From the IMG/VR virus record IMGVR_UViG_3300017716_001697, positions 96,001-160,000 of that record: a DNA stretch of 64,000 bases; one strand, written 5' to 3'. The notes beneath the pieces are model-generated. The model did no database searches and was not told the origin of the DNA. It saw nothing but the letters and a program-made list of their open reading frames with translations. Position 1 is the stretch's first letter, and each line of letters opens with the position of its first letter. This DNA is from a virus (lineage: Duplodnaviria > Caudoviricetes). Shown here piece by piece: positions 1 to 64,000 of this stretch. The translations under genes were made by a program, and so were the position numbers.

Positions 1-258
1 GATAAAGATGTCGACGGCATGGATGATATGGACGGTATGGGTGACGATATGTCGGCAATGGATGGTAGCGATGATGCTGCCGAACTTGACTTAGATAATA
101 TCGGTGATGATTTAGGTGCTGACGACGAGTTCGGGAGTGCAGAAGATGAAGAGCCACTAGGTCGTTCGATGAAAGAATCTGCAATTTTAAGAAAGAAAAT
201 TGCAGAAATGAAGAAGATTGTTAACAAGGCTCGTAAGTTAAGAGAATCCAGCAAGTAA
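1..258 (+). CDS. C-terminal end of acidic low-complexity protein, probably prohead core/scaffold-like (starts upstream of window)
   Basis: Frame open from base 1; D/E/M/G-rich then EEPLGRSMKES and a basic tail; stop at 256-258. Confidence 0.45.
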   Translation, partial: DKDVDGMDDMDGMGDDMSAMDGSDDAAELDLDNIGDDLGADDEFGSAEDEEPLGRSMKESAILRKKIAEMKKIVNKARKLRESSK

Positions 259-262
259 TAGC

Positions 263-580
263 ATGAGAGCTAAAGAAATATTGTATGAGGATTACACCCA
301 GCGCCTTGAATCTGATTTAAACAATCTACTCATTGGCGCCAAAGGTAATGGCGCAACCCAGGTAGAGACATCTGCACTTGCTGATGAGCTGCAAGGGATG
401 GGCTATTCTGTTGATGTAAACAGTCTTATGTCTTTGCTACAGAACAATCCTATTGTAATGAATGCTACTCCAGAGAATATAACACTTACTGGCCCGGAAA
501 ATGCTAGCGGTGCTGGTCAGACACAGGACAATGCTGCTAGAGTCAGCGATATGGCTGCTAAGGCCACGAAAATAGGATAA
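263..580 (+). CDS. Hypothetical protein, putative head-internal (N-terminus MRAKEILYED)
   Basis: 105 aa ORF packed between neighbours; N-terminal motif shared with other late proteins. Confidence 0.55.
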   Translation: MRAKEILYEDYTQRLESDLNNLLIGAKGNGATQVETSALADELQGMGYSVDVNSLMSLLQNNPIVMNATPENITLTGPENASGAGQTQDNAARVSDMAAKATKIG

Positions 581-585
581 AAAAC

Positions 586-1755
586 ATGTCTGATTGCTGC
601 TCACCCGGTTCTGGATTCCCTAGTGCACCAACAATGGTGCAGATGGCAACAAACAATGCCGTAGTGTGGGCAGAAATATGTGCTATCCAACAGGCAATAT
701 TAGCAGCATCGAGCCAATGCCAGCCGGGTGGAGGCCGCATGTGTACTATTGTTGGTGGCACTACGCCAATGACGTTCGTAACTGGTGTATCATCGGTTAC
801 AGTAACAAATCCTGGCAACGGATATATAATAGATTCGCCATTTGTACGATTCATACCACCAGTCGGTAGTGTAGGTGCAGGTGCAACAGCAACATTAACG
901 ACAAATGGTGGTAACATATTACAGGTTAATATGGTTACACCCGGCTCCGGCTATCAACCTCGCCCTGCTACACTTGCTGTCTCGAGCATTGCTGGTGTAA
1001 ATGCGGTATTGGAGCCGTTAATCAATGCTGCTGGACAAATTGTTTCGGTTAACATTGTTAATCCTGGCACAAACTATACAACGCTAGATTCGGTAATTGC
1101 AACAAGAGCAGTTGTTCCTAATCCTGCATATGTCAATGCAACATTCCAGATTACATCTGTTAGTTTAACGGGTGAAATTCTTGCTGTCGTGGTGACGAAC
1201 ATCGGTTCTGGCTACCAGGACAGTGTTACCACAGTTCAAATTGTATCTACATTAAGTCCTTCTGCCCCGTATCCATTAGGTACAGGCTTTATGGCCAATG
1301 CAGTGACTGACAATTTCGGATTTATTACTTCGGTAGTTGTGCTAAATCCTGGTTATGGCTACGCAGATATGAATCCTTATCTAATAATAAGCGATCCAGG
1401 CAACGGAGCGACAACCCAGGTTAACTTAGTTAATGATACTGTTGGATCTATCACAGTGTTAACTGGCGGAGCCAACTATACACAAACTGCAATTGGTACG
1501 GTAATGAATCCTGCTACCGCACCGGCACCAAATCCACCAATCTCGCCAGCGATTGTTGCCATAAATGTTCGAATCAACACATATGGTACAAATCCGGAAC
1601 TATATTACCAGGTTTGGGCGGGACTTGTGACAGATAAACCTACATCCACACAATTAAACGCAGTATTGTCGTATTTCACAGGGCTGGGTTACACAATTTC
1701 TATACAATCTAATCCATTGACTGGCAATACTATTCAGTGGAAAATTTGCTGGTAG
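586..1755 (+). CDS. Virion structural protein with repeated V-x-V-x-N-x-G-x-G-Y beta units
   Basis: Multiple TVTNPGNGY / VTNIGSGY / VLNPGYGY / VLTGGANY repeats typical of myophage baseplate/structural proteins. Confidence 0.6.
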   Translation: MSDCCSPGSGFPSAPTMVQMATNNAVVWAEICAIQQAILAASSQCQPGGGRMCTIVGGTTPMTFVTGVSSVTVTNPGNGYIIDSPFVRFIPPVGSVGAGATATLTTNGGNILQVNMVTPGSGYQPRPATLAVSSIAGVNAVLEPLINAAGQIVSVNIVNPGTNYTTLDSVIATRAVVPNPAYVNATFQITSVSLTGEILAVVVTNIGSGYQDSVTTVQIVSTLSPSAPYPLGTGFMANAVTDNFGFITSVVVLNPGYGYADMNPYLIISDPGNGATTQVNLVNDTVGSITVLTGGANYTQTAIGTVMNPATAPAPNPPISPAIVAINVRINTYGTNPELYYQVWAGLVTDKPTSTQLNAVLSYFTGLGYTISIQSNPLTGNTIQWKICW

Positions 1756-1759
1756 TTTA

Positions 1760-1788
1760 TTGACTTGTGATACTCTGTGTATTACAAT
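1760..1788 (+). promoter_or_regulatory. sigma70-type promoter TTGACT-N17-TACAAT
   Basis: TTGACT 1760-1765, TACAAT 1783-1788. Confidence 0.7.
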
Positions 1789-1794
1789 GTGTTA

Positions 1795-2460
1795 ATGTTA
1801 ATAAACAAAAAATTCAATTACGTGCAACTTGAGCGACTCGATCACCCGAGTGGTAGACGTTACGTAGTGGGCCCCGGTCGCCCGTTGCCGTCTGTCACTA
1901 CCATTCTTGCTAAGACCAAAGATATGACATATCTAAACGAATGGATTGACGCAGTAGGTGAACGTGAGGCTGAAAGAATACGCAACGAAGCATCCACCTT
2001 AGGGACAGGCATGCACAGTAACCTAGAAAAATACATTCTTGGCGAAGCAATGTCAGGCCAGTTTATGGCAAAGGCTCTTGCCAATGTTATTATCAAGCAA
2101 GGTTTGTCTAAAGTAGATGAAGTGTGGGGAACCGAAGTAGGTTTATTCTGTGCAGAATTATATGCCGGTACAACCGACCTAGTTGGGTTACACGAGGGTG
2201 TGCCTGCAATTATGGACTTCAAAAATAGTCTGAATGATAAATCTAGAGAAATGGTTGAAGATTATTTCATGCAACTCTGCGCATATGCAATGGGGCACAA
2301 CGAAATGTATGGCACAACTATTAAGAAAGGTGTTGTAATGATTGCAACACGCGCAGGAAGATATCAAGAATTTATTATAGCTGGTGACGAGTTTACACAT
2401 TATGAAACGATGTGGGCAAACAAAGTATGCGCTTATTATGATATGGTCGCATCCGACTAA
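1795..2460 (+). CDS. PD-(D/E)XK exonuclease
   Basis: LPSVTTIL, GTGMHSNLE, YAGTTDLVG..IMDFKNS and QLCAYA motifs; ATG at 1795 preferred because the track start lies inside the promoter. Confidence 0.8.
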   Translation: MLINKKFNYVQLERLDHPSGRRYVVGPGRPLPSVTTILAKTKDMTYLNEWIDAVGEREAERIRNEASTLGTGMHSNLEKYILGEAMSGQFMAKALANVIIKQGLSKVDEVWGTEVGLFCAELYAGTTDLVGLHEGVPAIMDFKNSLNDKSREMVEDYFMQLCAYAMGHNEMYGTTIKKGVVMIATRAGRYQEFIIAGDEFTHYETMWANKVCAYYDMVASD

Positions 2461-2480
2461 ATACACAACAGGAGATTATA

Positions 2481-3317
2481 ATGTCAACAGGTACACCAGT
2501 AGTAGTTTCAAGAATACAGAATAGACGCGGCACACAGACCCAATTCGACAATCTATACCCAAAAGAATATACTTCTGCACCCGGCGCATCGTCGGTTCTT
2601 GCAGTAGTGACGGTAGATAGCACTGACGGGCTTGTGGTAGGGGCAAGACCACAAGTAATTAATGGTACTGGGCAATTTGTTCCAGGTACAACAATTCTTT
2701 CTGTGGACTCTATTACACAATTTACAGTATCTGCAGAGCCATTGATTGCACTGTCGGGCGCTATAGTTTATGTTAAGAAATATAACGGTCAAGGCGGCGC
2801 GACCGGCCCTAACATATTGCAACCCGGCGAATTAGCATTATGCACAGACACACGCCGAGTATTCATGGGCAACACGAATGGCGAATATGTAGAATTAGCA
2901 AGTATTGGCGCTGGACCTACTGATATCGTTACAACCCCATTGGTACTTTCATTGTTACCGGCGACTTGGACAGAAATTTCTGCCTTGACATACTTGCCTA
3001 CACCATTCATGGACATGTTATATAGCGTAGTTGATATTCCTACAGATAATCCTAATGATGTCGGATTAAATTTCTCTAAGAATGGCGAATTAAGAATAAC
3101 AGCGACAGGTACGGCAGCAACACTCGTGGACACATGCACAGCAATTAATGTTGCACCACTTGTGCCAAATCCTAATCCTCTATTACCCGACATACAGCCT
3201 GACATAAATTTCAAGGCAGGCTACGACGTCGGTGGCAACATTGTTGTATCATACATGCACAATTTTCCTATCCCTTTAACTTTAAGCGTAAGTTCTATTA
3301 TCTGGTCAGCACTTTAG
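2481..3317 (+). CDS. Structural protein with Mtd_N/hyaluronidase-N-like anchoring domain
   Basis: SRIQNRRGTQ...LQPGELALCTDTRRVFMGN signature; CTAAATA late-like box at 2457-2463. Confidence 0.6.
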   Translation: MSTGTPVVVSRIQNRRGTQTQFDNLYPKEYTSAPGASSVLAVVTVDSTDGLVVGARPQVINGTGQFVPGTTILSVDSITQFTVSAEPLIALSGAIVYVKKYNGQGGATGPNILQPGELALCTDTRRVFMGNTNGEYVELASIGAGPTDIVTTPLVLSLLPATWTEISALTYLPTPFMDMLYSVVDIPTDNPNDVGLNFSKNGELRITATGTAATLVDTCTAINVAPLVPNPNPLLPDIQPDINFKAGYDVGGNIVVSYMHNFPIPLTLSVSSIIWSAL

Positions 3318-3329
3318 AAAGTAAGTAAC

Positions 3330-3761
3330 ATGAGTTGGAACAATATTCCTAATAATGAGCGCCTTCACCTCTGGAAAAAACTAAGGGAAGACATTGCTGT
3401 CTTGTCTATCGAGCACCAGATGACTATGGTGGCTAAGTTCTTCGCCGATATGCCATTTGGGTCTAGGACTATCGATTATTACACACCGGCCGACTGGCCA
3501 ACACCGTGGGAAATCTTATTCTACGGCACCTTCTGCACAAGTTCTATTAGCATTCTGATGTTTTATACATTTGAACTTCTGCACACAAATCACCGCATAG
3601 ATCTTTACCTTGTCGAGGATAATGACGTATATTTGTTACCTGTTATAGATAACAAATTTGTACTCAATTACGAATTGGGCACGGTAAATAACTACTCAAA
3701 TATAGAAGACAACTTTAAGGTCTTACAGACATTTCATGACGAAATAAAGATGTTAAGATAA
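3330..3761 (+). CDS. Hypothetical protein
   Basis: 143 aa ORF, tight operon packing. Confidence 0.6.
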   Translation: MSWNNIPNNERLHLWKKLREDIAVLSIEHQMTMVAKFFADMPFGSRTIDYYTPADWPTPWEILFYGTFCTSSISILMFYTFELLHTNHRIDLYLVEDNDVYLLPVIDNKFVLNYELGTVNNYSNIEDNFKVLQTFHDEIKMLR

Positions 3762-3798
3762 TTAACACTCAAATAATAATTTTTACAAGAGGATATAG

Positions 3799-6372
3799 AT
3801 GCCAAGCACAATGTTTCAGGATTCATTTTCCAAAGAAATTTGGGAAGTAACATATAAAGACCACAATGACGCTGATATTAACCAGACGTTAAGCCGCATT
3901 GCTAAGGCAATTGCATCCGTAGAGGCAACAGACGAGCTTCGATCTACATGGGAAAGCAATTTCTACGATTTATTAACGAATTTTAAAGGTGTCCCCGGTG
4001 GCCGCATTATGTCTAATGCAGGCACAGAATGGTCCGGCACTACATTAATGAATTGTTTCGTTGGTCCTAGAGAAAAATATGACATTGATTCGCTGGAAGG
4101 CATCTATAGTCATTTGTTAAGCCAGTCGCAGACACTGAAATCCGAAGGTGGCTGGGGAGAAAACTTCTCGTATATCCGTCCACGTGGCTCATTTATTAAC
4201 GGTATCGGTGTAGAAACGCCCGGTTCTGTAAAATATATGGAATTATTTGACAAGGCATCTGAAATTATCACTGCTGGTAGTGGTAAAAAGTCCACGAACA
4301 AGCGTGCAAAAGGTAAGATCCGCAAGGGCGCAATGATGGGTGTTATGGATGTATGGCATCCAGACATTATTGAGTTTGTTACAGCTAAACAGCAACCCGG
4401 CCGACTTACAAAATTTAATATTTCGGTTAATTGTACAGATAAATTTATGTCTCGTATCATTGATATGGCTAAATTAGAATCAGATGTGGCTGCAGAGGAA
4501 ATCTCTCATGCAGATGCAGATGCGAAGCTTGCAGAATTAGATAAATGGGAACTTATTTTCCCAGAAACAACGTTTGCCAAGTATAAGGCCGAATGGAATG
4601 GCGATATTAACCTATGGTTAGAGAATGGTTACCCTGTTAAAGTACATAACACTATTTCTGCTAAGTGGTTATGGAATTTAATTATGGAATCTACATACAA
4701 TCGCGCAGAACCCGGTGTGTTGTTCCTTGATCGTGCCAACTATTTCAATCCGTTGAGATATGGTGAGACAATTTTTGCAACCAATCCGTGCGGAGAGCAA
4801 ACACTATCGCCAGGTAATATCTGTTGCCTAGGTACAATTAACCTTACACAATTTGTTACAGGTAAGACGTTCGATTTTGTTGCAATTAAGAAATATGTCG
4901 GGTACATGGTGCGTTTTCTTGATAATGTTAACTCGTATTCTTCTGCACCACTACCGCAATACATTGAGTCAATGCATAAGAAACGTCGTATTGGTTTAGG
5001 TGTTATGGGTTGGGGCTCTTCCTTGTTTATGCTTAAGACACGCTTTGCATCTGAGACTGCTGGCGCTCTGCGTGAAGAATTAATGCGTCTTGTGGCTCGT
5101 ACAGCGTATGAAACATCTATCGATCTTGCTGTAGAGAAGGGTAAGTTCGAATATTGCGACACAGCAAAGCATGCAGAGGCACCTTTCATTCAGCAACTAG
5201 GGTTGTCTGATGAATATGTTACTAAACTTAAAACAACAGGCATTCGTAATGCATCTCTAATGAGCCAACAGCCAAATGGCAACTCATCTATCATGGCTAA
5301 CGTAGTGTCGGGTGGTATCGAGCCAATCTTCATGCCAGAATATGTCAGAACGGTTATTCTTGCTATTGCACCTGCCGAAATTATCGACGTAACACCTAAG
5401 TGGTACGAAGGCGTGTGGGAAGAGACCGAGTTGTTCAAATTTGCTAAAGAAGGTGACGAAGAGATCCTTAGAGGCGTGTTTAATGGAACAACATACAAGA
5501 TTGATAAGAATCGCGGACTTACAAAAGAAGTATTATGCGAAGATTACGGTGTAAGATATTTGAAAGGCAAGAACGAATGGGATCCAAAGGCTGATTGGGC
5601 TGTAACAACTACCAATTTGACTGTTGATGATCATATTTCTGACCTAAAGGGCTTTGCACAATGGACTGATGCAGCATGTAGCAAGACATGTAACATTCCG
5701 TTTGACTACCCATACGAAGATTTCAAGAACTTGTATCTACGAGTATACGAAACTGGATTCATTAAGGGATTTACTACATACCGCTCGGGTACTATGACAT
5801 CTGTATTGTCAGCCGTTGATGAGAAGAATGCTGAGCCAGGCGACGAGGAAATTATTCTTGATACAGTGCATCTACCTGATTCTGCTCCAGCATCTATGAA
5901 GACATTAAAGGCAGAAGGTCGTAAGTGGTATCTGTCTGTGGTATGGAATGAAAATCAGACTCGACCATTTGCGTTGTTTGTACACACTAATCATCACGAG
6001 AAGACTGTATCGACATCTAATGCTGTGGAAAAACTTATCGATCTTGCTAGACGTAAGGGTATACCAGAGGTGCATGTACAGGAAGTAATTGGTAAGATTA
6101 GTGGTGATGATAATGCATCTAAAATTGCACGTATGATTTCACTTAACTTACGACACGGTGTATTAATTAAGAACATTACCGCTACATTGGACAGTCTCGA
6201 AGATGTGTATTTAGGCAGCTTCTTATTCCAAATTAAGAAGTTCTTATCAACATTCATTAAGGATGGCGAAAAAGTTCACGGTGAAGTATGCGGCGATTGT
6301 GGATCATCCAACGTGATCTACGAAGAGGGATGCAAGAAATGTGTTAATTGCGGCTCAGGTAAATGCAGTTAA
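3799..6372 (+). CDS. nrdJ: Class II (adenosylcobalamin-dependent) ribonucleotide reductase with C-terminal TSCPD-like and zinc-ribbon region
   Basis: PGGRIMSNAG, TLMNCFV, ATNPCGEQ, CCLG, RRIGLGVMG, QQPNG, GGIEP, SKTCN motifs; terminal CxxC..CxxC; no nrdB next to it. Confidence 0.88.
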   Translation: MPSTMFQDSFSKEIWEVTYKDHNDADINQTLSRIAKAIASVEATDELRSTWESNFYDLLTNFKGVPGGRIMSNAGTEWSGTTLMNCFVGPREKYDIDSLEGIYSHLLSQSQTLKSEGGWGENFSYIRPRGSFINGIGVETPGSVKYMELFDKASEIITAGSGKKSTNKRAKGKIRKGAMMGVMDVWHPDIIEFVTAKQQPGRLTKFNISVNCTDKFMSRIIDMAKLESDVAAEEISHADADAKLAELDKWELIFPETTFAKYKAEWNGDINLWLENGYPVKVHNTISAKWLWNLIMESTYNRAEPGVLFLDRANYFNPLRYGETIFATNPCGEQTLSPGNICCLGTINLTQFVTGKTFDFVAIKKYVGYMVRFLDNVNSYSSAPLPQYIESMHKKRRIGLGVMGWGSSLFMLKTRFASETAGALREELMRLVARTAYETSIDLAVEKGKFEYCDTAKHAEAPFIQQLGLSDEYVTKLKTTGIRNASLMSQQPNGNSSIMANVVSGGIEPIFMPEYVRTVILAIAPAEIIDVTPKWYEGVWEETELFKFAKEGDEEILRGVFNGTTYKIDKNRGLTKEVLCEDYGVRYLKGKNEWDPKADWAVTTTNLTVDDHISDLKGFAQWTDAACSKTCNIPFDYPYEDFKNLYLRVYETGFIKGFTTYRSGTMTSVLSAVDEKNAEPGDEEIILDTVHLPDSAPASMKTLKAEGRKWYLSVVWNENQTRPFALFVHTNHHEKTVSTSNAVEKLIDLARRKGIPEVHVQEVIGKISGDDNASKIARMISLNLRHGVLIKNITATLDSLEDVYLGSFLFQIKKFLSTFIKDGEKVHGEVCGDCGSSNVIYEEGCKKCVNCGSGKCS

Positions 6373-6444
6373 TGAATGACTTGTAGCATTATTAATAAAA
6401 ACTATATACAATACAGTATAATTAACTAAAACAAAGGACAGAAC

Positions 6445-6744
6445 TTGTTATTACAAAAATCACAGACACTACCGTATGTCGGAGTATTTAAACTAGGAAG
6501 CGGTGAGGAATTTATTGCTAAGGTAACTGATGAAACTATGATGGGGTTTACTATATCTAAGCCGTTATGCATGGTTGCTACAGATAAAGGTTATCAATTT
6601 GCACCGCTGGTTATGATGGGCGATATTGATGCCGATGTACTATTGCCTAAGCCAGTAATTCAGACTACACCGAATAAACAATTACTAGAACAGTACGAAT
6701 CGACAATTTCGCCTATTATCAGAGCAAGCTCTATTATTGGTTAA
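6445..6744 (+). CDS. Small hypothetical protein, possibly Sm-like fold (TTG start)
   Basis: FKLGSGEEFIAKV...FTISKPL pattern; AAAGGA upstream. Confidence 0.55.
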   Translation: MLLQKSQTLPYVGVFKLGSGEEFIAKVTDETMMGFTISKPLCMVATDKGYQFAPLVMMGDIDADVLLPKPVIQTTPNKQLLEQYESTISPIIRASSIIG

Positions 6745-6771
6745 TACACAGAATTTATTTTAAGGAAACAC

Positions 6772-6963
6772 ATGAAACCAACTAGCAAGACCCCGTACGA
6801 AATTAGATTAGAATTGTTGCAGCTTGCACAGACGATTTTAGAAAATCAACATGCGGCTAAATCGGTATTGACGGCTGGAAAGACGTCCCCAACAACTGAA
6901 GAGATTATTTTCGAAGCCGATAAGCTTAATGCATTTGTATCAAAAGCAAATCCAGTACATTAA
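6772..6963 (+). CDS. Small hypothetical protein
   Basis: AAGGA RBS; KTPYEIRLELLQLA motif. Confidence 0.6.
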   Translation: MKPTSKTPYEIRLELLQLAQTILENQHAAKSVLTAGKTSPTTEEIIFEADKLNAFVSKANPVH

Positions 6964-6970
6964 TTGTTAA

Positions 6971-6997
6971 GAAAGCCGGCTATATGCTGGCTTTTCC
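6971..6997 (+). terminator. Intrinsic terminator
   Basis: AGCCGGC-TATAT-GCTGGCT followed by T run. Confidence 0.65.
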
Positions 6998-7014
6998 ACG
7001 ACTTAAAAATAGTC

Positions 7015-7043
7015 TTGCATATTTAAGACAGCTATGTTATAAT
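7015..7043 (+). promoter_or_regulatory. sigma70-type promoter TTGCAT-N17-TATAAT
   Basis: Direct match, 17-nt spacer. Confidence 0.7.
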
Positions 7044-7062
7044 GCTCGCTAAGGAGTCAAGA

Positions 7063-7833
7063 ATGCACAATATAGCCGATCATGTAAGAGATAATTTTAA
7101 TGGAATGTTAGTTTTCGGAGATGTCCACGGCGATTTTGACTCCATTAACCGTGCATATAAGTATGCTAAGGCATACGACATGTTCTTTATGTCAATGGGT
7201 GACCTTGTCGATCGTGCTCGTATGCCATTCGAGACTGTGGAATTAATGTATAATGCTGTAGTTGATGGCGAGGCCGGATTCGTTATCGGAAATCATGATG
7301 ATAAGTTTCATCGTTATGCCAACGGATCTAAAGTTAGCTTCTCTGTCGATGCAAAACGTACATTAGAGGATGTTGGATCGGAAAGAGAAGAAGAGTTCTT
7401 CAAAATGTATGTTGGATTAATTGATTATCCAGTAGCATCTGCATTCTATCACAAGTTTGACGATATCGTACTTGTGCATGCAGCAGCTCACCCGGGAATG
7501 TGGACTAACAGTGGTTCACCAACCAAGACGGAACGGGCCAGATATCTTGTCGGTGAGACAAATAATGAAAGGTATGACGATGGATATCCTGTTAGACTTT
7601 ATAACTGGATAGATTGCATACCGATGGGAAAGACTGTCTTGGTCGGGCACGATAAGCAACCAATCGACAATATACCCATAACAGAACCTAAGACTGTGTC
7701 GAACAGAAACGGTGGCAAAACTGTTTTTATAGACACAGGGTGTGGTAAAGGCGGATTCTTATCAGCAGCGGTAGTCATGCCGAATAAATCTCGCAAGTTC
7801 GAGGTTACATCGTTTGTGAGCTTTGCTGAGTAA
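7063..7833 (+). CDS. Metallophosphoesterase (Ser/Thr protein phosphatase/ApaH-like)
   Basis: GDVHG, GDLVDR, GNHD, VGHD and IDTGCG motifs; AAGGAG RBS before ATG 7063. Confidence 0.88.
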   Translation: MHNIADHVRDNFNGMLVFGDVHGDFDSINRAYKYAKAYDMFFMSMGDLVDRARMPFETVELMYNAVVDGEAGFVIGNHDDKFHRYANGSKVSFSVDAKRTLEDVGSEREEEFFKMYVGLIDYPVASAFYHKFDDIVLVHAAAHPGMWTNSGSPTKTERARYLVGETNNERYDDGYPVRLYNWIDCIPMGKTVLVGHDKQPIDNIPITEPKTVSNRNGGKTVFIDTGCGKGGFLSAAVVMPNKSRKFEVTSFVSFAE

Positions 7834-7839
7834 GAATTG

Positions 7840-7868
7840 TAGACGCTACATAAAATGTAGCGTATACT
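7840..7868 (+). promoter_or_regulatory. sigma70-type promoter TAGACG-N17-TATACT containing an 8-bp inverted repeat
   Basis: ACGCTACA-TAAAA-TGTAGCGT at 7843-7863 spans the spacer. Confidence 0.55.
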
Positions 7869-7914
7869 TACAACAGTTGCACAATGCAACACAATCAACT
7901 CAACTAGGAATTAT

Positions 7915-8166
7915 ATGACAAACACAAAGAAAGCATTGACAAAAATCAGCGACAAGGTTACATTTACTCCAGTTTCCGGTAGTAGCCTTGTTGAATCCTA
8001 TGCTCGCGCATCTGGAGATTTGGCAGTGCGCCTTAAGAATGGTTCTACATACATCTACAAGGGTGTTGATGAAGCTACCGTAACTGGATTCGTTAATGCT
8101 ACCTCCAAAGGTAAGTATTTCGGAACAAATATCCGTAACAAGTTCGTAGCAGAACAAGCCGAGTAA
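7915..8166 (+). CDS. KTSC-domain protein
   Basis: VSGSSLVESY..LAVRLKNGSTYIYKGV..ATSKGKYFGTNIR matches the KTSC pattern. Confidence 0.8.
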   Translation: MTNTKKALTKISDKVTFTPVSGSSLVESYARASGDLAVRLKNGSTYIYKGVDEATVTGFVNATSKGKYFGTNIRNKFVAEQAE

Positions 8167-8182
8167 GCAAACAAGTAATCCT

Positions 8183-8392
8183 GTGGAATATATCGAAGAA
8201 TATAGTGATGTGTATTGCAGCAAATCTCTGTGTGGTAAATTAATACCAACGGAACACATTAACTGGGATTACTGCTTCGATTATGATGGTAACGACCGTG
8301 TACATACATACGGTCGTTACCAGTGTCCATACTGTGGGCACGATGAGTCATTTGCGACAAACGATCCTTACGAGGACGATGAAGATGAATAA
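8183..8392 (+). CDS. Small Cys-containing hypothetical protein (possible zinc ribbon)
   Basis: CxxxxC and CPYC; GTG start. Confidence 0.5.
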   Translation: MEYIEEYSDVYCSKSLCGKLIPTEHINWDYCFDYDGNDRVHTYGRYQCPYCGHDESFATNDPYEDDEDE

Positions 8393-8828
8393 TACAATTA
8401 TCGGTGTTACAGCAGGAAGTTTTGATTTAACCCATGCTGGCCATTATTTGATGTTTGAAGAATGCAAAGGTCAGTGTGATTACCTTATTGTGTTTCTTCA
8501 GACAAACCCACATGTTGATAGGGCTGACAAAAACATTCCTGTACAGAGTATAAATGAGCGATACCTACAAGTGCGGGCCTGCAAATTCGTAGACGAAGTG
8601 GTAGTATATGAGACTGAACAAGATTTATATAACCTCTTGTGTTCTATAAAATATGATAAACGGTTTATTGGGGCAGATTGGCAAGGTAAATCGTTCACTG
8701 GCCATGACATTCCGGGTATAACGAACAAAGTTGTGTTCAATTCCAGAAATCATGGATTCTCCACAAGCAATCTAAGAAAAAGAGTATACGAGGCCGAACA
8801 TGTCAAAAATGCTGACTTGGCGAGTTAA
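8385..8828 (+). CDS. Cytidylyltransferase-like protein (TagD family)
   Basis: AGSFDLTHAGH HxGH motif, PVQSINERY, VDEVVVY, SRNHGFSTS; ATG 8385 overlaps upstream stop. Confidence 0.85.
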   Translation: MNNTIIGVTAGSFDLTHAGHYLMFEECKGQCDYLIVFLQTNPHVDRADKNIPVQSINERYLQVRACKFVDEVVVYETEQDLYNLLCSIKYDKRFIGADWQGKSFTGHDIPGITNKVVFNSRNHGFSTSNLRKRVYEAEHVKNADLAS

Positions 8829-9090
8829 TATAGAGTACGGACCTACCGCGGCTGACTGTCATTCTATTACAGTGCTGGCTACAACTAGTAAATCTGCGTT
8901 AAAAGAGGCCGAAATCTGGGCTAAAAAACATATGGTCAAGTCACCTATGTTTAGCGAACCGTGCCCTGCGGAGATGCCGCCTGATGTGCCTAATATTGAT
9001 GACGATTATACGGAAATTTTAGAATGGACTGTCGAAGAGGAAGAAGCATTCCTGGATATCTTAAATAATTCAGTAAATAAGAAAGATTAA
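8800..9090 (+). CDS. Hypothetical protein
   Basis: ORF in operon context. Confidence 0.5.
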   Translation: MSKMLTWRVNIEYGPTAADCHSITVLATTSKSALKEAEIWAKKHMVKSPMFSEPCPAEMPPDVPNIDDDYTEILEWTVEEEEAFLDILNNSVNKKD

Positions 9091-9092
9091 TA

Positions 9093-9371
9093 ATGGAACT
9101 CTTACGTTTTATTAAATGGCAATGGAATAGATTCCAGTATGACGAAATTGTACTTGGTTTCGACCTTATTGCTACATCTAGTACCTATGCATACGTGTGG
9201 TACACAAATAGTTTCTTGTTAGCATTACTAGTATCAGCGGGCGTATTCTTCGGAATTGTGCTAATTGCTGTGATTGGACAACGGATTCATAAACAGTGGA
9301 AGTTGTATATCCAGGACAGAGATAGAGAAGCACAGCGTATTGTGGATAGATTGCGCGGCGGATCGCGATAG
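9093..9371 (+). CDS. Small membrane protein
   Basis: Hydrophobic segment FLLALLVSAGVFFGIVLIAVIG followed by basic coil. Confidence 0.6.
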   Translation: MELLRFIKWQWNRFQYDEIVLGFDLIATSSTYAYVWYTNSFLLALLVSAGVFFGIVLIAVIGQRIHKQWKLYIQDRDREAQRIVDRLRGGSR

Positions 9372-9393
9372 TATATAATTTATACTGAAGACG

Positions 9394-9400
9394 ATAAATA
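9394..9400 (+). promoter_or_regulatory. T4-late-like promoter ATAAATA
   Basis: Recurrent motif upstream of late genes throughout the window. Confidence 0.55.
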
Positions 9401-9406
9401 AAATTA

Positions 9407-9425
9407 TGCAGAGATAGACTCTGCA
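9407..9425 (+). promoter_or_regulatory. Leader hairpin UGCAGAG-AUAGA-CUCUGCA upstream of nadM-Nudix
   Basis: Perfect 7-bp stem; 13-mer core identical to that upstream of NAMPT. Confidence 0.7.
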
Positions 9426-9452
9426 CTAAACAACTATTTCAAGGATTTTGAA

Positions 9453-10484
9453 ATGACAAAACAATTTGACACCCTAGTCCTAATCGGACGCTTTCAGCCA
9501 GTTCACAGTGCCCACGCAGAGATGATCCGCCGTGCGACCGAATTGGCAAAACAACTAATTATTATTGTTGGTTCTGCAAAGCAACCAAGAACCTTTAAGA
9601 ACCCCTGGTCCAGCACTGAGCGTCGAATGATGCTGCAAAACGTATGCGATACTATGCCGCAGAATAACTGTGCGATCCGCATCGAAGAAAATATCGACAC
9701 AATTTACAATAACCCGGCCTGGGCAGCTCGTGTGCAAACCATTGTTGGCAAGCATACGCAATCCGGAGATAGCATCGGTATTATCGGTCACAAGAAAGAC
9801 CCTTCAACAGAAGAATACCTCAACATGTTTCCACAGTGGGGATTACTCGAAGTTGAATTGATCCAACCACTCCATGCTACAAATATTCGGGATCTATATT
9901 TCAAAAGGAATGCAAACCTAAACTTCTTGCGTAATGTGGTACCACAGCCAGTAATGCGTTTGCTGGAAGGTTGGATTGATACTCCTGATTATCTGCAAGT
10001 CATTGCTGAACGTGAGTTTATAGAAAAGTACAAACAACAATACGCATCACTGCCGTACCCGCCAGTCTTTGTCACAGCAGATGCCGCAGTGATTCAATCC
10101 GGGCATGTATTGATGATCAAACGTCGTGCCGAACCAGGTAAAGGACTTTGGGCATTACCGGGTGGATATCTTAACGCAGATACTGACCGCAGTGTTGAGC
10201 ATACCATGTTACGTGAATTGCGTGAAGAAACTGGGCTAAAGGTTCCTCCTCCGGTTCTAAAAGGTAGCATTAAGGACCAGAGAATATTTGACGCAATTGA
10301 CCGCAGCCCACGAGGACGCATTATTACGGATTGTTTCAAGATTGTATTACCAGACGGTGCGTTACCTAAGGTAAGGGGTGATGACGATGCTGAAAAAGCA
10401 AAGTGGGTACCAATTAGCGAAGTAGATTCGAGCAAGTGTTTCGAAGATCACTACGATATGATTCAATGGGCCGTAGGAGCATAA
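9453..10484 (+). CDS. nadM: Bifunctional NMN adenylyltransferase / Nudix ADP-ribose hydrolase
   Basis: IGRFQPVHSAH, VGSA..PRTFKNPW, IGHKKD; Nudix box GG...RELREETG. Confidence 0.93.
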   Translation: MTKQFDTLVLIGRFQPVHSAHAEMIRRATELAKQLIIIVGSAKQPRTFKNPWSSTERRMMLQNVCDTMPQNNCAIRIEENIDTIYNNPAWAARVQTIVGKHTQSGDSIGIIGHKKDPSTEEYLNMFPQWGLLEVELIQPLHATNIRDLYFKRNANLNFLRNVVPQPVMRLLEGWIDTPDYLQVIAEREFIEKYKQQYASLPYPPVFVTADAAVIQSGHVLMIKRRAEPGKGLWALPGGYLNADTDRSVEHTMLRELREETGLKVPPPVLKGSIKDQRIFDAIDRSPRGRIITDCFKIVLPDGALPKVRGDDDAEKAKWVPISEVDSSKCFEDHYDMIQWAVGA

Positions 10485-10485
10485 C

Positions 10486-10809
10486 ATGTCCGGTATTAAG
10501 ATTAAATTAGATGATATTACCATAGGCCCTAAGGATCCGGACGAATTTCAGGCTGTGGTATGGGCATACGAATTAGATAAGCTAGGTTATCGCCGCACAA
10601 GTAATGCGTATTGTTTAATTGGTAGAGTAGACCGTGATGATTGGTATAAGGTCCTTGCTGTAAAGATGAGAGGGTGCCCTGCTGATTTCTATATGACTGA
10701 TGGTTCGGGTCTTAGTGACCGGTGGAAAGGGTATTATATCCGCCAATATACAACAGATAAACATACAGTGGCACCTGCCATTCTACGCAAGTTAAGAACA
10801 GCGCAATAA
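10486..10809 (+). CDS. Hypothetical protein
   Basis: ORF in operon. Confidence 0.6.
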   Translation: MSGIKIKLDDITIGPKDPDEFQAVVWAYELDKLGYRRTSNAYCLIGRVDRDDWYKVLAVKMRGCPADFYMTDGSGLSDRWKGYYIRQYTTDKHTVAPAILRKLRTAQ

Positions 10810-10818
10810 GGAAATAAT

Positions 10819-11064
10819 ATGAGTTATAATTTTGATTTTGCAGTCTCAGCCACCATTTCGCAGAAGATTGTCGAAGAAATGGTTAAGAAATGTGTTGAGG
10901 AACAGACAGGTAGGAAGGTAGCAGAGATTACCTTCAAAACCAAAGGCTACAGTGACCAAATGGATAGATACACATCATATGGATGTGATGGATGCACTGT
11001 GACATTTGCTGATGCGAATGGTATCGGACAGAGCATTTCACGTGGGCACAACGGAGATAGATAA
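10819..11064 (+). CDS. Hypothetical protein
   Basis: AAGGA RBS; ORF in operon. Confidence 0.6.
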   Translation: MSYNFDFAVSATISQKIVEEMVKKCVEEQTGRKVAEITFKTKGYSDQMDRYTSYGCDGCTVTFADANGIGQSISRGHNGDR

Positions 11065-11312
11065 TGCCATATTATGTCCGTATCAATCGAATGAATGGTA
11101 GAAATGATTTTTATAATCTTGCTAAAAATTTAGATGAACACGGATATGATGATCGAGTCGAGTATTTTAAGGGTGGGTGGATAGATAATTTAATATATAC
11201 TGCTGCTCCGCACTTAAAATTTGTGCTAGAAGAAGATGCATTAGCATACTCATTGACATATGGCACAACCTATAGTACAATTATACCAAGAGACATAAGT
11301 TTAACAGTATGA
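11064..11312 (+). CDS. Small protein of the F-x3-DA-x2-F-x-L paralogue family
   Basis: C-terminal LKFVLEEDALAYSLTYG. Confidence 0.55.
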   Translation: MPYYVRINRMNGRNDFYNLAKNLDEHGYDDRVEYFKGGWIDNLIYTAAPHLKFVLEEDALAYSLTYGTTYSTIIPRDISLTV

Positions 11313-11542
11313 TGTATTTTGTTTTTGGAGAAGAAGTACAAAAGAGATTTAATGTACCGGAGATTGTATCATTCAATGGTCCTTCAAAATATAGCATGCA
11401 TTATGCCGCTAATATTATGATAGAGACAACACACAATGATATTATATGCCGTAAGAATAGATATGGATCTATTGACAATTTTTCGAGGGAAGATGCTGCC
11501 TTTATAGTTTTAAAAGCAGTACCAATAAAGTCCTGGAGATAG
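11309..11542 (+). CDS. Small hypothetical protein
   Basis: ATGA overlap; FSREDAAFIVLKA. Confidence 0.55.
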   Translation: MMYFVFGEEVQKRFNVPEIVSFNGPSKYSMHYAANIMIETTHNDIICRKNRYGSIDNFSREDAAFIVLKAVPIKSWR

Positions 11543-11550
11543 ACTCTGGG
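11532..11550 (+). promoter_or_regulatory. Leader hairpin CCUGGAG-AUAGA-CUCUGGG upstream of NAMPT
   Basis: 7-bp stem with two GU pairs; same 13-mer as 9411-9423. Confidence 0.7.
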
Positions 11551-11576
11551 CAATTTTTTAATAAAGGATATTTATT

Positions 11577-13049
11577 ATGTTAGAACTAATCAAATCATTT
11601 AACATCATCTTGGCTGCTGACACATACAAGTTTGATCACGCTTACGAGTATCAAGAGGATACAAAGCAATTGTACTCGGTAATGGTGCCACGCAAAGCTA
11701 GCAAGTACTCCGACAAGATTGTAGCCGTTGGTCAGACAATGGTTGCCTATCTTATGTCTAAGATCAGAGTCACTGAAGAAATGATCGACGAAGCTGAAAT
11801 CGAAATTAATCAACAAGGTTATGAGTTTAACCGCAAGGGCTGGGAAATTATCGTTCGCGAAATGGGCGGCCGCCTTCCACTTGCTGTATATGCCGTCGAA
11901 GAAGGTCGTGTCGTGACACCACAGACACCTGTTATGGGCATTATCAATACAGACGACCGGTTTGCGTGGCTTGTTTCTTATGTGGAAACATGGGTGCAAG
12001 AAATTGTGTGGAAGATGTCTACTGTAGCAAGTATGAGTCGCGCCGCTCGCGCCATGTTTAAGAAATTTATGGTGTTGACTGGCGCAGATATGTCTATGCT
12101 GGAATATAAGTACCATAATTTCGGTGACCGTGGCGCAGATAGCCCCGACGAAGCACCTATCATGGCAGCAATTGCACATGCATTGTTGTTTAGTGGTAGT
12201 GATTGTGCTCGTGCAAACAGAATGATCAAGACTTTGTACAGAACTACAAAGGCATATACCAGTTCTGTGGTGGCCACCGAACACTCAGTTATGTGCTCGC
12301 ACTCCAATGCATTAACAAGGGATGATTTTGGTGCAGCTAAAATGGCTGTAGCACGTTTACACAAGGTTGTTGAACGTACTAAGGCAGGAATCGGTATTCC
12401 GTTGATGTCTGTTGTTATTGATACATATGACAGTCGCAGATTTGTACGTGACTATATGGGTGGAACGTTCAAAGACGAAATTATTAACTCCGGTGGCAAA
12501 ATGGTAATGCGCCCTGATAGCGGTGATATCAAAGTTGAGCCAGTTATGGTAATGAAGGACCTTGATTCCACGTTCGGTGCAACACTAAACGATGCTGGTT
12601 ACAAGGTATTGCATCCTGCGGTTGCTGTTCTCCAGGGCGACGGTGTTAAGATTACTACATTAGAGGGACTTCTGCAATCAGTAGTTGATGCCAATTTTTC
12701 TATTGATAATATTGCGTGCGGTTCTGGTGCAGGCATCACACACGAAGGTGCCCGTGATGACTTTAGCTTTAGCATGAAGGCTGTTGCACGTTACGATGGC
12801 ACACAGTGGATTCGTTTGCTGAAAGAGCCTATCACAGACCTCGGTAAGAAGTCGCTCACCGGCCTTGTACGTTGCTACGAAGATGAAAACGGTAATCTTG
12901 CAGTTAAGGATTACCTTGTTAATGGTATTGCACCAATTAACTCGTTCTTGCAAGAAGGTCCGGGATGGAGATTGTGGGCTAAGGATGGGCATCAAACACA
13001 CATCCAATCATTCGACTCTGCTAGAGAGTTTGCACGCGCCGGTCTGTAA
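11577..13049 (+). CDS. nadV: Nicotinamide phosphoribosyltransferase (NAMPT)
   Basis: ADTYKFDH, HNFGDRG, ATEHSVM, SVVIDTYD, MRPDSGD, QGDGV, FSMKA, KKSLTG motifs. Confidence 0.92.
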   Translation: MLELIKSFNIILAADTYKFDHAYEYQEDTKQLYSVMVPRKASKYSDKIVAVGQTMVAYLMSKIRVTEEMIDEAEIEINQQGYEFNRKGWEIIVREMGGRLPLAVYAVEEGRVVTPQTPVMGIINTDDRFAWLVSYVETWVQEIVWKMSTVASMSRAARAMFKKFMVLTGADMSMLEYKYHNFGDRGADSPDEAPIMAAIAHALLFSGSDCARANRMIKTLYRTTKAYTSSVVATEHSVMCSHSNALTRDDFGAAKMAVARLHKVVERTKAGIGIPLMSVVIDTYDSRRFVRDYMGGTFKDEIINSGGKMVMRPDSGDIKVEPVMVMKDLDSTFGATLNDAGYKVLHPAVAVLQGDGVKITTLEGLLQSVVDANFSIDNIACGSGAGITHEGARDDFSFSMKAVARYDGTQWIRLLKEPITDLGKKSLTGLVRCYEDENGNLAVKDYLVNGIAPINSFLQEGPGWRLWAKDGHQTHIQSFDSAREFARAGL

Positions 13050-13061
13050 ATGATCAGTCGT

Positions 13062-13088
13062 AGAAAAGGGGCTTTAAGCCCCTTTTCT
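13062..13088. terminator. Bidirectional intrinsic terminator
   Basis: AGAAAAGGGGC-N5-GCCCCTTTTCT between convergent genes. Confidence 0.85.
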
Positions 13089-14410
13089 TATTTCATAATC
13101 TTTTCTACAAATTCTTTCAATTTCTTACCATATTCTGTGTCAGCAAGTTTGTCAGTTGCTTTATCGATGCCACTCTGGCGTTTCTTTTCTTTAGGTGTCT
13201 CATCTGCTGTGTTATATGGCTTGTCAGCATTCTTCTTAGCAGCCTTATAACCTTCGCCGCTTGCTCTATCAGACATATCCCTGGATGATTTCTTTACATA
13301 AGACTTTAACGTGTCTTTGCTTACTTCGTTTAGAACTTCAGCCACAAATTTGCCTAATTTAGCGGCATATGTTGCCTCTACAGACTCTTGTAGTCGCGGA
13401 TCGCCCTTTGCCCTTGCATCCTTGTCAATTCGTGCATTATCTTCACGATCTTGTACCCTGCGCAGACCTTGTATGCGATTACTTGCTTGGCGCATGTTGG
13501 TAGGAACAGTATTTCGCACTTTATCCTTATAATTCTTCAATGTTTCTGAGTCGTCCTTCAATTCATTCACCTTTACTGTTTGTCCACGCCATGTATCCTT
13601 GGTGCCGTTTAACGTTTTTTCGTAACTAACATCATTAGATGGTGCAGAACGGTTGATTCCGCCCATACTGCCTTCGGATGCTACAACAGGTTTACCTGCC
13701 AGCCCTTTGAAGTTTGTATTCGCACCATGACCTAATGTCCTTCCCGATTTTCCTGACATAGCATCGCGCACTCCGCCAATATGTCTGCTACCGAAGCCCG
13801 GTTCTTCTGATTTTCTTGGGCCGTTATATGCACCCATCTTCACATTACCACCCTTGGCAACAAAATCAGCAATTGCAGGATCGTCTGTGTTATATGGTGC
13901 ACTATTATCTCTTTGTGCCGCTGGCTTATGAGCATACGAAACACGTTGGGTTGCTACTTTTGGTTGACCATTGCGATCAAGTGGTACACCACCCGGTCCC
14001 TTAACAAATCTTCCTTCGTCTACTTCTTTTGTGGTAGGTGCAGCTTTGACACCATGTTTATTCCTAATATTCATTTCGCGCTCTGCTCTACGCTCAGCCT
14101 TAGCAGTTGCTACAGGATCTTTAAAATCCATCGGTTGTTCTGAACGCCATTTCGACGCCTTTGCTGCCCATGTTTTTTCTGTACCCATGTCGAGTTCATT
14201 TATTTGCTCTTCATTTGCGGTAGCACGATCGTCTCTTTGTTGCTGCTCTGCACGATCTTGATCGGCATGATAGGCATTTCTTGCATGATCATTGCCCGGG
14301 ACTGCCGGCAAACCAGGTTTACCCTTGTGTTTCGCCAATAAATCTTTTACCCTGTTGCCGGCTTCGTCGGGAGTAGGGATGGAATTTTCGTTAATATCTG
14401 TTAGCTTCAT
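13088..14410 (-). CDS. Charged low-complexity putative head-internal/core protein (starts MKLTDINENS)
   Basis: ATAAATA at 14439-14433 and AAAGGA RBS precede ATG 14410; three NE-x4-T-(L/W)-x-x-(Y/A)-x-x-K repeats. Confidence 0.6.
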   Translation of the reverse strand: MKLTDINENSIPTPDEAGNRVKDLLAKHKGKPGLPAVPGNDHARNAYHADQDRAEQQQRDDRATANEEQINELDMGTEKTWAAKASKWRSEQPMDFKDPVATAKAERRAEREMNIRNKHGVKAAPTTKEVDEGRFVKGPGGVPLDRNGQPKVATQRVSYAHKPAAQRDNSAPYNTDDPAIADFVAKGGNVKMGAYNGPRKSEEPGFGSRHIGGVRDAMSGKSGRTLGHGANTNFKGLAGKPVVASEGSMGGINRSAPSNDVSYEKTLNGTKDTWRGQTVKVNELKDDSETLKNYKDKVRNTVPTNMRQASNRIQGLRRVQDREDNARIDKDARAKGDPRLQESVEATYAAKLGKFVAEVLNEVSKDTLKSYVKKSSRDMSDRASGEGYKAAKKNADKPYNTADETPKEKKRQSGIDKATDKLADTEYGKKLKEFVEKIMK

Positions 14411-14432
14411 ACGAATCCTTTTATCTTTTCTA

Positions 14433-14439
14433 TATTTAT
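14433..14439 (-). promoter_or_regulatory. T4-late-like promoter ATAAATA
   Basis: Minus-strand match upstream of the 14410 ATG. Confidence 0.6.
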
Positions 14440-14453
14440 CCGATACAGGCAAC

Positions 14454-14483
14454 TTGACTTCACAATGTAGTTTATGGTATAAT
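14454..14483 (+). promoter_or_regulatory. sigma70-type promoter TTGACT-N18-TATAAT
   Basis: Direct match, divergent from the late promoter. Confidence 0.6.
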
Positions 14484-14537
14484 AATATTGCTAAATAATT
14501 ATTCCCTGTGAGTTAAAGGGGAATTTAGGAGAGAAAG

Positions 14538-15074
14538 ATGATAACAGCAAAAATATTGCTCGCTTATCTTCTTCAATCAGCTGACATAAGTGGTTTAACC
14601 ATTGACACACAAAAGATAGATCTAAAAGAGGCATATTGCCTTGCTGAGAATATCTATTATGAAGCTAAAGGAGAAGATATAAAGGGCCAATTTGCAGTTG
14701 CTTCTGTTACCCTCAACCGTGCAAAGGATGCACGGTTTCCAAATACGATATGTGGCGTTGTTCAGCAGTCTGCTCGCTCACGTATCACAAATGGACTTGT
14801 CTGCGCTTTTTCATGGTATTGCGAAAATGACAAGAAGGGTAAAGAAATACCTGTTAAAAATAAAGACGGATCCATCAATCAGGCGATTGTAGATCAATTT
14901 CAAGTAGCCAGTATTGTAGCGATTACTGTGCTAGGTGGAAACGTCGAAGACAATACGAAAGGCGCCACGCATTTTCATAACCCGAGTACAAGCAATCCTG
15001 CTTGGAAACATCAGTTAACGAAAACAATGACGATTGGCAATCACGCCTTTTATAGGTTACCACCAATTCGGTAG
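14538..15074 (+). CDS. Cell wall hydrolase, SleB/Hydrolase_2 family
   Basis: CLAENIYYEAKGE..GQFAVASVTLNR..RFPNTICGVV, FSWYC, GATHFH, IGNHAFY; N-terminal hydrophobic segment. Confidence 0.88.
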   Translation: MITAKILLAYLLQSADISGLTIDTQKIDLKEAYCLAENIYYEAKGEDIKGQFAVASVTLNRAKDARFPNTICGVVQQSARSRITNGLVCAFSWYCENDKKGKEIPVKNKDGSINQAIVDQFQVASIVAITVLGGNVEDNTKGATHFHNPSTSNPAWKHQLTKTMTIGNHAFYRLPPIR

Positions 15075-15084
15075 CATGACACAT

Positions 15085-15108
15085 AACGGGGCTTCGGCCC
15101 CGTTTCTT
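15085..15108 (+). terminator. Intrinsic terminator
   Basis: AACGGGGC-TTCG-GCCCCGTT then T-rich. Confidence 0.8.
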
Positions 15109-15119
15109 TAGAAAGATTT

Positions 15120-15362
15120 ATGAGCTATAACGGTGCATATTGGCTTCATCCGAGCAACATTATTACACGATGGTATAAACGTAAATTTGCTATTCTCCCT
15201 GTTATATGTAATGGTGAGCGTATATGGTTTAAATTCTATTACCAGAAACACAACATGTATGGCCGCGACAAATCTGTTCCGGGCAGTACCTTTGCAATAA
15301 CTGAAGTAACATGTATTACTGAAGCAGATTATATTGTTGACAAACTAACCAACGGCTTTTAA
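15120..15362 (+). CDS. Hypothetical protein, tandem paralogue A
   Basis: KFAILP..C..IW..YY..EA.YIVDKLTNGF. Confidence 0.6.
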   Translation: MSYNGAYWLHPSNIITRWYKRKFAILPVICNGERIWFKFYYQKHNMYGRDKSVPGSTFAITEVTCITEADYIVDKLTNGF

Positions 15363-15363
15363 A

Positions 15364-15603
15364 ATGGTGATGCCTGCCCATCCTTGGTCAAACCCTAAAG
15401 ATATTAGTTATCAAAGCGTAGAGATTGTGTACACGAAGAAATTCGCATTTTTACCTACTAAATGTAAAAACGATACGGTCTGGCTTAACTCGTATTATGA
15501 AAAAGATACATATATCTCGGAAGGCTTTATCCGCGCCCATGCCCATGGTGGTAATTTATCTGAGGCAGAGTGCATAATCGACAAACTAACCGGAGGCTTT
15601 TGA
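15364..15603 (+). CDS. Hypothetical protein, tandem paralogue B
   Basis: KFAFLP..C..VW..YY..EA.CIIDKLTGGF. Confidence 0.6.
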   Translation: MVMPAHPWSNPKDISYQSVEIVYTKKFAFLPTKCKNDTVWLNSYYEKDTYISEGFIRAHAHGGNLSEAECIIDKLTGGF

Positions 15604-15628
15604 CTTTCGTTTAGAATTTCTGTACAAT
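15600..15628 (+). promoter_or_regulatory. sigma70-type promoter TTGACT-N17-TACAAT
   Basis: TTGACTTTCG variant, upstream of thyA. Confidence 0.7.
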
Positions 15629-15647
15629 TGCGTATCGGGAGTAAGAT

Positions 15648-16532
15648 ATGCAAAATTTATTAGATTTAATGAGCGACGTTATACAGAATGGCGTCGACAA
15701 AGCTGATCGCACTGGTATCGGCTCAAGGGCAGTATTCGGGAGATTACTGCGATGGGATTTAGCGCAAGGCTTTCCCATTCAGACCACACGTAAAGTTCCT
15801 TTACGTATCGCCTTTGAAGAAACAATGTTCTTCTTACGTGGCGAAAGTCAGACAAAATTACTAGAAGAAAAGAATATCAATATCTGGAAAGGTAATACCA
15901 CCAGAGAATTCCTTGATAAGCGCGGTCTTGATTATCTAGAGGAAGGCGATATGGGTCGAGGCTACGGTGTACAATGGAGAAATTGGCGAACACCTAGTTC
16001 GATCGGAAGTCCCACCGTCACTGACCAGATTAAAGATCTGTTAGACGGTATTAAATCAGATCCATTAGGTCGCAGACACGTTGTAACTGGGTGGAATCCC
16101 GGAGAATTGCCACAAATGGCACTACCACCATGCCATATGCTTCAGATGCATTCGGTAGAACCACCTACGGCAGAGTTTTCTACTGATGCAGGTAAGTTGC
16201 ATACCTGTTTCGTTATGCGTAGCAACGATATTCCGTACGGATTACCATTCAACATCATGAGTTATGCATTAATTAATCACATCTTTGCGAAACACCTAGG
16301 ATTAATGCCCGGTGATTTAGTTTACATGGGATGGGATGCACATATCTATCAGAACCAGATGGATATGGTTAAAGAAATACTGACTCGTACACCGCGAGCA
16401 CTACCTACAGTTGTAATCAAGAAAGATCTACCTAATTTAAGCGATATTTTAGACTTACAATGGACAGATATTGAGCTTATTGGCTACGATCCTTATCCAG
16501 ACGTAGAGAACAAACCGGGGATGGCTGTATGA
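15648..16532 (+). CDS. thyA: Thymidylate synthase
   Basis: DRTGIG, GFPIQTTRKV, MGRGYGVQWR, MALPPCH, MRSNDIPYGLPFN, DAHIY motifs. Confidence 0.95.
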   Translation: MQNLLDLMSDVIQNGVDKADRTGIGSRAVFGRLLRWDLAQGFPIQTTRKVPLRIAFEETMFFLRGESQTKLLEEKNINIWKGNTTREFLDKRGLDYLEEGDMGRGYGVQWRNWRTPSSIGSPTVTDQIKDLLDGIKSDPLGRRHVVTGWNPGELPQMALPPCHMLQMHSVEPPTAEFSTDAGKLHTCFVMRSNDIPYGLPFNIMSYALINHIFAKHLGLMPGDLVYMGWDAHIYQNQMDMVKEILTRTPRALPTVVIKKDLPNLSDILDLQWTDIELIGYDPYPDVENKPGMAV

Positions 16533-16852
16533 GCATACGGTTGGCATCTGATATCGAAAAATTAAAACTATTTGATCAACTCTTTAGTGCATTAACGGTA
16601 GACGAGATCAAAAATGCAATAGGTCCTGACCTAGTTGTAGGAAAATTGCGTGACTGTCCCACAACTCCGGGCCCTATCATGGAAATAGTTGACGAGCTTG
16701 TATCGTTACGGTCGGACGCAATGATGCTTAGGTCCGAATTTATGAGTATGCGGTCCGATATAGGGACAATGCTACGATGCATCGGGAAGCCCTACGAATC
16801 AATGTCGCAAAATGACATGAGTTCATTAAGACAGCGGTACGGCGTCTATTAA
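16529..16852 (+). CDS. Hypothetical protein
   Basis: ATGA overlap with thyA. Confidence 0.6.
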   Translation: MSIRLASDIEKLKLFDQLFSALTVDEIKNAIGPDLVVGKLRDCPTTPGPIMEIVDELVSLRSDAMMLRSEFMSMRSDIGTMLRCIGKPYESMSQNDMSSLRQRYGVY

Positions 16853-16922
16853 TACTAAATACTGCTGTAACACAATGGTTACAAAAATCAAAAAACATAC
16901 CATCATAAAGGAAGGTTATCAA

Positions 16923-17603
16923 ATGTCATACAATAAAACAAAATGTGATCCAGAATTGGGTCAAAAAGTTCACCAGCATCTGTTAAACATGGGAGTCGAA
17001 ACTCCCACTAAGTCTACTACCACAGACCGTAAAGAGAAGATTGATTTAATCGAGAAAAGCTTTACTACAATTATGCATACGTTAGGGCTAGACTTAAGCG
17101 ACGATAGTCTAATCGATACACCGAAACGTGTAGCAAAAATGTACGTAAACGAAATCTTTTGGGGTCTTGATTACGATGCATTTCCTAAATGCACTACTGT
17201 CGACAACAAAATGAAGTACGACGAAATGGTAGTCGAGCGTAACGTGAATGTACAAAGTAACTGCGAACATCACTTTGTTGTTATCGACGGCGTAGCGACC
17301 GTGGCGTATATTCCTGACGAAAAGGTGCTAGGCCTATCTAAGATCAACCGTATTGTTGAATATTTCAGCAAGCGACCACAGATCCAAGAACGCCTTACTG
17401 AGCAAGTCTTTCATGCATTACAACTCATTCTGCAAACAGAGAATGTAGCGGTAGTAATCGATGCTCAACACTATTGCGTAAAGAGCAGGGGTGTAGAAGA
17501 CGTTGGCTCTAGCACAGTTACAAGTAAGTTAGGTGGTGTATTTAAGACCGACCCATCAGTTCGTACAGAATTCATGCGTCTAGTTGCTGTAAGGAAAGAA
17601 TAA
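16923..17603 (+). CDS. folE: GTP cyclohydrolase I
   Basis: DTPKRVAKMY, SNCEHH, LGLSKINRIV, RPQIQERLT, HYCVKSRG; AAGGAAGG RBS before ATG 16923. Confidence 0.95.
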   Translation: MSYNKTKCDPELGQKVHQHLLNMGVETPTKSTTTDRKEKIDLIEKSFTTIMHTLGLDLSDDSLIDTPKRVAKMYVNEIFWGLDYDAFPKCTTVDNKMKYDEMVVERNVNVQSNCEHHFVVIDGVATVAYIPDEKVLGLSKINRIVEYFSKRPQIQERLTEQVFHALQLILQTENVAVVIDAQHYCVKSRGVEDVGSSTVTSKLGGVFKTDPSVRTEFMRLVAVRKE

Positions 17604-17902
17604 TGAGTAAATCGGGACTAACACCATATCAAGACGAATGTCTTGAAATCTTAGTTGAAGAATGCGGCGAAGTAATTCAGGAGAAGAGTAAGATCTTCAG
17701 ATTTAGTGCAGCAGCTACAAGTTGGCATCATCCAGAGAAGACGCATGCAGAATGTTTAGAAACCGAATTAGGTGATTTGCTTGCAATGATTGAACTTGTT
17801 CAACTAAGTGGCATTGGCGTATCTAAGGCAGGAATGGAAGTAGCAAAGCAGGCAAAATTACAAAAAGTCCTTAAATGGATGACACATAAGAAAGAGGATT
17901 AA
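17603..17902 (+). CDS. MazG-like nucleotide pyrophosphohydrolase
   Basis: LVEECGEVIQ...ETELGDLLAMI acidic metal-binding pattern. Confidence 0.75.
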   Translation: MSKSGLTPYQDECLEILVEECGEVIQEKSKIFRFSAAATSWHHPEKTHAECLETELGDLLAMIELVQLSGIGVSKAGMEVAKQAKLQKVLKWMTHKKED

Positions 17903-17904
17903 AC

Positions 17905-18381
17905 ATGGCAAAATATATTAGCACAAAAGAATATTCCCATATTGCACCGTTGGCATATAGACAATGGAAATCTGACTCACATTGCAATCAAATTCACGGT
18001 TATGCATTAAGTTTTAAATTCGAATTCGAGTGTGACACGCTTGATGCACGTAACTGGTGTTTTGATTATGGCGGATTACGCCCATTGAAGGACTTTCTTG
18101 AAGACAAATTTGATCACGTTATGTTACTTGCACAAGATGACCCACATTATGCTGTGATCAAGCAGCTAGGTGAGTTAGGTATTGCTAAAATCACAGAAGT
18201 CGAGAAGACCGGCTGCGAAGGTCTTGCTGATTTCCTATATTGGTATGTTAACAATGAATTCTTACCTAATTGTGGCAAGGCCGAAGCAGAAAGAGTATGG
18301 TGCAGCAAGGTAGAAGTTAGAGAAACACCGGCAAACATGGCAATGAGAATCGGCCACCGAGAAGATAACGAATTCAATTAA
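17905..18381 (+). CDS. queD: 6-carboxy-tetrahydropterin synthase (QueD/PTPS family)
   Basis: SHCNQIHGY, DFG-like DYGGLRPLK, FDHVML, terminal VEVRETP. Confidence 0.85.
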   Translation: MAKYISTKEYSHIAPLAYRQWKSDSHCNQIHGYALSFKFEFECDTLDARNWCFDYGGLRPLKDFLEDKFDHVMLLAQDDPHYAVIKQLGELGIAKITEVEKTGCEGLADFLYWYVNNEFLPNCGKAEAERVWCSKVEVRETPANMAMRIGHREDNEFN

Positions 18382-18384
18382 TAA

Positions 18385-18606
18385 ATGTCGTCTGAAGAAG
18401 ATACATTTGACAGATTGCGGCGCGCATCTTATAATGAAGCGTGTGCCGCATATTCTGCAGCAATAATGTATTTGCGGTCAGGCGCACCTATCGAAGAACG
18501 TAAACAATTAGCCGACCCGGTATTAAAACCCCTTGGTTGGATAGTAGAGGATATATTCGATGAAGCAAGAAAACAACAGAGCCTACATACCCGGAAGTTG
18601 TGGTGA
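18385..18606 (+). CDS. Hypothetical protein
   Basis: ORF in operon. Confidence 0.55.
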   Translation: MSSEEDTFDRLRRASYNEACAAYSAAIMYLRSGAPIEERKQLADPVLKPLGWIVEDIFDEARKQQSLHTRKLW

Positions 18607-18757
18607 ACCAGAATACTTCACACCCGGTCCAGAAGAACAAACAAGACTAATTTTAGAAGGTAAGTGTCCTCATAATCGAGGTTGGAGATATGACGGTCAC
18701 GGTCATAACAGTGAGTCATATAGTTGCATGGCTTGTGGCAGATCAAAGGAACATTAA
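18560..18757 (+). CDS. Small Cys/His protein (start uncertain)
   Basis: CPH..CxxC; TAATG overlap with next gene. Confidence 0.4.
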   Translation: MKQENNRAYIPGSCGEPEYFTPGPEEQTRLILEGKCPHNRGWRYDGHGHNSESYSCMACGRSKEH

Positions 18758-19002
18758 TGAATTTAGTAAAAGAAATGAATATTACAATCGGTGGGCCCGG
18801 CGGCAATCCTGATTATTCCCGTGATGCTAAAATGTTGAGAAAGCTTCTATTAGATGCAGGTGTCGAAACTGTTGAAATAAAGGAAGATCCTTCATATAAG
18901 AAGTATACACACGACCGGCCCGACGATGAGCTGAAATTATTTCTGGGAGCAAAGCCGGACAAGGTTGTGATCAGTGTCATGCATTACCCGTGGGGAGGCT
19001 AA
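18757..19002 (+). CDS. Hypothetical protein
   Basis: AAAGGA RBS, ATG 18757. Confidence 0.55.
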   Translation: MNLVKEMNITIGGPGGNPDYSRDAKMLRKLLLDAGVETVEIKEDPSYKKYTHDRPDDELKLFLGAKPDKVVISVMHYPWGG

Positions 19003-19003
19003 T

Positions 19004-19270
19004 ATGTCAATGGTAGAAATTAAAAGCCCCACAAAGGGTACAATAGGATGGTTGCACGAAATCGAGCAAACTTCAAACGATAGCATACTCATATTTCAGT
19101 TACCTAGGGCAACAAGCCAAATAAATGAAGCATACATCGACGCAGCCCGTAAGGCACTGAAAGAAGTGTTTCAATCATCTAAACAGACATTATTAATTGG
19201 GTGTGATATTAACATCTATGAACTGGCCGGCCCAGATGCTGTTATATTGAAACTTAAAGGTATCATATGA
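19004..19270 (+). CDS. Hypothetical protein
   Basis: GGAGG RBS, ATG 19004. Confidence 0.6.
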   Translation: MSMVEIKSPTKGTIGWLHEIEQTSNDSILIFQLPRATSQINEAYIDAARKALKEVFQSSKQTLLIGCDINIYELAGPDAVILKLKGII

Positions 19271-19545
19271 CTGGAGCAGATTGGGACATAATTAGAAAAG
19301 AAATGGCTACAAAGACCCCTGAAGAATTAAGAGCATGGATAAGAAAGACAACCGGCCCCGAACATCGACGTATAGGCGGCCAGGAACGCAGCGAACTTAT
19401 GTTGATGTTCGCATTAATGACTCCTGTCAGTGAAAGCAATAATCAACGATTCATTACAGAAGAATACAATATAGCTGGCAGGGAATATCATGTTATTTAC
19501 GGCATGGAAACAGATCCAGTCGTAGAAGAAGTAATAGTAGATTAA
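19267..19545 (+). CDS. Hypothetical protein
   Basis: ATGA overlap. Confidence 0.6.
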   Translation: MTGADWDIIRKEMATKTPEELRAWIRKTTGPEHRRIGGQERSELMLMFALMTPVSESNNQRFITEEYNIAGREYHVIYGMETDPVVEEVIVD

Positions 19546-19576
19546 CGATCGTAGATAAATTACGGAAAAAATAACG

Positions 19577-19583
19577 ATAAATA
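19577..19583 (+). promoter_or_regulatory. T4-late-like promoter ATAAATA, 4 nt before ATG
   Basis: GATAAATA-TTAA-ATG. Confidence 0.6.
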
Positions 19584-19587
19584 TTAA

Positions 19588-21246
19588 ATGATATTAGCAT
19601 TATTAACTTTATTAGCAGCCTTATCGGTTGCAGGGGTGGCAGGTTGGTTTTCTATAGTTGGCGTAATGTCAATATATGCTGGTGCACCATTACATGCTGC
19701 ATTAGTAATGGGTGTGGTGCTAGAGGTCGCCAAGCTAGTGACTACAAGCTGGTTATACAGAAACTGGGACACGTCTTCGTGGAAAATTAAGGGGCCGTTG
19801 GTATATTTTACTACCGCCCTAATGATCGCCACAAGTATTGGTGTGTTTGGGTTCTTAACCAAAGCGCATTTAGAACAAGGTGCAGCAACGGTCGATAATA
19901 CCGCTAAGGTTGAAAGACTGGATCAGCAGATCTTACGAGAAAAATCATCAATTGCCGATAATGAAAAAGTAATAGGTCAATTAGATACTGCAATTAATTC
20001 TTATCTAGGTAAAGATAATGCCGACAGGGCTTTGTCAGTACGTCGAGGACAGGCACCACAACGTAAACTATTGCGAAATGACATAGATGCGGCGCAGAAA
20101 AGAATCGACGAGTATAGCGATGAAAAATTTAAATTAACATCGCAGGTTCGGGCATTACAACTCGAGGTAGGACCTATTAGGTATATCGCCGAGTTGTTTT
20201 ATGGCAACGGTGGTGATGAAGTAACTAAGATAGAATCCGCAGTCAAACTATTTACTCTACTGATTGTGTCGACCTTAGACCCATTAGCTGTTATATTGCT
20301 AATTGCAGCAAATCATACATTTTTACGTCGTCAGAATGAAAAAGAAATCAAGAAGAAGGCAGATGATGAAATCAGCCTACGACAGGAAATACCGAAAACC
20401 ACGGTCCCTGAAGAGCAGATTCAAGGACATCCTGAAAATAATCCCGTTACGCAGCCACCGTGCAATAAACCGCCCCAGATTCAGGCAACGGTTAATGAGG
20501 GTGATGCCGAGGTGGTTAAAGAGATTTCTGTGGAAGAAGTCATCATAAATGAAGAAAAAGAAATCGTTATCGAAGCTAATAAAGAAGAAGAAACTGCTCT
20601 TAGCACAGATGTTATTACCGATAGACCGTTGGAAACTCGTCCCGTCGAGATTAAAATCGACGATGCCGAAGATTCCGTCGCCCCCGCGACCAACACCGAG
20701 ATACCTGAGGATAAAATAGTTAATGCGGAAGAAGAAATCGTTGCAGAACCTAGTGAAGAAGAAACACAGGTTATTTATCTGGCTAGACATCCCGGTAGAG
20801 AGACAGAGATTTATCCCATCGAGGCTGAAACCGGGCGTGACGAAGAGCTTACCCCGCCCACGGAGCAGACCGAGATACCGGGGGATGCAGATGAAGAAAT
20901 GCACATAGAACCCGCATTGCCGGACGTCCCTGTACTTACAGCGCCAACCGCCGCCATAATTTCGCCTGCTATTACACGAGTCTCGAGGGTAATTAAAGAG
21001 GATGTGCCTACAATAGTCCATGCAGAAACAAGTAATCAGGCACCATGGGCACATCAGGAATCAGTATTGAGAGAGTTAATAGGTAGTCAACCACATTTTG
21101 TATCAGTTCCGATAGATAATGATATTTTGCATGCGCCAACACCTGCAATCGTTGATAACAGTAATCTTAAAGATAAGATTAAAGTAGCTAATACCGGTAA
21201 ATACCCTAAAGCATTGAGCTGGGTAGAAGAATTCAAAGGGGACTAA
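19588..21246 (+). CDS. Multi-pass membrane protein with coiled coil and long acidic/Pro-rich tail
   Basis: Three N-terminal TM segments, heptad region, a further TM ([21 protein letters not shown]), E/P-rich disordered C-terminus. Confidence 0.7.
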
Positions 21247-21247
21247 T

Positions 21248-22471
21248 ATGGATGAAAAAATCACGTGTTCATTTTGCAGTAAAGACCGTAATCAGGTTGA
21301 GCATATGATCGAAGGTCCCGTGCAGGACCAAGACAAGAAGCCTCTGTATATATGTAATGAGTGCGTAGACTTTAGTTTCGATGTCTTACACACCGTTTCA
21401 ACTGATGAGAAGCCGGTAAGGAAAAAGAAAGATAAGATTCTTGTACCTGAGCAAATTAAAGCACATCTTGATGAATACATTATTGCTCAAGATTCAGCTA
21501 AGATTGCTCTTTCTGTAGCAATATATAATCACTATAAGAGAATCAACAATAAATCCAAAGATACTGAGATTGAAAAATCTAATGTGTTAATGGTAGGACC
21601 GTCTGGATCGGGGAAAACGCTAACAGTAAAAACTATTGCAAAATTGTTTGACTTACCGTACGTAATTGCAGATGCAACATCTATTACTGAGGCAGGGTAT
21701 GTCGGCGAAGACGCAGAAAACTTAATAACACGTCTTATTTCGAATGCCGATGATGACATTGAATTAGCCCAACACGGTATTATATTCATTGACGAAATCG
21801 ACAAGAAAAGCAGGAAGAGCGAATCTTCAACTGTTCAGCGTGATGTCTCGGGCGAAGGTGTTCAGCAGGCATTACTTAAGATGATAGAGGGTACCATTAT
21901 AAAGATACCCGACGGGTATGATGATCATATCGAGTTTGATACAAAGGATGTACTGTTTATAGTAAGTGGCGCATTCGTAGGATTAGATGAGATTATTAAG
22001 AAAAATCGATCAAAGACTAGTATAGGATTTGGCGCCGTACTAAAGACACAGTCTACATTTTCGGAAATAGTGAAGACTGCTGACCCAGAAGATTTTGTTA
22101 GGTTCGGCCTTATCCCGGAATTCGTTGGTCGTTGCCCTGTTACTGTTGTGTTCGATGATTTAACAATAGAAACCATGATTAGGATTCTTAGAGAGCCTAA
22201 AAATAGCATTGTTAGCCAATTCAAGGCATTATTCAAATATGAAGGTGTTCTTTTGGAGTTTGATGATAAATACCTACAGAATGTTGCTGAAACATGTATT
22301 AAACAGAAGGTAGGTGCAAGAGGATTACGTGCTACTATGGAGCGTGATTTGCAGGGCCTACAATATATTTTACCGCGAATCGCCAAAGAGGGTGTTTCCA
22401 AAATTACAATTGACGCAACTGGAAGTGCAAAGTATATTTATAAAACACGAAAAAAGAAGGTAAATGAATGA
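21248..22471 (+). CDS. clpX: ATP-dependent Clp protease ATP-binding subunit ClpX
   Basis: CSFC..ICNEC zinc domain, [42 protein letters not shown] loop, GARGLR. Confidence 0.95.
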
Positions 22472-22728
22472 GTAACCGTTATAGAGATTCCCGTAAGACC
22501 CGCGGCCTAACAGTTGAAGTCAGAAATGATGATTTTGGTAGAGCACTAAGGACCTTTTCTAAGAAGATCCAAGATCTTGGCACCATGCAAGAAGTTAAGG
22601 AGCGCATGTCATACGAGAAGCCAGCAGTGGCTCGTCAACGCCTAAAGAAACAAGCGCGGAAACGTTGGGAAAGAAAGGTCGAAGATATGATCGCCAACGG
22701 ATTATGGCATAAAGACCAGCCGTATTAA
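22468..22728 (+). CDS. rpsU: 30S ribosomal protein bS21
   Basis: [39 protein letters not shown]. Confidence 0.85.
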
Positions 22729-22763
22729 CAGATCAATATCTCTGTGCGTACATTACGACAGAG

Positions 22764-22770
22764 ATAAATA
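22764..22770 (+). promoter_or_regulatory. T4-late-like promoter ATAAATA for hsp20
   Basis: Direct match. Confidence 0.6.
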
Positions 22771-22772
22771 AA

Positions 22773-22854
22773 TTTTGTGGGGTGCCCATGGTGGGGCCTT
22801 ACAAAATAACGTGCATAGCACGAACAAACTTGCTTTAACTAAGGAGTTAAAAAT
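22773..22854 (+). promoter_or_regulatory. Structured hsp20 5' leader with ROSE-like RNA thermometer
   Basis: Three hairpins; the last pairs ACUUGCUU with AAGGAGU (SD) with the G bulged, the ROSE U(U/C)GCU signature. Confidence 0.65.
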
Positions 22855-23271
22855 ATGTCTATAAATCGCGAATTCGATCGTCTATTCGATCACCTCAATC
22901 AAGTTGCAGTTGGCTTCGGCCCTATATTTAGGGACTTCCAGCACACCTCGGCTAATTATCCTCCACACAACATCATTACTATTTCGGATAATGAATTCAA
23001 TCTTGAATTAGCTGTTGCCGGATTTAAAAAGAGTGAACTCACAATCCAGGAAGATGGTGGCGTGCTTACGATATCAGCTGATAAAGCTAATGTCGCTAGT
23101 GACTCAACCACATATCAACACCGTGGTATTGCAAAAAGGTCATTCTCTAAGTCTTTCCGTATTGCAGAGCACTTTGAAATACGTGAAGCTAACCTAGAGG
23201 ATGGGATTCTTACTATTAACTTTGTTAATAATACGCCAGTAAACCAACCTAAACTTATTGCTATAACGTAA
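22855..23271 (+). CDS. Small heat-shock protein Hsp20 (IbpA-like)
   Basis: NYPPHNI, LELAVAGF, YQHRGIAKRSFSKSF, ANLEDGIL. Confidence 0.92.
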   Translation: MSINREFDRLFDHLNQVAVGFGPIFRDFQHTSANYPPHNIITISDNEFNLELAVAGFKKSELTIQEDGGVLTISADKANVASDSTTYQHRGIAKRSFSKSFRIAEHFEIREANLEDGILTINFVNNTPVNQPKLIAIT

Positions 23272-23276
23272 TCGAG

Positions 23277-23305
23277 TTGACACAATGCCCTGTAGAGTAT
23301 ATAAT
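23277..23305 (+). promoter_or_regulatory. sigma70 promoter TTGACA-N17-TATAAT
   Basis: Perfect consensus upstream of clpS. Confidence 0.8.
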
Positions 23306-23332
23306 AGTATTATTACTCTCAGGGCAACTAAA

Positions 23333-23644
23333 ATGGCAACACCAGACATAGAAATCATCGAGAAGATTGATGAAAGAATTAAGGTACATATCCCAAGTAT
23401 GTATAAGGTAATTCTGCACAATGACAATACGACAACCGTGGATTTTGTTATCCACGTATTGATGCGCATCTTTCATAAGACGCTCGAAGAGGCACTAGCA
23501 ATCACACAATTAGTACACGAAAACGGGCAAGGCATTGCTGGCAGTCCTTACACTAAAGAAATAGCTGAAGAGAAATCACTGGAGACAATTGGCATTGCAA
23601 GGGCAAACAATTTTCCACTGGTAGCAACCTACGAAGAAGTATAA
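23333..23644 (+). CDS. clpS: Clp protease adaptor ClpS
   Basis: PSMYKVILHNDNTTTVDFVIHVL..IF..VHENG.G...EIAEEK..AR.NNFPL. Confidence 0.9.
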   Translation: MATPDIEIIEKIDERIKVHIPSMYKVILHNDNTTTVDFVIHVLMRIFHKTLEEALAITQLVHENGQGIAGSPYTKEIAEEKSLETIGIARANNFPLVATYEEV

Positions 23645-23647
23645 ATA
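23640..23647 (+). promoter_or_regulatory. T4-late promoter TATAAATA
   Basis: Exact T4 late consensus overlapping the clpS stop. Confidence 0.6.
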
Positions 23648-23669
23648 TCTCGTACACAACGAGAACTCA

Positions 23670-24704
23670 ATGGCATCAAACTTAATTCAAATTAAAGCAT
23701 TTCTTGGAAAATATTATCCGGAATTAGCATACTCTGTAGCGCAAGACAAATATATCAAGACTGGCATAAGCAAATTTCTCGAACAAAGATTTATTATTCA
23801 GAATAATAAAACTCAGATGGTAATTGATCCCAGTCTTAAAGGGCTGGTAGCCATTGTTGCTGGCAATGAAATATTTGTCAGTAAAGAATTGTACGAACAC
23901 ACGAATGTGAACGTAACAAATTCGATGGAAACACCTAATACAAACAATAACCCTAAGAGTTTATATACACCAGAAATTTTCTCTTCGATGGCATACCTAA
24001 TTTGCCAAAATCATACTATGTTCAGCATAGTAGGGGAAATTGATGAACCGATCTATATTAGATACAGATCAGACTATGAATCATTTTATAATTCGGTAAT
24101 CATTGTAAATATTGCTGACGGAATAGACGTGGAAATTGTCGAAGAATTCGAGAGTTACTGTGCACTGAATGCTGTGACTAATTACATTCTTCAACCCAAT
24201 TCTAGGTTAACTGTATCAACCTTCTATCAGAATCACCTGTCTGCGCTGTCATTCTGCCTTAGAAATGTTATAGTACAAGACTCGGCAAAATACAGCCACA
24301 CATTGTTCGGCCGTGGCTCGTCTTGTGTGCTAGACGAAAGTAAAATTCATGCAAACGATAAGTCATCGGTTGAATTAATGGCATGTATCAATCCCGTGCA
24401 ACAAGAATTTCATACAATTATAGGTGTTCAACCCGGCGCACAAGATTACAAATTCTTGTTAGACCATAGACATGTTGTCTCGGGGAGAGGGAGAACAACA
24501 TTCACACCCGTGATCATAGGGCACCTACCGGCAGATTCCTATTCTAACATTAGCTCTATAGTGTTAGATGATGCTGACGAGGAAGTAAGGGCAATAAGGG
24601 CGAAGAATTTCTTATCGTCGATTGTCGAACGATCAACACTGGAACGAACAGTGGGAGTCGAACGATTCTACGATAATAAATCTAAGTTTCTTCAATTTCA
24701 ATAA
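23670..24704 (+). CDS. Divergent SufB/SufD-like beta-helix protein
   Basis: PIYIRY..IIVNIADGIDVEIVEEF..NAVTNYILQPNSRL..YQN..RNVIVQDSAKY.H..FG pattern resembles the SufBD core; by-eye only. Confidence 0.5.
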   Translation: MASNLIQIKAFLGKYYPELAYSVAQDKYIKTGISKFLEQRFIIQNNKTQMVIDPSLKGLVAIVAGNEIFVSKELYEHTNVNVTNSMETPNTNNNPKSLYTPEIFSSMAYLICQNHTMFSIVGEIDEPIYIRYRSDYESFYNSVIIVNIADGIDVEIVEEFESYCALNAVTNYILQPNSRLTVSTFYQNHLSALSFCLRNVIVQDSAKYSHTLFGRGSSCVLDESKIHANDKSSVELMACINPVQQEFHTIIGVQPGAQDYKFLLDHRHVVSGRGRTTFTPVIIGHLPADSYSNISSIVLDDADEEVRAIRAKNFLSSIVERSTLERTVGVERFYDNKSKFLQFQ

Positions 24705-24744
24705 ATAGTAAGTAGAATAATAATTAATTTTGCGGGGTAATTAC

Positions 24745-25074
24745 ATGTATAAAATAACAAATATAGAGACATTGGGAACAGATTATGCTGTTGCTAATCA
24801 GGACGGTAAGATACTTAAAAATATCCGTATTGTACCTCATACGGAAATTCTAGAAGCAGCATTAGGCCCATACACTGAAGAATTCGGTGATCTTAGTTCC
24901 TATATTGCGAAATCTATTGCGGTGTTGGAGGGTAATGAAGATTTGAGCCCGTATAACATATATTGGCACTCAACTGAAGATGAAGAAGTTGTGTTATCTG
25001 AAGTTATCGAATATGCAATCAAACATGGTTATGATATTATTATATTAGAGCATCTAGATCCCACAAATGAATGA
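24745..25074 (+). CDS. Hypothetical acidic protein
   Basis: ORF; ATG 24745. Confidence 0.55.
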   Translation: MYKITNIETLGTDYAVANQDGKILKNIRIVPHTEILEAALGPYTEEFGDLSSYIAKSIAVLEGNEDLSPYNIYWHSTEDEEVVLSEVIEYAIKHGYDIIILEHLDPTNE

Positions 25075-25258
25075 TAATGATCGGCTGCGTCCGAATGTAT
25101 GCACATGGATAGGCGACGAAGAAGGGTGTCGCCACCCCACTATATACGGTAAATCGTATTGTGAAACACATCACAGTAGAATGTACATTACACTATTTGC
25201 TGAGATGGCAGATTATATTATTGAACAAGAATTAACACACAATAAGGCAGTGCAATGA
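25067..25258 (+). CDS. Small C3H zinc-finger-like protein (resembles GcrA C-terminal domain)
   Basis: CTWIGD..C...GKSYCETH. Confidence 0.5.
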   Translation: MNDNDRLRPNVCTWIGDEEGCRHPTIYGKSYCETHHSRMYITLFAEMADYIIEQELTHNKAVQ

Positions 25259-25416
25259 CTACAGGTCACTGGTTAAACTTAACAGATCGAAAATCGCAGT
25301 CATTTACTATGCAGGCCACTACTATGTGTGCGGTAGTTATTGTGGTTACACCAATATTAGCGGCGCTAATGCTTGGTAGTATAGCAATAAAGTCAATTGA
25401 AAAAATAAGTAAATAA
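25255..25416 (+). CDS. 53-aa membrane peptide (below ORF-track cutoff)
   Basis: ATGA overlap; MTTGHW...AVVIVVTPILAALMLGSIAIK..; translated by hand. Confidence 0.45.
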   Translation: MTTGHWLNLTDRKSQSFTMQATTMCAVVIVVTPILAALMLGSIAIKSIEKISK

Positions 25417-25423
25417 TCTAATT

Positions 25424-25451
25424 AAAAAGGGTACCGTTGTGTACCTTTTTT
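25424..25451 (+). terminator. Intrinsic terminator
   Basis: AAAAAGGGTAC-loop-GTACCTTTTTT. Confidence 0.7.
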
Positions 25452-25477
25452 AATGGCTCATAGATCGGCCTTCCTTG

Positions 25478-25484
25478 ATAAATA
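25478..25484 (+). promoter_or_regulatory. T4-late-like promoter ATAAATA
   Basis: Direct match upstream of the 863-aa gene. Confidence 0.6.
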
Positions 25485-25526
25485 CAATATTAGACAATAT
25501 TGTGTTAACAGATTTAGGAGCCAGTA

Positions 25527-28118
25527 ATGGATCAACGAGACGAATTTAGCAAATGGATGACATCAATTGAACAGGCTCTTACTGAAGAATCTACTGTAGT
25601 TGATGAAGAATTACTTGAACAAGGTTCTTGCGGTGGATGCGGTGCATGGGATTGCCCAGAGTGCTTCCCTGATGCAGATGGTGCCCTAGACGGTGCACAA
25701 CAAATTCCGGCAGTTATTATCATCGGTGCTACACCAGATGCACAAGGCCAATCTGTTGGTCAACCACCTGCTCCAACTGAAGAACCACCTGCACAACCGC
25801 AGGGCGTGGGGATGGCAGGAACTCATCCAGTAGATGGCGATACGTTCGACCACGACGAAGAAGACGAAATTGACGTAACAATGATGGGCCAGGACGCCTT
25901 CGCCGAGGAAGACGAAGACGACATGGAGATGACACAACAACCTCTTCCACGTTCCGGCAACGGTGGCGTCACACTTGGTCATATTGTTCAGAAATTTGTA
26001 AAGGCTGGCGGCGGTGAAGAAGGTAGTGAAGAAGAATTGTCCGAAGATGATGGCGACGCATCTGAAATGATTGGTAAGATTATGTACATGCAAGACATGG
26101 GTCTAAGCAATGGTCAACATAATTACAACGAAGCTCAATTAGGTGCATTGCCACCAGAGCAACTAAAGTTAATACACGATGAAGTTACAGGTAATGTATC
26201 TGAAAATTCGAGTAAGCCAACAAAGCCGCAAACAAAGCCGAATAACTGGGACGGGCTTGACGATATATTGAATCCTACACCAGACCAGCCTATTGCAAAC
26301 TATGATAACACTGATGACGGTGAGCATAATGACACAATGCCCGATCCAGAAGCAACACCTTCTATGCCACGTGCATCAGCAGCGTCAACAAGGGCTAAAA
26401 CACAAGGAATGACTCCATCTGATACAATGCGCGATTTCATGGGCCGTATTAATCCAGAAGCGGGCGCAGGCGAGCCAGATATTGAACCCGAAGATACAAC
26501 CAATGCATTAGTTGCTAGAACAGCAGCCGATGTTCCGGCAGTTATAAGCGCCGCGATGCGTGTGGCTGGAGTAGAGATGCCAGAATGGCATTCCGTGAAT
26601 AATTTGCCTGGTTTTTCGCAATCAAACGTTCGTGGAATGGGTCGTAAAGTGTTCAGCATGTTCACATCTACTCCGCTAGAACAAATACAGACAATTGCTA
26701 ACGTCGATGGGCAAGGCCCTAACACAGATGCAGAATTACGTTCTGTAGCATCCTGGTTAATGAACAATGCAGACGACCTCGGTGAAGTAAAATTAGATCA
26801 CGGTGCAGCTATTCCTGGATACAAACCCGATGTTAAAGAATACAGCATAAATGGCGTAAGGTTCCATGTAGTAAGAGATCCGATGGGACAGTACATTTAT
26901 GCATATCCAGATGCAGATGCAAAGACAAATACGGGCGCAGGAAGACTAGGACAAGGACAACAACCACCACAGGGCGCTATGCCTAGAATACGCGAAGGGA
27001 AAGATATGGCATTTAGATTAACAATTACAGAAGCTATTAAGTTAGATGATATTATTAGAGAAGGGTTAGCTTCGTTGATTTTTGAATCCGAAGTAGTAGA
27101 TGAAAGTTCGCTTAGTAAGGTATTGGGTAAGAATAAAGGCGGACAACAACTTGTTCGTTTCTTGCATAGCAAACACAAATTAAGTAACGAAGCCCAATTA
27201 GAGCCAGTTAAATTCAACAAAGATCTGTTGTGGTCGCAATTTAAGAGCCACCCGGACGATTTTGTGATTGTATCCGGGGCCAATGGTGCAGCAGGTATCA
27301 AGCCTTCTAAGAAGCATTTCGATGATTATGTCAAAGCAAAGCAAGATAAGGGCCAGACGCCTAATCCAGGAAGAAACAGTTCGTTACAATACCAAATTGT
27401 TGCGTTTACTGATGATGGCGAGCGTGTTGATCCGGAATTGTTACGAGTACAACCCGAGCCAGGCGACGAACCAGTGCAACGTGACGTTGATCCGACTGTA
27501 ATGCGAGCACGTATGGGTAAAAACATTGGTTCCGATCTGCAGAATGCTAATAATACATTCAGATTGTTAAATGACCAAATTGGCCCTATCACGACTGTAT
27601 GGATTTCTGGTTTTGGTGGCTATCGTGGCGACCCCGATTCAGTTAAACCAGCAGTAGGTTCCGTTGAAAGAGATAAGATGAAAGCCCGTGACGAATTAGG
27701 TGCCGGGCCAGGTCGTCAGAAAGACCAAAAGCCTATGCCCGAACGTGAATCAGTGAATGCAGTCTTTAAGATGATTCGCCCAGTTCTTAAGAAATTAACT
27801 GCTGAAGCAATGTCTCCATTAATGAATGCACGTAAGCGTGCTATTGATGCTGATAACGAAGATCAAGTCGAAAGACTAACAGCGCGAATTAAGAAAATGA
27901 AGAATTTCCTAGAGCAGATAGACACCTCCGCTGATGTTGATATCAACAGTTCCAGCTTTGGACCATCACTTAGGCTTGCACTTGCTACAGCAGCTGGTGC
28001 CCGCAGCGGATCTGAAGAATATAAGCAATATCTGTCAGCAGCCGCCCGCGGAAGTCGTGCAGCATTGAAACCTGTGCTAGATGCGCTTAGAGACGAATTC
28101 TTTGCAAAGTTGGGATAA
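25527..28118 (+). CDS. Large acidic multi-segment putative head-internal protein
   Basis: Late promoter and AGGAG RBS; low-complexity linkers, many (I/L)xE-(S/G/A) sites, VTLGHIVQ motif shared with the next gene. Confidence 0.6.
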   Translation: MDQRDEFSKWMTSIEQALTEESTVVDEELLEQGSCGGCGAWDCPECFPDADGALDGAQQIPAVIIIGATPDAQGQSVGQPPAPTEEPPAQPQGVGMAGTHPVDGDTFDHDEEDEIDVTMMGQDAFAEEDEDDMEMTQQPLPRSGNGGVTLGHIVQKFVKAGGGEEGSEEELSEDDGDASEMIGKIMYMQDMGLSNGQHNYNEAQLGALPPEQLKLIHDEVTGNVSENSSKPTKPQTKPNNWDGLDDILNPTPDQPIANYDNTDDGEHNDTMPDPEATPSMPRASAASTRAKTQGMTPSDTMRDFMGRINPEAGAGEPDIEPEDTTNALVARTAADVPAVISAAMRVAGVEMPEWHSVNNLPGFSQSNVRGMGRKVFSMFTSTPLEQIQTIANVDGQGPNTDAELRSVASWLMNNADDLGEVKLDHGAAIPGYKPDVKEYSINGVRFHVVRDPMGQYIYAYPDADAKTNTGAGRLGQGQQPPQGAMPRIREGKDMAFRLTITEAIKLDDIIREGLASLIFESEVVDESSLSKVLGKNKGGQQLVRFLHSKHKLSNEAQLEPVKFNKDLLWSQFKSHPDDFVIVSGANGAAGIKPSKKHFDDYVKAKQDKGQTPNPGRNSSLQYQIVAFTDDGERVDPELLRVQPEPGDEPVQRDVDPTVMRARMGKNIGSDLQNANNTFRLLNDQIGPITTVWISGFGGYRGDPDSVKPAVGSVERDKMKARDELGAGPGRQKDQKPMPERESVNAVFKMIRPVLKKLTAEAMSPLMNARKRAIDADNEDQVERLTARIKKMKNFLEQIDTSADVDINSSSFGPSLRLALATAAGARSGSEEYKQYLSAAARGSRAALKPVLDALRDEFFAKLG

Positions 28119-28119
28119 C

Positions 28120-30027
28120 ATGTATTTAGATAGTCTTATAGAGTCCTTATTACTAGAAGGTGCCACGCTGACTAAAGGTAGTCAGCGTGTAATGAATGAT
28201 AAAAAACTTGTGCCAGCATTAGCTCAGACAGTTCGCGATGATGTTGCTATCAACCCCGCATCATTTCCAGCAGGTTCTAAGAACAATTTCAAGAAAGCAC
28301 CAGACGAAGAAGTAGCAAGCTGGTTCTTGGAAAATTTAGATAACATTGAACGTGCAGGATACGATGGTGCTGTATATTCGCGTGACGGTGCAAACAGTGA
28401 CTGGATTACTCGCAGGTACATTGCCGGTTCACATAATTGGGAAGATATTACTGGTGTGCTGAATATGAATTTATTCGACTGGTATGCATTAAAGAATCGT
28501 GATGCGCTAGATGCTAACCATCAGCAGATATCAAAATTCAATAGCATTCGTCAGATCGGTTCTTATATGGTAACACATTATAGGCAAGAGCTAGAACAAA
28601 CTCGCGATGCTGCTAAGAACGCTGCAAAAGATAAGTTAGCCAAGGCTATTCCTATTCTCGATAATGACGATTATAAGATATTCTGCACACTCAACCGTAT
28701 AGCAGGATGTAAACTGGGTCGTGGCACTCAATGGTGCACAGCAAATACAACTACAGATCAACATTATCATAGATATTCTAATGAAGCTATGTTATTTCAG
28801 TTGTTTCCTAAGAACCCCGAACAGGTTAGCAAACAAACCCGTGGTGGTAGGAAGACCGAAGGATCTGAAAAATATCAATTCGGTGCAGACGATAATGGCT
28901 CGTTCATGGACATAGCTGATGATCCTGTACCGAAGAATGTAGTTAGGACAAAGTTTCCATATCTGTATTCAGATCTTGTTGATGCGTTAACAAAGAATAA
29001 GGCTAAGATTGATACTGCAACAGAAAAGTTATCAGCAGATCCTACATTGCAGACAACTGATACAAAAGTTAAGAATTATAACGTAGATGATGAAATTAGA
29101 AAATTGCATAGGTTTGTAGACCGTGGATTCTTCACTGACGAAGTGCGCCCACCGAAGACTGCAGACCCAGCATTAGAACAACCGCCTCAGGCACCCCAGG
29201 AGAATCCAATGGAAGATATGAAGTCATTAGCAAAATCTATGCTAGAAGATGTGACATTAGGGCATATTGTACAACAATATAAACCGGCTAATAGTGACGG
29301 AGAAGAATCCCCTTTAACACACGGTGATGATAATCTCGATGAAGGTGAGCCTATGATCGGCGATGCTAAATCTAGATTAGTGCAGACATTAATGAGCCGC
29401 CAAGCTGCTATCGACGAAGAAGATGCAATGGCAGCACCTGCTCCCGGCGCAGCACCGATGCCCGGTGGTGAAGTAGGCGGACAAGCACAAACTGGTGGCA
29501 CATTAGGTGGCGCTGGCGGCGGTATGGGTGGTGGCGGGCAATATGCACCAGGAACGGCGCCCACAATGCCAGAATCAATTAACCAACAAGGAAAAGTTAC
29601 AATGGAAAATGTAGATAAAGACGTAGCAGCAATGCTTAACACATTAAAGAAATATGACAAGCTTACAGAAAGTGTACTAGGTATGGCTACTGTTGGTATG
29701 GCAAACAAGCGTGTTGTCGAAGATGACAACGATGCAGATGATGCAGAAATCGATGCCGACAAGAATGACATCGAAGCAGACGAATTAGACGAATCTGGAC
29801 CAGCTAAGAAAGACGTCCCTGCATTCTTGCGTAAAGAAAAGGGTGGCGACTGGAAAACATCTAAAGATGATTTAGAAAAAGAAAAAGACGACAAGATCAG
29901 CGATCCTAAAACACTTGCTAAGAACAATGGAACAAAGGTTGATGAATCAGCTGGTGTTGATCCAGAAATTCTTGAGTGGATGGGGCGTTTTGCTAAATTA
30001 GGCAACATGAAAGGTTACGGTAGATAA
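28120..30027 (+). CDS. Large putative head-internal protein with GxGTxWCTA (PcfJ-like) segment
   Basis: ATG 28120 follows upstream stop; CKLGRGTQWCTAN motif; acidic Gly/Pro-rich C-terminal half. Confidence 0.6.
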   Translation: MYLDSLIESLLLEGATLTKGSQRVMNDKKLVPALAQTVRDDVAINPASFPAGSKNNFKKAPDEEVASWFLENLDNIERAGYDGAVYSRDGANSDWITRRYIAGSHNWEDITGVLNMNLFDWYALKNRDALDANHQQISKFNSIRQIGSYMVTHYRQELEQTRDAAKNAAKDKLAKAIPILDNDDYKIFCTLNRIAGCKLGRGTQWCTANTTTDQHYHRYSNEAMLFQLFPKNPEQVSKQTRGGRKTEGSEKYQFGADDNGSFMDIADDPVPKNVVRTKFPYLYSDLVDALTKNKAKIDTATEKLSADPTLQTTDTKVKNYNVDDEIRKLHRFVDRGFFTDEVRPPKTADPALEQPPQAPQENPMEDMKSLAKSMLEDVTLGHIVQQYKPANSDGEESPLTHGDDNLDEGEPMIGDAKSRLVQTLMSRQAAIDEEDAMAAPAPGAAPMPGGEVGGQAQTGGTLGGAGGGMGGGGQYAPGTAPTMPESINQQGKVTMENVDKDVAAMLNTLKKYDKLTESVLGMATVGMANKRVVEDDNDADDAEIDADKNDIEADELDESGPAKKDVPAFLRKEKGGDWKTSKDDLEKEKDDKISDPKTLAKNNGTKVDESAGVDPEILEWMGRFAKLGNMKGYGR

Positions 30028-30042
30028 TATCTATCAATCAAG

Positions 30043-30064
30043 AAGGCACTTCGGTGCCTTTTTT
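30043..30064 (+). terminator. Intrinsic terminator
   Basis: AAGGCAC-TTCG-GTGCCTT-TTTT. Confidence 0.85.
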
Positions 30065-30077
30065 AATGGCCGAAATT

Positions 30078-30106
30078 TTGACTTTCGATTAAGTAAGTGT
30101 TATAAT
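30078..30106 (+). promoter_or_regulatory. sigma70-type promoter TTGACT-N17-TATAAT
   Basis: TTGACTTTCG variant. Confidence 0.75.
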
Positions 30107-30125
30107 TATTTAATTGGAGGACTCA

Positions 30126-30896
30126 ATGTCACATAAAGAAAAATTTTTAGAAGAATGTATTGTACTGGATACGGAAACAACCGGTAAAGATTACAATACG
30201 GCTGAAATTATTGAAACAGGGTTTGTTATCCGCGAAGGTGGAGAATGGATCTTATTTCAGGACTTACATAAACCTAAAGGCAAGATTCCACCAATGGTAG
30301 AGTCTATATGCTACATCACGAATAAAATGGTTGAAGACAAACCAGTCTTTGTTGATGCAAAAGAAACATTTCAAACAGTAGTCGATGGGTTTGCAAATGG
30401 GTATGCTGTAGGTCACAATTATTTCTATGATATGAAAGTATTGCAGAATCACGGTATTACAATGCCTAAGAATTCTATCTGTACATGGCGTATGGCTAAG
30501 AAGTTGTTTAATGGCATGAATGAGATTGAAAGTACAAGTCTACCATATTTGCGTTTTGCACTAGAACTAGATGTGCCAATTGATATGTACTGCCACCGTG
30601 CGGGCAACGATTCGTTTATAACCGGCAAATTACTTGAAATTATGGTGGATTTAATGGAGTCGTCTGATCTACTGGACCTAGACATGCCATACGGTCCACA
30701 AATTGCAGAATGGGCCGCAGCGCCTATTATTTACGAGCGTATGCCGTTTGGAAAACATAAGGGCGAACTAATGATCGATGTGCCACATAGCTACTGGAAG
30801 TGGGCAACACAGAATATGGATTCGCTAAACGAAGATGCTGATAACTTCGATCCCGATCTTGCGGCAAGCGTGCATAAGGCACTGGGACTAAATTAA
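30126..30896 (+). CDS. DEDDh 3'-5' exonuclease (ExoX/DnaQ-like)
   Basis: LDTETTG..IIE, GHNYFYD, HRAGND; C-terminal MPFGKHKG..DVPHSYW; GGAGG RBS. Confidence 0.88.
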   Translation: MSHKEKFLEECIVLDTETTGKDYNTAEIIETGFVIREGGEWILFQDLHKPKGKIPPMVESICYITNKMVEDKPVFVDAKETFQTVVDGFANGYAVGHNYFYDMKVLQNHGITMPKNSICTWRMAKKLFNGMNEIESTSLPYLRFALELDVPIDMYCHRAGNDSFITGKLLEIMVDLMESSDLLDLDMPYGPQIAEWAAAPIIYERMPFGKHKGELMIDVPHSYWKWATQNMDSLNEDADNFDPDLAASVHKALGLN

Positions 30897-30897
30897 A

Positions 30898-31071
30898 ATG
30901 GCTACAGCTAGAAATGATATCACTGGAGACTCACTAGCATCAAAGTCATCCACCGACGCCTATCGTAAAGGGTGGGAAACAACGTTCGGGAATAAGGCAG
31001 CAGAACTAGCTGTAGAGACTAAATTATCTGAGCAGACAGATCCGTCTGACGCAGAAAGTAACGACCTATAA
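30898..31071 (+). CDS. 57-aa phage protein (below ORF-track cutoff)
   Basis: MATARNDITGDSLASK..DAYRKGWETTFG; translated by hand. Confidence 0.6.
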   Translation: MATARNDITGDSLASKSSTDAYRKGWETTFGNKAAELAVETKLSEQTDPSDAESNDL

Positions 31072-31121
31072 TTTGGTCAGTGCACAGGGCACTAAAAATT
31101 AAAACACAAAAGGAAATATAA

Positions 31122-31313
31122 ATGTCAACATTACAATCAATCAAAGAAGCAATGGCAGCACTGGAAACAGAAGATGCAAAATTTACAGCTGGCAATTCTG
31201 CTGCTGGCACCCGCGCTCGTAAGGCACTTGGTGATCTACAGAAACTTGCTAAGGTACGCCGTAATGAAATTACTGAAGAAAAGAACGCACGTAAAGAAGC
31301 AAAAGCTGCTTAA
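31122..31313 (+). CDS. Histone H1-like Hc1-family small basic protein
   Basis: GNSAAGTRARKALGDLQKLAK.RR.EI; AAGGA RBS. Confidence 0.75.
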   Translation: MSTLQSIKEAMAALETEDAKFTAGNSAAGTRARKALGDLQKLAKVRRNEITEEKNARKEAKAA

Positions 31314-31700
31314 TTACTGACCGTTATTATTTTTAGCGCCATCCATTTCAGAAGACATCACAGCAGGTGCAAACGGCTGGTACTTCTGAACATGGTGGTC
31401 GTACGGTAAACCAGCGTGTGCTAATGCATATTGCAAACCCCTGAATCCAGGACTTTGTAATTTAGTACCCTCTGGTTTATTATTATATTTCGCCTGAGGC
31501 TTATCTACTGGCTTCGTAAATACAGGCACAACATCTTCTTTAAACCACTCTTTAAAATGCTCGTCATAGTACTCAGCATTCTTCTTTTTATACTTAACAT
31601 CATCGGGATTATAGAATTCATCGTAATCCTTGCTTGCTTCTTTGTAGAATCGTGCTACAATGTCTGTTGCACTCTCGTTGAGTATATCTTTAATTTTCAT
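31314..31700 (-). CDS. Putative head-internal protein (starts MKIKDILNES)
   Basis: ATAAATA 31712-31706, 5 nt before ATG; N-terminal motif family. Confidence 0.6.
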   Translation of the reverse strand: MKIKDILNESATDIVARFYKEASKDYDEFYNPDDVKYKKKNAEYYDEHFKEWFKEDVVPVFTKPVDKPQAKYNNKPEGTKLQSPGFRGLQYALAHAGLPYDHHVQKYQPFAPAVMSSEMDGAKNNNGQ

Positions 31701-31713
31701 AATACTATTTATC

Positions 31714-31959
31714 ATGTCGTCTAGGTATCTTCCAGTTAAACATAATGCACAATGGTGGAATCACTGGTCTGCATTTTACAAATACTGCGATTCCTATAAA
31801 TCAGGGCAGGCATACTGTGACGAGATGAACTTAATAGCAAGGAAATTAAGAAAGTTCAACGGAACGATAGTATATAATACGGTTAATCCTCCGGGTATAA
31901 TCGGATTAGAATTTAACACCGACGAAGATTTACTAATTTTCAAATTAACATTTAACTAA
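31714..31959 (+). CDS. Small protein of the F-x3-D-x3-FKL family
   Basis: C-terminal [17 protein letters not shown]. Confidence 0.55.
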
Positions 31960-31970
31960 GGAAACACAAA

Positions 31971-32567
31971 ATGCAAAATGCTTTAATCCCAATGGTCGTA
32001 GAACAAACCGCTCGCGGCGAACGTTCGTACGATTTGTATTCGCGCTTGATGAAGGAACGCATTGTGTTCTTTACGGGTGAAGTCGAAACCAATATGTGCA
32101 ATGTGCTTATTGCACAGTTGCTATTCCTTGAAGCTGAAAATGCAGAACAGCCAATCGGCATGTATATCAACAGCCCGGGCGGCTCTGTGTATGATGGATT
32201 AGGCGTATATGATGTTATGAATTACATCAAGTGCCCCGTGCATACATATGTGACAGGCATGGCAGCAAGTATGGGCAGTTTCATTGCACAAGCTGGAGAG
32301 CCTGGGCACCGTTATTTGATGCCACGTTCGATTACAATGATTCACCAACCTAGTTCCGGTACACGTGGTAAGGTGTCTGACATGGAAATTGATTTGCTTG
32401 AAAGTCTACGTATCAAGAAGGAAATGACTGAATTGTATGTTCAGCATAATTCGCGTGGCACGACATTCGAAAAGTTTGCCGAACTGATGGACCGCGATAA
32501 GTGGTTGACAGCACCACAGGCTCTTGAATTGGGCCTTGCTGATCACATTGTCACAAAAAGAGTGTAA
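31971..32567 (+). CDS. clpP: ATP-dependent Clp protease proteolytic subunit
   Basis: [35 protein letters not shown] (Ser), MIHQP (His), DRD (Asp). Confidence 0.96.
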
Positions 32568-32580
32568 TTCTGGATGGTGG

Positions 32581-32587
32581 ATAAATA
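32581..32587 (+). promoter_or_regulatory. T4-late-like promoter ATAAATA
   Basis: Direct match. Confidence 0.55.
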
Positions 32588-32611
32588 AAGTTACTATATA
32601 AAGGGTAACAT

Positions 32612-33340
32612 ATGAATCCACCATCGAAATTTCTTCTATTGTTAGAAGCAATAAGATCTATTTTCGAATATGGGCAGAGTATTATACTAAGCCTACCATT
32701 GCAGTATATATCCCCTAAAGGCGATGGTCACCCTGTCATTATTTTGCCTGGCCTTGGTGCAGCAGATCAATCCACATACTTTATTAGAAATTTCTTATCT
32801 AGCTTAGGGTATGTGGTTCATCCCTGGGGACTTGGGAGAAATTTGGGACCAAGAGAAGGGCTTGATAAGCTGACGTCAGCTATGATAGCTCGCATACGTG
32901 CTGTGTCAGCAGAAAATAACGGAGCAAAGGTCAGTCTCATAGGATGGAGCCTTGGTGGCATATATGCTAGAGAAATAGCAAAAGCTGCACCCGATCTTAT
33001 TAGACAGGTTATCACAATCGGCACGCCGTTTAAGGGTGCAAAAGGTGGAACTAATGCAACAATGTTATATGAAATATTAAGTAAGGATAAGAGTCACCTT
33101 GATCCTAACATTGTTGATATGATTGCTATGAAACCCGATGTACCGTTCACATCAATCTACAGTAAGACCGATGGCGTGGTAGCATGGCAATGCTCGATTG
33201 AGGAAATCAGCGATATTTCCGAAAATATAGAAATTCCAGGCGCAAGTCATCTCGGGCTTGGACATAATCCTATATCGATGCATATTATTGCTGATAGGCT
33301 TTCTCAACCAGAATCTAACTGGTCACCTTACATACATTAA
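32612..33340 (+). CDS. Alpha/beta-fold hydrolase (lipase/esterase-like)
   Basis: ILPGLG oxyanion region, GWSLGG nucleophile elbow, DGVV, SHLGL. Confidence 0.85.
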   Translation: MNPPSKFLLLLEAIRSIFEYGQSIILSLPLQYISPKGDGHPVIILPGLGAADQSTYFIRNFLSSLGYVVHPWGLGRNLGPREGLDKLTSAMIARIRAVSAENNGAKVSLIGWSLGGIYAREIAKAAPDLIRQVITIGTPFKGAKGGTNATMLYEILSKDKSHLDPNIVDMIAMKPDVPFTSIYSKTDGVVAWQCSIEEISDISENIEIPGASHLGLGHNPISMHIIADRLSQPESNWSPYIH

Positions 33341-33356
33341 AAATGTCAACATATTC

Positions 33357-33385
33357 AAACCGGGCTTGCCCGGTTTCGTTGTTTT
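33357..33385 (+). terminator. Probable terminator
   Basis: AAACCGGG-CTTG-CCCGGTTT then T-rich. Confidence 0.6.
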
Positions 33386-33397
33386 ATTAACCATATT

Positions 33398-33426
33398 TTG
33401 ACTTGTACATCTGTACATGCTATACT
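33398..33426 (+). promoter_or_regulatory. sigma70-type promoter TTGACT-N17-TATACT
   Basis: Direct match; spacer contains TGTACA twice. Confidence 0.7.
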
Positions 33427-33450
33427 GTATATTATAACACAGGGGATTGC

Positions 33451-33678
33451 ATGGAAAAACAAGATTTATATGTACCGATGAATGAATTAATAAGAGATAA
33501 AGAAACATCCTGGACATTTACAAATATAAATCTTCCATATTACGAAATTGCTAAACGTGGTATTGTTATGTGGTGTGTAGGAAATCTAGAAGGTCGTTGG
33601 ACCATGTTAGGTGGAAATAAATTCGGGTTCGAGGATGGTGCAGATGCAACTATCTTTCGTATGCAGTTTGGTTGGTAA
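33451..33678 (+). CDS. Small protein of the F-x3-DA-x2-F-x-L family
   Basis: FGFEDGADATIFRMQFGW. Confidence 0.6.
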   Translation: MEKQDLYVPMNELIRDKETSWTFTNINLPYYEIAKRGIVMWCVGNLEGRWTMLGGNKFGFEDGADATIFRMQFGW

Positions 33679-33691
33679 CAAAGGAAATATC

Positions 33692-33877
33692 ATGACAGAT
33701 AATGCAATTAAATTTAAAGATAAACTTCTAATTATTAAGAATGCTGATCTTGTTGATGCAAGAATTCTTGATACTAATTATGCACGACTAATTATTGCAG
33801 CAGTTAGTCACGACGAAAAGGAAAAGTTTCTTATCTTGCGCAAGAATACACAAGATAGGATTAAGGAACTATCCTAA
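33692..33877 (+). CDS. Hypothetical protein
   Basis: AAAGGA RBS, ATG 33692. Confidence 0.55.
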   Translation: MTDNAIKFKDKLLIIKNADLVDARILDTNYARLIIAAVSHDEKEKFLILRKNTQDRIKELS

Positions 33878-34146
33878 TGCGAACCCCGCAGTACGACAGA
33901 GGTTTCATGGGACCGTATGGTGAGGTAACAGATGTAGCCGATTGCAGGTCAACCTCATATAGACGCATATACAGTGAAATGGTTGAGGTTGACCTCCGAT
34001 TTCGCGATCAGGTAACGTTCCGGCAGTTTAAAGAAGACCTATGGGCTGGCCGCAAGGCTAACGCAGAAGAATATATTCGAGAAAATAACCCAGCAGTTAA
34101 ACGAGCATGGGAAGAATACCAAATACTATTAAAACTATTAAAATAA
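33877..34146 (+). CDS. Hypothetical protein
   Basis: TAATG overlap; ENNPAVKRAWEEYQILL. Confidence 0.6.
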   Translation: MRTPQYDRGFMGPYGEVTDVADCRSTSYRRIYSEMVEVDLRFRDQVTFRQFKEDLWAGRKANAEEYIRENNPAVKRAWEEYQILLKLLK

Positions 34147-35304
34147 ATGCTCAATATTTCAAAGAAAATTTACGTAGGGTGGGATGCAAAGGCAGTATAC
34201 AGTGATGTCCCTGAAGCAGAAATTGTACCCATTGGCGAGACAGCAGGCGAGAAGAGAAAAATAACAGGATTCGAGTCAAGGCATACTGCCTTACACGAAT
34301 ACGATAATTTGCCATTACCCGGATTCACACTCATTGATGTTAACAAGAAAAGCTATTCTGCACCAGATTCGTCGTGGCTTATTATAGACCCACGAGGATT
34401 CAAAGCTAGGATTAGCACAGCGAATTTATTCGAAATATTAAAGGTGACCGGCATCACTGAAGGGCTCGTGCAGCAAAAGTGTGTATGGGCTAGAGAGGAT
34501 GCTAAAACCTCAATGACATTGATACCTGTATCTGCTGATAAATTTACAGAAGCAGTTGATAACACAGAGCTTATTGAATCTAAGATAGATATGAGCGAAG
34601 TTAACATCGGTGATACAGTATTATTGCAGAATAAGAAACAAGGTGTGTATAAAGGTACACTCTCATTGTATTGTTCGATGCAAGAAAATTCATCCGGGAT
34701 TTCTAAACCGCAGTCTATGTTGCGTAGACAAATTATAGAAATTACACCTAACAAATATTATTATCATGCTGATGCTAAGATTTTAAAGGTGGTGAAGAAA
34801 TCAACGACAACAATAACTCCTGTCGAATCTGCGGCCGAACTGAACACAAGCATTAAAGATGGCTCAGCATTCTTTTCTTGCTACGACCGCATGGGTACTG
34901 CTTATTATGGAAGCCACGGTCGCGTCAGACTTGTATCAGCAAGTGCTGTAGCAAAAGTCAAAGTTCAGTTAGAAGAAATAGATATCGTAGAAGCAGAAAA
35001 ATTACTATCCGAATGTATTTCTTTCACAGATGCCGGGTGTCTAGTTGTGGAATTTGGTACAGGTGTGAAGAACATCATAAACTTTCCGTACTCAGCTAGA
35101 ACAAATCCTAATATACTTAATTCGTTTGAGGTTGAGAAGATTACATCAGTCGACGACCATAGTCTTACTATCGAGGTGCCAGTTCGTCAGTCATATTATG
35201 CTAGTTATAACTATAATAGCCAAACCAAAACTACTTACACACTTGACAAATTTGCGAAATTCTATAAAATAGTAAAATGTGTTAAGACTGACACATATAT
35301 TTAA
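34147..35304 (+). CDS. Hypothetical protein (385 aa)
   Basis: Long ORF abutting neighbours. Confidence 0.7.
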   Translation: MLNISKKIYVGWDAKAVYSDVPEAEIVPIGETAGEKRKITGFESRHTALHEYDNLPLPGFTLIDVNKKSYSAPDSSWLIIDPRGFKARISTANLFEILKVTGITEGLVQQKCVWAREDAKTSMTLIPVSADKFTEAVDNTELIESKIDMSEVNIGDTVLLQNKKQGVYKGTLSLYCSMQENSSGISKPQSMLRRQIIEITPNKYYYHADAKILKVVKKSTTTITPVESAAELNTSIKDGSAFFSCYDRMGTAYYGSHGRVRLVSASAVAKVKVQLEEIDIVEAEKLLSECISFTDAGCLVVEFGTGVKNIINFPYSARTNPNILNSFEVEKITSVDDHSLTIEVPVRQSYYASYNYNSQTKTTYTLDKFAKFYKIVKCVKTDTYI

Positions 35305-35312
35305 GGAATAGA

Positions 35313-35666
35313 ATGGAAGCAAAAAAATACGTAGAATTATCGGACAGAACATGTAAGCATATCGGCGAAGACGGCTTAGTTGTAGCGCCTGCACAATATG
35401 ATTTGATTCATGCTGCATTTGGCATTGCGGGCGAGTCGGGCGAGATTGTTGATGCGGTTAAGAAGCATGTATTTTACGGTAAGCCACTTGATGTCGCGAA
35501 TTTGCGTGAAGAAGTAGGTGATGTTATGTGGTACATTGCGTTAATGTGCCGTACATTGGGTGTTACTCTGGAAGAATTAATGCAAGAAAATATCAATAAG
35601 TTGACAGCACGCTATCCAGAAAAGTATTCGGACGAATTAGCTATCACACGCTTAGATAAGCAGTAA
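35313..35666 (+). CDS. MazG-like nucleoside triphosphate pyrophosphohydrolase
   Basis: GIAGESGEIVDAVKK...LREEVGDVMWY...ENINKLTARYP. Confidence 0.88.
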   Translation: MEAKKYVELSDRTCKHIGEDGLVVAPAQYDLIHAAFGIAGESGEIVDAVKKHVFYGKPLDVANLREEVGDVMWYIALMCRTLGVTLEELMQENINKLTARYPEKYSDELAITRLDKQ

Positions 35667-35681
35667 ATATAGGGCCCGGCA

Positions 35682-44535: not shown

Positions 44536-45111
44536 ATGACAACAGACTTAGATTCCATTAAGAACACATTAGTAAATATATCGAAAGGCAATTCTTTGCT
44601 CGATACATTGCTAGAGTTCGAACGCACTCTAGATAATGCAGAAATATTTGCATACAAGAACTGGATACTTGGCGAATTAGTTGAGGGTCCGGACATTAGT
44701 AGGTACTGGTATAAAACAGTGTGGATGTATCCGTATGCTATGATGCCAGATCCAAACGCTGGATTACGATTAACAAAGCTAGGCGCTAAAGTTAATTTTA
44801 GAAAAGGGACATTCAAGAAGCCGGTTAAGGTGCATGGCCCTGAAGATTGGGCAAATCCAGAGACCAAACGTGCTAAGATGGCTGAGCACGAAGTTTGGCT
44901 AGTTACTATTGATCTCCCATTAAAGTACATAAACAACGGCTTAGAGAAGGCAGACGATATTATTCAACAAGACATAGCTGCTACTAATGCAGAGATTGCT
45001 GATGCTTATGATGAACAGCCTGAAGATGATAGCATGGATATGACCGGTGGTGACGAAATGGCTCCGGACGAAGGAATGCCGACAGACGCGCCACCTGAGG
45101 AAGAACTATGA
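44536..45111 (+). CDS. Phage hypothetical protein, late
   Basis: LLEFERTLD..YKNW..GELVEGP..MPDP motif; acidic tail. Confidence 0.7.
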   Translation: MTTDLDSIKNTLVNISKGNSLLDTLLEFERTLDNAEIFAYKNWILGELVEGPDISRYWYKTVWMYPYAMMPDPNAGLRLTKLGAKVNFRKGTFKKPVKVHGPEDWANPETKRAKMAEHEVWLVTIDLPLKYINNGLEKADDIIQQDIAATNAEIADAYDEQPEDDSMDMTGGDEMAPDEGMPTDAPPEEEL

Positions 45112-45860
45112 GTTTAAAGAATGGGGATTTGGAAGGTACAATTCTTCCTATAGTATCGATTGATGAATTTGAACCGAAAGCAGGTGATGTACAAGATATC
45201 ATTGTTGTAGCCTTCTATCTAACTGATCAAGCACCTGCCGACGATCTTAACACATTTATTCAACGTGGTGTTATAGATACATTAGATGTATGCGTAAGCC
45301 CTAATACTGACGATGACGGTCGATATCTTGTGTTTGTTGAAATGGAGAGAAATGAGACATTTCAAGAAAAATTTCAGGCACTGTTAAAAGATGTAGATAA
45401 TGTGGCTGGTAAAACTGATTGGAAAATTAAAACATATCTGTCAGACGATAAAGAGTTTGATTATACCGATCCAACATTTTACAAATTTATTATTGTTAAC
45501 CCAGAAGAGTATGTATCAAAGGACGAATTTATGAAAGAATCAATGCAGGCTAACGTTAAAGAGTTCTTAAGTGATGCACATATAATGTATTGCAATTTTG
45601 AAGGCAACAACATAACAATCGGTGCAGGTCAACGCAAAATTGTCGCGGAAGTTGTTGATGTGGGCGATTACGATACTGTAATAGGCAGGAATTTTCTTGC
45701 TGAATCTGCGTTCAGGTTGACAAATAGGCCAATAGAAGCTACAGTACTAACAGGACTGCTAGGTGTCTACGATGTCATGCCAATAGGTAAATTCTTATGT
45801 GTTGGTAAAGATGACAAAGTGATGTTACTTAGAAACACTGAACTTAAATACAGAGGATAA
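45108..45860 (+). CDS. Phage hypothetical protein, late
   Basis: ATGA overlap, 250 aa. Confidence 0.7.
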   Translation: MSLKNGDLEGTILPIVSIDEFEPKAGDVQDIIVVAFYLTDQAPADDLNTFIQRGVIDTLDVCVSPNTDDDGRYLVFVEMERNETFQEKFQALLKDVDNVAGKTDWKIKTYLSDDKEFDYTDPTFYKFIIVNPEEYVSKDEFMKESMQANVKEFLSDAHIMYCNFEGNNITIGAGQRKIVAEVVDVGDYDTVIGRNFLAESAFRLTNRPIEATVLTGLLGVYDVMPIGKFLCVGKDDKVMLLRNTELKYRG

Positions 45861-45863
45861 AAC

Positions 45864-46079
45864 TTGGCTAAAGATGATGTTATTGTTACACGTGGTCGCA
45901 TTACAGATGCTGCACCCGGAGCGCGATTCAAGGTTACACTAGAAAACGGGCATATAATGAATGCAATCGTTAGTGGTAAGATTAGAAAGAATAATATCCA
46001 GATCATCCTTGATGACCTGGTAGAGGTAGAAATGTCAGTATACGACATGAACTTAGGTAGAATCACATACCGATTTTAA
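45864..46079 (+). CDS. infA: Translation initiation factor IF-1
   Basis: MAKDDVI..G.I....P.A.FKVTLENGH....SGKIRKNNI.I...D.VEVEMS.YD...GRITYRF; GAGG RBS, TTG start. Confidence 0.93.
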   Translation: MAKDDVIVTRGRITDAAPGARFKVTLENGHIMNAIVSGKIRKNNIQIILDDLVEVEMSVYDMNLGRITYRF

Positions 46080-46091
46080 AGAAAGCTTAAA

Positions 46092-46925
46092 ATGAGCAAA
46101 CGGGATTATTACGATATCCTCGGCGTTGCTAAAGATGCATCCGACGATGACATTAAGAAAGCTTATCGCAAACTAGCAATGAAATATCACCCGGACAGAA
46201 ATGTCGACGGTGATAAGACTGCGGCCGAAGTCAAGTTCAAAGAACTACAAGAAGCATACGAGTGTCTGTCTGATCCAGTCAAACGAGATACGTATAACAG
46301 GCATGGTCATCAAACTCCCGGTGCCAGCCCTGGCGCTCGTTCGTACACACATTCATCGCACAATGTAGATATTAACGAAATATTTAGCAGCATGTTTGGC
46401 GGCGGCCGTAACCCGTTCGGTGATATGTTTGGCGGCGGACAAGCAAATGCTCATCGGCCGCAAATGCAACGCCACATACTGAAAATGCCGTTGGAAGATG
46501 CTTACACAGGCAAACAACTAAGATTACCCGCCGGTATAACGTTGAATATTCCGGCAGGCGCAAGATCGGGCACAAAGTTTGTCGCTGATAACGCAATTTA
46601 TCAATTAGAGATTCAACCTCATGCAAGATTTAAACGATCAGACGATGATTTATTAATTGATGTTGAAGTATCTGCAATTGAAGCCATGCTAAGTGTGGAG
46701 GCAACACTTGACCATTTAGATGGTAGTAAGTTACAATTTACTATACCTGCGGGTATACAAAACGGTCAGGTAGTTAGGTTGAGTGGGAAAGGTATGAAAA
46801 ATCCCGAGCACGACAGGATAGGTGATTTGATGATACGAATTACTGTTACTACACCCAGGAATCTAACTGATGAACAACAAGCATTCTTAAAAACAATGCA
46901 ACGCCGCGAAATGTTAAATATTTAA
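46092..46925 (+). CDS. dnaJ: DnaJ-family co-chaperone (J domain plus C-terminal domain, no zinc finger)
   Basis: [29 protein letters not shown] region, RLSGKGM..GDL. Confidence 0.9.
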
Positions 46926-46933
46926 GGAATATA

Positions 46934-49150
46934 ATGAGTACCAAAAAAGTAGAGAAAATGATTGAACGTGCTGTCGTTATTGCTAATGACAACAATCACG
47001 AATATATAACATTGGAACATATCTTGCTTTCTCTGTTACATGAGAAAGACATTAACGAATTAATCTTAGGCATTGGTTCAGTTCCCGGTGTTGTGAAATC
47101 TGAAGTCATTACATTTCTTAATGACCCGGCATTGAAGAAGCCCGAGGCGTTGAAAGATGTACCGGCAAAACGTACGACTGTACTACAAAGAACAATGCAA
47201 CGTGCATTGACACAACTTGTTTTCAGTGGTCGCAACGAACTTACTACTGAAGCTGTGCTGATTAGCATCCTTAGTGAGGAGACAAGTCATGCATACTATT
47301 TCTTGGCTAAGAATGGTATCACACGTGAGAAACTTATCGCAATACTGAAGAAGAGTGATGAGAAAGCTGCAAATGCTGACGAAAGCCCACTTGCTTTGTA
47401 TGCACGTAATTTAAACAAAGAAGCAGCTGACGGCACGATTGATCCAGTCATTGGGCGGTCAAAAGAAGTTGCTGATACAATCGAAATCTTGGCCCGCCGC
47501 AAGAAGAATAATGTTGTATACGTAGGCGAGCCAGGCGTGGGTAAGACTGCACTTGCAGAAGGACTTGCACTAAAGATTACAGAGAAAGATGTACCTAAGT
47601 CATTGCATGACAAGGTAGTTTATAGTTTAGACATTGGTGCACTTATTGCCGGCACAAAATTCCGCGGTGATTTCGAAGAACGCCTTAAGGGTGTGCTCGA
47701 TGAAGTTAAGAAGCTCGGCAACGTAATTATGTTTATTGATGAGATTCACATGATTCTGGGTGCAGGTTCGTCGGGCAGCAGTACAATGGATGCTGGTAAT
47801 TTGCTTAAACCTATGTTAGCAAAGGGTCAGTTAATGTGTGTAGGTGCAACAACATACGACGAATTTCACGAACACTTTGAGAAAGATAAGGCACTGTTGC
47901 GCCGCTTCCAGAAGTACGATATCAACCAACCTAGTGCTGCTGAAACAAAATTAATTCTTGCAGGTTTGCAAAAACATTATGAAAAATTCCACGGCGTAAC
48001 CTACGACATGGGTTCTACAGATTTGTGTGTAGATTTGGCAGACAGGTATTTGAAGAATAAGTTCTTCCCTGATAAAGCATTAGACATCATGGATGCAGCA
48101 GGTGCAGTAACTAAACTTGCTGAAAATAAAACTGTATCAATGCATACTGTATTGGAGCAGGCATCTAAGATTGCTCGTATCCCATTGGACATGATGGATG
48201 TTAAGGCAAATGATGCATTGGCTAATCTTGAACCTAGATTGAAAAATAAGGTGTATGGTCAAGATAATGCATTGGTTGCACTTACTGAGGCAATTTATAT
48301 GGCCAAAGCGGGATTGCGCAAGCCTAACAAGCCAATCGGTAATTTCTTATTCACAGGTCCTACCGGCTCAGGTAAAACATATACGGCAGAGAAGCTTGCG
48401 GAACTGCTGGGTGTTAAACTAGTGCGGTTTGACATGTCGGAATATATGGAAAAACACACTGTTTCCAAACTGATTGGCGCTCCTCCCGGCTATGTAGGCC
48501 ACGGCGAAGGCAAGATGGGTGAAGGGCAACTTATTGCAGAAGTGGACGCCAATCCTAACTGTGTGTTATTGCTTGACGAAATCGAGAAGGCATCACCAGA
48601 TATCTTCGCTGTGCTATTGCAAGTTATGGATGCAGGTCGCTTAACTTCTAGCAAAGGTAAGACAGTTGATTTCTCTAATGTGGTTCTTATTATGTCTGCC
48701 AATGCAGGTGCATCGGATGCAGAAAAGAAACGTATCGGATTCGGAAATCAAGATAACAGCAGTGCCGTTGATGTTGAACTTAAACGTTTGTTTACTCCAG
48801 AGTTTAGAAATCGTTTAGATGCTGTAATTAAATTCAACAAGTTAGGCATTGAAGAAATGCGTATGATTGTTAATTCCGAAGTCGAGAAGACTGAAGCTAC
48901 ATTAGAAGTCAAGAACATCACACTAACAGTAACAGCACAGGCAAGGGACTGGTTGGCAACAAATGGATTAGATCCACAAATGGGTGCAAGGCCATTTGAA
49001 CGACTGTTCGAGACGAAAGTTAAGAAACCGCTATCTAAAGAAATTTTATTCGGTAAGTTGAAAGACGGTGGTCATGTTGTTGTTGATATTGTTAATGGCG
49101 AATTAGTTGTAAACACACATTCGCGTGCATTAGAACCAGTAGTCATCTAA
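46934..49150 (+). CDS. clpA: ATP-dependent Clp protease ATP-binding subunit ClpA
   Basis: N-domain HEYITLEHILLSL; GEPGVGKT, AGTKFRGDFEER, IDEIH; GPTGSGKT, RFDMSEY, LDEIEK; IGF loop; no ClpB M-domain. Confidence 0.92.
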   Translation: MSTKKVEKMIERAVVIANDNNHEYITLEHILLSLLHEKDINELILGIGSVPGVVKSEVITFLNDPALKKPEALKDVPAKRTTVLQRTMQRALTQLVFSGRNELTTEAVLISILSEETSHAYYFLAKNGITREKLIAILKKSDEKAANADESPLALYARNLNKEAADGTIDPVIGRSKEVADTIEILARRKKNNVVYVGEPGVGKTALAEGLALKITEKDVPKSLHDKVVYSLDIGALIAGTKFRGDFEERLKGVLDEVKKLGNVIMFIDEIHMILGAGSSGSSTMDAGNLLKPMLAKGQLMCVGATTYDEFHEHFEKDKALLRRFQKYDINQPSAAETKLILAGLQKHYEKFHGVTYDMGSTDLCVDLADRYLKNKFFPDKALDIMDAAGAVTKLAENKTVSMHTVLEQASKIARIPLDMMDVKANDALANLEPRLKNKVYGQDNALVALTEAIYMAKAGLRKPNKPIGNFLFTGPTGSGKTYTAEKLAELLGVKLVRFDMSEYMEKHTVSKLIGAPPGYVGHGEGKMGEGQLIAEVDANPNCVLLLDEIEKASPDIFAVLLQVMDAGRLTSSKGKTVDFSNVVLIMSANAGASDAEKKRIGFGNQDNSSAVDVELKRLFTPEFRNRLDAVIKFNKLGIEEMRMIVNSEVEKTEATLEVKNITLTVTAQARDWLATNGLDPQMGARPFERLFETKVKKPLSKEILFGKLKDGGHVVVDIVNGELVVNTHSRALEPVVI

Positions 49151-49161
49151 TACTACTAACT

Positions 49162-49190
49162 TAGAAAAGGGGCATTTAGCCCCTTTTCTA
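49162..49190 (+). terminator. Intrinsic terminator
   Basis: TAGAAAAGGGGC-ATTTA-GCCCCTTTTCTA, near-identical to 13062-13088. Confidence 0.85.
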
Positions 49191-49217
49191 ATGGGCTAAA
49201 ATATCTTGTATGTCTTG

Positions 49218-49224
49218 ATAAATA
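49218..49224 (+). promoter_or_regulatory. T4-late-like promoter ATAAATA
   Basis: Heads the tail-fibre block. Confidence 0.6.
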
Positions 49225-49249
49225 ATGGTAACATTATTGGAGACATACT

Positions 49250-50278
49250 ATGGGCGTACAATTCGCAGGAAATATTTTAGTTCAATCAAACGGCGAACCC
49301 TTGCCAATCAGTATGGGCGGCACTGGTCAGTCGACAGCACCAACAGCAATCAATGCACTGGTACCAGTGCAATCAGGAAATACAGGCAAAGTCCTTACTA
49401 CTAATGGATCTGTTGTTTCTTGGCAAACTGGTGGTGGCGGTGGCACACCAGGTGGTGCTGACACACAAATTCAATTCAATGATGCTGGCACATTCGGCGG
49501 TAATGCAAATTTTACTATCAATAAGACAACTGGTGTGGTGTCGTATTCGGCAGGTACAGTTAGCACAGTATCCAATATATCGAGTACATCTGGCACAAAT
49601 CGTAGTGTAATATATCAAACATCTGGCAGTGATCGTTGGATACTTAAAGCCGACACTACCGCAGAAACAGGTTCTAATGTAGGATCTAACTTTGCATTAG
49701 TTGCTGTAGCCGATAATGGACTTACGCAGAACACAGCATTATCTATTTCTCGTGCAACACAGATTGTTGACTTTAAAGTTGCACCTACATTAAACGGAGT
49801 AGTTATAGGTTCTGCACCCGCCGCCGCCGGCGCGTTGACCGGTACTACCTTAGCAGCTAATGTGGTATCTTCCAGTTTAACTAGTGTCGGAACATTGGCT
49901 TCGCTAGCAGTAACTGGCGCCATAACAACCGGTGGCATAGAAGTCGGTACAAAGATTGTACCACAGAATATTCAATCTGCCGCCTACACATTAGTACTGG
50001 CTGATAGCAGTAAGTTTATATTTCATCCGTCTGCAGATACTACGGCTCGCACATACACTATTCCATCGAATGCTTCTGTACCATATCCGATTGGAACAGC
50101 ATTGATGTTTGTTAATCAAAATGCAGCAGGTGTTATAACTATTGCAATTAATGCAGATTCCCTACGACTTGCCGGCGCTGGTACACCAGGTGCCCGGACA
50201 TTAGCTGCCAACGGTATTGCTACAGCAATTAAAATTACAGCAACTGAGTGGATTATCTCCGGAACAGGATTGTCTTAA
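49250..50278 (+). CDS. Tail fibre-like protein
   Basis: GGTG..AINAL.P.Q.GNTGK.LTTNG, GGADTQIQFND, LAANVVSSSLTSVGTL, C-terminal TEWIISGTGL. Confidence 0.7.
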   Translation: MGVQFAGNILVQSNGEPLPISMGGTGQSTAPTAINALVPVQSGNTGKVLTTNGSVVSWQTGGGGGTPGGADTQIQFNDAGTFGGNANFTINKTTGVVSYSAGTVSTVSNISSTSGTNRSVIYQTSGSDRWILKADTTAETGSNVGSNFALVAVADNGLTQNTALSISRATQIVDFKVAPTLNGVVIGSAPAAAGALTGTTLAANVVSSSLTSVGTLASLAVTGAITTGGIEVGTKIVPQNIQSAAYTLVLADSSKFIFHPSADTTARTYTIPSNASVPYPIGTALMFVNQNAAGVITIAINADSLRLAGAGTPGARTLAANGIATAIKITATEWIISGTGLS

Positions 50279-50279
50279 T

Positions 50280-51137
50280 ATGAGCATTATATCAATGATA
50301 ACACTGGGTACAGTAGTTACAGCCACCCCTGTAATCGGTAATACCTTCGGCATATATGCCGGCCAGGGTTCCGCTACCACTAATAAATATTCGTGGGAGG
50401 GCGACGTGGTAACAGTAGCTACAAGTCTACCCGCCAATGTCCAGCCTAGCCGGGTAGGATTTGGGAATGTAGAAAGAGGGATCTTCACGCTGTCTGGTAA
50501 TACTACACTGACAGACAGCTATACATATAGTAACGATACAGTAACCGCAGCTGGCGCGTTGACATCAACATATTCGACGGCATATGCAACAGGCAACAGC
50601 ACTCTTGCAGTAATGGCACGTAGTGGTGGTGTCACTGGTAGTATGGTATACACATACTCTACGGATTCTACTGTGGTCGGATCACCGTTCTTGAATACAA
50701 TGGATTATAGAGCAGGTGCAGCAGGTAATGGTACACGTGGCATATTTGTACGTGGCGCCGCCTTCGGCCTGACTACATACAAATATACGTATTCTTCGAG
50801 CATTGTGACCGCGGCAGCTAATCTTACTGTTTATTCATATGTTACATGTGCGATGGGCTCCAGTACGCAAGGATTATTTATACGTGGATCAAATTCCTCA
50901 ACAACTACAAAATACCTATACTCTTCCGATACGGTATCGGCAGGAGCGGCCTTACCGGCTCTTGCATACTTCGGGACGGGAACCGGCACAGAAACTGCAG
51001 GTGTCTGTAGTATAGGCAATAGTACATCAGCTACAGCTAAATATACATATTCTAGCGACGTGGCAGTCACTGCTACTAGTGTCACAATGGCTACATATAA
51101 CTATGGTGCATCAACATCTAATACAAATATAGCATGA
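50280..51137 (+). CDS. Repeat protein, possible beta-propeller virion protein
   Basis: About six G-(I/L)-F-x-x-G...Y-T-Y-S-S-D repeats; ATG 50280. Confidence 0.55.
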   Translation: MSIISMITLGTVVTATPVIGNTFGIYAGQGSATTNKYSWEGDVVTVATSLPANVQPSRVGFGNVERGIFTLSGNTTLTDSYTYSNDTVTAAGALTSTYSTAYATGNSTLAVMARSGGVTGSMVYTYSTDSTVVGSPFLNTMDYRAGAAGNGTRGIFVRGAAFGLTTYKYTYSSSIVTAAANLTVYSYVTCAMGSSTQGLFIRGSNSSTTTKYLYSSDTVSAGAALPALAYFGTGTGTETAGVCSIGNSTSATAKYTYSSDVAVTATSVTMATYNYGASTSNTNIA

Positions 51138-51733
51138 TTTCAAAACCACATAGACAAAATTCAGATTTCCAACTTAGGTATTTTATAGCAGGATCGTGCA
51201 AGACACCCGATGCTGCATACTGTATATTATATTCACAAATGATTGATGTAGAGTCGAAAGTTAAGAACAGTGAATCACAGGAAATAGATAGAGAGATCCG
51301 CAAGCTAAAAGCCGATCGTCTATTGCAATCCGATGATGCATTATCTAAATTAGAAGGCAAGAAAGAACTTCTAGATTTAGAATCATCAAAGTATATATGG
51401 GATATGAATATACTGGCAGCGAGGGCCGAACTAAAATGCATTAAAGACTTAATGGCTGAGTTAGAACCCATGCGTAAATATGCTCATTTATCGATATTAG
51501 ATGCGTCCGAAGCCTGCCAACGAGAAGAATGGTTATTAGAATTAAAAACTAGGGTCGAGAATAGTTTACTGTCCATCGGGTCTATACCAGCCGATCAATT
51601 AGACACGATGCGTATGCATCCCGATTTTCACACAGAAATAGCACCACACATATTAGGATTCTCAGAAACAATGCGTGTCACTGGCGCTGCTATCATGGCA
51701 GATATAAAACCGACATACTTACTAGGCAAATAA
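51134..51733 (+). CDS. Hypothetical coiled-coil protein
   Basis: ATGA overlap with repeat gene. Confidence 0.65.
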   Translation: MISKPHRQNSDFQLRYFIAGSCKTPDAAYCILYSQMIDVESKVKNSESQEIDREIRKLKADRLLQSDDALSKLEGKKELLDLESSKYIWDMNILAARAELKCIKDLMAELEPMRKYAHLSILDASEACQREEWLLELKTRVENSLLSIGSIPADQLDTMRMHPDFHTEIAPHILGFSETMRVTGAAIMADIKPTYLLGK

Positions 51734-51758
51734 AGAAAAGGACTCCGGTCCTTTTCTT
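51733..51758 (+). terminator. Intrinsic terminator
   Basis: AAGAAAAGGAC-TCCG-GTCCTTTTCTT. Confidence 0.85.
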
Positions 51759-51785
51759 ATGGGTTTAAATTATGACTCCCTTCTG

Positions 51786-51792
51786 ATAAATA
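51786..51792 (+). promoter_or_regulatory. T4-late-like promoter ATAAATA
   Basis: Direct match. Confidence 0.6.
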
Positions 51793-51813
51793 CATACAAG
51801 AAGAAGGAATATC

Positions 51814-52251
51814 ATGGCAATTAGAAAATCTGTTTTTATGATGACGAACACGGGAACTAAGTGGAACGTTTTCGGCGAACCAGTGAGAGCTGACGCCTAC
51901 TATGGTTATACTGATGGTATCCACACAGTACAAGTTATCTATCAAAATTTCGTAGGCGGTTTTGGATTACAAGGCACATTAGCATTAGATCCACAACCCG
52001 AAGACTGGTTCTACATTAAGTTGAATCCGTGGGGCGATATCAACACACCATTTATTACATACCCGATTGACGCATTTGAACCAACAGGGGCAAACGGTGG
52101 TGACACAGGGTCTATGGCAACTACATTTATTGGTAATTTTGTGTTCTTAAGAGCAGTTCTTACAAGAGATTATATTCAGCCAGTGTCTGTCAATACAGCA
52201 TGGCAGAATTGGCAATGGGGCCAAATTGATTCCGTGTTGTTGAGCTTATAA
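51814..52251 (+). CDS. Probable virion structural protein
   Basis: Late promoter; GEPVRADAYYG.TDGIHTV..QGTLA..P..DWF. Confidence 0.55.
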   Translation: MAIRKSVFMMTNTGTKWNVFGEPVRADAYYGYTDGIHTVQVIYQNFVGGFGLQGTLALDPQPEDWFYIKLNPWGDINTPFITYPIDAFEPTGANGGDTGSMATTFIGNFVFLRAVLTRDYIQPVSVNTAWQNWQWGQIDSVLLSL

Positions 52252-52260
52252 GGAAATAAT

Positions 52261-53289
52261 ATGATTGTTGGTCAAAACGCACTCTTAAATCAATATGTAC
52301 CTACGTTCTTTATTAAGAATATTAAAGACGGCCAAGGCCTTAAATATGATGCCGTAAGAAAAGCATATGTTAATGCTGATATCGGCGGCGGCACTGGCGG
52401 TGTTGACCGTTTAGGTGAATTGTTAGACGTTAGTGATAGCGTTGACAATCCACTTGCATTACAAAATGGACAAGCATTAGTCTATAACACATTCACTAGT
52501 CTGTGGGAAAACAAATTCACAGATTATAATACTCTGCTAAACAAGCCGACCAGTAGCAGTTTTAGTTTCGCCGGTCTAAGTGATACTGCCAAGCCTTCGC
52601 TCCCTGACGGTTATGTTAAATGGAATTCAACTGGCACACAGTTGGTCTATTCTACCACTATACCAGCCGCTAGCATTACGGGTCTTGCAACTGTAGCAAC
52701 AACTGGTGATTACAACAGCTTGATAAACAGACCGATCCTAAATACAGGTACGGTCACATCTGTGGGTATGTCCGGTGGTACAACAGGACTTACTACCTCG
52801 GGTGGTCCAATAACAACTGCTGGCACAATCACATTAGGCGGCATATTAGCTATTGCAAATGGTGGTACAGGTGCTGCAACCGCAGCAGATGCAATTAATG
52901 CATTAGTACCATCGCAAACCGGTAATGTTGGAATGTTCTTAACAACCAACGGTACAATAGTTTCGTGGGCGCCAGCGGGTGGTTCGGGTGGGACAATTAC
53001 ACTTACTGGTGATGTGACAGGTACTGGCACTAGCCCAGTTACCACAACACTTGCAACGGTAAATACAACACCAGGGACATATGCTGATTCACACTATGTT
53101 CCTACTATAACAGTAAACAATAAAGGTCTTGTTACTTCGATCACAACTCAACATGTGGATGAGTCCATAAGAGATTTAGTTGATCTAACAGAAACATTAG
53201 TAATAGAGACAAGGCATCAATATATAGTCACTGGTACATTAGAGGTATTAGGGCGTATAGAAAACAATGGGAGAATTGCAATATTATGA
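52261..53289 (+). CDS. Tail fibre-like protein
   Basis: TGDYNSL, GTVTSV..GPITT.GTITL, LTGDVTG, TVNNKGLVT repeats. Confidence 0.7.
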   Translation: MIVGQNALLNQYVPTFFIKNIKDGQGLKYDAVRKAYVNADIGGGTGGVDRLGELLDVSDSVDNPLALQNGQALVYNTFTSLWENKFTDYNTLLNKPTSSSFSFAGLSDTAKPSLPDGYVKWNSTGTQLVYSTTIPAASITGLATVATTGDYNSLINRPILNTGTVTSVGMSGGTTGLTTSGGPITTAGTITLGGILAIANGGTGAATAADAINALVPSQTGNVGMFLTTNGTIVSWAPAGGSGGTITLTGDVTGTGTSPVTTTLATVNTTPGTYADSHYVPTITVNNKGLVTSITTQHVDESIRDLVDLTETLVIETRHQYIVTGTLEVLGRIENNGRIAIL

Positions 53290-54764
53290 GCAGACCAGCA
53301 GACATCTTACTTAAACAAGGTAATACAACACCAATTTGGCCAACATCGGGGCAAATTTCATTCTATGCTAAGGACAATGGTATATTCTATTCCTTAGATT
53401 CTAACGGTGTAGAGACACCATTTAGCAGTGGTTCGGGATCTGGCACAGTTACATCCGTTAGTGTTTTAGCTAACCCTAGCAGAATTACTGCTACTGGGAA
53501 TCCTATCACTACATCGGGCTCGATTAATATTGACTTAGCAACAACCACAGTGACAGCAGGTGCATACACCAGTGCTGATATAACAGTTGATGCATACGGT
53601 CGCATTACAGCAGCCAGCAGCGGCGTACTAACATCCGGGCAAGTAACAACAGCACTGGGATTTACGCCATATAACGCCACAAATCCATCAGGATATACAT
53701 CAAATACGGGCACTGTAACTAGTGTCGTAGTGTCTGGTGGTTCTACAGGATTATCGTTCGCTGGAACACCAATTACGACATCCGGTACAGCTACAATGAG
53801 TGGTACATTAGCAATTGCTAACGGTGGTACAGGACAAACAACAGCTTCGGCAGCAATCAATGCATTGATGCCATCCCAGACAGGTAATACAGGTAAGTTT
53901 TTAACTACTAACGGTAGCGTGCTATCTTGGGCTACAGTTTCTGGTACAGGTACTGTAACTTCTGTTTCGGCTACAGGTTCTTCAGATATCACAGTAGGTG
54001 GTTCGCCAATTACTACAAGTGGCACACTGACATTCGCATTAGCTAACACTACAGTGGTTGCCGGTGCTTATACAAATGCCAATGTGACAGTCGACAGCAA
54101 GGGCCGTGTCACTGCAATTAGCAATGGTACAGCAGGTGCAGGTACAGTAACTTCTGTTTCTGTTAACGGCACAGCAGGAAGAATTACATCTTCTGGTTCT
54201 CCTATTACTGCATCTGGTGCAATAACATTAGATTTAGCAACAACAGCAGTGACACCAGCAACATACGGTAGTGCAACCCAAGTTCCTGTATTCAGCGTCG
54301 ATTCATATGGTAGAGTTACAGGTGTAACAAATACAACGATCACCGGTGGCGGATCAAGTGCGCCAGAAATTGTTGTATTCCATTATAGTTCCGGCAACTC
54401 CGGCACATTTAATGTTGTTGATGCTATATTCTCTCAGACATCGGGTGTTACAGCTACAGTTATCGATGCTGCAAACTGCATAGCAACATATTCGTTCACA
54501 GGCAAGTCTAACCCACCTAAGTCAGTAACTATGTATGGTCAGAATTATGCAGCTAATACTTTCAGTGTTACAAGTTGGCCAGCTACGGGCGCAGCAGCAG
54601 CTAACTATAAAATTGCAGGAGGCGGCACAGCAGCATCCCCGGATCTGGCTAACGGTATCTTTACTGCATCTAACATAGTTACAATGCAGACAAGAATGTC
54701 TGATACGGGTGCATCATCAACAGTAGGTAATAGGGCATGGGCAATCATGGTGTTTGGATTCTAA
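53286..54764 (+). CDS. Tail fibre-like protein
   Basis: Four GTVTSV..G.PIT.SG units each with TVD.YGR(I/V)T. Confidence 0.75.
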   Translation: MSRPADILLKQGNTTPIWPTSGQISFYAKDNGIFYSLDSNGVETPFSSGSGSGTVTSVSVLANPSRITATGNPITTSGSINIDLATTTVTAGAYTSADITVDAYGRITAASSGVLTSGQVTTALGFTPYNATNPSGYTSNTGTVTSVVVSGGSTGLSFAGTPITTSGTATMSGTLAIANGGTGQTTASAAINALMPSQTGNTGKFLTTNGSVLSWATVSGTGTVTSVSATGSSDITVGGSPITTSGTLTFALANTTVVAGAYTNANVTVDSKGRVTAISNGTAGAGTVTSVSVNGTAGRITSSGSPITASGAITLDLATTAVTPATYGSATQVPVFSVDSYGRVTGVTNTTITGGGSSAPEIVVFHYSSGNSGTFNVVDAIFSQTSGVTATVIDAANCIATYSFTGKSNPPKSVTMYGQNYAANTFSVTSWPATGAAAANYKIAGGGTAASPDLANGIFTASNIVTMQTRMSDTGASSTVGNRAWAIMVFGF

Positions 54765-54767
54765 AAT

Positions 54768-56801
54768 ATGGCTTTCTTAAATATACCACTAAAGGCAATA
54801 CAGGGTAATATCACGTCGGTATCCGGGATTGCTACGATGCCTTGGTACAATCCATTGAGTTTTCCTGTAATACCCGGAGACCCACAACCTACGCCGCTAC
54901 AGAAAGATTTCAAGTGGCGTGTGACTATGGATATAGATATACAGACTCAGAGTTCATATCTTACACGCAAACCGGGATCGTATAATGGGCAAGACGTTAC
55001 GGTTGGTTTGTGGATGGCAAATGTAACAACCGGTCAAGCATGGCAAATCACATTAATAGAATCTAAAACTACTACGTCTGCTACCGTTATTCTACAGGAT
55101 ATCTATCGTTATAACACGTATAGGGATATGTCCGGTGGTGGCAACGGCGCACCCAATACTGGTGCATATATTATATTTAATATAGGTGATACAGGCGTAC
55201 CAGAGATTGATCCGGTTCCACCGGGTGGTGTATCGTCGACATTCGGTATAAACATTCAGAGTAGATTCGAATATATAAATCTACAGTATGATTATCCATT
55301 ATATCAGAGCGGCAACACATTCAATATTGGCGATGTTGTTGCAGTGGACACTACTACACACTCTTATGTAAAATCCGACTCATCTAGCAGGATTGTTGTT
55401 GGCCGTGTTACATCTATTTCCGACACAATACCTGGCTGGTTCACAATAAATCCAGTACAGAAAATCGTAGATAATCTTGATTATCTACCGGGATATGTCG
55501 GCGATATTATTTACTCTGATCTAACTATTCCTGGTGAAATTACTACCACTCCGGGCGGATCTCAGATATATGTTAAGTTGCGTAATAACACATCATCTAT
55601 ATCTATAAGCACTGTTAAAGATGGCTCAACAACCCCAGGTAATGTATTCCAATTAAACGGAATTGATGTTACAGTAGGTGGCACCGGTTCATTAAGTGAT
55701 GTTGCAGATGCCAGCAATTTACAGAGCCCACTAACAGACGTAGTTGCTTCTATTGTTATATCAGAAAATATAGTTCAGACTGACCCCTTGCTAATCAACC
55801 CAACATACGGTGAAGTATTATTATGGGCTGCAAGCCTATTTGCTACCGCACTCATTAATGGAGTACCTGTTGTATTTAATATATTATCAACAGACCCCGG
55901 GTATGAGAACTATGCAAGACCACAACAAATGGCGCAATCTATTAATGCTGCCAATATCCCTAATATTGTGGCTACAGTAATAGGTCAATCTTTAAGGATT
56001 ACAAATGTAGCAGGCGGTGCAATTACTATTGTTAATGGTGCCGCAGATTTAAATGGTATAGATTTTGCAGGTAATGCATCGGGCAGTGGTTTAGTATTAT
56101 CTACACCAGCAGTTTCCACATATCAGATAAAATTTATAACTGTTGATGCTCGTGCAATAAATTTCTTAGATGTAGTTGGCGCCACAGTCGACGATATAGG
56201 TCTTGTTTCCGTAGAAAACGGTGTAAAAGCTTGCGGACTTTATATTGAGGAAGGATTGCGTAATGCAATTTCTACAGTTGTATCGAATTTAGCAGCAATG
56301 TATGCATTATCACCATTGATTGGTGACCAAGCATATGTCATTGATAGTGCTGATGCACAAGGCAATAATGTAGGTGAATGGAGTTTATGGCTATTCAACG
56401 GAACTATATGGGTACAAACAAGTAACCAAGATAGTGCTACTACTGATGCGAAATCCATCGAATATACCGTTACAACGGCCAGCCCATCATCGATAAATAT
56501 TGGTAATATAAGTACAGGAAGACGTGTGACTCTTATTACAATTGAAGTAACTCAGGCATTTGATGCGCCAGCAGTATTAGCAATTGGATATGCAATTGAC
56601 AACCCAATTCCACCAACACCTGTACCAGATGGATTGATGATTTATGGATTGTCTGACTTGACAGTTGTGGGGACTTATACGACAAGCACAGACATACTAT
56701 TTGGAACAGATACAGTTCAGGGAGACGTAACAATTACTTCATTGTTTGTTGCGAATGGCTCAACCACAGGGTCGGCTCAAATCATTGTATCTTATGTGTA
56801 A
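54768..56801 (+). CDS. Virion structural protein (baseplate/tail-associated)
   Basis: 677 aa beta-rich ORF in structural operon. Confidence 0.55.
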   Translation: MAFLNIPLKAIQGNITSVSGIATMPWYNPLSFPVIPGDPQPTPLQKDFKWRVTMDIDIQTQSSYLTRKPGSYNGQDVTVGLWMANVTTGQAWQITLIESKTTTSATVILQDIYRYNTYRDMSGGGNGAPNTGAYIIFNIGDTGVPEIDPVPPGGVSSTFGINIQSRFEYINLQYDYPLYQSGNTFNIGDVVAVDTTTHSYVKSDSSSRIVVGRVTSISDTIPGWFTINPVQKIVDNLDYLPGYVGDIIYSDLTIPGEITTTPGGSQIYVKLRNNTSSISISTVKDGSTTPGNVFQLNGIDVTVGGTGSLSDVADASNLQSPLTDVVASIVISENIVQTDPLLINPTYGEVLLWAASLFATALINGVPVVFNILSTDPGYENYARPQQMAQSINAANIPNIVATVIGQSLRITNVAGGAITIVNGAADLNGIDFAGNASGSGLVLSTPAVSTYQIKFITVDARAINFLDVVGATVDDIGLVSVENGVKACGLYIEEGLRNAISTVVSNLAAMYALSPLIGDQAYVIDSADAQGNNVGEWSLWLFNGTIWVQTSNQDSATTDAKSIEYTVTTASPSSINIGNISTGRRVTLITIEVTQAFDAPAVLAIGYAIDNPIPPTPVPDGLMIYGLSDLTVVGTYTTSTDILFGTDTVQGDVTITSLFVANGSTTGSAQIIVSYV

Positions 56802-56816
56802 ATGGAAAGGGTATAG

Positions 56817-56823
56817 ATAAATA
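56817..56823 (+). promoter_or_regulatory. T4-late-like promoter ATAAATA
   Basis: Followed by AGGCCA-TAG-TGGCCT hairpin and AGGAG RBS. Confidence 0.6.
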
Positions 56824-56869
56824 AAGCGTTGAAGGCCATAGTGGCCTATAATTAGGAGAAATAAATAAA

Positions 56870-59800
56870 ATGGCTAATGTAAAAAATTTCGGTCTTATTG
56901 GCGTAGGTGCAGATCTACAGTTTGGTAAGGCTGGTACACGTCTTGTAAATAACGAAGGCGTATTTAACTTTAAGGCAGCAAATGGTTCGACAGACGTCGC
57001 ATTAACATCTGCTGGTATCACATCGTCTGCTGGTAATGTTACGTTAACAACTGGCAATGTAGTGTTGACAAGCGCATCCGGTGTCGTAAGCATCGGTGGC
57101 GATAATATGTTGCAAGCAGCAACTGGTGGTTATCCACAGTTGTCCGGTGTAGCATCCGTATTGATTCCTACAGGTGCTACCGCATCTCGTCCGGGTACAG
57201 GCGTTGCTGGTATGGTTCGTGTAAACAACGACACACCAACTGCATCTTATGTTGAATTCTTCAACGGTACAGCATGGGCTACACTTGCTACTGGTGGTTC
57301 CACTGGTGCTCTTCAGACAGAAATTGACAACATTGAAACTACATTAGGTACAATGATCAATACTGACGGTACATCGAATACAGCAGCAGCTCTAACAAGT
57401 TCGTTGTTCGGCGGTGCTTCCACATTGACAGCAGCATTGAACAACTTGGCATCTGGTATTTCTTCTAAAGATACACTTGATGAAATCGAGCCGGGCGAAG
57501 GCGCTGGTAAGGTATTGTACTTAGATGGTGGCAACACATGGCAACAAGCTCTTCCGGGTTCTACATCTGGTGTTCAGGCTTGGGACGCTGGTCTTGACGC
57601 ACTTTCTGCAAAGACATCCACAGGTATTATTGTTCAGACTGGTGCTGATACATACGGTACAGCTACAATCACAGGCCCAGCTAGCGGTATCTCCGTTACA
57701 AACGGTGACGGTGTTGCTGGTAACCCGACTCTTGCTCTTACTAACGACTTAGCAGCGTTAGAAAACTTGTCTGGTACAGGTTTTGCAGTTCGTTCTGCTG
57801 CTGATACATGGGTACAGCGTTCGTTAGTTGCTCCAGCAGCTGGCTTTACAATTACTGATCCTGCAGGTATTGCTGGTAACCCAACTTTTGCTCTTGCTAA
57901 TGACTTAGCAGCAGTGGAAGGTTTGACAACAGTCGGTTATATGGTTCGTACAGGTGACGGCACAGCAGCTACACGTACAATGAATGTTGTTTCTGGCGAT
58001 TTGGCTATCACAGGTGATGCTGACGGTCAATCCACAGATACTACATTTGGTTTGGCAACAGTTACACAAGCTGCAACAGGTTCTTTCGTTAAGGTTACAC
58101 TTGACACTAAGGGTCGTGTTACAGGTAATACAGCAGTAACAACATCTGATATCACAACATTAGTTGATGGTACATATGTTAATGTAACTGGCGATTCCAT
58201 GAGCGGTATCTTATCGTTTACTGGTGGTGCTACTGTTACAGGTCTTCCAACTCCAGTTAACGCAACTGATGCAGCTAACAAGTCTTATGTTGACAATGCT
58301 GTAGCTGGTATGACATGGAAAGCAGCAGCTAATTTACTTTCGGGTACTGATTTCCCATTGACAGGTACATGGGCAAGTATTACTGCTGGTATCGACGGTC
58401 ACCCACTTGATATTACTGATGTCGGTTACAGACTATTGCTTACTGGTCAGACAACTGATACAGAAAATGGTATCTGGACACTTACAAACATCGACGGTAC
58501 AAACTACTTGTTAGTACGTGCTTCGGATGCTGATACATATCAAGAACTTATTGGTGCTTCCATATTTGTTCAAGAAGGTACAGTATACGCTAATACAGGT
58601 TGGACACAATCTAACCATTACTTGACATCGTTTGCTGCTCAAAACTGGGTACAGTTCTCCGGCGCTGGCGCTTATTCCGGTGGTGTTGGTATTACAGTTT
58701 CTGGTACAATCATTAGTGCTAACTTAGGTGCTGGTGTTACTAACTTGCCATCTGGCGAAATTGGTTTAGATATCGTTTCCAACTTAGCTGTACAACTAAC
58801 TTCGACAGCCACAGGCGGTCAGTTAACATTAGTACTTGATACAGGCTCTGGTTTGTCTCAGTCGGCGACAGGTTTGAAGATTGCAGCAGCTGGCGTTACA
58901 AACGCAATGCTTGCTAACCCAGGCTTCACACTTAACGCTGATAGCGGTACAGATGCATCTGGTTTGCAACTTGGTGATACATTAATGATCAAGGGTACAT
59001 CTACACAGGGTATCGTAACTTCTGTGACAGAATCCCCAGCTGGTACATCGGAATTCACTATTACTGCTTCTAACGCTTCTTCTAGCCAGAAGGGTGTTGC
59101 TTCGTTTGATGCTACACAGTTCACAGTAACAGCTGGTAATGTTGTACTTGGTACAGTTCCAAATAGCGCACTTGCTAACAGCGTAATTACATTCACTGGT
59201 ACATCCGGTTCTGATGCAGTTGCTTTAGGTGAGTCTTTTGCAATTACTGGCACAGGTGGTATCACAACAGCAGTTACAGCAAATGCTATTACTGTTGATC
59301 TTGGTACAGTTGCAGTAAACCATGGTGGTACTGGCTTAACAACATTAGCAGTTAACCAGTTGTTGATTGGTAACGGTACAAGTCCAGTTGCACAATCCGC
59401 TAACCTTACATTCGCAGCTGATGTGTTGACAGTTGGTGGTGCATTACCATTGACATTCGACGGTGCGCTTGGTGCAATTTCTGCTACTGCTACAAACAGC
59501 GATTTAGTGCTTATGCCTAATGGTACTGGATCTGTAGTTGTTGGCCCAGTTGGTGCTGGTTTGATCCAGTCCGATGCAGCTACAGCATTGACAATCCGTG
59601 GTAACACAACGTTGACATTAGAATCTGGTACAGGCGATACAACAATGTTGTTGACAACTGGTACAGGCAGCAAAGTTACAGTTTCTGGTCCTACAGCAGC
59701 TGACTATGCAACAGGTCTTACAGCCAATGATCTTACCAACAAGCAATATGTTGATGATGCTATTCAATCTGGTGCAGCTTCTGGTTCTATCAAGGCTGTC

Positions 59801-60091
59801 AAGGTTGCATTGTCTGGTGCAGGAACAACAAACATCGGTGCAGCAATGCCAGCTGGTGCAACAGTTCTTTCTGTTAAGTTGCAAGTAACTGTTGCTGAAG
59901 CAACTGGTACAGTTTCTGTTGGTAAGACAGGAAGTGTTGCAGCATACATGACAACAGCAGAAAACGATCCATCTACAACTGGTTTGTACTTGGCTGAAAC
60001 ATATGTAACAGAAGCCGCTTCTGAGCAAGTAATTGCTACAGTTGCAGTTGGTGGTACATACAATGTTATCGTTGAATACCAAGTCGCTTAA
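56870..60091 (+). CDS. Long tail fibre-like protein (1073 aa)
   Basis: G/T/A-rich; NGDGVAGNPTLAL repeats, LDTKGRVT, DAANKSYVD / DLTNKQYVD, ASSSQKGVASF. Confidence 0.75.
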   Translation: MANVKNFGLIGVGADLQFGKAGTRLVNNEGVFNFKAANGSTDVALTSAGITSSAGNVTLTTGNVVLTSASGVVSIGGDNMLQAATGGYPQLSGVASVLIPTGATASRPGTGVAGMVRVNNDTPTASYVEFFNGTAWATLATGGSTGALQTEIDNIETTLGTMINTDGTSNTAAALTSSLFGGASTLTAALNNLASGISSKDTLDEIEPGEGAGKVLYLDGGNTWQQALPGSTSGVQAWDAGLDALSAKTSTGIIVQTGADTYGTATITGPASGISVTNGDGVAGNPTLALTNDLAALENLSGTGFAVRSAADTWVQRSLVAPAAGFTITDPAGIAGNPTFALANDLAAVEGLTTVGYMVRTGDGTAATRTMNVVSGDLAITGDADGQSTDTTFGLATVTQAATGSFVKVTLDTKGRVTGNTAVTTSDITTLVDGTYVNVTGDSMSGILSFTGGATVTGLPTPVNATDAANKSYVDNAVAGMTWKAAANLLSGTDFPLTGTWASITAGIDGHPLDITDVGYRLLLTGQTTDTENGIWTLTNIDGTNYLLVRASDADTYQELIGASIFVQEGTVYANTGWTQSNHYLTSFAAQNWVQFSGAGAYSGGVGITVSGTIISANLGAGVTNLPSGEIGLDIVSNLAVQLTSTATGGQLTLVLDTGSGLSQSATGLKIAAAGVTNAMLANPGFTLNADSGTDASGLQLGDTLMIKGTSTQGIVTSVTESPAGTSEFTITASNASSSQKGVASFDATQFTVTAGNVVLGTVPNSALANSVITFTGTSGSDAVALGESFAITGTGGITTAVTANAITVDLGTVAVNHGGTGLTTLAVNQLLIGNGTSPVAQSANLTFAADVLTVGGALPLTFDGALGAISATATNSDLVLMPNGTGSVVVGPVGAGLIQSDAATALTIRGNTTLTLESGTGDTTMLLTTGTGSKVTVSGPTAADYATGLTANDLTNKQYVDDAIQSGAASGSIKAVKVALSGAGTTNIGAAMPAGATVLSVKLQVTVAEATGTVSVGKTGSVAAYMTTAENDPSTTGLYLAETYVTEAASEQVIATVAVGGTYNVIVEYQVA

Positions 60092-60137
60092 TAGCTGACC
60101 AATAATAGCTACCCGAAAGAGTAGCTATACATAAATA

Positions 60138-60167
60138 AGGCCTCGGTTAACCCCGGGGCTTTTTTAC
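60138..60167 (+). terminator. Intrinsic terminator
   Basis: GGCCTCGG-loop-CCGGGGCT-TTTTT, preceded by ATAGCTAC..GTAGCTAT hairpin. Confidence 0.7.
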
Positions 60168-60176
60168 GGCTATACG

Positions 60177-60183
60177 ATAAATA
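60177..60183 (+). promoter_or_regulatory. T4-late-like promoter ATAAATA
   Basis: Direct match. Confidence 0.55.
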
Positions 60184-60202
60184 CAGTACAACAGGAAACA
60201 TT

Positions 60203-60493
60203 ATGAAAATACTTAAAATACTCGATGACTCGCTAAAAGATAACGCCACCGGACAATATTCACATGCACGTATAATTGCTATGTTGGTTGCATTCGCTGC
60301 TACAATTTTTATGTGGAAGCTTATTGTATTGGGTGGTATGAATATTGAATACTTTATCAGCTACCTTGCATATGGCACTGGCGCACAAACACTAAACAAA
60401 TTCTTAGATAACAGAGATCCTACACGCCCTGCAGTCGCTATACCGAAACCTGCTGTGGTTGATGAACTACCACCGAAACCGCCAAAACCTTAA
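60203..60493 (+). CDS. Small two-TM membrane protein, holin candidate
   Basis: Late promoter; two hydrophobic segments; Pro/Lys-rich C-terminus. Confidence 0.5.
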   Translation: MKILKILDDSLKDNATGQYSHARIIAMLVAFAATIFMWKLIVLGGMNIEYFISYLAYGTGAQTLNKFLDNRDPTRPAVAIPKPAVVDELPPKPPKP

Positions 60494-60531
60494 TTTTTAC
60501 CACATATTAAGTGAATAATTGCTGCACTGCA

Positions 60532-60538
60532 ATAAATA
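60532..60538 (+). promoter_or_regulatory. T4-late-like promoter ATAAATA
   Basis: Direct match. Confidence 0.55.
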
Positions 60539-60552
60539 CGTTATACTAAAGA

Positions 60553-60576
60553 CACTGTGCTCATGGTGAGGCAGTG
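60553..60576 (+). promoter_or_regulatory. Leader hairpin matching the hsp20 leader hairpin
   Basis: CACUG-UG-CUCA-UGG-UGAG-G-CAGUG. Confidence 0.55.
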
Positions 60577-60620
60577 AATTAGTACAAGTGGCCACAATGG
60601 CACAAAAGGAGATCATTATT

Positions 60621-61001
60621 ATGACAACAAATACATTCGCATCAATGCAAGATTTTTTCAAGACAACATCAGCTTCCACAATGGATGTGTTCAAAGCAAT
60701 TCCTAAGACACAAGACGAAGCTAAGGCAATGTTTGAAAAGGTTCAGGCAGTGTTTAAGGCCGAAGGTGAAAATGCACACGACATGTGGACAACATACTTC
60801 AAGGCAGCTAAGGGCGATGCTACACCAAACGAAATTGCATCAGCAAATAGCAAGGCAGTTGAAATGCTAAAGACAACAGCATTCGCTGGCATGTTGGCAG
60901 TCCCGGGCACTATTTTTGTATTACCTATGTTGGTAACAAAGGCTAAGGAATACAATGTAGATCTAGTCCCTAAATCTGTTTCAAAACAGTTTAGCATCTA
61001 A
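60621..61001 (+). CDS. Hypothetical helical protein
   Basis: AAGGAG RBS, ATG 60621. Confidence 0.65.
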   Translation: MTTNTFASMQDFFKTTSASTMDVFKAIPKTQDEAKAMFEKVQAVFKAEGENAHDMWTTYFKAAKGDATPNEIASANSKAVEMLKTTAFAGMLAVPGTIFVLPMLVTKAKEYNVDLVPKSVSKQFSI

Positions 61002-61017
61002 TCACACATTGCTGATT

Positions 61018-61040
61018 AAAGGGTCTTCGGGCCCTTTCTT
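61018..61040 (+). terminator. Intrinsic terminator
   Basis: AAAGGGTC-TTCG-GGCCCTTT-CTT. Confidence 0.8.
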
Positions 61041-61069
61041 TATGGCCGCAAGATTTGCCACAAAAGAAG

Positions 61070-61076
61070 ATAAATA
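61070..61076 (+). promoter_or_regulatory. T4-late-like promoter ATAAATA, 5 nt before ATG
   Basis: ATAAATA-CTACT-ATG. Confidence 0.6.
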
Positions 61077-61081
61077 CTACT

Positions 61082-61669
61082 ATGAAAATATTAGAAATAC
61101 TGCTACCTAAAGAGATAAACGATAAAAGTATCTCTAAGAAACATGCCACCAAGATTGATGTACTACAGAGACGTATGAATGCTTATGTAGATAAGATTGC
61201 CGATCCAAGCACATCAACTAAAGGTAAAGAGTTTCTTAAGGCTAAACTAAAGACTGATTATGACGAATTGCGTGATGTGATTCAAACAGTGTCAGAAGAG
61301 AGTAACACAACTGTGAATGAAGCGGTACATAAACTGCCATTAACTGATGCAGATTTCGATTTAGTGAAGGGCCTAATGGAACGGCCAATTCCGGCAGTTA
61401 TCGCACCTATCTATATAAGTGAAATTATTGATGACGATGAATTCACTAGCTTATTGCAAGAATTTGAAGAGAAGGACCCGGGCGCAGATATGAGGCCACA
61501 TATTGTAGATTGGATGAAACGTGTCATGCCGGACCAGATGCATAGATTCTATGGTGGTCAGACAACAAAACAACGCGCCGGCCAAACTTCGGTAATTCAC
61601 GGATATGACCCACAGATGTATCACGGGTCAAACGAGGCAACTACTGGTAATGCATACGGTAGGATATAA
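61082..61669 (+). CDS. Putative head-internal protein (starts MKILEILLPKE)
   Basis: Late promoter; N-terminal motif family. Confidence 0.6.
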   Translation: MKILEILLPKEINDKSISKKHATKIDVLQRRMNAYVDKIADPSTSTKGKEFLKAKLKTDYDELRDVIQTVSEESNTTVNEAVHKLPLTDADFDLVKGLMERPIPAVIAPIYISEIIDDDEFTSLLQEFEEKDPGADMRPHIVDWMKRVMPDQMHRFYGGQTTKQRAGQTSVIHGYDPQMYHGSNEATTGNAYGRI

Positions 61670-62259
61670 TGCGTTTATTTGAACTTATCTGTGAGAGTAG
61701 GAGTGCAGATTTGTATCACGGTACAAATATGACAAAATTGACAAGAATGTTGCACGATAATGTCTTGGTTGCACAAACACCAATTCATAATGAGAACATT
61801 CCGAAAGAATTCAAAGGATTGACGCGTACTGTTTCTTTAACAAGAAACGCTGGCATGGCTACTAATTTCGCAAGAAGTAAAGCAGGTGGCGAGCAAGGTA
61901 TTGACTCGATCCCTGTTGTTATTGTGTTAGACCAAGATAAATTACACAGAAAATTAGGTAGGCGCATTAGGCCGTATAACGATCTAGCTTCACTTGCTCA
62001 TTCAACTGAACGAGCAGCAGGTGGCGGCGAATACGAAGAAGTTGTATTTGGTAGCATAAACGATATAAATTCGTATATAAAGAATATAGTTGTTCACATT
62101 AACCCAAATGTGAAGAAAGAAAATATAAAAGATTTTAACAAGGCTAAGATGGTATTCGATGATCCACGTACCGTTGTTGTAGATTTTCTTAATAAGAATC
62201 TCACAGGCAAACAGTTTATGCAACTGACAGCACCAAAACAAGATGTTCCACCTATATAA
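61669..62259 (+). CDS. ADP-ribosyltransferase-fold protein, putative virion-packaged
   Basis: LYHGT, VSLTRN, EYEEVV in ART order; MRLFELICES leader. Confidence 0.55.
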   Translation: MRLFELICESRSADLYHGTNMTKLTRMLHDNVLVAQTPIHNENIPKEFKGLTRTVSLTRNAGMATNFARSKAGGEQGIDSIPVVIVLDQDKLHRKLGRRIRPYNDLASLAHSTERAAGGGEYEEVVFGSINDINSYIKNIVVHINPNVKKENIKDFNKAKMVFDDPRTVVVDFLNKNLTGKQFMQLTAPKQDVPPI

Positions 62260-62812
62260 ACTATCAGCAATTATAGCCACCACCTTATTAGTTGGGTGTG
62301 GCACATTAGGCACAGCACCAGTTGCCCCTGATGCAGAAATACTCAAGAGTGTACCGACGAGATCCATTGTGCTCGAAACTCAGGCATTGCTGCCGCATGC
62401 CGAAATGGCTATGTCAGCAATGCCTTCCGAACCAATTGTTGAAAGAGTTGAGGTCACCGGGAGTAGATTATCATCGGAGTCTGTCAAGTCATTCATACCT
62501 ACAACCAAGAAAGCAGTTAAAGTAATTAAGGCCGTGAAGGATGCATTAGCTGACGAGACAGCACCTACCGCACCACCTAGCACAGCACCTACCGCTACAC
62601 CAACCGCACCCGGTCCTACTCCGCGCCCCGCACAGACAGGTGCTAAACTACAGGTATTAGGTATAGATTTAGAGTTCTGGGTAGGTAACGATGACAACTG
62701 GAGTACAGTTTGGAAATTAATTGTCCTTGTGCTATTTGTATATGGTGGATTACGATTTATCAACCTAATAGTGACATACCTCGGTTCAATAACTTTAAGA
62801 ACACAATCATGA
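62243..62812 (+). CDS. Lipoprotein with C-terminal TM helix (u-spanin-like topology)
   Basis: Signal with LLVG-C lipobox; P/A/T-rich linker; [24 protein letters not shown]. Confidence 0.55.
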
Positions 62813-63132
62813 TAACAATAACAGAAACAGCAGCAACAAGAATAATCGGCATATTGGCAGAAGAAAATAGCCCTACATCGAGATTAAGAATGTTTGTGCA
62901 GGGTGGCGGGTGTAGTGGATTCTCTTATGGATTTACAATAGATAATGTTGTTAACGAAGACGACACTGCGATCAACGAAAGCAATGTTCCGATAGTAATT
63001 GATTCGATGAGCTATCAGTACCTTGTAGGATGTACCCTTGACTACGAAGAAACATTAATGAATTCCCAATTTGTTATTAAAAATCCCAACAGCAGTTCCA
63101 CATGTGGTTGTGGTTCGAGTTTCTCAGTATAA
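62809..63132 (+). CDS. erpA: A-type Fe-S carrier (ErpA/IscA/HesB family)
   Basis: [39 protein letters not shown]. Confidence 0.92.
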
Positions 63133-63136
63133 CTTT

Positions 63137-63165
63137 TTGACTTTCGTAAACGTGCCTGCTATACT
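63137..63165 (+). promoter_or_regulatory. sigma70-type promoter TTGACT-N17-TATACT
   Basis: TTGACTTTCG variant upstream of replication genes. Confidence 0.75.
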
Positions 63166-63207
63166 AGCAGCTAATGCTAAGTATATCACTATAGTTCAGG
63201 AGTTAAA

Positions 63208-63459
63208 ATGGCACTTTCAGACGCAAATCTAATCAGATTAAAACAGCTAGTAAATGACGGAGTACAGGTACTTCAGGAATGTGAAGACCTTAAGACAGGT
63301 CTTAGCGAAACAGTAAAAGCAATTGCTGAAGAATTAGAGGTAAAGCCAGCACAGCTTAACAAGGTTATTAAGATTGCACATAAAGCAAATCTTAATAATG
63401 TACGTGCGGATTTTGAAGAGGTAGAAGACCTGCTTACACAACTTGGCAGGGGCATTTAA
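63208..63459 (+). CDS. T4 DsbA/GapR-like dsDNA-binding protein
   Basis: LKQLV..EDLK.GLSETVKAIAEELEVKPAQLNKVIKIAHK; AGGAG RBS. Confidence 0.65.
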   Translation: MALSDANLIRLKQLVNDGVQVLQECEDLKTGLSETVKAIAEELEVKPAQLNKVIKIAHKANLNNVRADFEEVEDLLTQLGRGI

Positions 63460-63460
63460 G

Positions 63461-64000
63461 TTGTACGTAGACGCCCTTTTTAAAAAGGGTGGTGAAGCAG
63501 AAGTAATTAGGTTGGTAGAACGTGTAAACGGCCAACGTATTTACTCCGAGTACCCACCTGATTATCATTTCTATCTGAGCGACCCAAAGGGTTCGCATAA
63601 ATCTATATACGGCGATGTAGTTAAGAAAATTGCACCACGCACATATGTAGAAAAACAAAAACTACTAAAAACACTATCTTACAATTCTAAGAAGTGGGAA
63701 AGCGATGTTGATCCCATTTTTAGATGTTTGGAACAGAACTATGCATCTGGCGACGCGCCAGCATTGCATGTAGCATTCTTTGACATTGAAACCAGCTTTG
63801 ATAAGGATTCCGGCTGGTCTGATCCTGCAGATGCTAAAAATTACATAACTTCTGTTTCTATTCACTTACAGTGGATAGACGAAATTATATGTCTTGCTAT
63901 CCCACCAGACACAATGACGTGGGACGAAGCACAAGTGATTGCAACAGAAGTAGGTAATGTAGTCTTATTCGATAAAGAAGAAGACATGTTAAATGCATTC
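63461..64000 (+). CDS. Family B DNA polymerase (T4 gp43-like), N-terminal part, truncated by window end
   Basis: Hand translation from TTG 63461: MYVDALF..VERVNG..DPKG..SIYG..WESDVDP..HVAFFDIETSF (ExoI); open to the end and absent from the ORF track. Confidence 0.85.
   Translation, partial: MYVDALFKKGGEAEVIRLVERVNGQRIYSEYPPDYHFYLSDPKGSHKSIYGDVVKKIAPRTYVEKQKLLKTLSYNSKKWESDVDPIFRCLEQNYASGDAPALHVAFFDIETSFDKDSGWSDPADAKNYITSVSIHLQWIDEIICLAIPPDTMTWDEAQVIATEVGNVVLFDKEEDMLNAF

Follow-up and report, generated by a model that had tools for sequence, protein, structure and literature searches.

The two hairpins that precede the NAD-salvage genes of a freshwater jumbo phage (genome of 364,576 bp, i.e., 364.6 kb) are members of a widespread and apparently uncatalogued RNA leader motif of NAD-salvage genes, as documented by its structure, conservation, strand, spacing and specificity for NAD genes. 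The motif most likely governs the amount of NAD-salvage enzymes made, the level of this control being inferred, without expression data.

NAMPT and NMNAT constitute the NARP2-type pathway, through which phages replenish NAD+ once a defense has depleted it (bioRxiv 10.1101/2024.02.11.579819). The same pair is the main nicotinamide salvage route in many bacteria, and known NAD regulation relies on the DNA-binding repressors NrtR, NiaR and NadR and on two riboswitch classes found in other taxa. If the conclusion is correct, a post-transcriptional signal on these two genes would supply NAD homeostasis with a level of control that has been missing so far.

The NAD-salvage locus and its leader hairpins

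The window, i.e., the whole stretch of phage DNA analyzed (64,000 nucleotides), contains the following elements, in which P1 and P2 designate the upstream and downstream hairpin of each leader and SD the Shine-Dalgarno sequence.

9393..9400, + strand: GATAAATA, T4-type late-promoter-like box, 6 nt 5' of P1 copy 1; promoter function inferred
9407..9425, + strand: P1 copy 1, TGCAGAG-ATAGA-CTCTGCA, perfect 7-bp stem with a G-AUAGA-C top, in the nadM-Nudix leader
9426..9434, + strand: linker between P1 and P2 of copy 1, CTAAACAAC, short and G-free
9435..9455, + strand: P2 copy 1, TATTTCAA-GGATT-TTGAAATG, SD (GGA) in the loop and ATG in the 3' arm
9453..10484, + strand: nadM-Nudix (NMN adenylyltransferase / ADP-ribose pyrophosphatase), 343 aa, Pfam PF01467 (CTP_transf_like) and PF00293 (NUDIX)
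11253..11281, + strand: sigma70-like promoter, TTGACA-17-TACAAT, 11/12 consensus, inside an upstream small ORF
11309..11542, + strand: 77-aa ORF whose TAG stop (11540-11542) lies within the P1 loop of copy 2
11532..11550, + strand: P1 copy 2, CCTGGAG-ATAGA-CTCTGGG, 7-bp stem with two G-U pairs, in the NAMPT leader
11559..11577, + strand: P2 copy 2, TAATAAA-GGATA-TTTATTA, 7 bp, SD in the loop, 3' arm ending on the A of ATG
11577..13049, + strand: NAMPT / nadV (nicotinamide phosphoribosyltransferase), 490 aa, Pfam PF18127 (NAMPT_N) and PF04095 (NAPRTase)
13062..13088, + strand: strong terminator-like hairpin of 12 pairs with a T-rich tail, closing the NAMPT transcription unit

Homologues of nadM-Nudix, 30–72% identical, occur in phages and bacteria and homologues of NAMPT were likewise found; the 77-aa ORF has neither a Pfam match nor a homologue at related loci. 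A search of the window for GAGATAGACTCTG gives two exact matches on the + strand, 9411-9423 and 11536-11548, which end 29 nt 5' of the ATG at 9453 and 28 nt 5' of the ATG at 11577, respectively; neither the window nor the genome as a whole contains a further exact copy, and the hairpin is missing from all four small ORFs that separate nadM-Nudix from NAMPT. These positions and distances, the 7-bp stems around AUAGA (one perfect, the other with two G-U pairs) and the lack of the element in the four intervening genes had been claimed in the initial annotation, made from the sequence alone, and all held when the positions were reread and the leaders folded; of the promoter box that it had placed 6 nt before copy 1 the sequence held, whereas the promoter function is only inferred.

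The first P1 folds with −9.7 kcal/mol (z −4.1) and is the top match of the covariance model in the genome (28.9 bits). The second is also the last such match (25.3 bits); its folding barely beats that of shuffled sequences (z −0.5 over 66 nt, z −1.9 over 27 nt) and its CAATTTTTT tail confers upon it a terminator-like score. The first P2, a stem of 8 bp, is present in both the MFE and the centroid folds and is among just 10 such hairpins of ≥6 bp at the 294 gene starts of the genome. Sharing of the 13-mer is weak evidence when taken alone because 121 same-strand 13-mer pairs exist in the window, which makes an exact identity of this length nothing unusual, and when ≤2 mismatches were allowed at least two matches were obtained in 31 of 100 shuffles. 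The significance of the hairpin pair rests instead on its placement and on its conservation in relatives.

In phage copies a promoter, either late or sigma70-type, is often located just 5' of P1, and many phage nadM leaders have a TAAATA box 3–8 nt 5' of P1. It is conceivable, on the basis of a consensus match only, that the sigma70-like promoter at 11253..11281 drives the 77-aa ORF and NAMPT; sigma70-like consensus matches in this region are as numerous as expected from shuffling.

Architecture and covariation of the motif

Among relatives, P1 consists of an invariant G-ANAGA-C top, mostly AUAGA, placed on an uninterrupted, freely covarying stem of 5–11 bp. The constant positions are the closing G-C pair and A1, A3, G4 and A5 of the loop, amounting to ~6 nt, while position 2, which can be U, C, A or G, is the sole variable base of the loop, a pentaloop in most copies. 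In 35 phage instances collected by hand, 87% of the cells are paired, compared with 49% in shuffles, and changes on both sides are seen at 8 of the 9 pairs. Essentially the same result (86% vs 49%) was obtained with 99 distinct matches of the covariance model; in these, pairs 5–10 are formed in 91–99% of the cases using all four Watson-Crick types, the closing G-C is invariant, and pairing collapses to 27–46% when the partner arm is slid along.

In the 141 distinct instances the distance from the center of the loop to the AUG has a median of 39 nt (IQR 37–41) despite stem lengths that vary from 4 to 11 bp, and the linker separating P1 from P2 contains only 9% G. P2, which encloses the SD sequence and abuts the AUG, is present in 104 of the 141 instances (~74%); by comparison, such hairpins of ≥4 bp are found at 50 and those of ≥6 bp at 10 of the 294 gene starts of this genome. 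The stems of P1 and P2 covary independently, without alternative pairing, and the sequence of P2 is itself strongly conserved in bacteria. The P1 loop is complementary to downstream sequences in some copies and not in others. No conserved GGA is present in the P1 of phage copies, GGA-containing loops being found in P2 and in an additional upstream hairpin, P0, with a GGAUU or GGAAC loop, that many bacterial first-gene leaders possess. With P0 and further leader sequence upstream, P1 is not 5'-terminal in bacteria. The U tract following P1 is inconsistent in bacteria, where many copies lack it, and U runs follow many of the AT-rich phage copies.

The evidence points to an RNA and not a DNA element. 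Bacterial loci contain 134 occurrences of GAYAGAC on the strand of the gene against 19 on the opposite strand, a bias that becomes 89 to 1 when a stem of ≥5 bp is required, and the motif stems contain 118 G-U as opposed to 28 A-C combinations.

Distribution and gene specificity

The 141 instances include IMG/VR phages, cultured phages and many bacteria. Among the cultured carriers are the jumbo phage LucasX, DSS3P8 and the T4-like cyanophage Synechococcus B23; the bacterial carriers comprise many Gamma- and Betaproteobacteria, among them the plant pathogen Ralstonia solanacearum, and Campylobacterota; the hosts of the phage carriers are Alpha- and Gammaproteobacteria and cyanobacteria. Conservation thus spans Campylobacterota, plant pathogens, T4-like cyanophages and jumbo as well as other large tailed phages.

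In the 364.6-kb genome the covariance model finds two matches at E ≤ 10, both before NAD genes; in complete jumbo-phage relatives (424, 345 and 524 kb) all matches at E ≤ 0.01 fall at the NAD locus and in five bacterial genomes the matches beyond NAD genes are chance-like. The downstream gene is NadM in 44 cases, NAMPT in 35 and, in a few, an SPFH gene or the gene that opens a nadA-nadM operon. Since the bacterial loci were gathered via NadM, the association of motif and NadM partly reflects this choice; in one incomplete phage contig the NAMPT hairpin is present and a full NadM is missing. The motif travels with the NAD cassette across unrelated phages and hosts, and no third co-conserved protein, a regulator gene included, was found in the cassette. 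RSP15 and a Methylosinus plasmid retain the two-hairpin layout with a different upstream loop that is the same in both leaders of each genome, and such lineage-specific loops are more in keeping with a macromolecule that co-evolves with the loop it reads than with a fixed metabolite.

A cmscan search against Rfam 15 with permissive filters (E ≤ 10), covering positions 8800-13300 of the window and five carrier loci, returned no NAD riboswitch and left the motif unmatched, and no published description of it was found in the literature searched. The initial annotation had interpreted the hairpins as a pathway-specific, RNA-level cis element of NAD-salvage genes matching no described NAD regulator, with wobbles favoring RNA over a DNA operator. 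This interpretation held: of the checks it had proposed, conservation upstream of homologues and covariation were both found and an Rfam match was absent, and strand bias and G-U excess across relatives bear out the argument from wobbles. The role in infection that it had envisaged needs qualification, the element being neither phage- nor infection-specific and being widespread before bacterial nadM and nadV.

A proposed translational operator

The reading that we favor, and to which we attach about an even chance in the absence of binding or expression data for any copy and of RNA runs containing this phage, is that of a translational operator whose P1 loop is read by a factor acting in trans. 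Translation as the step that is controlled, the protein nature of the reader and the identity of this reader are all inferred. In this view, the leader would comprise two modules, namely P1, with its stem of any sequence and invariant top, and a weak P2 carrying the SD in its loop, separated by a short G-poor linker. The trans-acting factor would recognize the P1 loop and, because P1 borders the ribosome-binding region on its 5' side, its occupancy could block or permit 30S loading, the SD being already half-hidden by P2; the output of nadM and nadV would be set jointly.

The properties of such an operator that are seen are a sequence-specific conservation of the loop, a free stem and a fixed position 37–41 nt from the AUG. 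About six conserved nucleotides are typical of protein-binding hairpins, which speaks for a protein reader. The most economical candidates would be NadM-Nudix or NAMPT, which always accompany the motif and may act as feedback repressors, as does ThrRS on thrS or PyrR on the pyr leaders. Feedback by NadM-Nudix, or a processing site, had been suggested by the initial annotation and is still only a proposal: comparison of motif-bearing with motif-lacking loci revealed no basic-residue signature in NadM or NAMPT and discriminating positions numbered three in NadM (D, P, Q) and none in NAMPT, so that residue signatures lend no support to either binder; furthermore, neither protein is known to bind RNA. 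The invariance of the loop from Campylobacterota to phages would also be compatible with a metabolite or with a host factor of universal occurrence. It also remains possible that more than the P1 loop is read, because the P2 sequence is so strongly conserved in bacteria.

Alternative explanations

The main rival, which is possible, is a small riboswitch in which NAD+, NMN, nicotinamide, ADP-ribose or PRPP is a direct ligand of P1, perhaps with participation of the linker and P2, and stabilizes the SD-sequestering P2 upon binding; ligand binding is hypothetical. This reading is favored by the strict association with NAD synthesis genes, by the invariance of the loop across very distant hosts and phages, by the retention of an SD-sequestering platform, by the lack of a regulator gene co-conserved in the cassette and by the variable position 2 of the loop, which would suit a flipped-out base. 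Very small hairpin-loop aptamers do occur naturally, as in guanidine-II and in the terminator-embedded HMP-PP aptamer. On the other hand, the ~6 conserved nucleotides come without internal loop, junction or conserved pseudoknot, loop/downstream complementarity is inconsistent between copies, P1 and P2 covary independently without alternative pairing, the tight spacing to the AUG suggests a steric mechanism, Rfam riboswitch models are unmatched and two lineages swap the loop in both leaders at once, a change that a fixed ligand pocket would not be expected to accommodate. A bolder version, again no more than a possibility, is that P1 and P2 form a third, minimal class of NAD-pathway riboswitch, common to bacteria and phages, whose pentaloop senses NAD+, NMN, nicotinamide or ADP-ribose; were the riboswitch reading true, the phage NARP2-type cassette would self-activate when the host defense drains NAD.

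It is unlikely that P1 is the site of a ubiquitous host factor (an RNase, CsrA/RsmA, Hfq, a ribosomal protein or the 30S itself) instead of an enzyme encoded in the cassette, phages inheriting and retaining the site since the factor is everywhere. The breadth of loop conservation over bacteria and phages speaks for it, as does the resemblance of the bacterial P0 loops and the P2 GGA loop to paired CsrA sites; the loops found upstream in RSP15 (ACAGGGAGU) conform to the CsrA consensus. However, the P1 of phage copies lacks a conserved GGA, a general factor leaves unexplained the restriction of P1 to NAD genes on the genome scale, and P1 is present in Betaproteobacteria, which are not known to have CsrA.

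A generic structural element (a 5' stabilizer, processing site, leaky intrinsic terminator or PeSL-type promoter-linked stem-loop) is very unlikely. The promoter often found just before phage P1 would place the hairpin at the mRNA 5' end, copy 2 with CAATTTTTT is terminator-like and U runs follow many phage copies; but for none of these roles would the loop have to be invariant, bacterial copies have an inconsistent U tract and are not 5'-terminal, the hairpin lies 3' of promoters rather than between −35 and −10, and it is missing from the other ~290 gene starts of the genome. An intrinsic terminator in particular is rejected in view of the many bacterial copies without U tract and of a start codon within about 29 nt downstream.

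A DNA operator or a chance repeat, suggested by the fact that known NAD regulators act on DNA and that shared 13-mers are common in the window, can be all but excluded, the former (NrtR, NiaR or NadR) by covarying arms around a fixed asymmetric GANAGAC center, the reverse of a palindromic operator, by the strand bias and by the G-U excess, the latter by 141 independent instances.

Implications

The compact element of ~20 nt helps to find members of the NAD regulon, such as the SPFH gene. What senses NAD status and whether phages keep host control logic are questions now testable in cultured systems (R. solanacearum, Pseudoalteromonas and phages LucasX, DSS3P8 and B23).

Relationship to known regulatory systems

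The closest parallels of a translational operator are enzyme-autoregulated ones of the ThrRS/thrS type of E. coli (also T4 gp43 and RegA, and PyrR/pyr of B. subtilis), in which the loop and not the stem gives specificity and the hairpin lies within ~50 nt of the AUG, beside the SD, in the pathway's own genes; the tight start-codon spacing of P1 is compatible with a similar competition against the 30S. PyrR offers a precedent for a protein of phosphoribosyltransferase fold that reads a hairpin loop, but it acts by transcription attenuation and a consistent terminator is absent in our motif. Unlike these operators, the motif has an unidentified binding protein and an unrelated loop sequence and is common to bacteria and many unrelated phages.

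The NAD+-I (nadA motif) and NAD+-II (pnuC motif) riboswitches are likewise cis-acting leaders of NAD genes with the SD in a structure. However, the two tandem domains with bulged stems of NAD+-I are absent, the core-SD pseudoknot of NAD+-II has no counterpart, complementarity between P1 loop and downstream sequence not being conserved, and both taxa (Acidobacteria and Streptococcus for the known classes) and genes (nadA and pnuC vs nadM and nadV) differ; with no Rfam match either, membership in the two classes is rejected. Guanidine-II (mini-ykkC) resembles the motif in its small free-stem hairpins, conserved G-C-closed loop, variable linker and SD near the second hairpin, but it has two ACGR tetraloops in place of ANAGA and an SD loop; the loops of the motif cannot kiss by Watson-Crick pairing and its genes are unrelated to guanidine.

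CsrA/RsmA operators share the two hairpins, one of them at the SD, and the GGA of the P2 and bacterial P0 loops; they differ in that the phage P1 loop has no GGA and the motif is limited to NAD genes and present in lineages thought to be CsrA-free. The PeSL (promoter-early stem-loop) of T4-type phages is also an intergenic hairpin near early promoters, but it is nested between −35 and −10 and dispersed before many genes, whereas P1 follows the promoter, has an invariant loop and is tied to two genes; membership is rejected, the promoter boxes being upstream of P1 and the motif having only two copies in 364.6 kb and occurring in bacterial chromosomes as well.

NrtR operators control the same targets, namely nadM-nadV and prs-nadV operons (Rodionov et al. 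2008, PMC2330246, in which no hairpin is mentioned), but are DNA palindromes with conserved arms, as opposed to the variable arms, asymmetric center and RNA-type wobbles of P1. Further upstream in bacterial loci lies a palindrome, TAGTGGC-N5-GCCACTA, that is a better operator candidate than P1 and that, in several of these loci, is likely a site of the NrtR kind.

The two leaders

The 13-mer GAGATAGACTCTG is present twice on the + strand, at 9411-9423 and 11536-11548; these are its only occurrences both in the window and in the whole genome (364,576 bp), of which the window is bases 96,001-160,000. The copies end 29 and 28 nt, respectively, before the start codons of nadM-Nudix and NAMPT (nadV). 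Each copy constitutes the core of a 7-bp hairpin, hereafter P1, having the loop AUAGA; the stem is TGCAGAG/CTCTGCA in the first copy and CCTGGAG/CTCTGGG, with two G-U pairs, in the second. The initial annotation had reported these positions, distances to the ATGs, stems and loops, all of which held on direct re-reading. A second hairpin, P2, adjoins each start codon:

9435-9455, + strand: P2 of the first leader, GGA of the Shine-Dalgarno (SD) sequence in the loop, ATG at the 3' foot
9453, + strand: ATG of NadM-Nudix, 343 aa, cytidylyltransferase-like and NUDIX domains
11559-11577, + strand: P2 of the second leader, likewise with GGA in the loop and ATG at the 3' foot
11577, + strand: ATG of NAMPT/NadV, 490 aa, NAMPT_N and NAPRTase domains

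The sequence GATAAATA is positioned 6 nt 5' of the first hairpin, and the loop of the second P1 contains the stop codon (TAG) of a 77-aa ORF lying upstream. A 181-aa cytidylyltransferase-like protein (PF01467) is encoded at 8283-8828, ~600 bp upstream of nadM-Nudix and without P1; this second protein of its type is kept in two of the fetched loci (L001 and L020) and its role is unassigned.

Taken alone, the shared 13-mer is no better than chance: identical same-strand 13-mer pairs number 121 in the window and 4,377 in the genome, and the stability of the second P1 scarcely exceeds that of shuffled sequence. The case for P1 rests instead on its placement and on its conservation in relatives, and on these grounds the reading of P1 as a chance repeat was rejected.

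Conservation among phages

The source phage, a jumbo phage that has not been cultivated, has direct terminal repeats and is known from a freshwater metagenome alone; a near-identity DNA search of GenBank phages gave zero matches to it, and no RNA run covers this stretch of DNA. Phage loci were fetched from IMG/VR around homologues of NAMPT (42-73% identity) and NadM (30-71%). Most of them have a hairpin that shares the G-AUAGA-C top on a quite different stem, invariably on the gene strand and 22-38 nt ahead of NAMPT, NadM or a small ORF leading into nadM; in phages it is often directly preceded by a promoter, either TTGACA-17-TATAAT or a TAAATA box of the late type. The 35 distinct phage copies align without gaps, the closing G and C and loop positions A1, A3, G4 and A5 being invariant, while position 2 is U in all copies but one (C in L006). 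Stem pairing is found in 87% of cells vs 49% in shuffles, and both sides have changed in 8 of 9 pairs.

Among cultured phages the motif precedes both genes in Xanthomonas jumbo phage LucasX, Roseobacter phage DSS3P8 and Synechococcus phage B23; XaC1, Vibrio phage 2.275.O and the most distant loci lack it. One contig (L006, only 64% complete) has the NAMPT hairpin and lacks a full NadM. In another (L014), a 310-aa ORF at 2759-3746 with its own P1 lies directly ahead of a NAMPT match beginning only at query residue 67; this ORF, homologues of which occur in L013, L019 and L031, could have inserted into the 5' end of NAMPT or taken its place.

Bacterial carriers

When R1, a covariance model of P1, was run on 80 bacterial contigs encoding NadM-Nudix, 101 sites were returned, nearly all on the gene strand and located just before nadM or between nadM and the next gene. 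A direct scan of the bacterial loci for GAYAGAC gave 134 occurrences on the gene strand vs 19 on the opposite one; with a stem of at least 5 bp the figures become 89 vs 1, the single exception preceding a divergent NAMPT gene. The downstream gene is NadM in 44 cases and NAMPT in 35, the others including an SPFH/Band-7 protein, quinolinate synthase, which opens a nadA-nadM operon, and, in Sulfurovum, an ORF of 73 aa. Among the bacteria with the motif are Pseudoalteromonas, Hahella, Microbulbifer, Cellvibrio, Thiothrix, Budvicia, Bordetella, Sulfurovum and Sulfuricurvum, as well as Ralstonia solanacearum and Cupriavidus metallidurans. In 99 distinct covariance-model matches pairs 5-10 are paired in 91-99%, with all Watson-Crick types represented, and the closing G-C is invariant; the loop consensus is ANAGA, with U at position 2 far more frequent than C, A or G, and a few loops have six nucleotides.

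Bacterial leaders of the first gene often add, upstream of P1, a hairpin with the loop GGAUU or GGAAC. This element, P0, has a covarying stem, lies 8-17 nt 5' of P1, accompanies it in 24 of the 81 bacterial leaders and is nearly absent from those of phages. Farther upstream of bacterial nadM leaders than P0 recurs the palindrome TAGTGGC-N5-GCCACTA, which is likely a repressor operator (NrtR-type) at the promoter and, by inference, more likely than P1 to be bound by a repressor; it would probably add a DNA-level layer over the RNA motif. The regulon has a third member that was not expected, an SPFH/Band-7 gene (~305 aa) 3' of nadV, which has its own P1 in five gammaproteobacteria.

Examples of elements in bacterial loci

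P0 hairpin: L061:2385-2410, L063:2380-2420, L089:1140-1165, L134:3650-3680
Palindrome TAGTGGC-N5-GCCACTA: L071:1940-1965, L078:2385-2410, L082:1-35, L083:2445-2470
SPFH/Band-7 gene with P1: L071:4554-5573, L073:5028-6002, L077:5082-, L081:5164-, L102:5616-

Specificity within genomes

At E ≤ 10, R1 has just two matches in the genome of this phage, namely the two NAD-gene leaders. In complete related genomes (424, 345 and 524 kb) all matches at E ≤ 0.01 fall at the NAD locus, one genome having three copies there, and in five whole bacterial genomes the matches outside the NAD loci resemble chance. A class-wide R1 search of 151 genomes was insensitive under strict filters, missing a known carrier and returning terminator-like false matches; a terminator-like repeat, AAAAGGGG-ACAGA-CCCCTTTT, present in many copies in an unrelated 2.0-Mb genome (G157; L158 and L160), is a source of R1 false positives.

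Anatomy of the leader

Over 141 distinct instances the contiguous P1 stem spans 4-11 bp (median 7), the distance from loop centre to start codon has a median of 39 nt (IQR 37-41), and the linker between P1 and P2 is poor in G (9%). At pairs 2-8, G-U outnumbers A-C by 118 to 28, and the structure therefore resides in the RNA of the gene strand. An SD-in-loop hairpin adjoins the AUG in 104 of the 141; in this phage such hairpins of at least 6 bp are found at only 10 of 294 gene starts, both NAD genes included.

At eight further genes of this phage an SD-in-loop hairpin (6-11 bp) ends at the start codon without a P1 partner (genome coordinates 27842, 64437, 217664, 167568 and 229123, among others). 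In XaC1 (before 4277 and 5971 of L050) and Vibrio phage 2.275.O (before 657 and 5953 of L051) a nearly identical SD hairpin, CUAAGGGAGUCUUAG, fronts both NAD genes despite their differing hosts.

A putative translational operator and its reader

The structure, conservation and gene specificity of P1 are firmly supported; that control is exerted on translation, and by whom P1 is read, are inferences. P1 and P2 together most likely constitute a translational operator whose conserved loop would be recognized by a trans-acting factor, a reading suggested by the conserved apical loop, the free stem, the fixed distance within the ribosome-binding region and the adjoining hairpin that hides the SD.

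In the absence of binding data, a protein is the favored reader, because conservation is limited to so few nucleotides, the spacing is tightly kept, P1 and P2 have no alternative pairing between them, and Ralstonia phage RSP15 and Methylosinus OB3b plasmid pOB3b3 keep the two-hairpin layout while swapping the upstream loop alike in both leaders. Their loops differ from ANAGA, being AGGGA/ACGGA in RSP15 (L053, ~35 nt before starts 4001 and 5068) and GGAGU in the plasmid (L174, before starts 2349 and 3489), with a single type per genome for its two leaders. The RSP15 loops resemble ACANGGANGU, the consensus of CsrA.

Since the motif travels with the two-gene cassette among phages and hosts that are unrelated, without any third gene conserved alongside, NadM and NAMPT would be the most economical candidates, even if there is no evidence here that either binds RNA. 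The residues separating motif-bearing from motif-lacking proteins amount to three non-basic positions in NadM and none in NAMPT, which lends neither protein support as the reader.

Alternative explanations

Two alternatives to a cassette-encoded reader remain possible: a small riboswitch in place of a protein-read operator, against which stand the few conserved nucleotides and the lack of alternative pairing, and recognition of P1 by a universal host factor. A third cassette protein as regulator was rejected, since all-against-all BLAST of the ORFs of 43 phage-type loci showed NadM and NAMPT to be the only proteins in common. Pairing of the loop with a downstream UCUAU complement in a conserved pseudoknot was likewise discarded, L002 having it in full, a few other copies in part and most not at all. 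P1 is neither a palindromic DNA operator, its arms varying and its center being asymmetric, nor a terminator with features consistent across copies, nor a promoter-nested stem-loop (PeSL).

No Rfam 15 family matches the window or five carrier loci at E ≤ 10, and the motif-discovery catalogues and NAD-regulation papers searched make no mention of nadV, nadM, Nudix or such a hairpin. The proposal, made from sequence alone, of a pathway-specific RNA element unlike described regulators is supported in its core: of the checks it had suggested, conservation upstream of homologues and stem covariation were both found and the Rfam comparison gave no match, and to these is added the gene-strand bias.

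Other observations at NAD loci

A NADAR-domain protein is encoded in 6 of the 43 phage-type loci; in L009 (3364-3930; also in L008, L014, L026 and L052) it lies between nadM and NAMPT (PF08719, E 2e-49).

Distant phage cassettes without G-ANAGA-C share, before both nadM and NAMPT, a leader hairpin GUAGGRYC...GRYCYGAAA, conceivably a second, unrelated NAD-gene leader motif:

L015: 2780-2855 and 3920-4001
L016: 2200-2283 and 3900-3977
L032: 2920-2998

Follow-up and report, generated by a model that had tools for sequence, protein, structure and literature searches.

A freshwater jumbo phage related to PA5oct encodes a predicted ClpXP/ClpAP/ClpS protease with altered substrate-recognition parts and split regulation

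A complete and intact ClpXP/ClpAP/ClpS degradation machine, together with helper chaperones, is encoded by a freshwater jumbo phage. The DNA analyzed (the window) was a stretch of 64,000 nucleotides, positions 96,001 to 160,000 of the IMG/VR record IMGVR_UViG_3300017716_001697. The gene set is already known, as it is annotated in Pseudomonas phage PA5oct and other related giant phages; the novelty lies in the altered substrate-recognition parts and the split regulation, not in the gene set itself. Three points appear to be new. The ClpX belongs to a lineage lacking the RKH loop, in which the pore-2 residue used by E. coli ClpX on ssrA tags is changed. The ClpS pocket, H-N-D-(D/N)-(T/K)-T-T with F, V, or M as the gatekeeper, is a lineage trait. 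The clpS gene is placed behind a consensus sigma70 promoter within a conserved hairpin, and clpX and dnaJ–clpA lie in predicted GATAAATA-headed operons.

The phage was considered genuine because its genome of 364,576 bp (~365 kb) has terminal repeats and encodes a T4-type portal, a prohead protease, and a capsid gene (gp23-type capsid protein). In the complete phage genome, clpP, clpX, clpA, and clpS were each present as one intact copy, and neither DnaK nor GroEL was encoded. The first-pass annotation had placed seven Clp and chaperone genes (ClpX, ClpS, ClpP, ClpA, DnaJ, Hsp20, and GroES) in the window, and all of them were confirmed on the + strand by Pfam or PHROG matches and motifs, with the catalytic and docking motifs intact. 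The features were as follows:

19577..19583, + strand, ATAAATA late-type promoter motif preceded by G, heading the orf552–clpX–S21 operon
19588..21246, + strand, 552-aa gene, first of the clpX operon, with its stop 1 nt upstream of the clpX start
21248..22471, + strand, clpX, 407 aa (Pfam zf-C4_ClpX, AAA_2, and D2-small)
22468..22728, + strand, ribosomal protein S21 homologue (PF01165, E 3.9e-14), its start overlapping the clpX stop
22764..22854, + strand, ATAAATA motif and ~85-nt structured leader of hsp20, with leader architecture kept in four relatives
22855..23271, + strand, hsp20, alpha-crystallin domain (PF00011, E 1.1e-13)
23277..23305, + strand, sigma70-type consensus promoter of clpS, TTGACA-17 nt-TATAAT (12/12 matches)
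23287..23325, + strand, inverted repeat (hairpin) around the clpS -10 box (-20.9 kcal/mol, z -6.0)
23333..23644, + strand, clpS, 103 aa, corrected start (PF02617, E 3.8e-24)
31971..32567, + strand, clpP, 198 aa (PF00574, E 1.8e-66)
40522..40872, + strand, T4 gp31-type/GroES-like co-chaperonin, 116 aa (phrog_931, E 1.5e-13)
44511..44517, + strand, ATAAATA late-type motif preceded by G, heading the operon that ends with dnaJ–clpA
44536..45860, + strand, two virion structural genes, 191 and 250 aa (phrog_12928 and phrog_13138, both E ~1e-31)
45864..46079, + strand, translation initiation factor IF-1 homologue, TTG start (PF01176, E 2.5e-16)
46092..46925, + strand, class-B J-domain protein (DnaJ), with HPD, Gly/Phe-rich linker, and C-terminal domain
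46934..49150, + strand, clpA, 738 aa (Pfam Clp_N and two AAA+ modules)

Judged by these motifs, the phage provides the whole protease, comprising the ClpP barrel, the unfoldases ClpX and ClpA, and the ClpA adaptor ClpS. The catalytic triad previously noted in ClpP (Ser/His/Asp) aligned to that of E. coli ClpP. The phage protein is almost without a propeptide compared with E. coli ClpP, having no more than three residues ahead of the point where the mature E. coli protein begins. No promoter could be assigned to clpP. As a candidate head protease, ClpP was ruled out by the separate T4-type prohead protease encoded with the portal and capsid gene. ClpA aligned over its full length with E. coli ClpA, and this alignment bore out the earlier description of an IGF docking loop (in place of IGL in E. 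coli) and a missing middle domain; the N-domain, a D1 pore loop K-F-R (K-Y-R in E. coli), and D2 GYVG were also identified. The complex of the ClpA N-domain and the ClpS core was modelled with a score of 0.86 (best of three controls, 0.00), which passes a mark that 58 of 80 solved complexes attained, as against 2 of 110 mismatched pairs; as a similar complex from E. coli has been solved, the pass denotes likeness and not binding. The runs agreed in at least 97% of contacts with partner pLDDT of at least 94, and the modelled interface used the surface equivalent to that of E. coli. Docking of ClpS on the phage ClpA N-domain is predicted by the model.

On the folding side, the phage provides co-factors only, namely a class-B DnaJ, a gp31-type co-chaperonin, and Hsp20, and these must cooperate with host DnaK and GroEL. 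The assignment of Hsp20 was upheld by its PF00011 match. For DnaJ, the HPD motif, the J domain, and the C-terminal domain were found as expected, but the domain search retrieved no zinc-finger domain, and the protein was therefore assigned to class B. The gene previously called GroES is GroES-like, but its best family is the T4 gp31-type; the matches to phrog_3188 GroES (E 2.2e-5) and Cpn10 (weak, E 3.5e-5) were secondary.

Alignment of ClpX to the solved E. coli protein revealed all four zinc cysteines, Walker A/B, GYVG, and IGF, in agreement with the reported zinc domain and IGF loop. The zinc domain contains a 7-residue insert compared with E. coli ClpX, the RKH loop is deleted and acidic, and the pore-2 threonine (E. 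coli Thr199) is replaced by Gln. E. coli ClpX recognizes the ssrA tag through its RKH loop and pore-2 threonine (PMC7652416). The earlier statement that ClpXP handles tagged substrates is thus not transferable to the phage enzyme, as its ClpX lacks both. Tagged substrates are plausible in themselves because the phage genome carries its own tmRNA; SspB was not found in the phage genome, nor was a permuted tmRNA found in PA5oct. The ClpX tree placed the window clade together with PA5oct in one clade (98/95), apart from the bacterial ClpX of ten phyla, all of which retain the G-G-R-K-H-P and S-I-T-R-D loops. Atu_ph07 and Phosso formed a separate branch whose ClpX retains an R-K-N loop, Lak-B2 grouped with a Bacteroidota ClpX, and RKH is retained in phage G and Lak. 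The tree and the loops indicate that this ClpX is a phage lineage and not a recent capture. The clpX–S21 pair is also found in PA5oct and SCTP-2. The 552-aa gene has no Pfam or PHROG match and is kept in four relatives.

The start of ClpS had been placed at 23285; that ATG falls in the promoter spacer, and the true start is 23333; ClpS of the relatives begins at the matching position or within a few residues of it. ClpS has an N-terminal extension of ~22 residues, the His66 equivalent, and the ClpA-binding motif T-x-E-I-A-E-E-K, which is invariant (25/25 ClpS sequences). As first proposed, its pocket deviates from the E. coli type: in the alignment, H-N-D-N-T-T-T-V stands against V-N-D-D-Y-T-P-M, with the substitutions Asp36 to Asn, Tyr37 to Thr, Pro39 to Thr, and Met40 to Val. 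The N-D-N pocket is common to PA5oct and SCTP-2. Asp occupies position 36 in 57% of relatives, and Asn is thus not fixed; the gatekeeper is F, V, or M among close relatives. An effect of the Asp36-to-Asn and gatekeeper changes may be argued from mutants of E. coli and plant ClpS, the roles of the changed ClpX and ClpS residues being taken from PMC7652416, PMC9810338, and PMC7966870. Metagenomes contained more than 240 clusters of such ClpS, many on contigs of 100–360 kb.

The sigma70 promoter reported before clpS was indeed perfect, and TTGAC and the -10 element were kept across 15 related leaders. A hairpin with a like fold was found in 15/15 relatives, its outer helix being 95% paired with compensatory changes (one pair varies among CG, UA, GC, and AU). 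Its 5' arm precedes the expected transcript start, and its 3' arm holds the likely Shine–Dalgarno sequence and ends 6 nt upstream of the start codon. A U-tract was absent from the window sequence at this hairpin, which may hide the ribosome site. Genome-wide, GATAAATA occurred in 76 copies, 74% of them intergenic (vs an intergenic fraction of 9.7%). It heads the portal operon and virion genes and also lies upstream of many non-structural genes, and may signal not only late but also middle transcription. Perfect 12/12 sigma70 sites numbered ~20 (~0.1 expected) and clustered ahead of small ORFs at 180–290 kb. Both promoter classes of the first-pass annotation, sigma70 for clpS and ATAAATA-headed operons for clpX, clpA, and dnaJ, were thus recovered. 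The motif at 44511 with its flanks and the IF-1 homologue are kept in four relatives. A gp55-type late sigma factor was sought and none was found. The timing model of early ClpS and late unfoldases, in which "early" and "late" are read from promoter type and neighbouring genes, is plausible.

We consider it probable that the Clp module is a vertically inherited part, catalytically intact by its motifs, of a PA5oct-related jumbo myophage. ClpS would be made early and from its own promoter only: transcripts reading through from the hsp20 operon would fold into the hairpin, and this structure would halt them or mask the ribosome site in a manner likened to the T4 genes e, soc, and I-TevI. Once made, early ClpS would dock on the ClpA N-domain, the host's first and the phage's later, and would redirect ClpAP away from the substrates it takes by default and towards proteins that bear particular residues at the N-terminus. 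The unfoldases of the phage, probably together with ClpP, would rise with the late genes, and the late machine would remove substrates chosen by the phage, among them misfolded or truncated proteins arising from very heavy late translation. Overall, the module would serve proteome turnover under phage control in a long infection, independent of a failing host supply.

Recently captured host genes of host-identical specificity, which would merely raise Clp dosage, could be envisaged, as the four Clp proteins are 45–55% identical to bacterial homologues in end-to-end alignment and other phages took host-like clpX recently (Lak-B2 with Bacteroidota; phage G and Lak with RKH kept). This origin is very improbable, given the synteny with PA5oct at 36–54% identity for the four Clp proteins, the ClpX clade apart from bacteria, the loss of RKH that the canonical bacterial ClpX compared retain, and the N-D-N pocket common to PA5oct and SCTP-2. 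Inactive decoys titrating host Clp partners or substrates without degradation seem still harder to credit: ClpX does lack loops important for substrate recognition in E. coli, but the catalytic triad, Walker motifs, pore-1 aromatics, and ClpP-docking loops are intact, and ClpA and ClpP rank among the block's most conserved proteins.

Two other roles are each unlikely, though less so. In one, ClpA, ClpX, and ClpP would act mainly in virion assembly (for example, unfolding proteins or translocating them into the head, or trimming assembly intermediates) and not in general degradation, as proposed for jumbo-phage ClpA and ClpX by Iyer et al. (PMC7824862). The two virion structural genes are the first genes of the dnaJ–clpA operon and would be co-transcribed with it behind a late-type motif; the PA5oct homologue, gp295, was detected in virions. 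The block also contains the gp31-type co-chaperonin, a head-folding factor in T4, and the PA5oct ClpP record bears an "ESI-MS/MS" note. However, that flag is also on plainly non-virion enzymes such as thymidylate synthase and on neither ClpA nor ClpX, the head module has a T4-type prohead protease dedicated to that task, and assembly alone would hardly explain an N-degron adaptor driven by an early-type promoter of its own. In the other, the system would act mainly on host proteins, for example defence systems, regulators, and nucleoid proteins, destroying them and recycling their amino acids, with early ClpS aiming host ClpAP at them. The early-class promoter of clpS, the altered specificity determinants of ClpS and ClpX, and the gatekeeper variation in close relatives, as for a site under changing selection, agree with this, and Iyer et al. 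(PMC7824862) interpreted phage ClpS as a means of delivering targets to host ClpAP. Against it, antitoxin degradation would release toxins and harm the phage, unfoldases in late-type operons would come late for counter-defence, and the neighbours S21, IF-1, Hsp20, and DnaJ belong to translation and folding, suggesting quality control.

The closest known system of the module favoured here as vertically inherited is PA5oct (vB_PaeM_PA5oct, MK797984; Arenbergviridae, Wroclawvirus), which has ten near-identical records. The 30-kb block is syntenic with PA5oct and retained in four related IMG/VR jumbo-phage contigs; ClpA (76–87% identical in the four) and ClpP (85–87% in three of the four) are among its best-kept proteins. 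The order in PA5oct is the same: ClpX, S21, Hsp20, ClpS, exonuclease, ClpP, MazG, co-chaperonin, and clamp loader, followed by PhoH on the other strand, virion protein, DnaJ, and ClpA. PA5oct also has a separate sigma70-type promoter for clpS, a ClpX without RKH, and an N-D-N pocket. It differs in that its Clp and chaperone proteins are only 24–54% identical, it encodes FtsH and a DNA ligase at the place taken in the present phage by a SufBD-like gene and two further genes (863 and 648 aa), and no IF-1 gene precedes dnaJ. Its clpS promoter (TTGACG-16-TATAAT) is located after the terminator and separate from it, whereas the two are nested here. The PA5oct Clp genes are annotated in the record but absent from the discussion of its paper, which nowhere mentions Clp and does not include the region in its early genes.

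The full clp set had been regarded as possibly uncommon; however, PA5oct, Agrobacterium phage Atu_ph07, Sinorhizobium phage Phosso, and SCTP-2 each carry all four clp genes, and this co-occurrence is not unusual for this kind of phage. In Atu_ph07 (Clp set listed in Attai et al. 2018, PMC6102473) and Phosso, DnaJ is also present and ClpX adjoins a translation factor gene (IF-3), but the genes are scattered over the genome, and Atu_ph07 also has ClpB. E. coli ClpXP/ClpAPS is alike in domain architecture, catalytic residues, pore-1 loops, and ClpP-docking loops and in the N-terminal extension and ClpA-binding motif of ClpS. The co-chaperonin resembles T4 gp31 working with host GroEL (phrog_931 match, 116 aa, no phage GroEL, T4-type gp23 capsid), with the difference that it also weakly matches true GroES/Cpn10; its function is predicted from sequence. 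A promoter placed within the region of a translation-blocking hairpin is known from the T4 genes e, soc, 49, and I-TevI (Uzan and Miller 2010, PMC3014915). As in clpS, the promoter is between the hairpin arms, only the upstream-started RNA can form the hairpin, and RNA from the inner promoter escapes it. The phage arrangement would be a mirror image in time, as the nested promoter is sigma70-type and the upstream one has the late-type motif.

The source record (364,576 bp with direct terminal repeats) is the genome of a jumbo myophage, and the window covers its bases 96001-160000. The whole genome encodes a T4-type portal, an S77 prohead protease, and a gp23 capsid gene, as well as 45 tRNA genes and one tmRNA, and a PF04984 search did not find a tail sheath; the best holder of the phage DNA was a freshwater metagenome. 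The first-pass annotation had proposed from the sequence alone that the phage carries a full two-branch Clp proteolysis system with chaperones. All the genes it named were recovered by Pfam scans as plus-strand ORFs at the following positions.

Clp and chaperone genes of the window
21248-22471, plus strand, ClpX (Pfam)
22855-23271, plus strand, Hsp20 (PF00011, E 1.1e-13, residues 43-137)
23285/23333-23644, plus strand, ClpS (PF02617, E 3.8e-24)
31971-32567, plus strand, ClpP (PF00574, E 1.8e-66, residues 15-196)
40522-40872, plus strand, Cpn10-like co-chaperonin (phrog_931 and Pfam Cpn10)
46092-46925, plus strand, DnaJ (J domain and DnaJ_C)
46934-49150, plus strand, ClpA (Clp N-domain and two AAA+ modules)

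The clpP, clpX, clpA, and clpS genes are present in a single copy each in the complete genome, and they look functional and strongly constrained at the sequence level. The small heat-shock protein (Hsp20) contains an alpha-crystallin domain.

The co-occurrence of the four clp genes, which had been put forward as a check, was found by tblastn against 50,697 phage records in several jumbo phages, namely eleven PA5oct-type Pseudomonas phages, Agrobacterium phage Atu_ph07, Sinorhizobium phage Phosso, and Salicola phage SCTP-2. The record of Pseudomonas phage vB_PaeM_PA5oct (PA5oct) lists ClpX, S21, heat-shock protein, ClpS, ClpP, MazG, chaperonin, PhoH, DnaJ, and ClpA in the order seen in the window, and 30 ORFs from window positions 15600-53300 have PA5oct homologues in matching order. 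The PA5oct products are numbered gp255 (ClpX), gp260 (ClpS), gp272 (ClpP), gp297 (DnaJ), and gp298 (ClpA). Four relatives in IMG/VR, one of them a complete 369-kb genome, keep the block gene for gene, with ClpA 76-87% identical to that of the window in all four and ClpP 85-87% identical in three. Megablast of the clpX-clpS stretch against the phage records returned no match, the relatives being visible at the protein level only. The Clp genes form a conserved module in a lineage of jumbo phages, one member of which has been cultured and published. ClpX, ClpA, ClpB, ClpP, ClpS, and DnaJ were listed for Atu_ph07, with speculation on their roles (PMC6102473), and Iyer et al. mentioned ClpP, ClpS, ClpA, and ClpX of jumbo phages (PMC7824862), while the text of the PA5oct omics paper does not mention Clp. 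The gene set is already in public annotations; no functional study of a phage Clp set was found in the literature, and its function has seemingly been tested by nobody.

The genes around the module were also compared. S21 follows clpX here (window 22468-22728; sequence locus L030:3726-3986, with loci L029 and L033 also concerned), in PA5oct, and in SCTP-2 (35% ClpX identity), and IF-3 follows clpX in Atu_ph07 and Phosso; clpX with small translation factors is a recurrent link in jumbo phages. An IF-1 homologue with a TTG start (window 45864-46079; PF01176, E 2.5e-16) separates dnaJ from two virion protein genes, and is present in the four relatives and missing at the same place in PA5oct. Two large genes (window 25527-30027; 863 and 648 aa) without a Pfam or PHROG match are conserved in the relatives and take the place held in PA5oct by FtsH, an FtsH-interacting protein, and DNA ligase.

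ClpP matched the CLP_protease Pfam family over its whole length and E. coli ClpP (3mt6) with an E of 1.9e-61, and the catalytic triad claimed for it was borne out, with Ser, His, and Asp aligning with Ser97, His122, and Asp171 of E. coli ClpP. The designation of this protein as a head-maturation protease in some RefSeq records of related phages was rejected because the T4-type S77 prohead protease sits in the head module. ClpA residues 4-719 aligned end to end with residues 4-735 of E. coli ClpA (E 2.5e-196), in agreement with the description of a ClpA with an IGF loop and no middle (coiled-coil) domain; ClpB and ClpC matched it at lower scores and in pieces only. Its D1 pore-1 loop reads K-F-R (K-Y-R in E. 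coli; the aromatic residue is kept), the D2 loop is GYVG, and the IGF docking loop is a member of the IGL type. In G005, the IMG/VR relative contig of locus L016, ClpP (approximately 52318-52863) is 53% identical to that of the window, compared with approximately 85% in the other three relatives, and approximately 9 kb is inserted from the exonuclease gene to clpP; clpP may have been replaced in this contig.

ClpX has the zinc domain and the IGF loop reported for it, as seen in the alignment to solved E. coli ClpX. The N-terminal C4 zinc domain (PF06689, E 5.3e-10) keeps both C-x-x-C pairs, separated by a 7-residue insert, and the single AAA+ module contains Walker A and B and a GYVG pore-1 loop (E. 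coli ClpX 8e91, E 3e-112). The ClpP-docking loop is IGF in the window, IGI in the four relatives, and MGF in PA5oct. The parts that read the ssrA tag are altered. In E. coli ClpX, Arg228 and His230 of the RKH loop and Thr199 of pore-2 touch the tag and set specificity (PMC7652416). The RKH loop of the window ClpX is shortened to an acidic D-G-Y-D-D-H, and Gln replaces Thr199; in the window clade, PA5oct, and SCTP-2, the RKH loop is deleted or replaced and the pore-2 Thr is changed. The R-K-H loop is kept in E. coli ClpX and in 9 of 11 bacterial ClpX proteins compared, and the pore-2 S-I-T is found as well in 8 of these 11; phages G and Lak have both the loop and S-I-T. The bacterial set consisted of 11 full-length sequences from ten phyla; the contig scan used query-specific patterns and represents a poor bacterial sample. 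These loop changes would be expected to alter specificity and not membership of the ClpX clade. The general statement that ClpXP handles tagged substrates therefore cannot be taken for granted in this phage, as the ssrA-reading residues are altered.

In the ClpX phylogeny, PA5oct joins the window clade in one well-supported group (98/95) apart from the eleven bacterial ClpX sequences from ten phyla; Lak-B2 groups with a Bacteroidota sequence, and the branch of SCTP-2 is long. The best tree does not unite all RKH-less phage ClpX, SCTP-2 included, in a single clade, and such a clade is not rejected (p-AU 0.25). The tree suggests that this ClpX is a phage lineage and not a recent capture. Locus L034 (CAIOMN010000077.1, 1887 bp), from a Methylococcaceae bin, codes for a ClpX that shares 70% identity with that of the window, has the same RKH-less loop, and falls within the phage clade; it is probably a phage contig misplaced in a bacterial bin, and the bin is at best a weak hint of the host.

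For ClpS, the start was corrected: the ATG at 23285 falls within the clpS promoter spacer, and the true start, at 23333, gives 103 aa. The ORFs of related contigs begin there or within a few residues; metagenomic ClpS homologues are mostly 101-103 aa, and this ClpS type forms more than 240 clusters in metagenomes, many on contigs of 100-360 kb. The fold matched the solved structures of Caulobacter (E 6e-16) and E. coli (E 1e-13) ClpS. Asn34, Asp35, Thr38, and His66 all align with the E. coli pocket and are invariant or nearly so among about 110 relatives. Positions 36, 37, 39, and 40 of the window ClpS are Asn, Thr, Thr, and Val, and the E. coli-type Asp36 and Met40 are absent. The clade of about 110 members has His33-Asn34-Asp35, Thr38, and Thr39 without exception; Asp occupies position 36 in 57%, Asn in 39%, and Glu in 5%, Thr, Lys, or Ser occurs at position 37, and the gatekeeper (position 40) is Phe, Val, or Met; the N-D-N pocket is also found in ClpS of PA5oct and SCTP-2. 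The HNDNTT pocket, which had been singled out as unusual, does differ from the E. coli type and, given this pattern across the clade, PA5oct, and SCTP-2, it is a lineage trait with two specificity positions that are naturally variable. The degron site of E. coli ClpS is built by Asp35, Asp36, and His66 (PMC9810338), and the gatekeeper sets the selectivity of plant ClpS1 (PMC7966870).

The ClpA-binding motif T-x-E-I-A-E-E-K of ClpS (the Glu79 and Lys84 region) is invariant, and the N-terminal extension is about 22 residues long. The complex predicted for the ClpA N-domain and the ClpS core scored 0.86, with 0.00 for the best of 3 controls; 58 of 80 solved complexes attained that level, as did 2 of 110 mismatched pairs. 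Contact agreement among the model runs was at least 97%, and partner pLDDT was at least 94. Since a like E. coli complex has already been solved, the model is to be read as a likeness only.

Two promoter classes were distinguished in the genome. Perfect sigma70 promoters (TTGACA-16/17-TATAAT, 12 of 12 positions) occur at about 20 sites, compared with about 0.1 expected by chance, and are mostly intergenic, concentrated at 180-290 kb, and placed ahead of runs of small ORFs; eleven of them lie within 258-277 kb, preceding ORFs of 55-130 aa. The 180-290 kb cluster shows a pattern typical of phage early regions and is likely such a region. The second motif, GATAAATA, resembles the T4 late promoter TATAAATA (PMC3014915), the strict lateness of the class being putative here. 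It occurs in 76 copies, of which 74% are intergenic (9.7% of the genome is intergenic), 10-60 nt ahead of start codons, and it stands at the head of the portal operon, of divergent structural operons, and of virion protein genes. As described in the first-pass annotation, clpX, dnaJ, and clpA belong to operons headed by ATAAATA: clpX is the second gene behind the motif at 19577, with S21 overlapping its stop, and dnaJ and clpA are the last genes behind the motif at 44511, following two virion protein genes and the IF-1 homologue. The perfect sigma70 promoter of clpS was likewise located, at 23277-23305, and clpS alone among these genes has one; no promoter could be assigned to clpP. We infer, with real support in the sequence, that the timing is split as proposed.

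The minus-strand PhoH gene is likewise headed by a same-strand ATAAATA motif, which stands back to back with that of the virion protein, dnaJ, and clpA operon (window 44458-44535), and this arrangement is conserved in the relatives. A SufBD-like gene (23641-24704; weak PF01458, E 6.5e-7) lies directly 3' of clpS, and has no PA5oct homologue at that place; in three of the four relatives, an ATAAATA motif and a conserved hairpin (T-C-T-C-G-T-A ... T-A-C-G-A-G-A) precede it.

The clpS promoter lies nested within a hairpin whose 5' arm falls between the -35 and -10 boxes. The 3' arm ends 6 nt before the start codon and includes a purine-rich stretch, which is probably the ribosome site. All 15 related clpS leaders contain TTGAC, a -10 box, and a hairpin at the same place (-16 to -27 kcal/mol, z -2.5 to -6.8). 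The stems vary in sequence among the relatives, and 95% of the cells of the outer helix are paired; one outer-helix pair appears as CG, UA, GC, and AU. The covariation score was reached by none of 500 shuffles. With the 3' arms out of register in the MAFFT alignment, RNAalifold recovered no structure from it; the leader structure comes from folds of single sequences and from a trimmed alignment. RNA begun at the clpS promoter, with a predicted start near 23312, would lack the 5' arm, and read-through from hsp20 would carry both arms. In some relatives, a U-rich sequence follows the hairpin, which may also terminate transcription there.

The chaperones were assigned more narrowly than had been claimed. 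The HPD motif and J domain of the DnaJ were confirmed, but the zinc-finger repeats (C-x-x-C-x-G-x-G) are absent, which excludes a class-A DnaJ; the protein, with a J domain (E 3.3e-27), a Gly/Phe stretch, and DnaJ_C (E 3.5e-22), is by sequence a class-B, CbpA-like J-protein. The protein called GroES belongs to the co-chaperonin family, but the T4 gp31 family fits best: it matched phrog_931 (head morphogenesis) over residues 2-94 with an E of 1.5e-13, compared with 2.2e-5 for phrog_3188 (GroES), and Pfam Cpn10 covers residues 3-53 only. Neither Hsp70 nor Cpn60 was found in the complete genome, and therefore the J-protein and the co-chaperonin must use host DnaK and GroEL. The protease is complete in the phage, unlike the chaperone machinery.

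The hsp20 leader (window 22764-22854, approximately 85 nt) contains the GATAAATA motif followed by two conserved hairpins, and its final weak hairpin pairs C-U-U-G-C-U with the ribosome site A-G-G-A-G. This architecture is common to the four relatives and looks like a ROSE-type RNA thermometer; Rfam (E up to 1) returned no known RNA family in 19000-50500, and thus no ROSE thermometer for this leader.

A permuted two-piece tmRNA lies outside the window at genome positions 30513-30870 (whole phage genome G000:C1; locus L114:714-1071), scoring 145 bits with RF01850 (threshold 84) and 120 bits with RF04321. Its tag peptide was predicted by ARAGORN to end in A-L-V-A, and the complete relative genome G003 has a tmRNA with a tag ending in A-L-A-A; neither SmpB nor SspB was found in the genome. 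The best fit was to the beta-proteobacterial model, which may hint at the host. Alongside S21, IF-1, the co-chaperones, and the many tRNA genes, the Clp genes are in keeping with a phage that manages translation and protein quality control itself.

A bolder reading, which we regard as rather unlikely, is that the lineage governs protein degradation autonomously, on a schedule and by degron rules of its own. ClpS would be translated only from the early promoter buried in the hairpin and would seize or block host ClpAP; later, the RKH-less ClpX and ClpA, with the phage ClpP, would clear phage-specific substrates, among them proteins tagged by the phage tmRNA (tag end A-L-V-A). Through co-evolution, the recognition loops would have departed from the ssrA and N-degron code of bacteria.

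Giant phages carry translation genes. This lineage adds the full set for the other end of protein life: the tmRNA as tagger, an adaptor, a protease, and two unfoldases. The RKH-less ClpX, the variable ClpS pocket, the nested clpS promoter, and the possible link to the phage tmRNA are worth following. The altered ClpX loops and ClpS pocket yield concrete and cheap hypotheses on a changed substrate choice, and PA5oct, which has the same features and grows on a laboratory strain (P. aeruginosa PAO1), offers a direct route to test them. The clpS leader has the same nested-promoter design as T4 e, soc, 49, and I-TevI (PMC3014915); unlike in those genes, an early-type promoter is nested behind a late-type one, and PA5oct differs in having a separate terminator followed by a separate clpS promoter. 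The promoter within the clpS hairpin is a clean, conserved case of the T4 device with its temporal direction reversed.

Follow-up and report, generated by a model that had tools for sequence, protein, structure and literature searches.

The leaders of hsp20 and of a second gene in a giant freshwater phage share a predicted bulged-G hairpin of the ROSE/ibpA type

In a giant freshwater phage with a genome of 364,576 bp, the leaders of hsp20 and of a gene starting at position 60621 carry hairpins of similar design. Are these one RNA element, and what would such an element do on two different genes? Both lie in the window, the stretch of 64,000 nucleotides that was analysed. An earlier note on this DNA had proposed a conserved protein-binding RNA motif that co-regulates two late genes, and the sequences and coordinates it gave for both hairpins proved exact (Table 1).

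Table 1. Positions of the leader, promoter and coding features in the window.
Feature	Position	Strand	Basis
GATAAATA promoter-like motif before hsp20 leader	22763..22770	+	intergenic enrichment; kept in most close relatives
hsp20 leader hairpin I	22773..22806	+	predicted fold, -16.5 kcal/mol (z -2.7); kept in about 21 relatives
hsp20 leader hairpin II (CGUGC-AUA-GCACG)	22810..22822	+	predicted leader fold
Putative ROSE-type thermosensor	22829..22846	+	sequence motif; weak ROSE_3 match
hsp20 gene, 138 aa, IbpA-like	22855..23271	+	Pfam HSP20 1e-13, PHROG 432, NCBIfam IbpA/IbpB about 1e-21
Second-gene promoter region	60519..60547	+	predicted from sequence; motifs conserved in 13 relatives
Second-gene leader hairpin I	60553..60576	+	predicted fold, -9.4 kcal/mol (z -2.0); kept in 12/13 non-redundant relatives
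Second-gene leader hairpin II (GUG-G-CC...GG-CAC, bulged G60591)	60588..60603	+	consensus fold
SD AAGGAG and start codon of second gene	60606..60623 (SD 60606-60611; start 60621)	+	no ROSE anti-SD
Second gene, 126-aa all-helical protein	60621..61001	+	homologs in 13 relatives, 41-62% identity

The two hairpins have a common shape, consisting of an outer stem, a U.G closing pair, one bulged G, an inner stem of 4 bp and a UGG triloop. In the hsp20 leader, the outer stem (22773-22782 with 22797-22806) is followed by the pair U22783.G22796, the bulged G22784 and the inner stem CCCA/UGGG (22785-22788 with 22792-22795). The corresponding parts of the 60621 leader are the outer stem CACUG/CAGUG, the pair U60558.G60571, the bulged G60559 and the inner stem CUCA/UGAG; the C-G versus U-A swap described between the inner stems is real. 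The junction had been read as a 2x1 internal loop (UG/G) and is better described as a closing pair with a single bulged G; among relatives the pair is U.G, U-A or C-G and the G is constant. The UGG triloop is present in both hairpins and is the preferred loop, but it is not invariant among relatives. The 16-nt core GTGCYCATGGTGRGGC occurs at only two sites in the whole genome, namely the two hairpins.

The relationship between the hairpins was assessed with covariance-type models built from the relatives' hsp20 hairpins only (R1), from the 60621-family hairpins only (R2) and from both jointly (R3). In a whole-genome search with R1, the 60621 hairpin ranked second, with a score that is weak when taken alone (16.1 bits, E about 1.2). 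Across 13 loci of the 60621 family, all seven R1 matches were hairpin I, and the top four R2 matches in 20 hsp20 loci were likewise hairpin I. R3 gave exactly two matches per genome in six genomes (G000, G001, G003, G004, G011 and G013); in five of these they were the leaders of hsp20 and of the 60621 homolog, and the first match in G011 (1268-1289) was taken as hsp20 by assumption. With that assumption, the joint model matches these two leaders and no other site in each related genome with enough sequence. Taken singly, the cross-family scores are weak, at 15-19 bits with E values from 0.03 to 1.2, and, since the leaders are related by descent within each family, they count as about one comparison. 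A chance resemblance of two unrelated leader hairpins would be in keeping with the whole-genome E value, and generic bulged-G hairpins and A-YRR-U triloop hairpins do occur at chance frequency in this genome. We nevertheless consider it very improbable, given that the reciprocal R1 and R2 searches matched only the right hairpins, that at least six genomes each held exactly two R3 matches, and that the families share the bulged G, the stem sequence, the loop preference and the position after a promoter.

In orthologous leaders both hairpins persist with compensatory changes, and the motif is, as the earlier note had supposed, a conserved RNA element; it lies on the sense strand. Paired cells made up 97.7% of the hsp20 alignment (about 21 relatives), with both-side changes in 6 of 12 pairs, and 95.6% of the alignment of 13 relatives of the 60621 leader, with both-side changes in 5 of 9 pairs. 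The lower stem differs freely in sequence, with covariation, and it is the apex that is conserved, with a closing Y-R pair, a single bulged G, the stem C-Y-C(A)/(U)G-R-G and a loop of 3-5 nt. Both leaders of relative G005 have the rare C-G closing pair together with a CUCA/UGAG stem and a 4-nt loop, a likeness offset by G013, in whose two leaders the closing pairs differ (C-G versus U.G). The CCCA-N3-TGGG apex is nearly palindromic and lies beside a promoter-like motif, features that might also be expected of a DNA operator for a dimeric DNA-binding protein. This reading is scarcely credible, because the G.U pairs of both families are specific to the sense strand, and its many wobbles would be C-A mismatches on the other strand; moreover, the bulged G breaks the symmetry, and the same hairpin lies mid-leader in E. 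coli ibpA and in bacterial ROSE leaders.

The promoter context of the two hairpins was also compared. ATAAATA precedes both, as had been noted, but at different distances, 2 nt for hsp20 (22764-22770) and 14 nt for the 60621 gene (60532-60538). The longer motif GATAAATA has 60 plus-strand copies genome-wide, 40 of them intergenic although intergenic DNA is 9% of the genome; the majority lie 20-50 nt upstream of a start codon, and most close relatives keep the copy ahead of hairpin I. In T4-type late promoters, a gp55-type sigma recognises a -10 element resembling TATAAATA. At the 60621 gene, AATAAATA lies inside a sigma70-like promoter (TTGCTG at 60519-60524, a 17-nt spacer containing ATAAATA, and TATACT at 60542-60547) that overlaps a TGC-N3-GCA palindrome. 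All 13 relatives conserve TTGCNN-N17-TAYACT, ATAAATA and a TGC-N3/4-GCA repeat, followed in several by a T-run. The description of both leaders as late is uncertain for the 60621 gene because of this conserved sigma70-like promoter.

Classical ROSE thermosensors consist of U(U/C)GCU paired with the SD around a bulged G, and ROSE-like thermometers have two to four hairpins with the SD in the last. In the phage hsp20 leader, hairpins I and II are followed by an SD hairpin, in which CUUGCUU (22829-22835) lies opposite AAGGAG (22841-22846) with a bulged G. Of 21 hsp20 leaders from relatives, 20 have U(U/C)GCU no more than 40 nt from the start codon, and U-to-C changes in it preserve the pairing. 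Hairpin II aligns weakly to the first hairpin of the Rfam ROSE_3 model; at its position the relatives' leaders have either a single hairpin or two, in many cases with A-UGG-U at the apex. None of the Rfam models ROSE, ROSE_2 and ROSE_3 reached its gathering cut-off, in the whole-genome scan included; the ROSE_3 (RF02523) match over 22812-22860 scored 16.9 bits (cut-off 43). The Rfam ROSE models are narrow, since 12 bacterial IbpA loci with R3 matches, several of them with U(U/C)GCU, also fell below the cut-off. Even for the hsp20 leaders, a masked SD was not predicted by nearest-neighbour folding, whose partition functions at 15-45 C gave no informative trend. Judged by its motifs and layout, the hsp20 leader is a putative ROSE-like RNA thermometer with hairpin I as its upstream stem. 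The U(U/C)GCU motif and a hairpin I shaped like stem-loop 2 of E. coli ibpA place it among sHsp leaders of a known kind.

The leader of the 60621 gene differs downstream of hairpin I. Its hairpin II, with AGUGGC and GCAC unchanged across 12 relatives, is a second bulged-G hairpin in the consensus fold. U(U/C)GCU was absent within 40 nt of the start in all 14 leaders of this family, and the consensus fold has no conserved pairing across the SD, which lies outside the two hairpins. Because the anti-SD motif is present in 20 of 21 hsp20 leaders versus 0 of 14 here, only the hsp20 leader would be a ROSE-like thermometer, and the 60621 leader would carry the upstream module alone. The gene product has a hydrophobic helix near residues 85-105 and an AlphaFold model of five helices (pLDDT 71.6), and is predicted to be a small membrane protein. 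It has no match in Pfam, PHROG, NCBIfam, or PDB sequence or fold, and no HSP20 domain; among its neighbour clusters in the ESM Atlas, LETM1_RBD occurs in only 12-13% of members. The stress or chaperone role that the earlier note suggested for this product thus finds no direct support in these searches.

The joint model also finds this hairpin outside the phage family. Among 80 bacterial IbpA loci, 33 of 53 R3 matches lay in the leader window on the sense strand, against an expectation of about 3; one is a Reyranella hairpin with 26.8 bits, and the hairpin recurs in alphaproteobacterial sHsp leaders. Stem-loop 2 of E. coli ibpA, whose dot-bracket shape is identical to that of phage hsp20 hairpin I, was the best R3 match in the 12-kb ibpA region (E 0.008); a search of the whole E. 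coli chromosome with strict filters gave no match. In the cultured cyanophages S-SM2 and S-SRM01, a U-G-CC...GG-G hairpin is followed by CUCGCUU...AGGAG. The phage model also matches the genuine SD hairpins in ROSE leaders of alphaproteobacteria (AUGUYGCUCA...GGAGGAUAU), which, together with a 3' arm reading GGUGAGG, GGGAGG or GGUGGGG, raises the question of whether hairpin I is itself a second thermosensor or a decoy ribosome site, in which YGCUC pairs with an SD-like, G-rich arm and warming exposes a standby site for the 30S subunit. We regard this as distinctly unlikely. The outer stem is long and stable (-16.5 kcal/mol), no start codon lies at a working distance downstream, the AUG of the loop is not conserved, and the corresponding hairpin I in Pseudomonas ibpA remained unmelted at temperatures up to 50 C (PMC3669281).

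The only complete relative that lacks any HSP20 gene, G002, has lost hairpin I from the leader of its 60621 homolog, and the bulge of hairpin II is lost as well, an unbulged GUGC-AAU-GCAC hairpin standing in its place. This single case of joint loss favours a link to Hsp20. It speaks against chance resemblance, and also against the possibility that hairpin I is a passive 5' module, which protects mRNA ends and/or aids leader folding without a dedicated factor and has an apex shared by common descent. In both families, and also in distant relatives that have consensus sigma70 promoters, hairpin I starts at most a few nucleotides from where transcription is predicted to begin, and Krajewski et al. 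2013 proposed the same role for the non-melting hairpin I of Pseudomonas ibpA (PMC3669281). A passive module is possible but, on the whole, unlikely. Mere stabilisation would not call for a conserved apex. The bulged G and the C-Y-C/G-R-G stem are nevertheless common to E. coli, alphaproteobacteria, cyanophages and jumbo phages, whereas the lower stem is free to vary, and many other leaders in the phage genome begin with gene-specific hairpins that lack this apex.

The two hairpins are best explained, from sequence comparison, as copies of the upstream bulged-G hairpin of ROSE/ibpA-type sHsp leaders, and so as one putative cis-acting RNA module. By analogy, this module corresponds to stem-loop 2 in the 5' UTR of E. 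coli ibpA and would be temperature-stable, as in such leaders. Because it precedes both genes, hsp20 and the 60621 gene are probably controlled together post-transcriptionally. The apex would then act as a handle that couples both mRNAs to one trans-acting factor, for which the phage's own IbpA-like Hsp20 is the best candidate. Free Hsp20 may repress translation of the two mRNAs, or destabilise them, by binding their leaders; unfolded proteins would titrate it away and release the leaders. For hsp20 such control would be added to thermosensing; for the 60621 gene it would act alone. To this explanation as a whole, a shared ROSE/ibpA-type module through which an IbpA-like Hsp20 represses both mRNAs, we assign a probability of roughly 0.55. 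A further suggestion, which we put forward tentatively and with more doubt than belief, is that the bulged-G apex is the RNA determinant, long sought, that IbpA-type sHsps recognise, moved off the thermosensor onto a second gene in this phage clade to form an Hsp20-controlled regulon. If true, hsp20 and a membrane-anchored helical protein of 126 aa would constitute a small post-transcriptional regulon that senses aggregation and is lost as a unit with hsp20.

The hairpin can be compared with several known systems. Like the SD hairpin of classical alphaproteobacterial ROSE elements, its core has a Y.G pair, a bulged G, a C-G and a U-A pair; hairpin I is much more stable and has no working SD, and is thus a look-alike of the sensor. 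The Pseudomonas ibpA thermometers (PMC3669281; ROSE_3, RF02523) likewise combine a stable and conserved hairpin I, a U(U/C)GCU SD hairpin and an ibpA-type gene, whereas the phage leader has an extra hairpin between the two and falls far below the ROSE_3 cut-off (16.9 against 43 bits); the role of the Pseudomonas hairpin I was acknowledged as unclear (PMC3669281). The likeness to stem-loop 2 of E. coli ibpA extends to five outer pairs, one 5' bulged G, an A-U-closed inner stem of 4 bp and a triloop (GACCU-G-UCCA-UUG-UGGA-AGGUC in E. coli, GGGGU-G-CCCA-UGG-UGGG-GCCUU in the phage), and in both cases a U(U/C)GCU/SD hairpin follows, on an sHsp gene. The E. coli element differs in its inner stem (UCCA/UGGA), its U-A closing pair and a long stem-loop 1 upstream; it is mid-leader, whereas the phage hairpin is 5'-terminal and is also found on a non-sHsp gene without a thermosensor.

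In E. coli, IbpA represses the ibpA, ibpB and rpoH mRNAs translationally (bioRxiv 10.1101/2020.04.20.050740; PMC10474464; PMC10410725), and altered stem-loop 1 or 2 of ibpA weakened repression by endogenous IbpA (bioRxiv 10.1101/2020.04.20.050740). R93 is essential for mRNA binding, with Y34 as its partner (PMC10474464), and the RNA determinant of binding was left undefined in all three reports. The phage Hsp20 has the equivalents R95 and Y35, which are also present in the Hsp20 of relatives and of cyanophages; in E. coli IbpB, Gln takes the place of the Arg. The presence of the two residues is non-discriminating, because they are general in alpha- and gammaproteobacterial IbpA. The equivalents of the cationic residues R97 and K98 are Lys (K99) and Ser (S100) in this phage, the Ser counting against Hsp20 as the binding factor; other phage Hsp20s carry K/R at one of these positions or at both. 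The phage arrangement thus resembles the E. coli system in having an sHsp, with its R93 and Y34 equivalents kept, that may act on structured leaders of its own and another gene; it differs in that it is known here from sequence and in that the second candidate target encodes a small helical protein.

The two hairpins, here called hairpin I in either leader, lie exactly where the earlier note had placed them, and they share a fold consisting of an outer stem, a U.G pair, one bulged G, a 4-bp inner stem and a UGG triloop, with fold energies of -16.5 kcal/mol for the hsp20 hairpin versus -9.4 kcal/mol for that of the 60621 gene. The inner stems differ as that note described, CCCA/UGGG in the hsp20 leader versus CUCA/UGAG in the other, and ATAAATA is indeed found upstream of both, the hsp20 copy being the canonical GATAAATA. 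The proposed 2x1 internal loop, however, was not borne out: among the hsp20 relatives, a U.G or C-G closing pair is invariably followed by a G without a partner, so that the feature is a bulged G. The 16-nt core common to both hairpins occurs at only two sites in the whole genome, both intergenic. Generic bulged-G hairpins and generic A-YRR-U triloop hairpins were each present in the genome at chance frequency, with no intergenic enrichment. A wider family of such hairpins is absent from this genome and, as generic hairpins of the same shape are not enriched, the similarity is specific to these two leaders.

Positions of the features discussed, in window coordinates
Feature	Position	Strand
Gene row ClpX to SufBD-like protein	21248-24704	
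GATAAATA, hsp20 leader	22763-22770	+
Hairpin I, hsp20 leader	22773-22806	+
16-codon frame from loop AUG	22788-22838	+
hsp20 gene	22855..23271	+
Spurious R2 match	36984-37023	
GATAAATA, leader of 1073-aa structural gene	56817-56824	
GGCCA-UAG-UGGCC hairpin	56833-56847	
Promoter of 60621 gene	60519-60547	+
Hairpin I, 60621-gene leader	60553-60576	+
60621 gene	60621..61001	+

The phage genome comprises 364,576 bp, carries direct terminal repeats and has a G+C content of 41.6%; the window covers bases 96,001-160,000. Genes for ClpX, ribosomal protein S21, Hsp20, ClpS and a SufBD-like protein follow one another at the first site, a conserved row of proteostasis and translation genes; in relatives, S21 and hsp20 are 0.1-3.6 kb apart, with other genes in between. 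Nucleotide and protein searches found no close relative in the cultured-phage collection. Many related jumbo-phage contigs, with ClpX identities of 65-79% and the same gene order, are present in IMG/VR.

In all ~21 relatives with hsp20, the hairpin lies directly 3' of the promoter motif. The suggestion that it is a conserved RNA motif with compensatory changes held for these leaders: 97.7% of cells were paired and 6 of 12 pairs had changed on both sides, a covariation that no shuffle reached. The outer-stem sequence varies freely with pairing kept, and the apex is conserved. Since G.U pairs are confined to the sense strand, this is an RNA structure and not a DNA palindrome. One or two more hairpins follow downstream, and U(U/C)GCU, which near the Shine-Dalgarno sequence (SD) is a signature of ROSE-type RNA thermometers, stands a few bases 5' of AAGGAG in 20 of the 21 leaders. 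In the window, CUUGCUU and AAGGAG can base-pair with a G bulged out. In many hsp20 leaders (e.g. L006, L018, L022, L025) the second hairpin, too, is capped by A-UGG-U or A-UGA-U, so that the UGG triloop recurs inside one leader. A leader peptide was rejected: the loop AUG of hairpin I, from which a 16-codon frame runs to a UAA just 5' of the SD, is not conserved in relatives, and the frame is therefore probably due to chance. Only some relatives have the GUG of hairpin II in frame.

Homologs of the 126-aa product of the 60621 gene were found on 13 non-redundant contigs, at 41-62% identity. In hairpin I of this family, 95.6% of cells were paired and both bases had changed in 5 of 9 pairs; the closing pair was U.G, U-A or C-G, and 12 of 13 had the bulged G. 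The second hairpin is invariant (GUG-G-CC...GG-CAC) and also has a bulged G. A conserved pairing partner of the SD is absent from the consensus fold of these leaders, and U(U/C)GCU occurs in none of 14. The two leader families could not be told apart by SD accessibility as estimated from partition functions at 15-45 °C. An AlphaFold model of the product (pLDDT 71.6) is all-helical, one hydrophobic helix lying near residues 85-105. The product had no match in Pfam, PHROG, NCBIfam or a PDB profile search, and neither had the model in Foldseek. The ESM Atlas neighbours of the product offer a faint lead, LETM1_RBD being found in only 12-13% of members. The earlier note had seen in the shared hairpin a hint of a stress- or chaperone-related product; the shared leader is its only link to stress.

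That both leaders carry the same motif was confirmed by model searches of whole genomes and relatives, in which single cross-family scores were weak. A model of the relatives' hsp20 hairpins only (R1) scored the window hsp20 hairpin at 41.6 bits in a whole-genome search, and the next-best match was the 60621 hairpin (16.1 bits, E ~1.2), weak when taken alone. All seven R1 matches in 13 60621-family loci were hairpin I, as were the top four matches of the 60621-family model (R2) in 20 hsp20 loci. The joint model (R3) gave exactly two matches per genome in G000, G001, G003, G004, G011 and G013, which were confirmed as the two leaders in five of these six related phages, the first match in G011 being assumed to be hsp20; it also revealed a new 60621 homolog in G013. 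In jumbo phages that are more distant (ClpX 39-54% identical), the hsp20 hairpin is present, and both a 60621 homolog and a second hairpin copy are absent. One further R2 match in the window was discarded as spurious, lying within a coding region and containing a long insert.

Among promoter-like motifs in intergenic DNA, GATAAATA, often in the form T/A-GATAAATA, dominates in this genome: 40 of 60 plus-strand copies are intergenic, intergenic DNA making up 9% of the genome, and most stand 20-50 nt upstream of start codons. In many leaders a gene-specific hairpin begins 0-3 nt from the motif, too close for a T4-type late start site if the entire hairpin is transcribed. The GGCCA-UAG-UGGCC hairpin that follows GATAAATA in the leader of a 1073-aa structural gene has an A-U-closed YRR triloop resembling the apex of hairpin I but without the bulged G. 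The 60621-gene promoter is sigma70-like (TTGCNN-N17-TAYACT) with (G)ATAAATA within the spacer, and is conserved in relatives (L082-L104). It overlaps with an inverted repeat, TGC-N3/4-GCA, that is likewise conserved and in several relatives has a T-run after it; this repeat might serve as the upstream gene's terminator, as an operator, or as both. In more distant phages (L023, L028, L039, L047) a consensus TTGACA-N17-TATAAT-type promoter, not GATAAATA, precedes the hsp20 hairpin I, which begins at the expected transcription start.

The complete 385,394-bp genome G002 (also L009; IMGVR_UViG_3300009709_000001) has no HSP20-family gene, and ~3.6 kb of other ORFs separates S21 from ClpS. The leader of its 60621 homolog has kept the promoter, lost hairpin I and retained a hairpin II without the bulge; this is one case only, short contigs being uninformative on co-loss with hsp20. 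In another relative, G005, both leaders combine three features that are rare elsewhere, namely C-G as closing pair, CUCA/UGAG as stem and a loop of 4 nt, which hints that the two apices co-evolve within genomes. This is contradicted by G013, where the closing pairs of the two leaders differ, and co-evolution is therefore not established.

An Rfam scan, the check suggested earlier, was run on both leaders at gathering and E-value thresholds and on the whole genome. It recovered the hsp20 leader only as sub-threshold ROSE_3 (16.9 bits; cut-off 43) and did not place the 60621 leader, which gave a meaningless preQ1-II match; bacterial leaders with the ROSE motif likewise fail Rfam membership. Stem-loop 2 of E. 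coli ibpA was the best R3 match in the 12-kb ibpA region (14.9 bits, E 0.008); the whole chromosome gave no match under stricter filters, stem-loop 2 not being significant chromosome-wide. Across 80 bacterial IbpA-like loci, mostly from alphaproteobacteria, 33 of 53 R3 matches fell in the leader window (150 nt, sense strand), versus ~3 expected (hit-table count). These were either upstream hairpins near-identical to the phage one, such as that of Reyranella (GCCG-U-G-CCCA-UUG-UGGG-G-CGGC, 26.8 bits), or the SD hairpins themselves. Upstream of hsp20 in two cultured cyanophages, S-SM2 and S-SRM01, the same U-G-CC...GG-G hairpin recurs and is followed by CUCGCUU...AGGAG. Together, ibpA stem-loop 2, the bacterial loci and the cyanophage leaders identify the module as the bulged-G hairpin that stands upstream in ROSE/ibpA-type leaders. 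The module itself is a stable look-alike of the thermosensor helix.

Two leaders, one of them ROSE-like, have in common a conserved RNA hairpin on the sense strand whose apex is constrained in sequence. The main rival to a regulatory role is that hairpin I is purely passive and stabilising: hairpin I of the Pseudomonas ibpA thermometer does not melt, folding help or 5' stabilisation have been proposed for it, and what such upstream hairpins do is acknowledged to be open (PMC3669281). In E. coli, IbpA is a translational repressor that binds the 5' UTR of its own mRNA (bioRxiv 10.1101/2020.04.20.050740; PMC10474464), and weakening or strengthening stem-loops 1 or 2 compromised repression by endogenous IbpA (bioRxiv 10.1101/2020.04.20.050740). 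Arg93 is indispensable for binding (PMC10474464), ibpB and rpoH are also under IbpA control (PMC10410725), and the RNA feature behind repression of its own and other mRNAs is an open point (bioRxiv 10.1101/2020.04.20.050740; PMC10474464). The phage Hsp20 keeps the equivalent Arg (R95) and its partner Tyr (Y35), the R97 and K98 equivalents being Lys and Ser. By analogy, the apex may be the handle by which Hsp20 represses both mRNAs, and titration of Hsp20 by unfolded protein would lift this repression, which would work together with thermosensing on the hsp20 leader and alone on the second gene. The phage clade offers a natural dissection, presenting the same bulged-G hairpin once with and once without a thermosensing SD hairpin and, in one genome, its loss along with hsp20; a short defined RNA (~22 nt) and a defined residue (R95) are available for binding and reporter tests. 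Heat-shock-type leaders thus belong to the gene-control repertoire of large phages, of which the literature searched contains no description. On folding, the phage hairpin and stem-loop 2 of E. coli K-12 ibpA have the same dot-bracket shape, with a 5' bulged G, an A-U-closed 4-bp stem and a triloop common to both.
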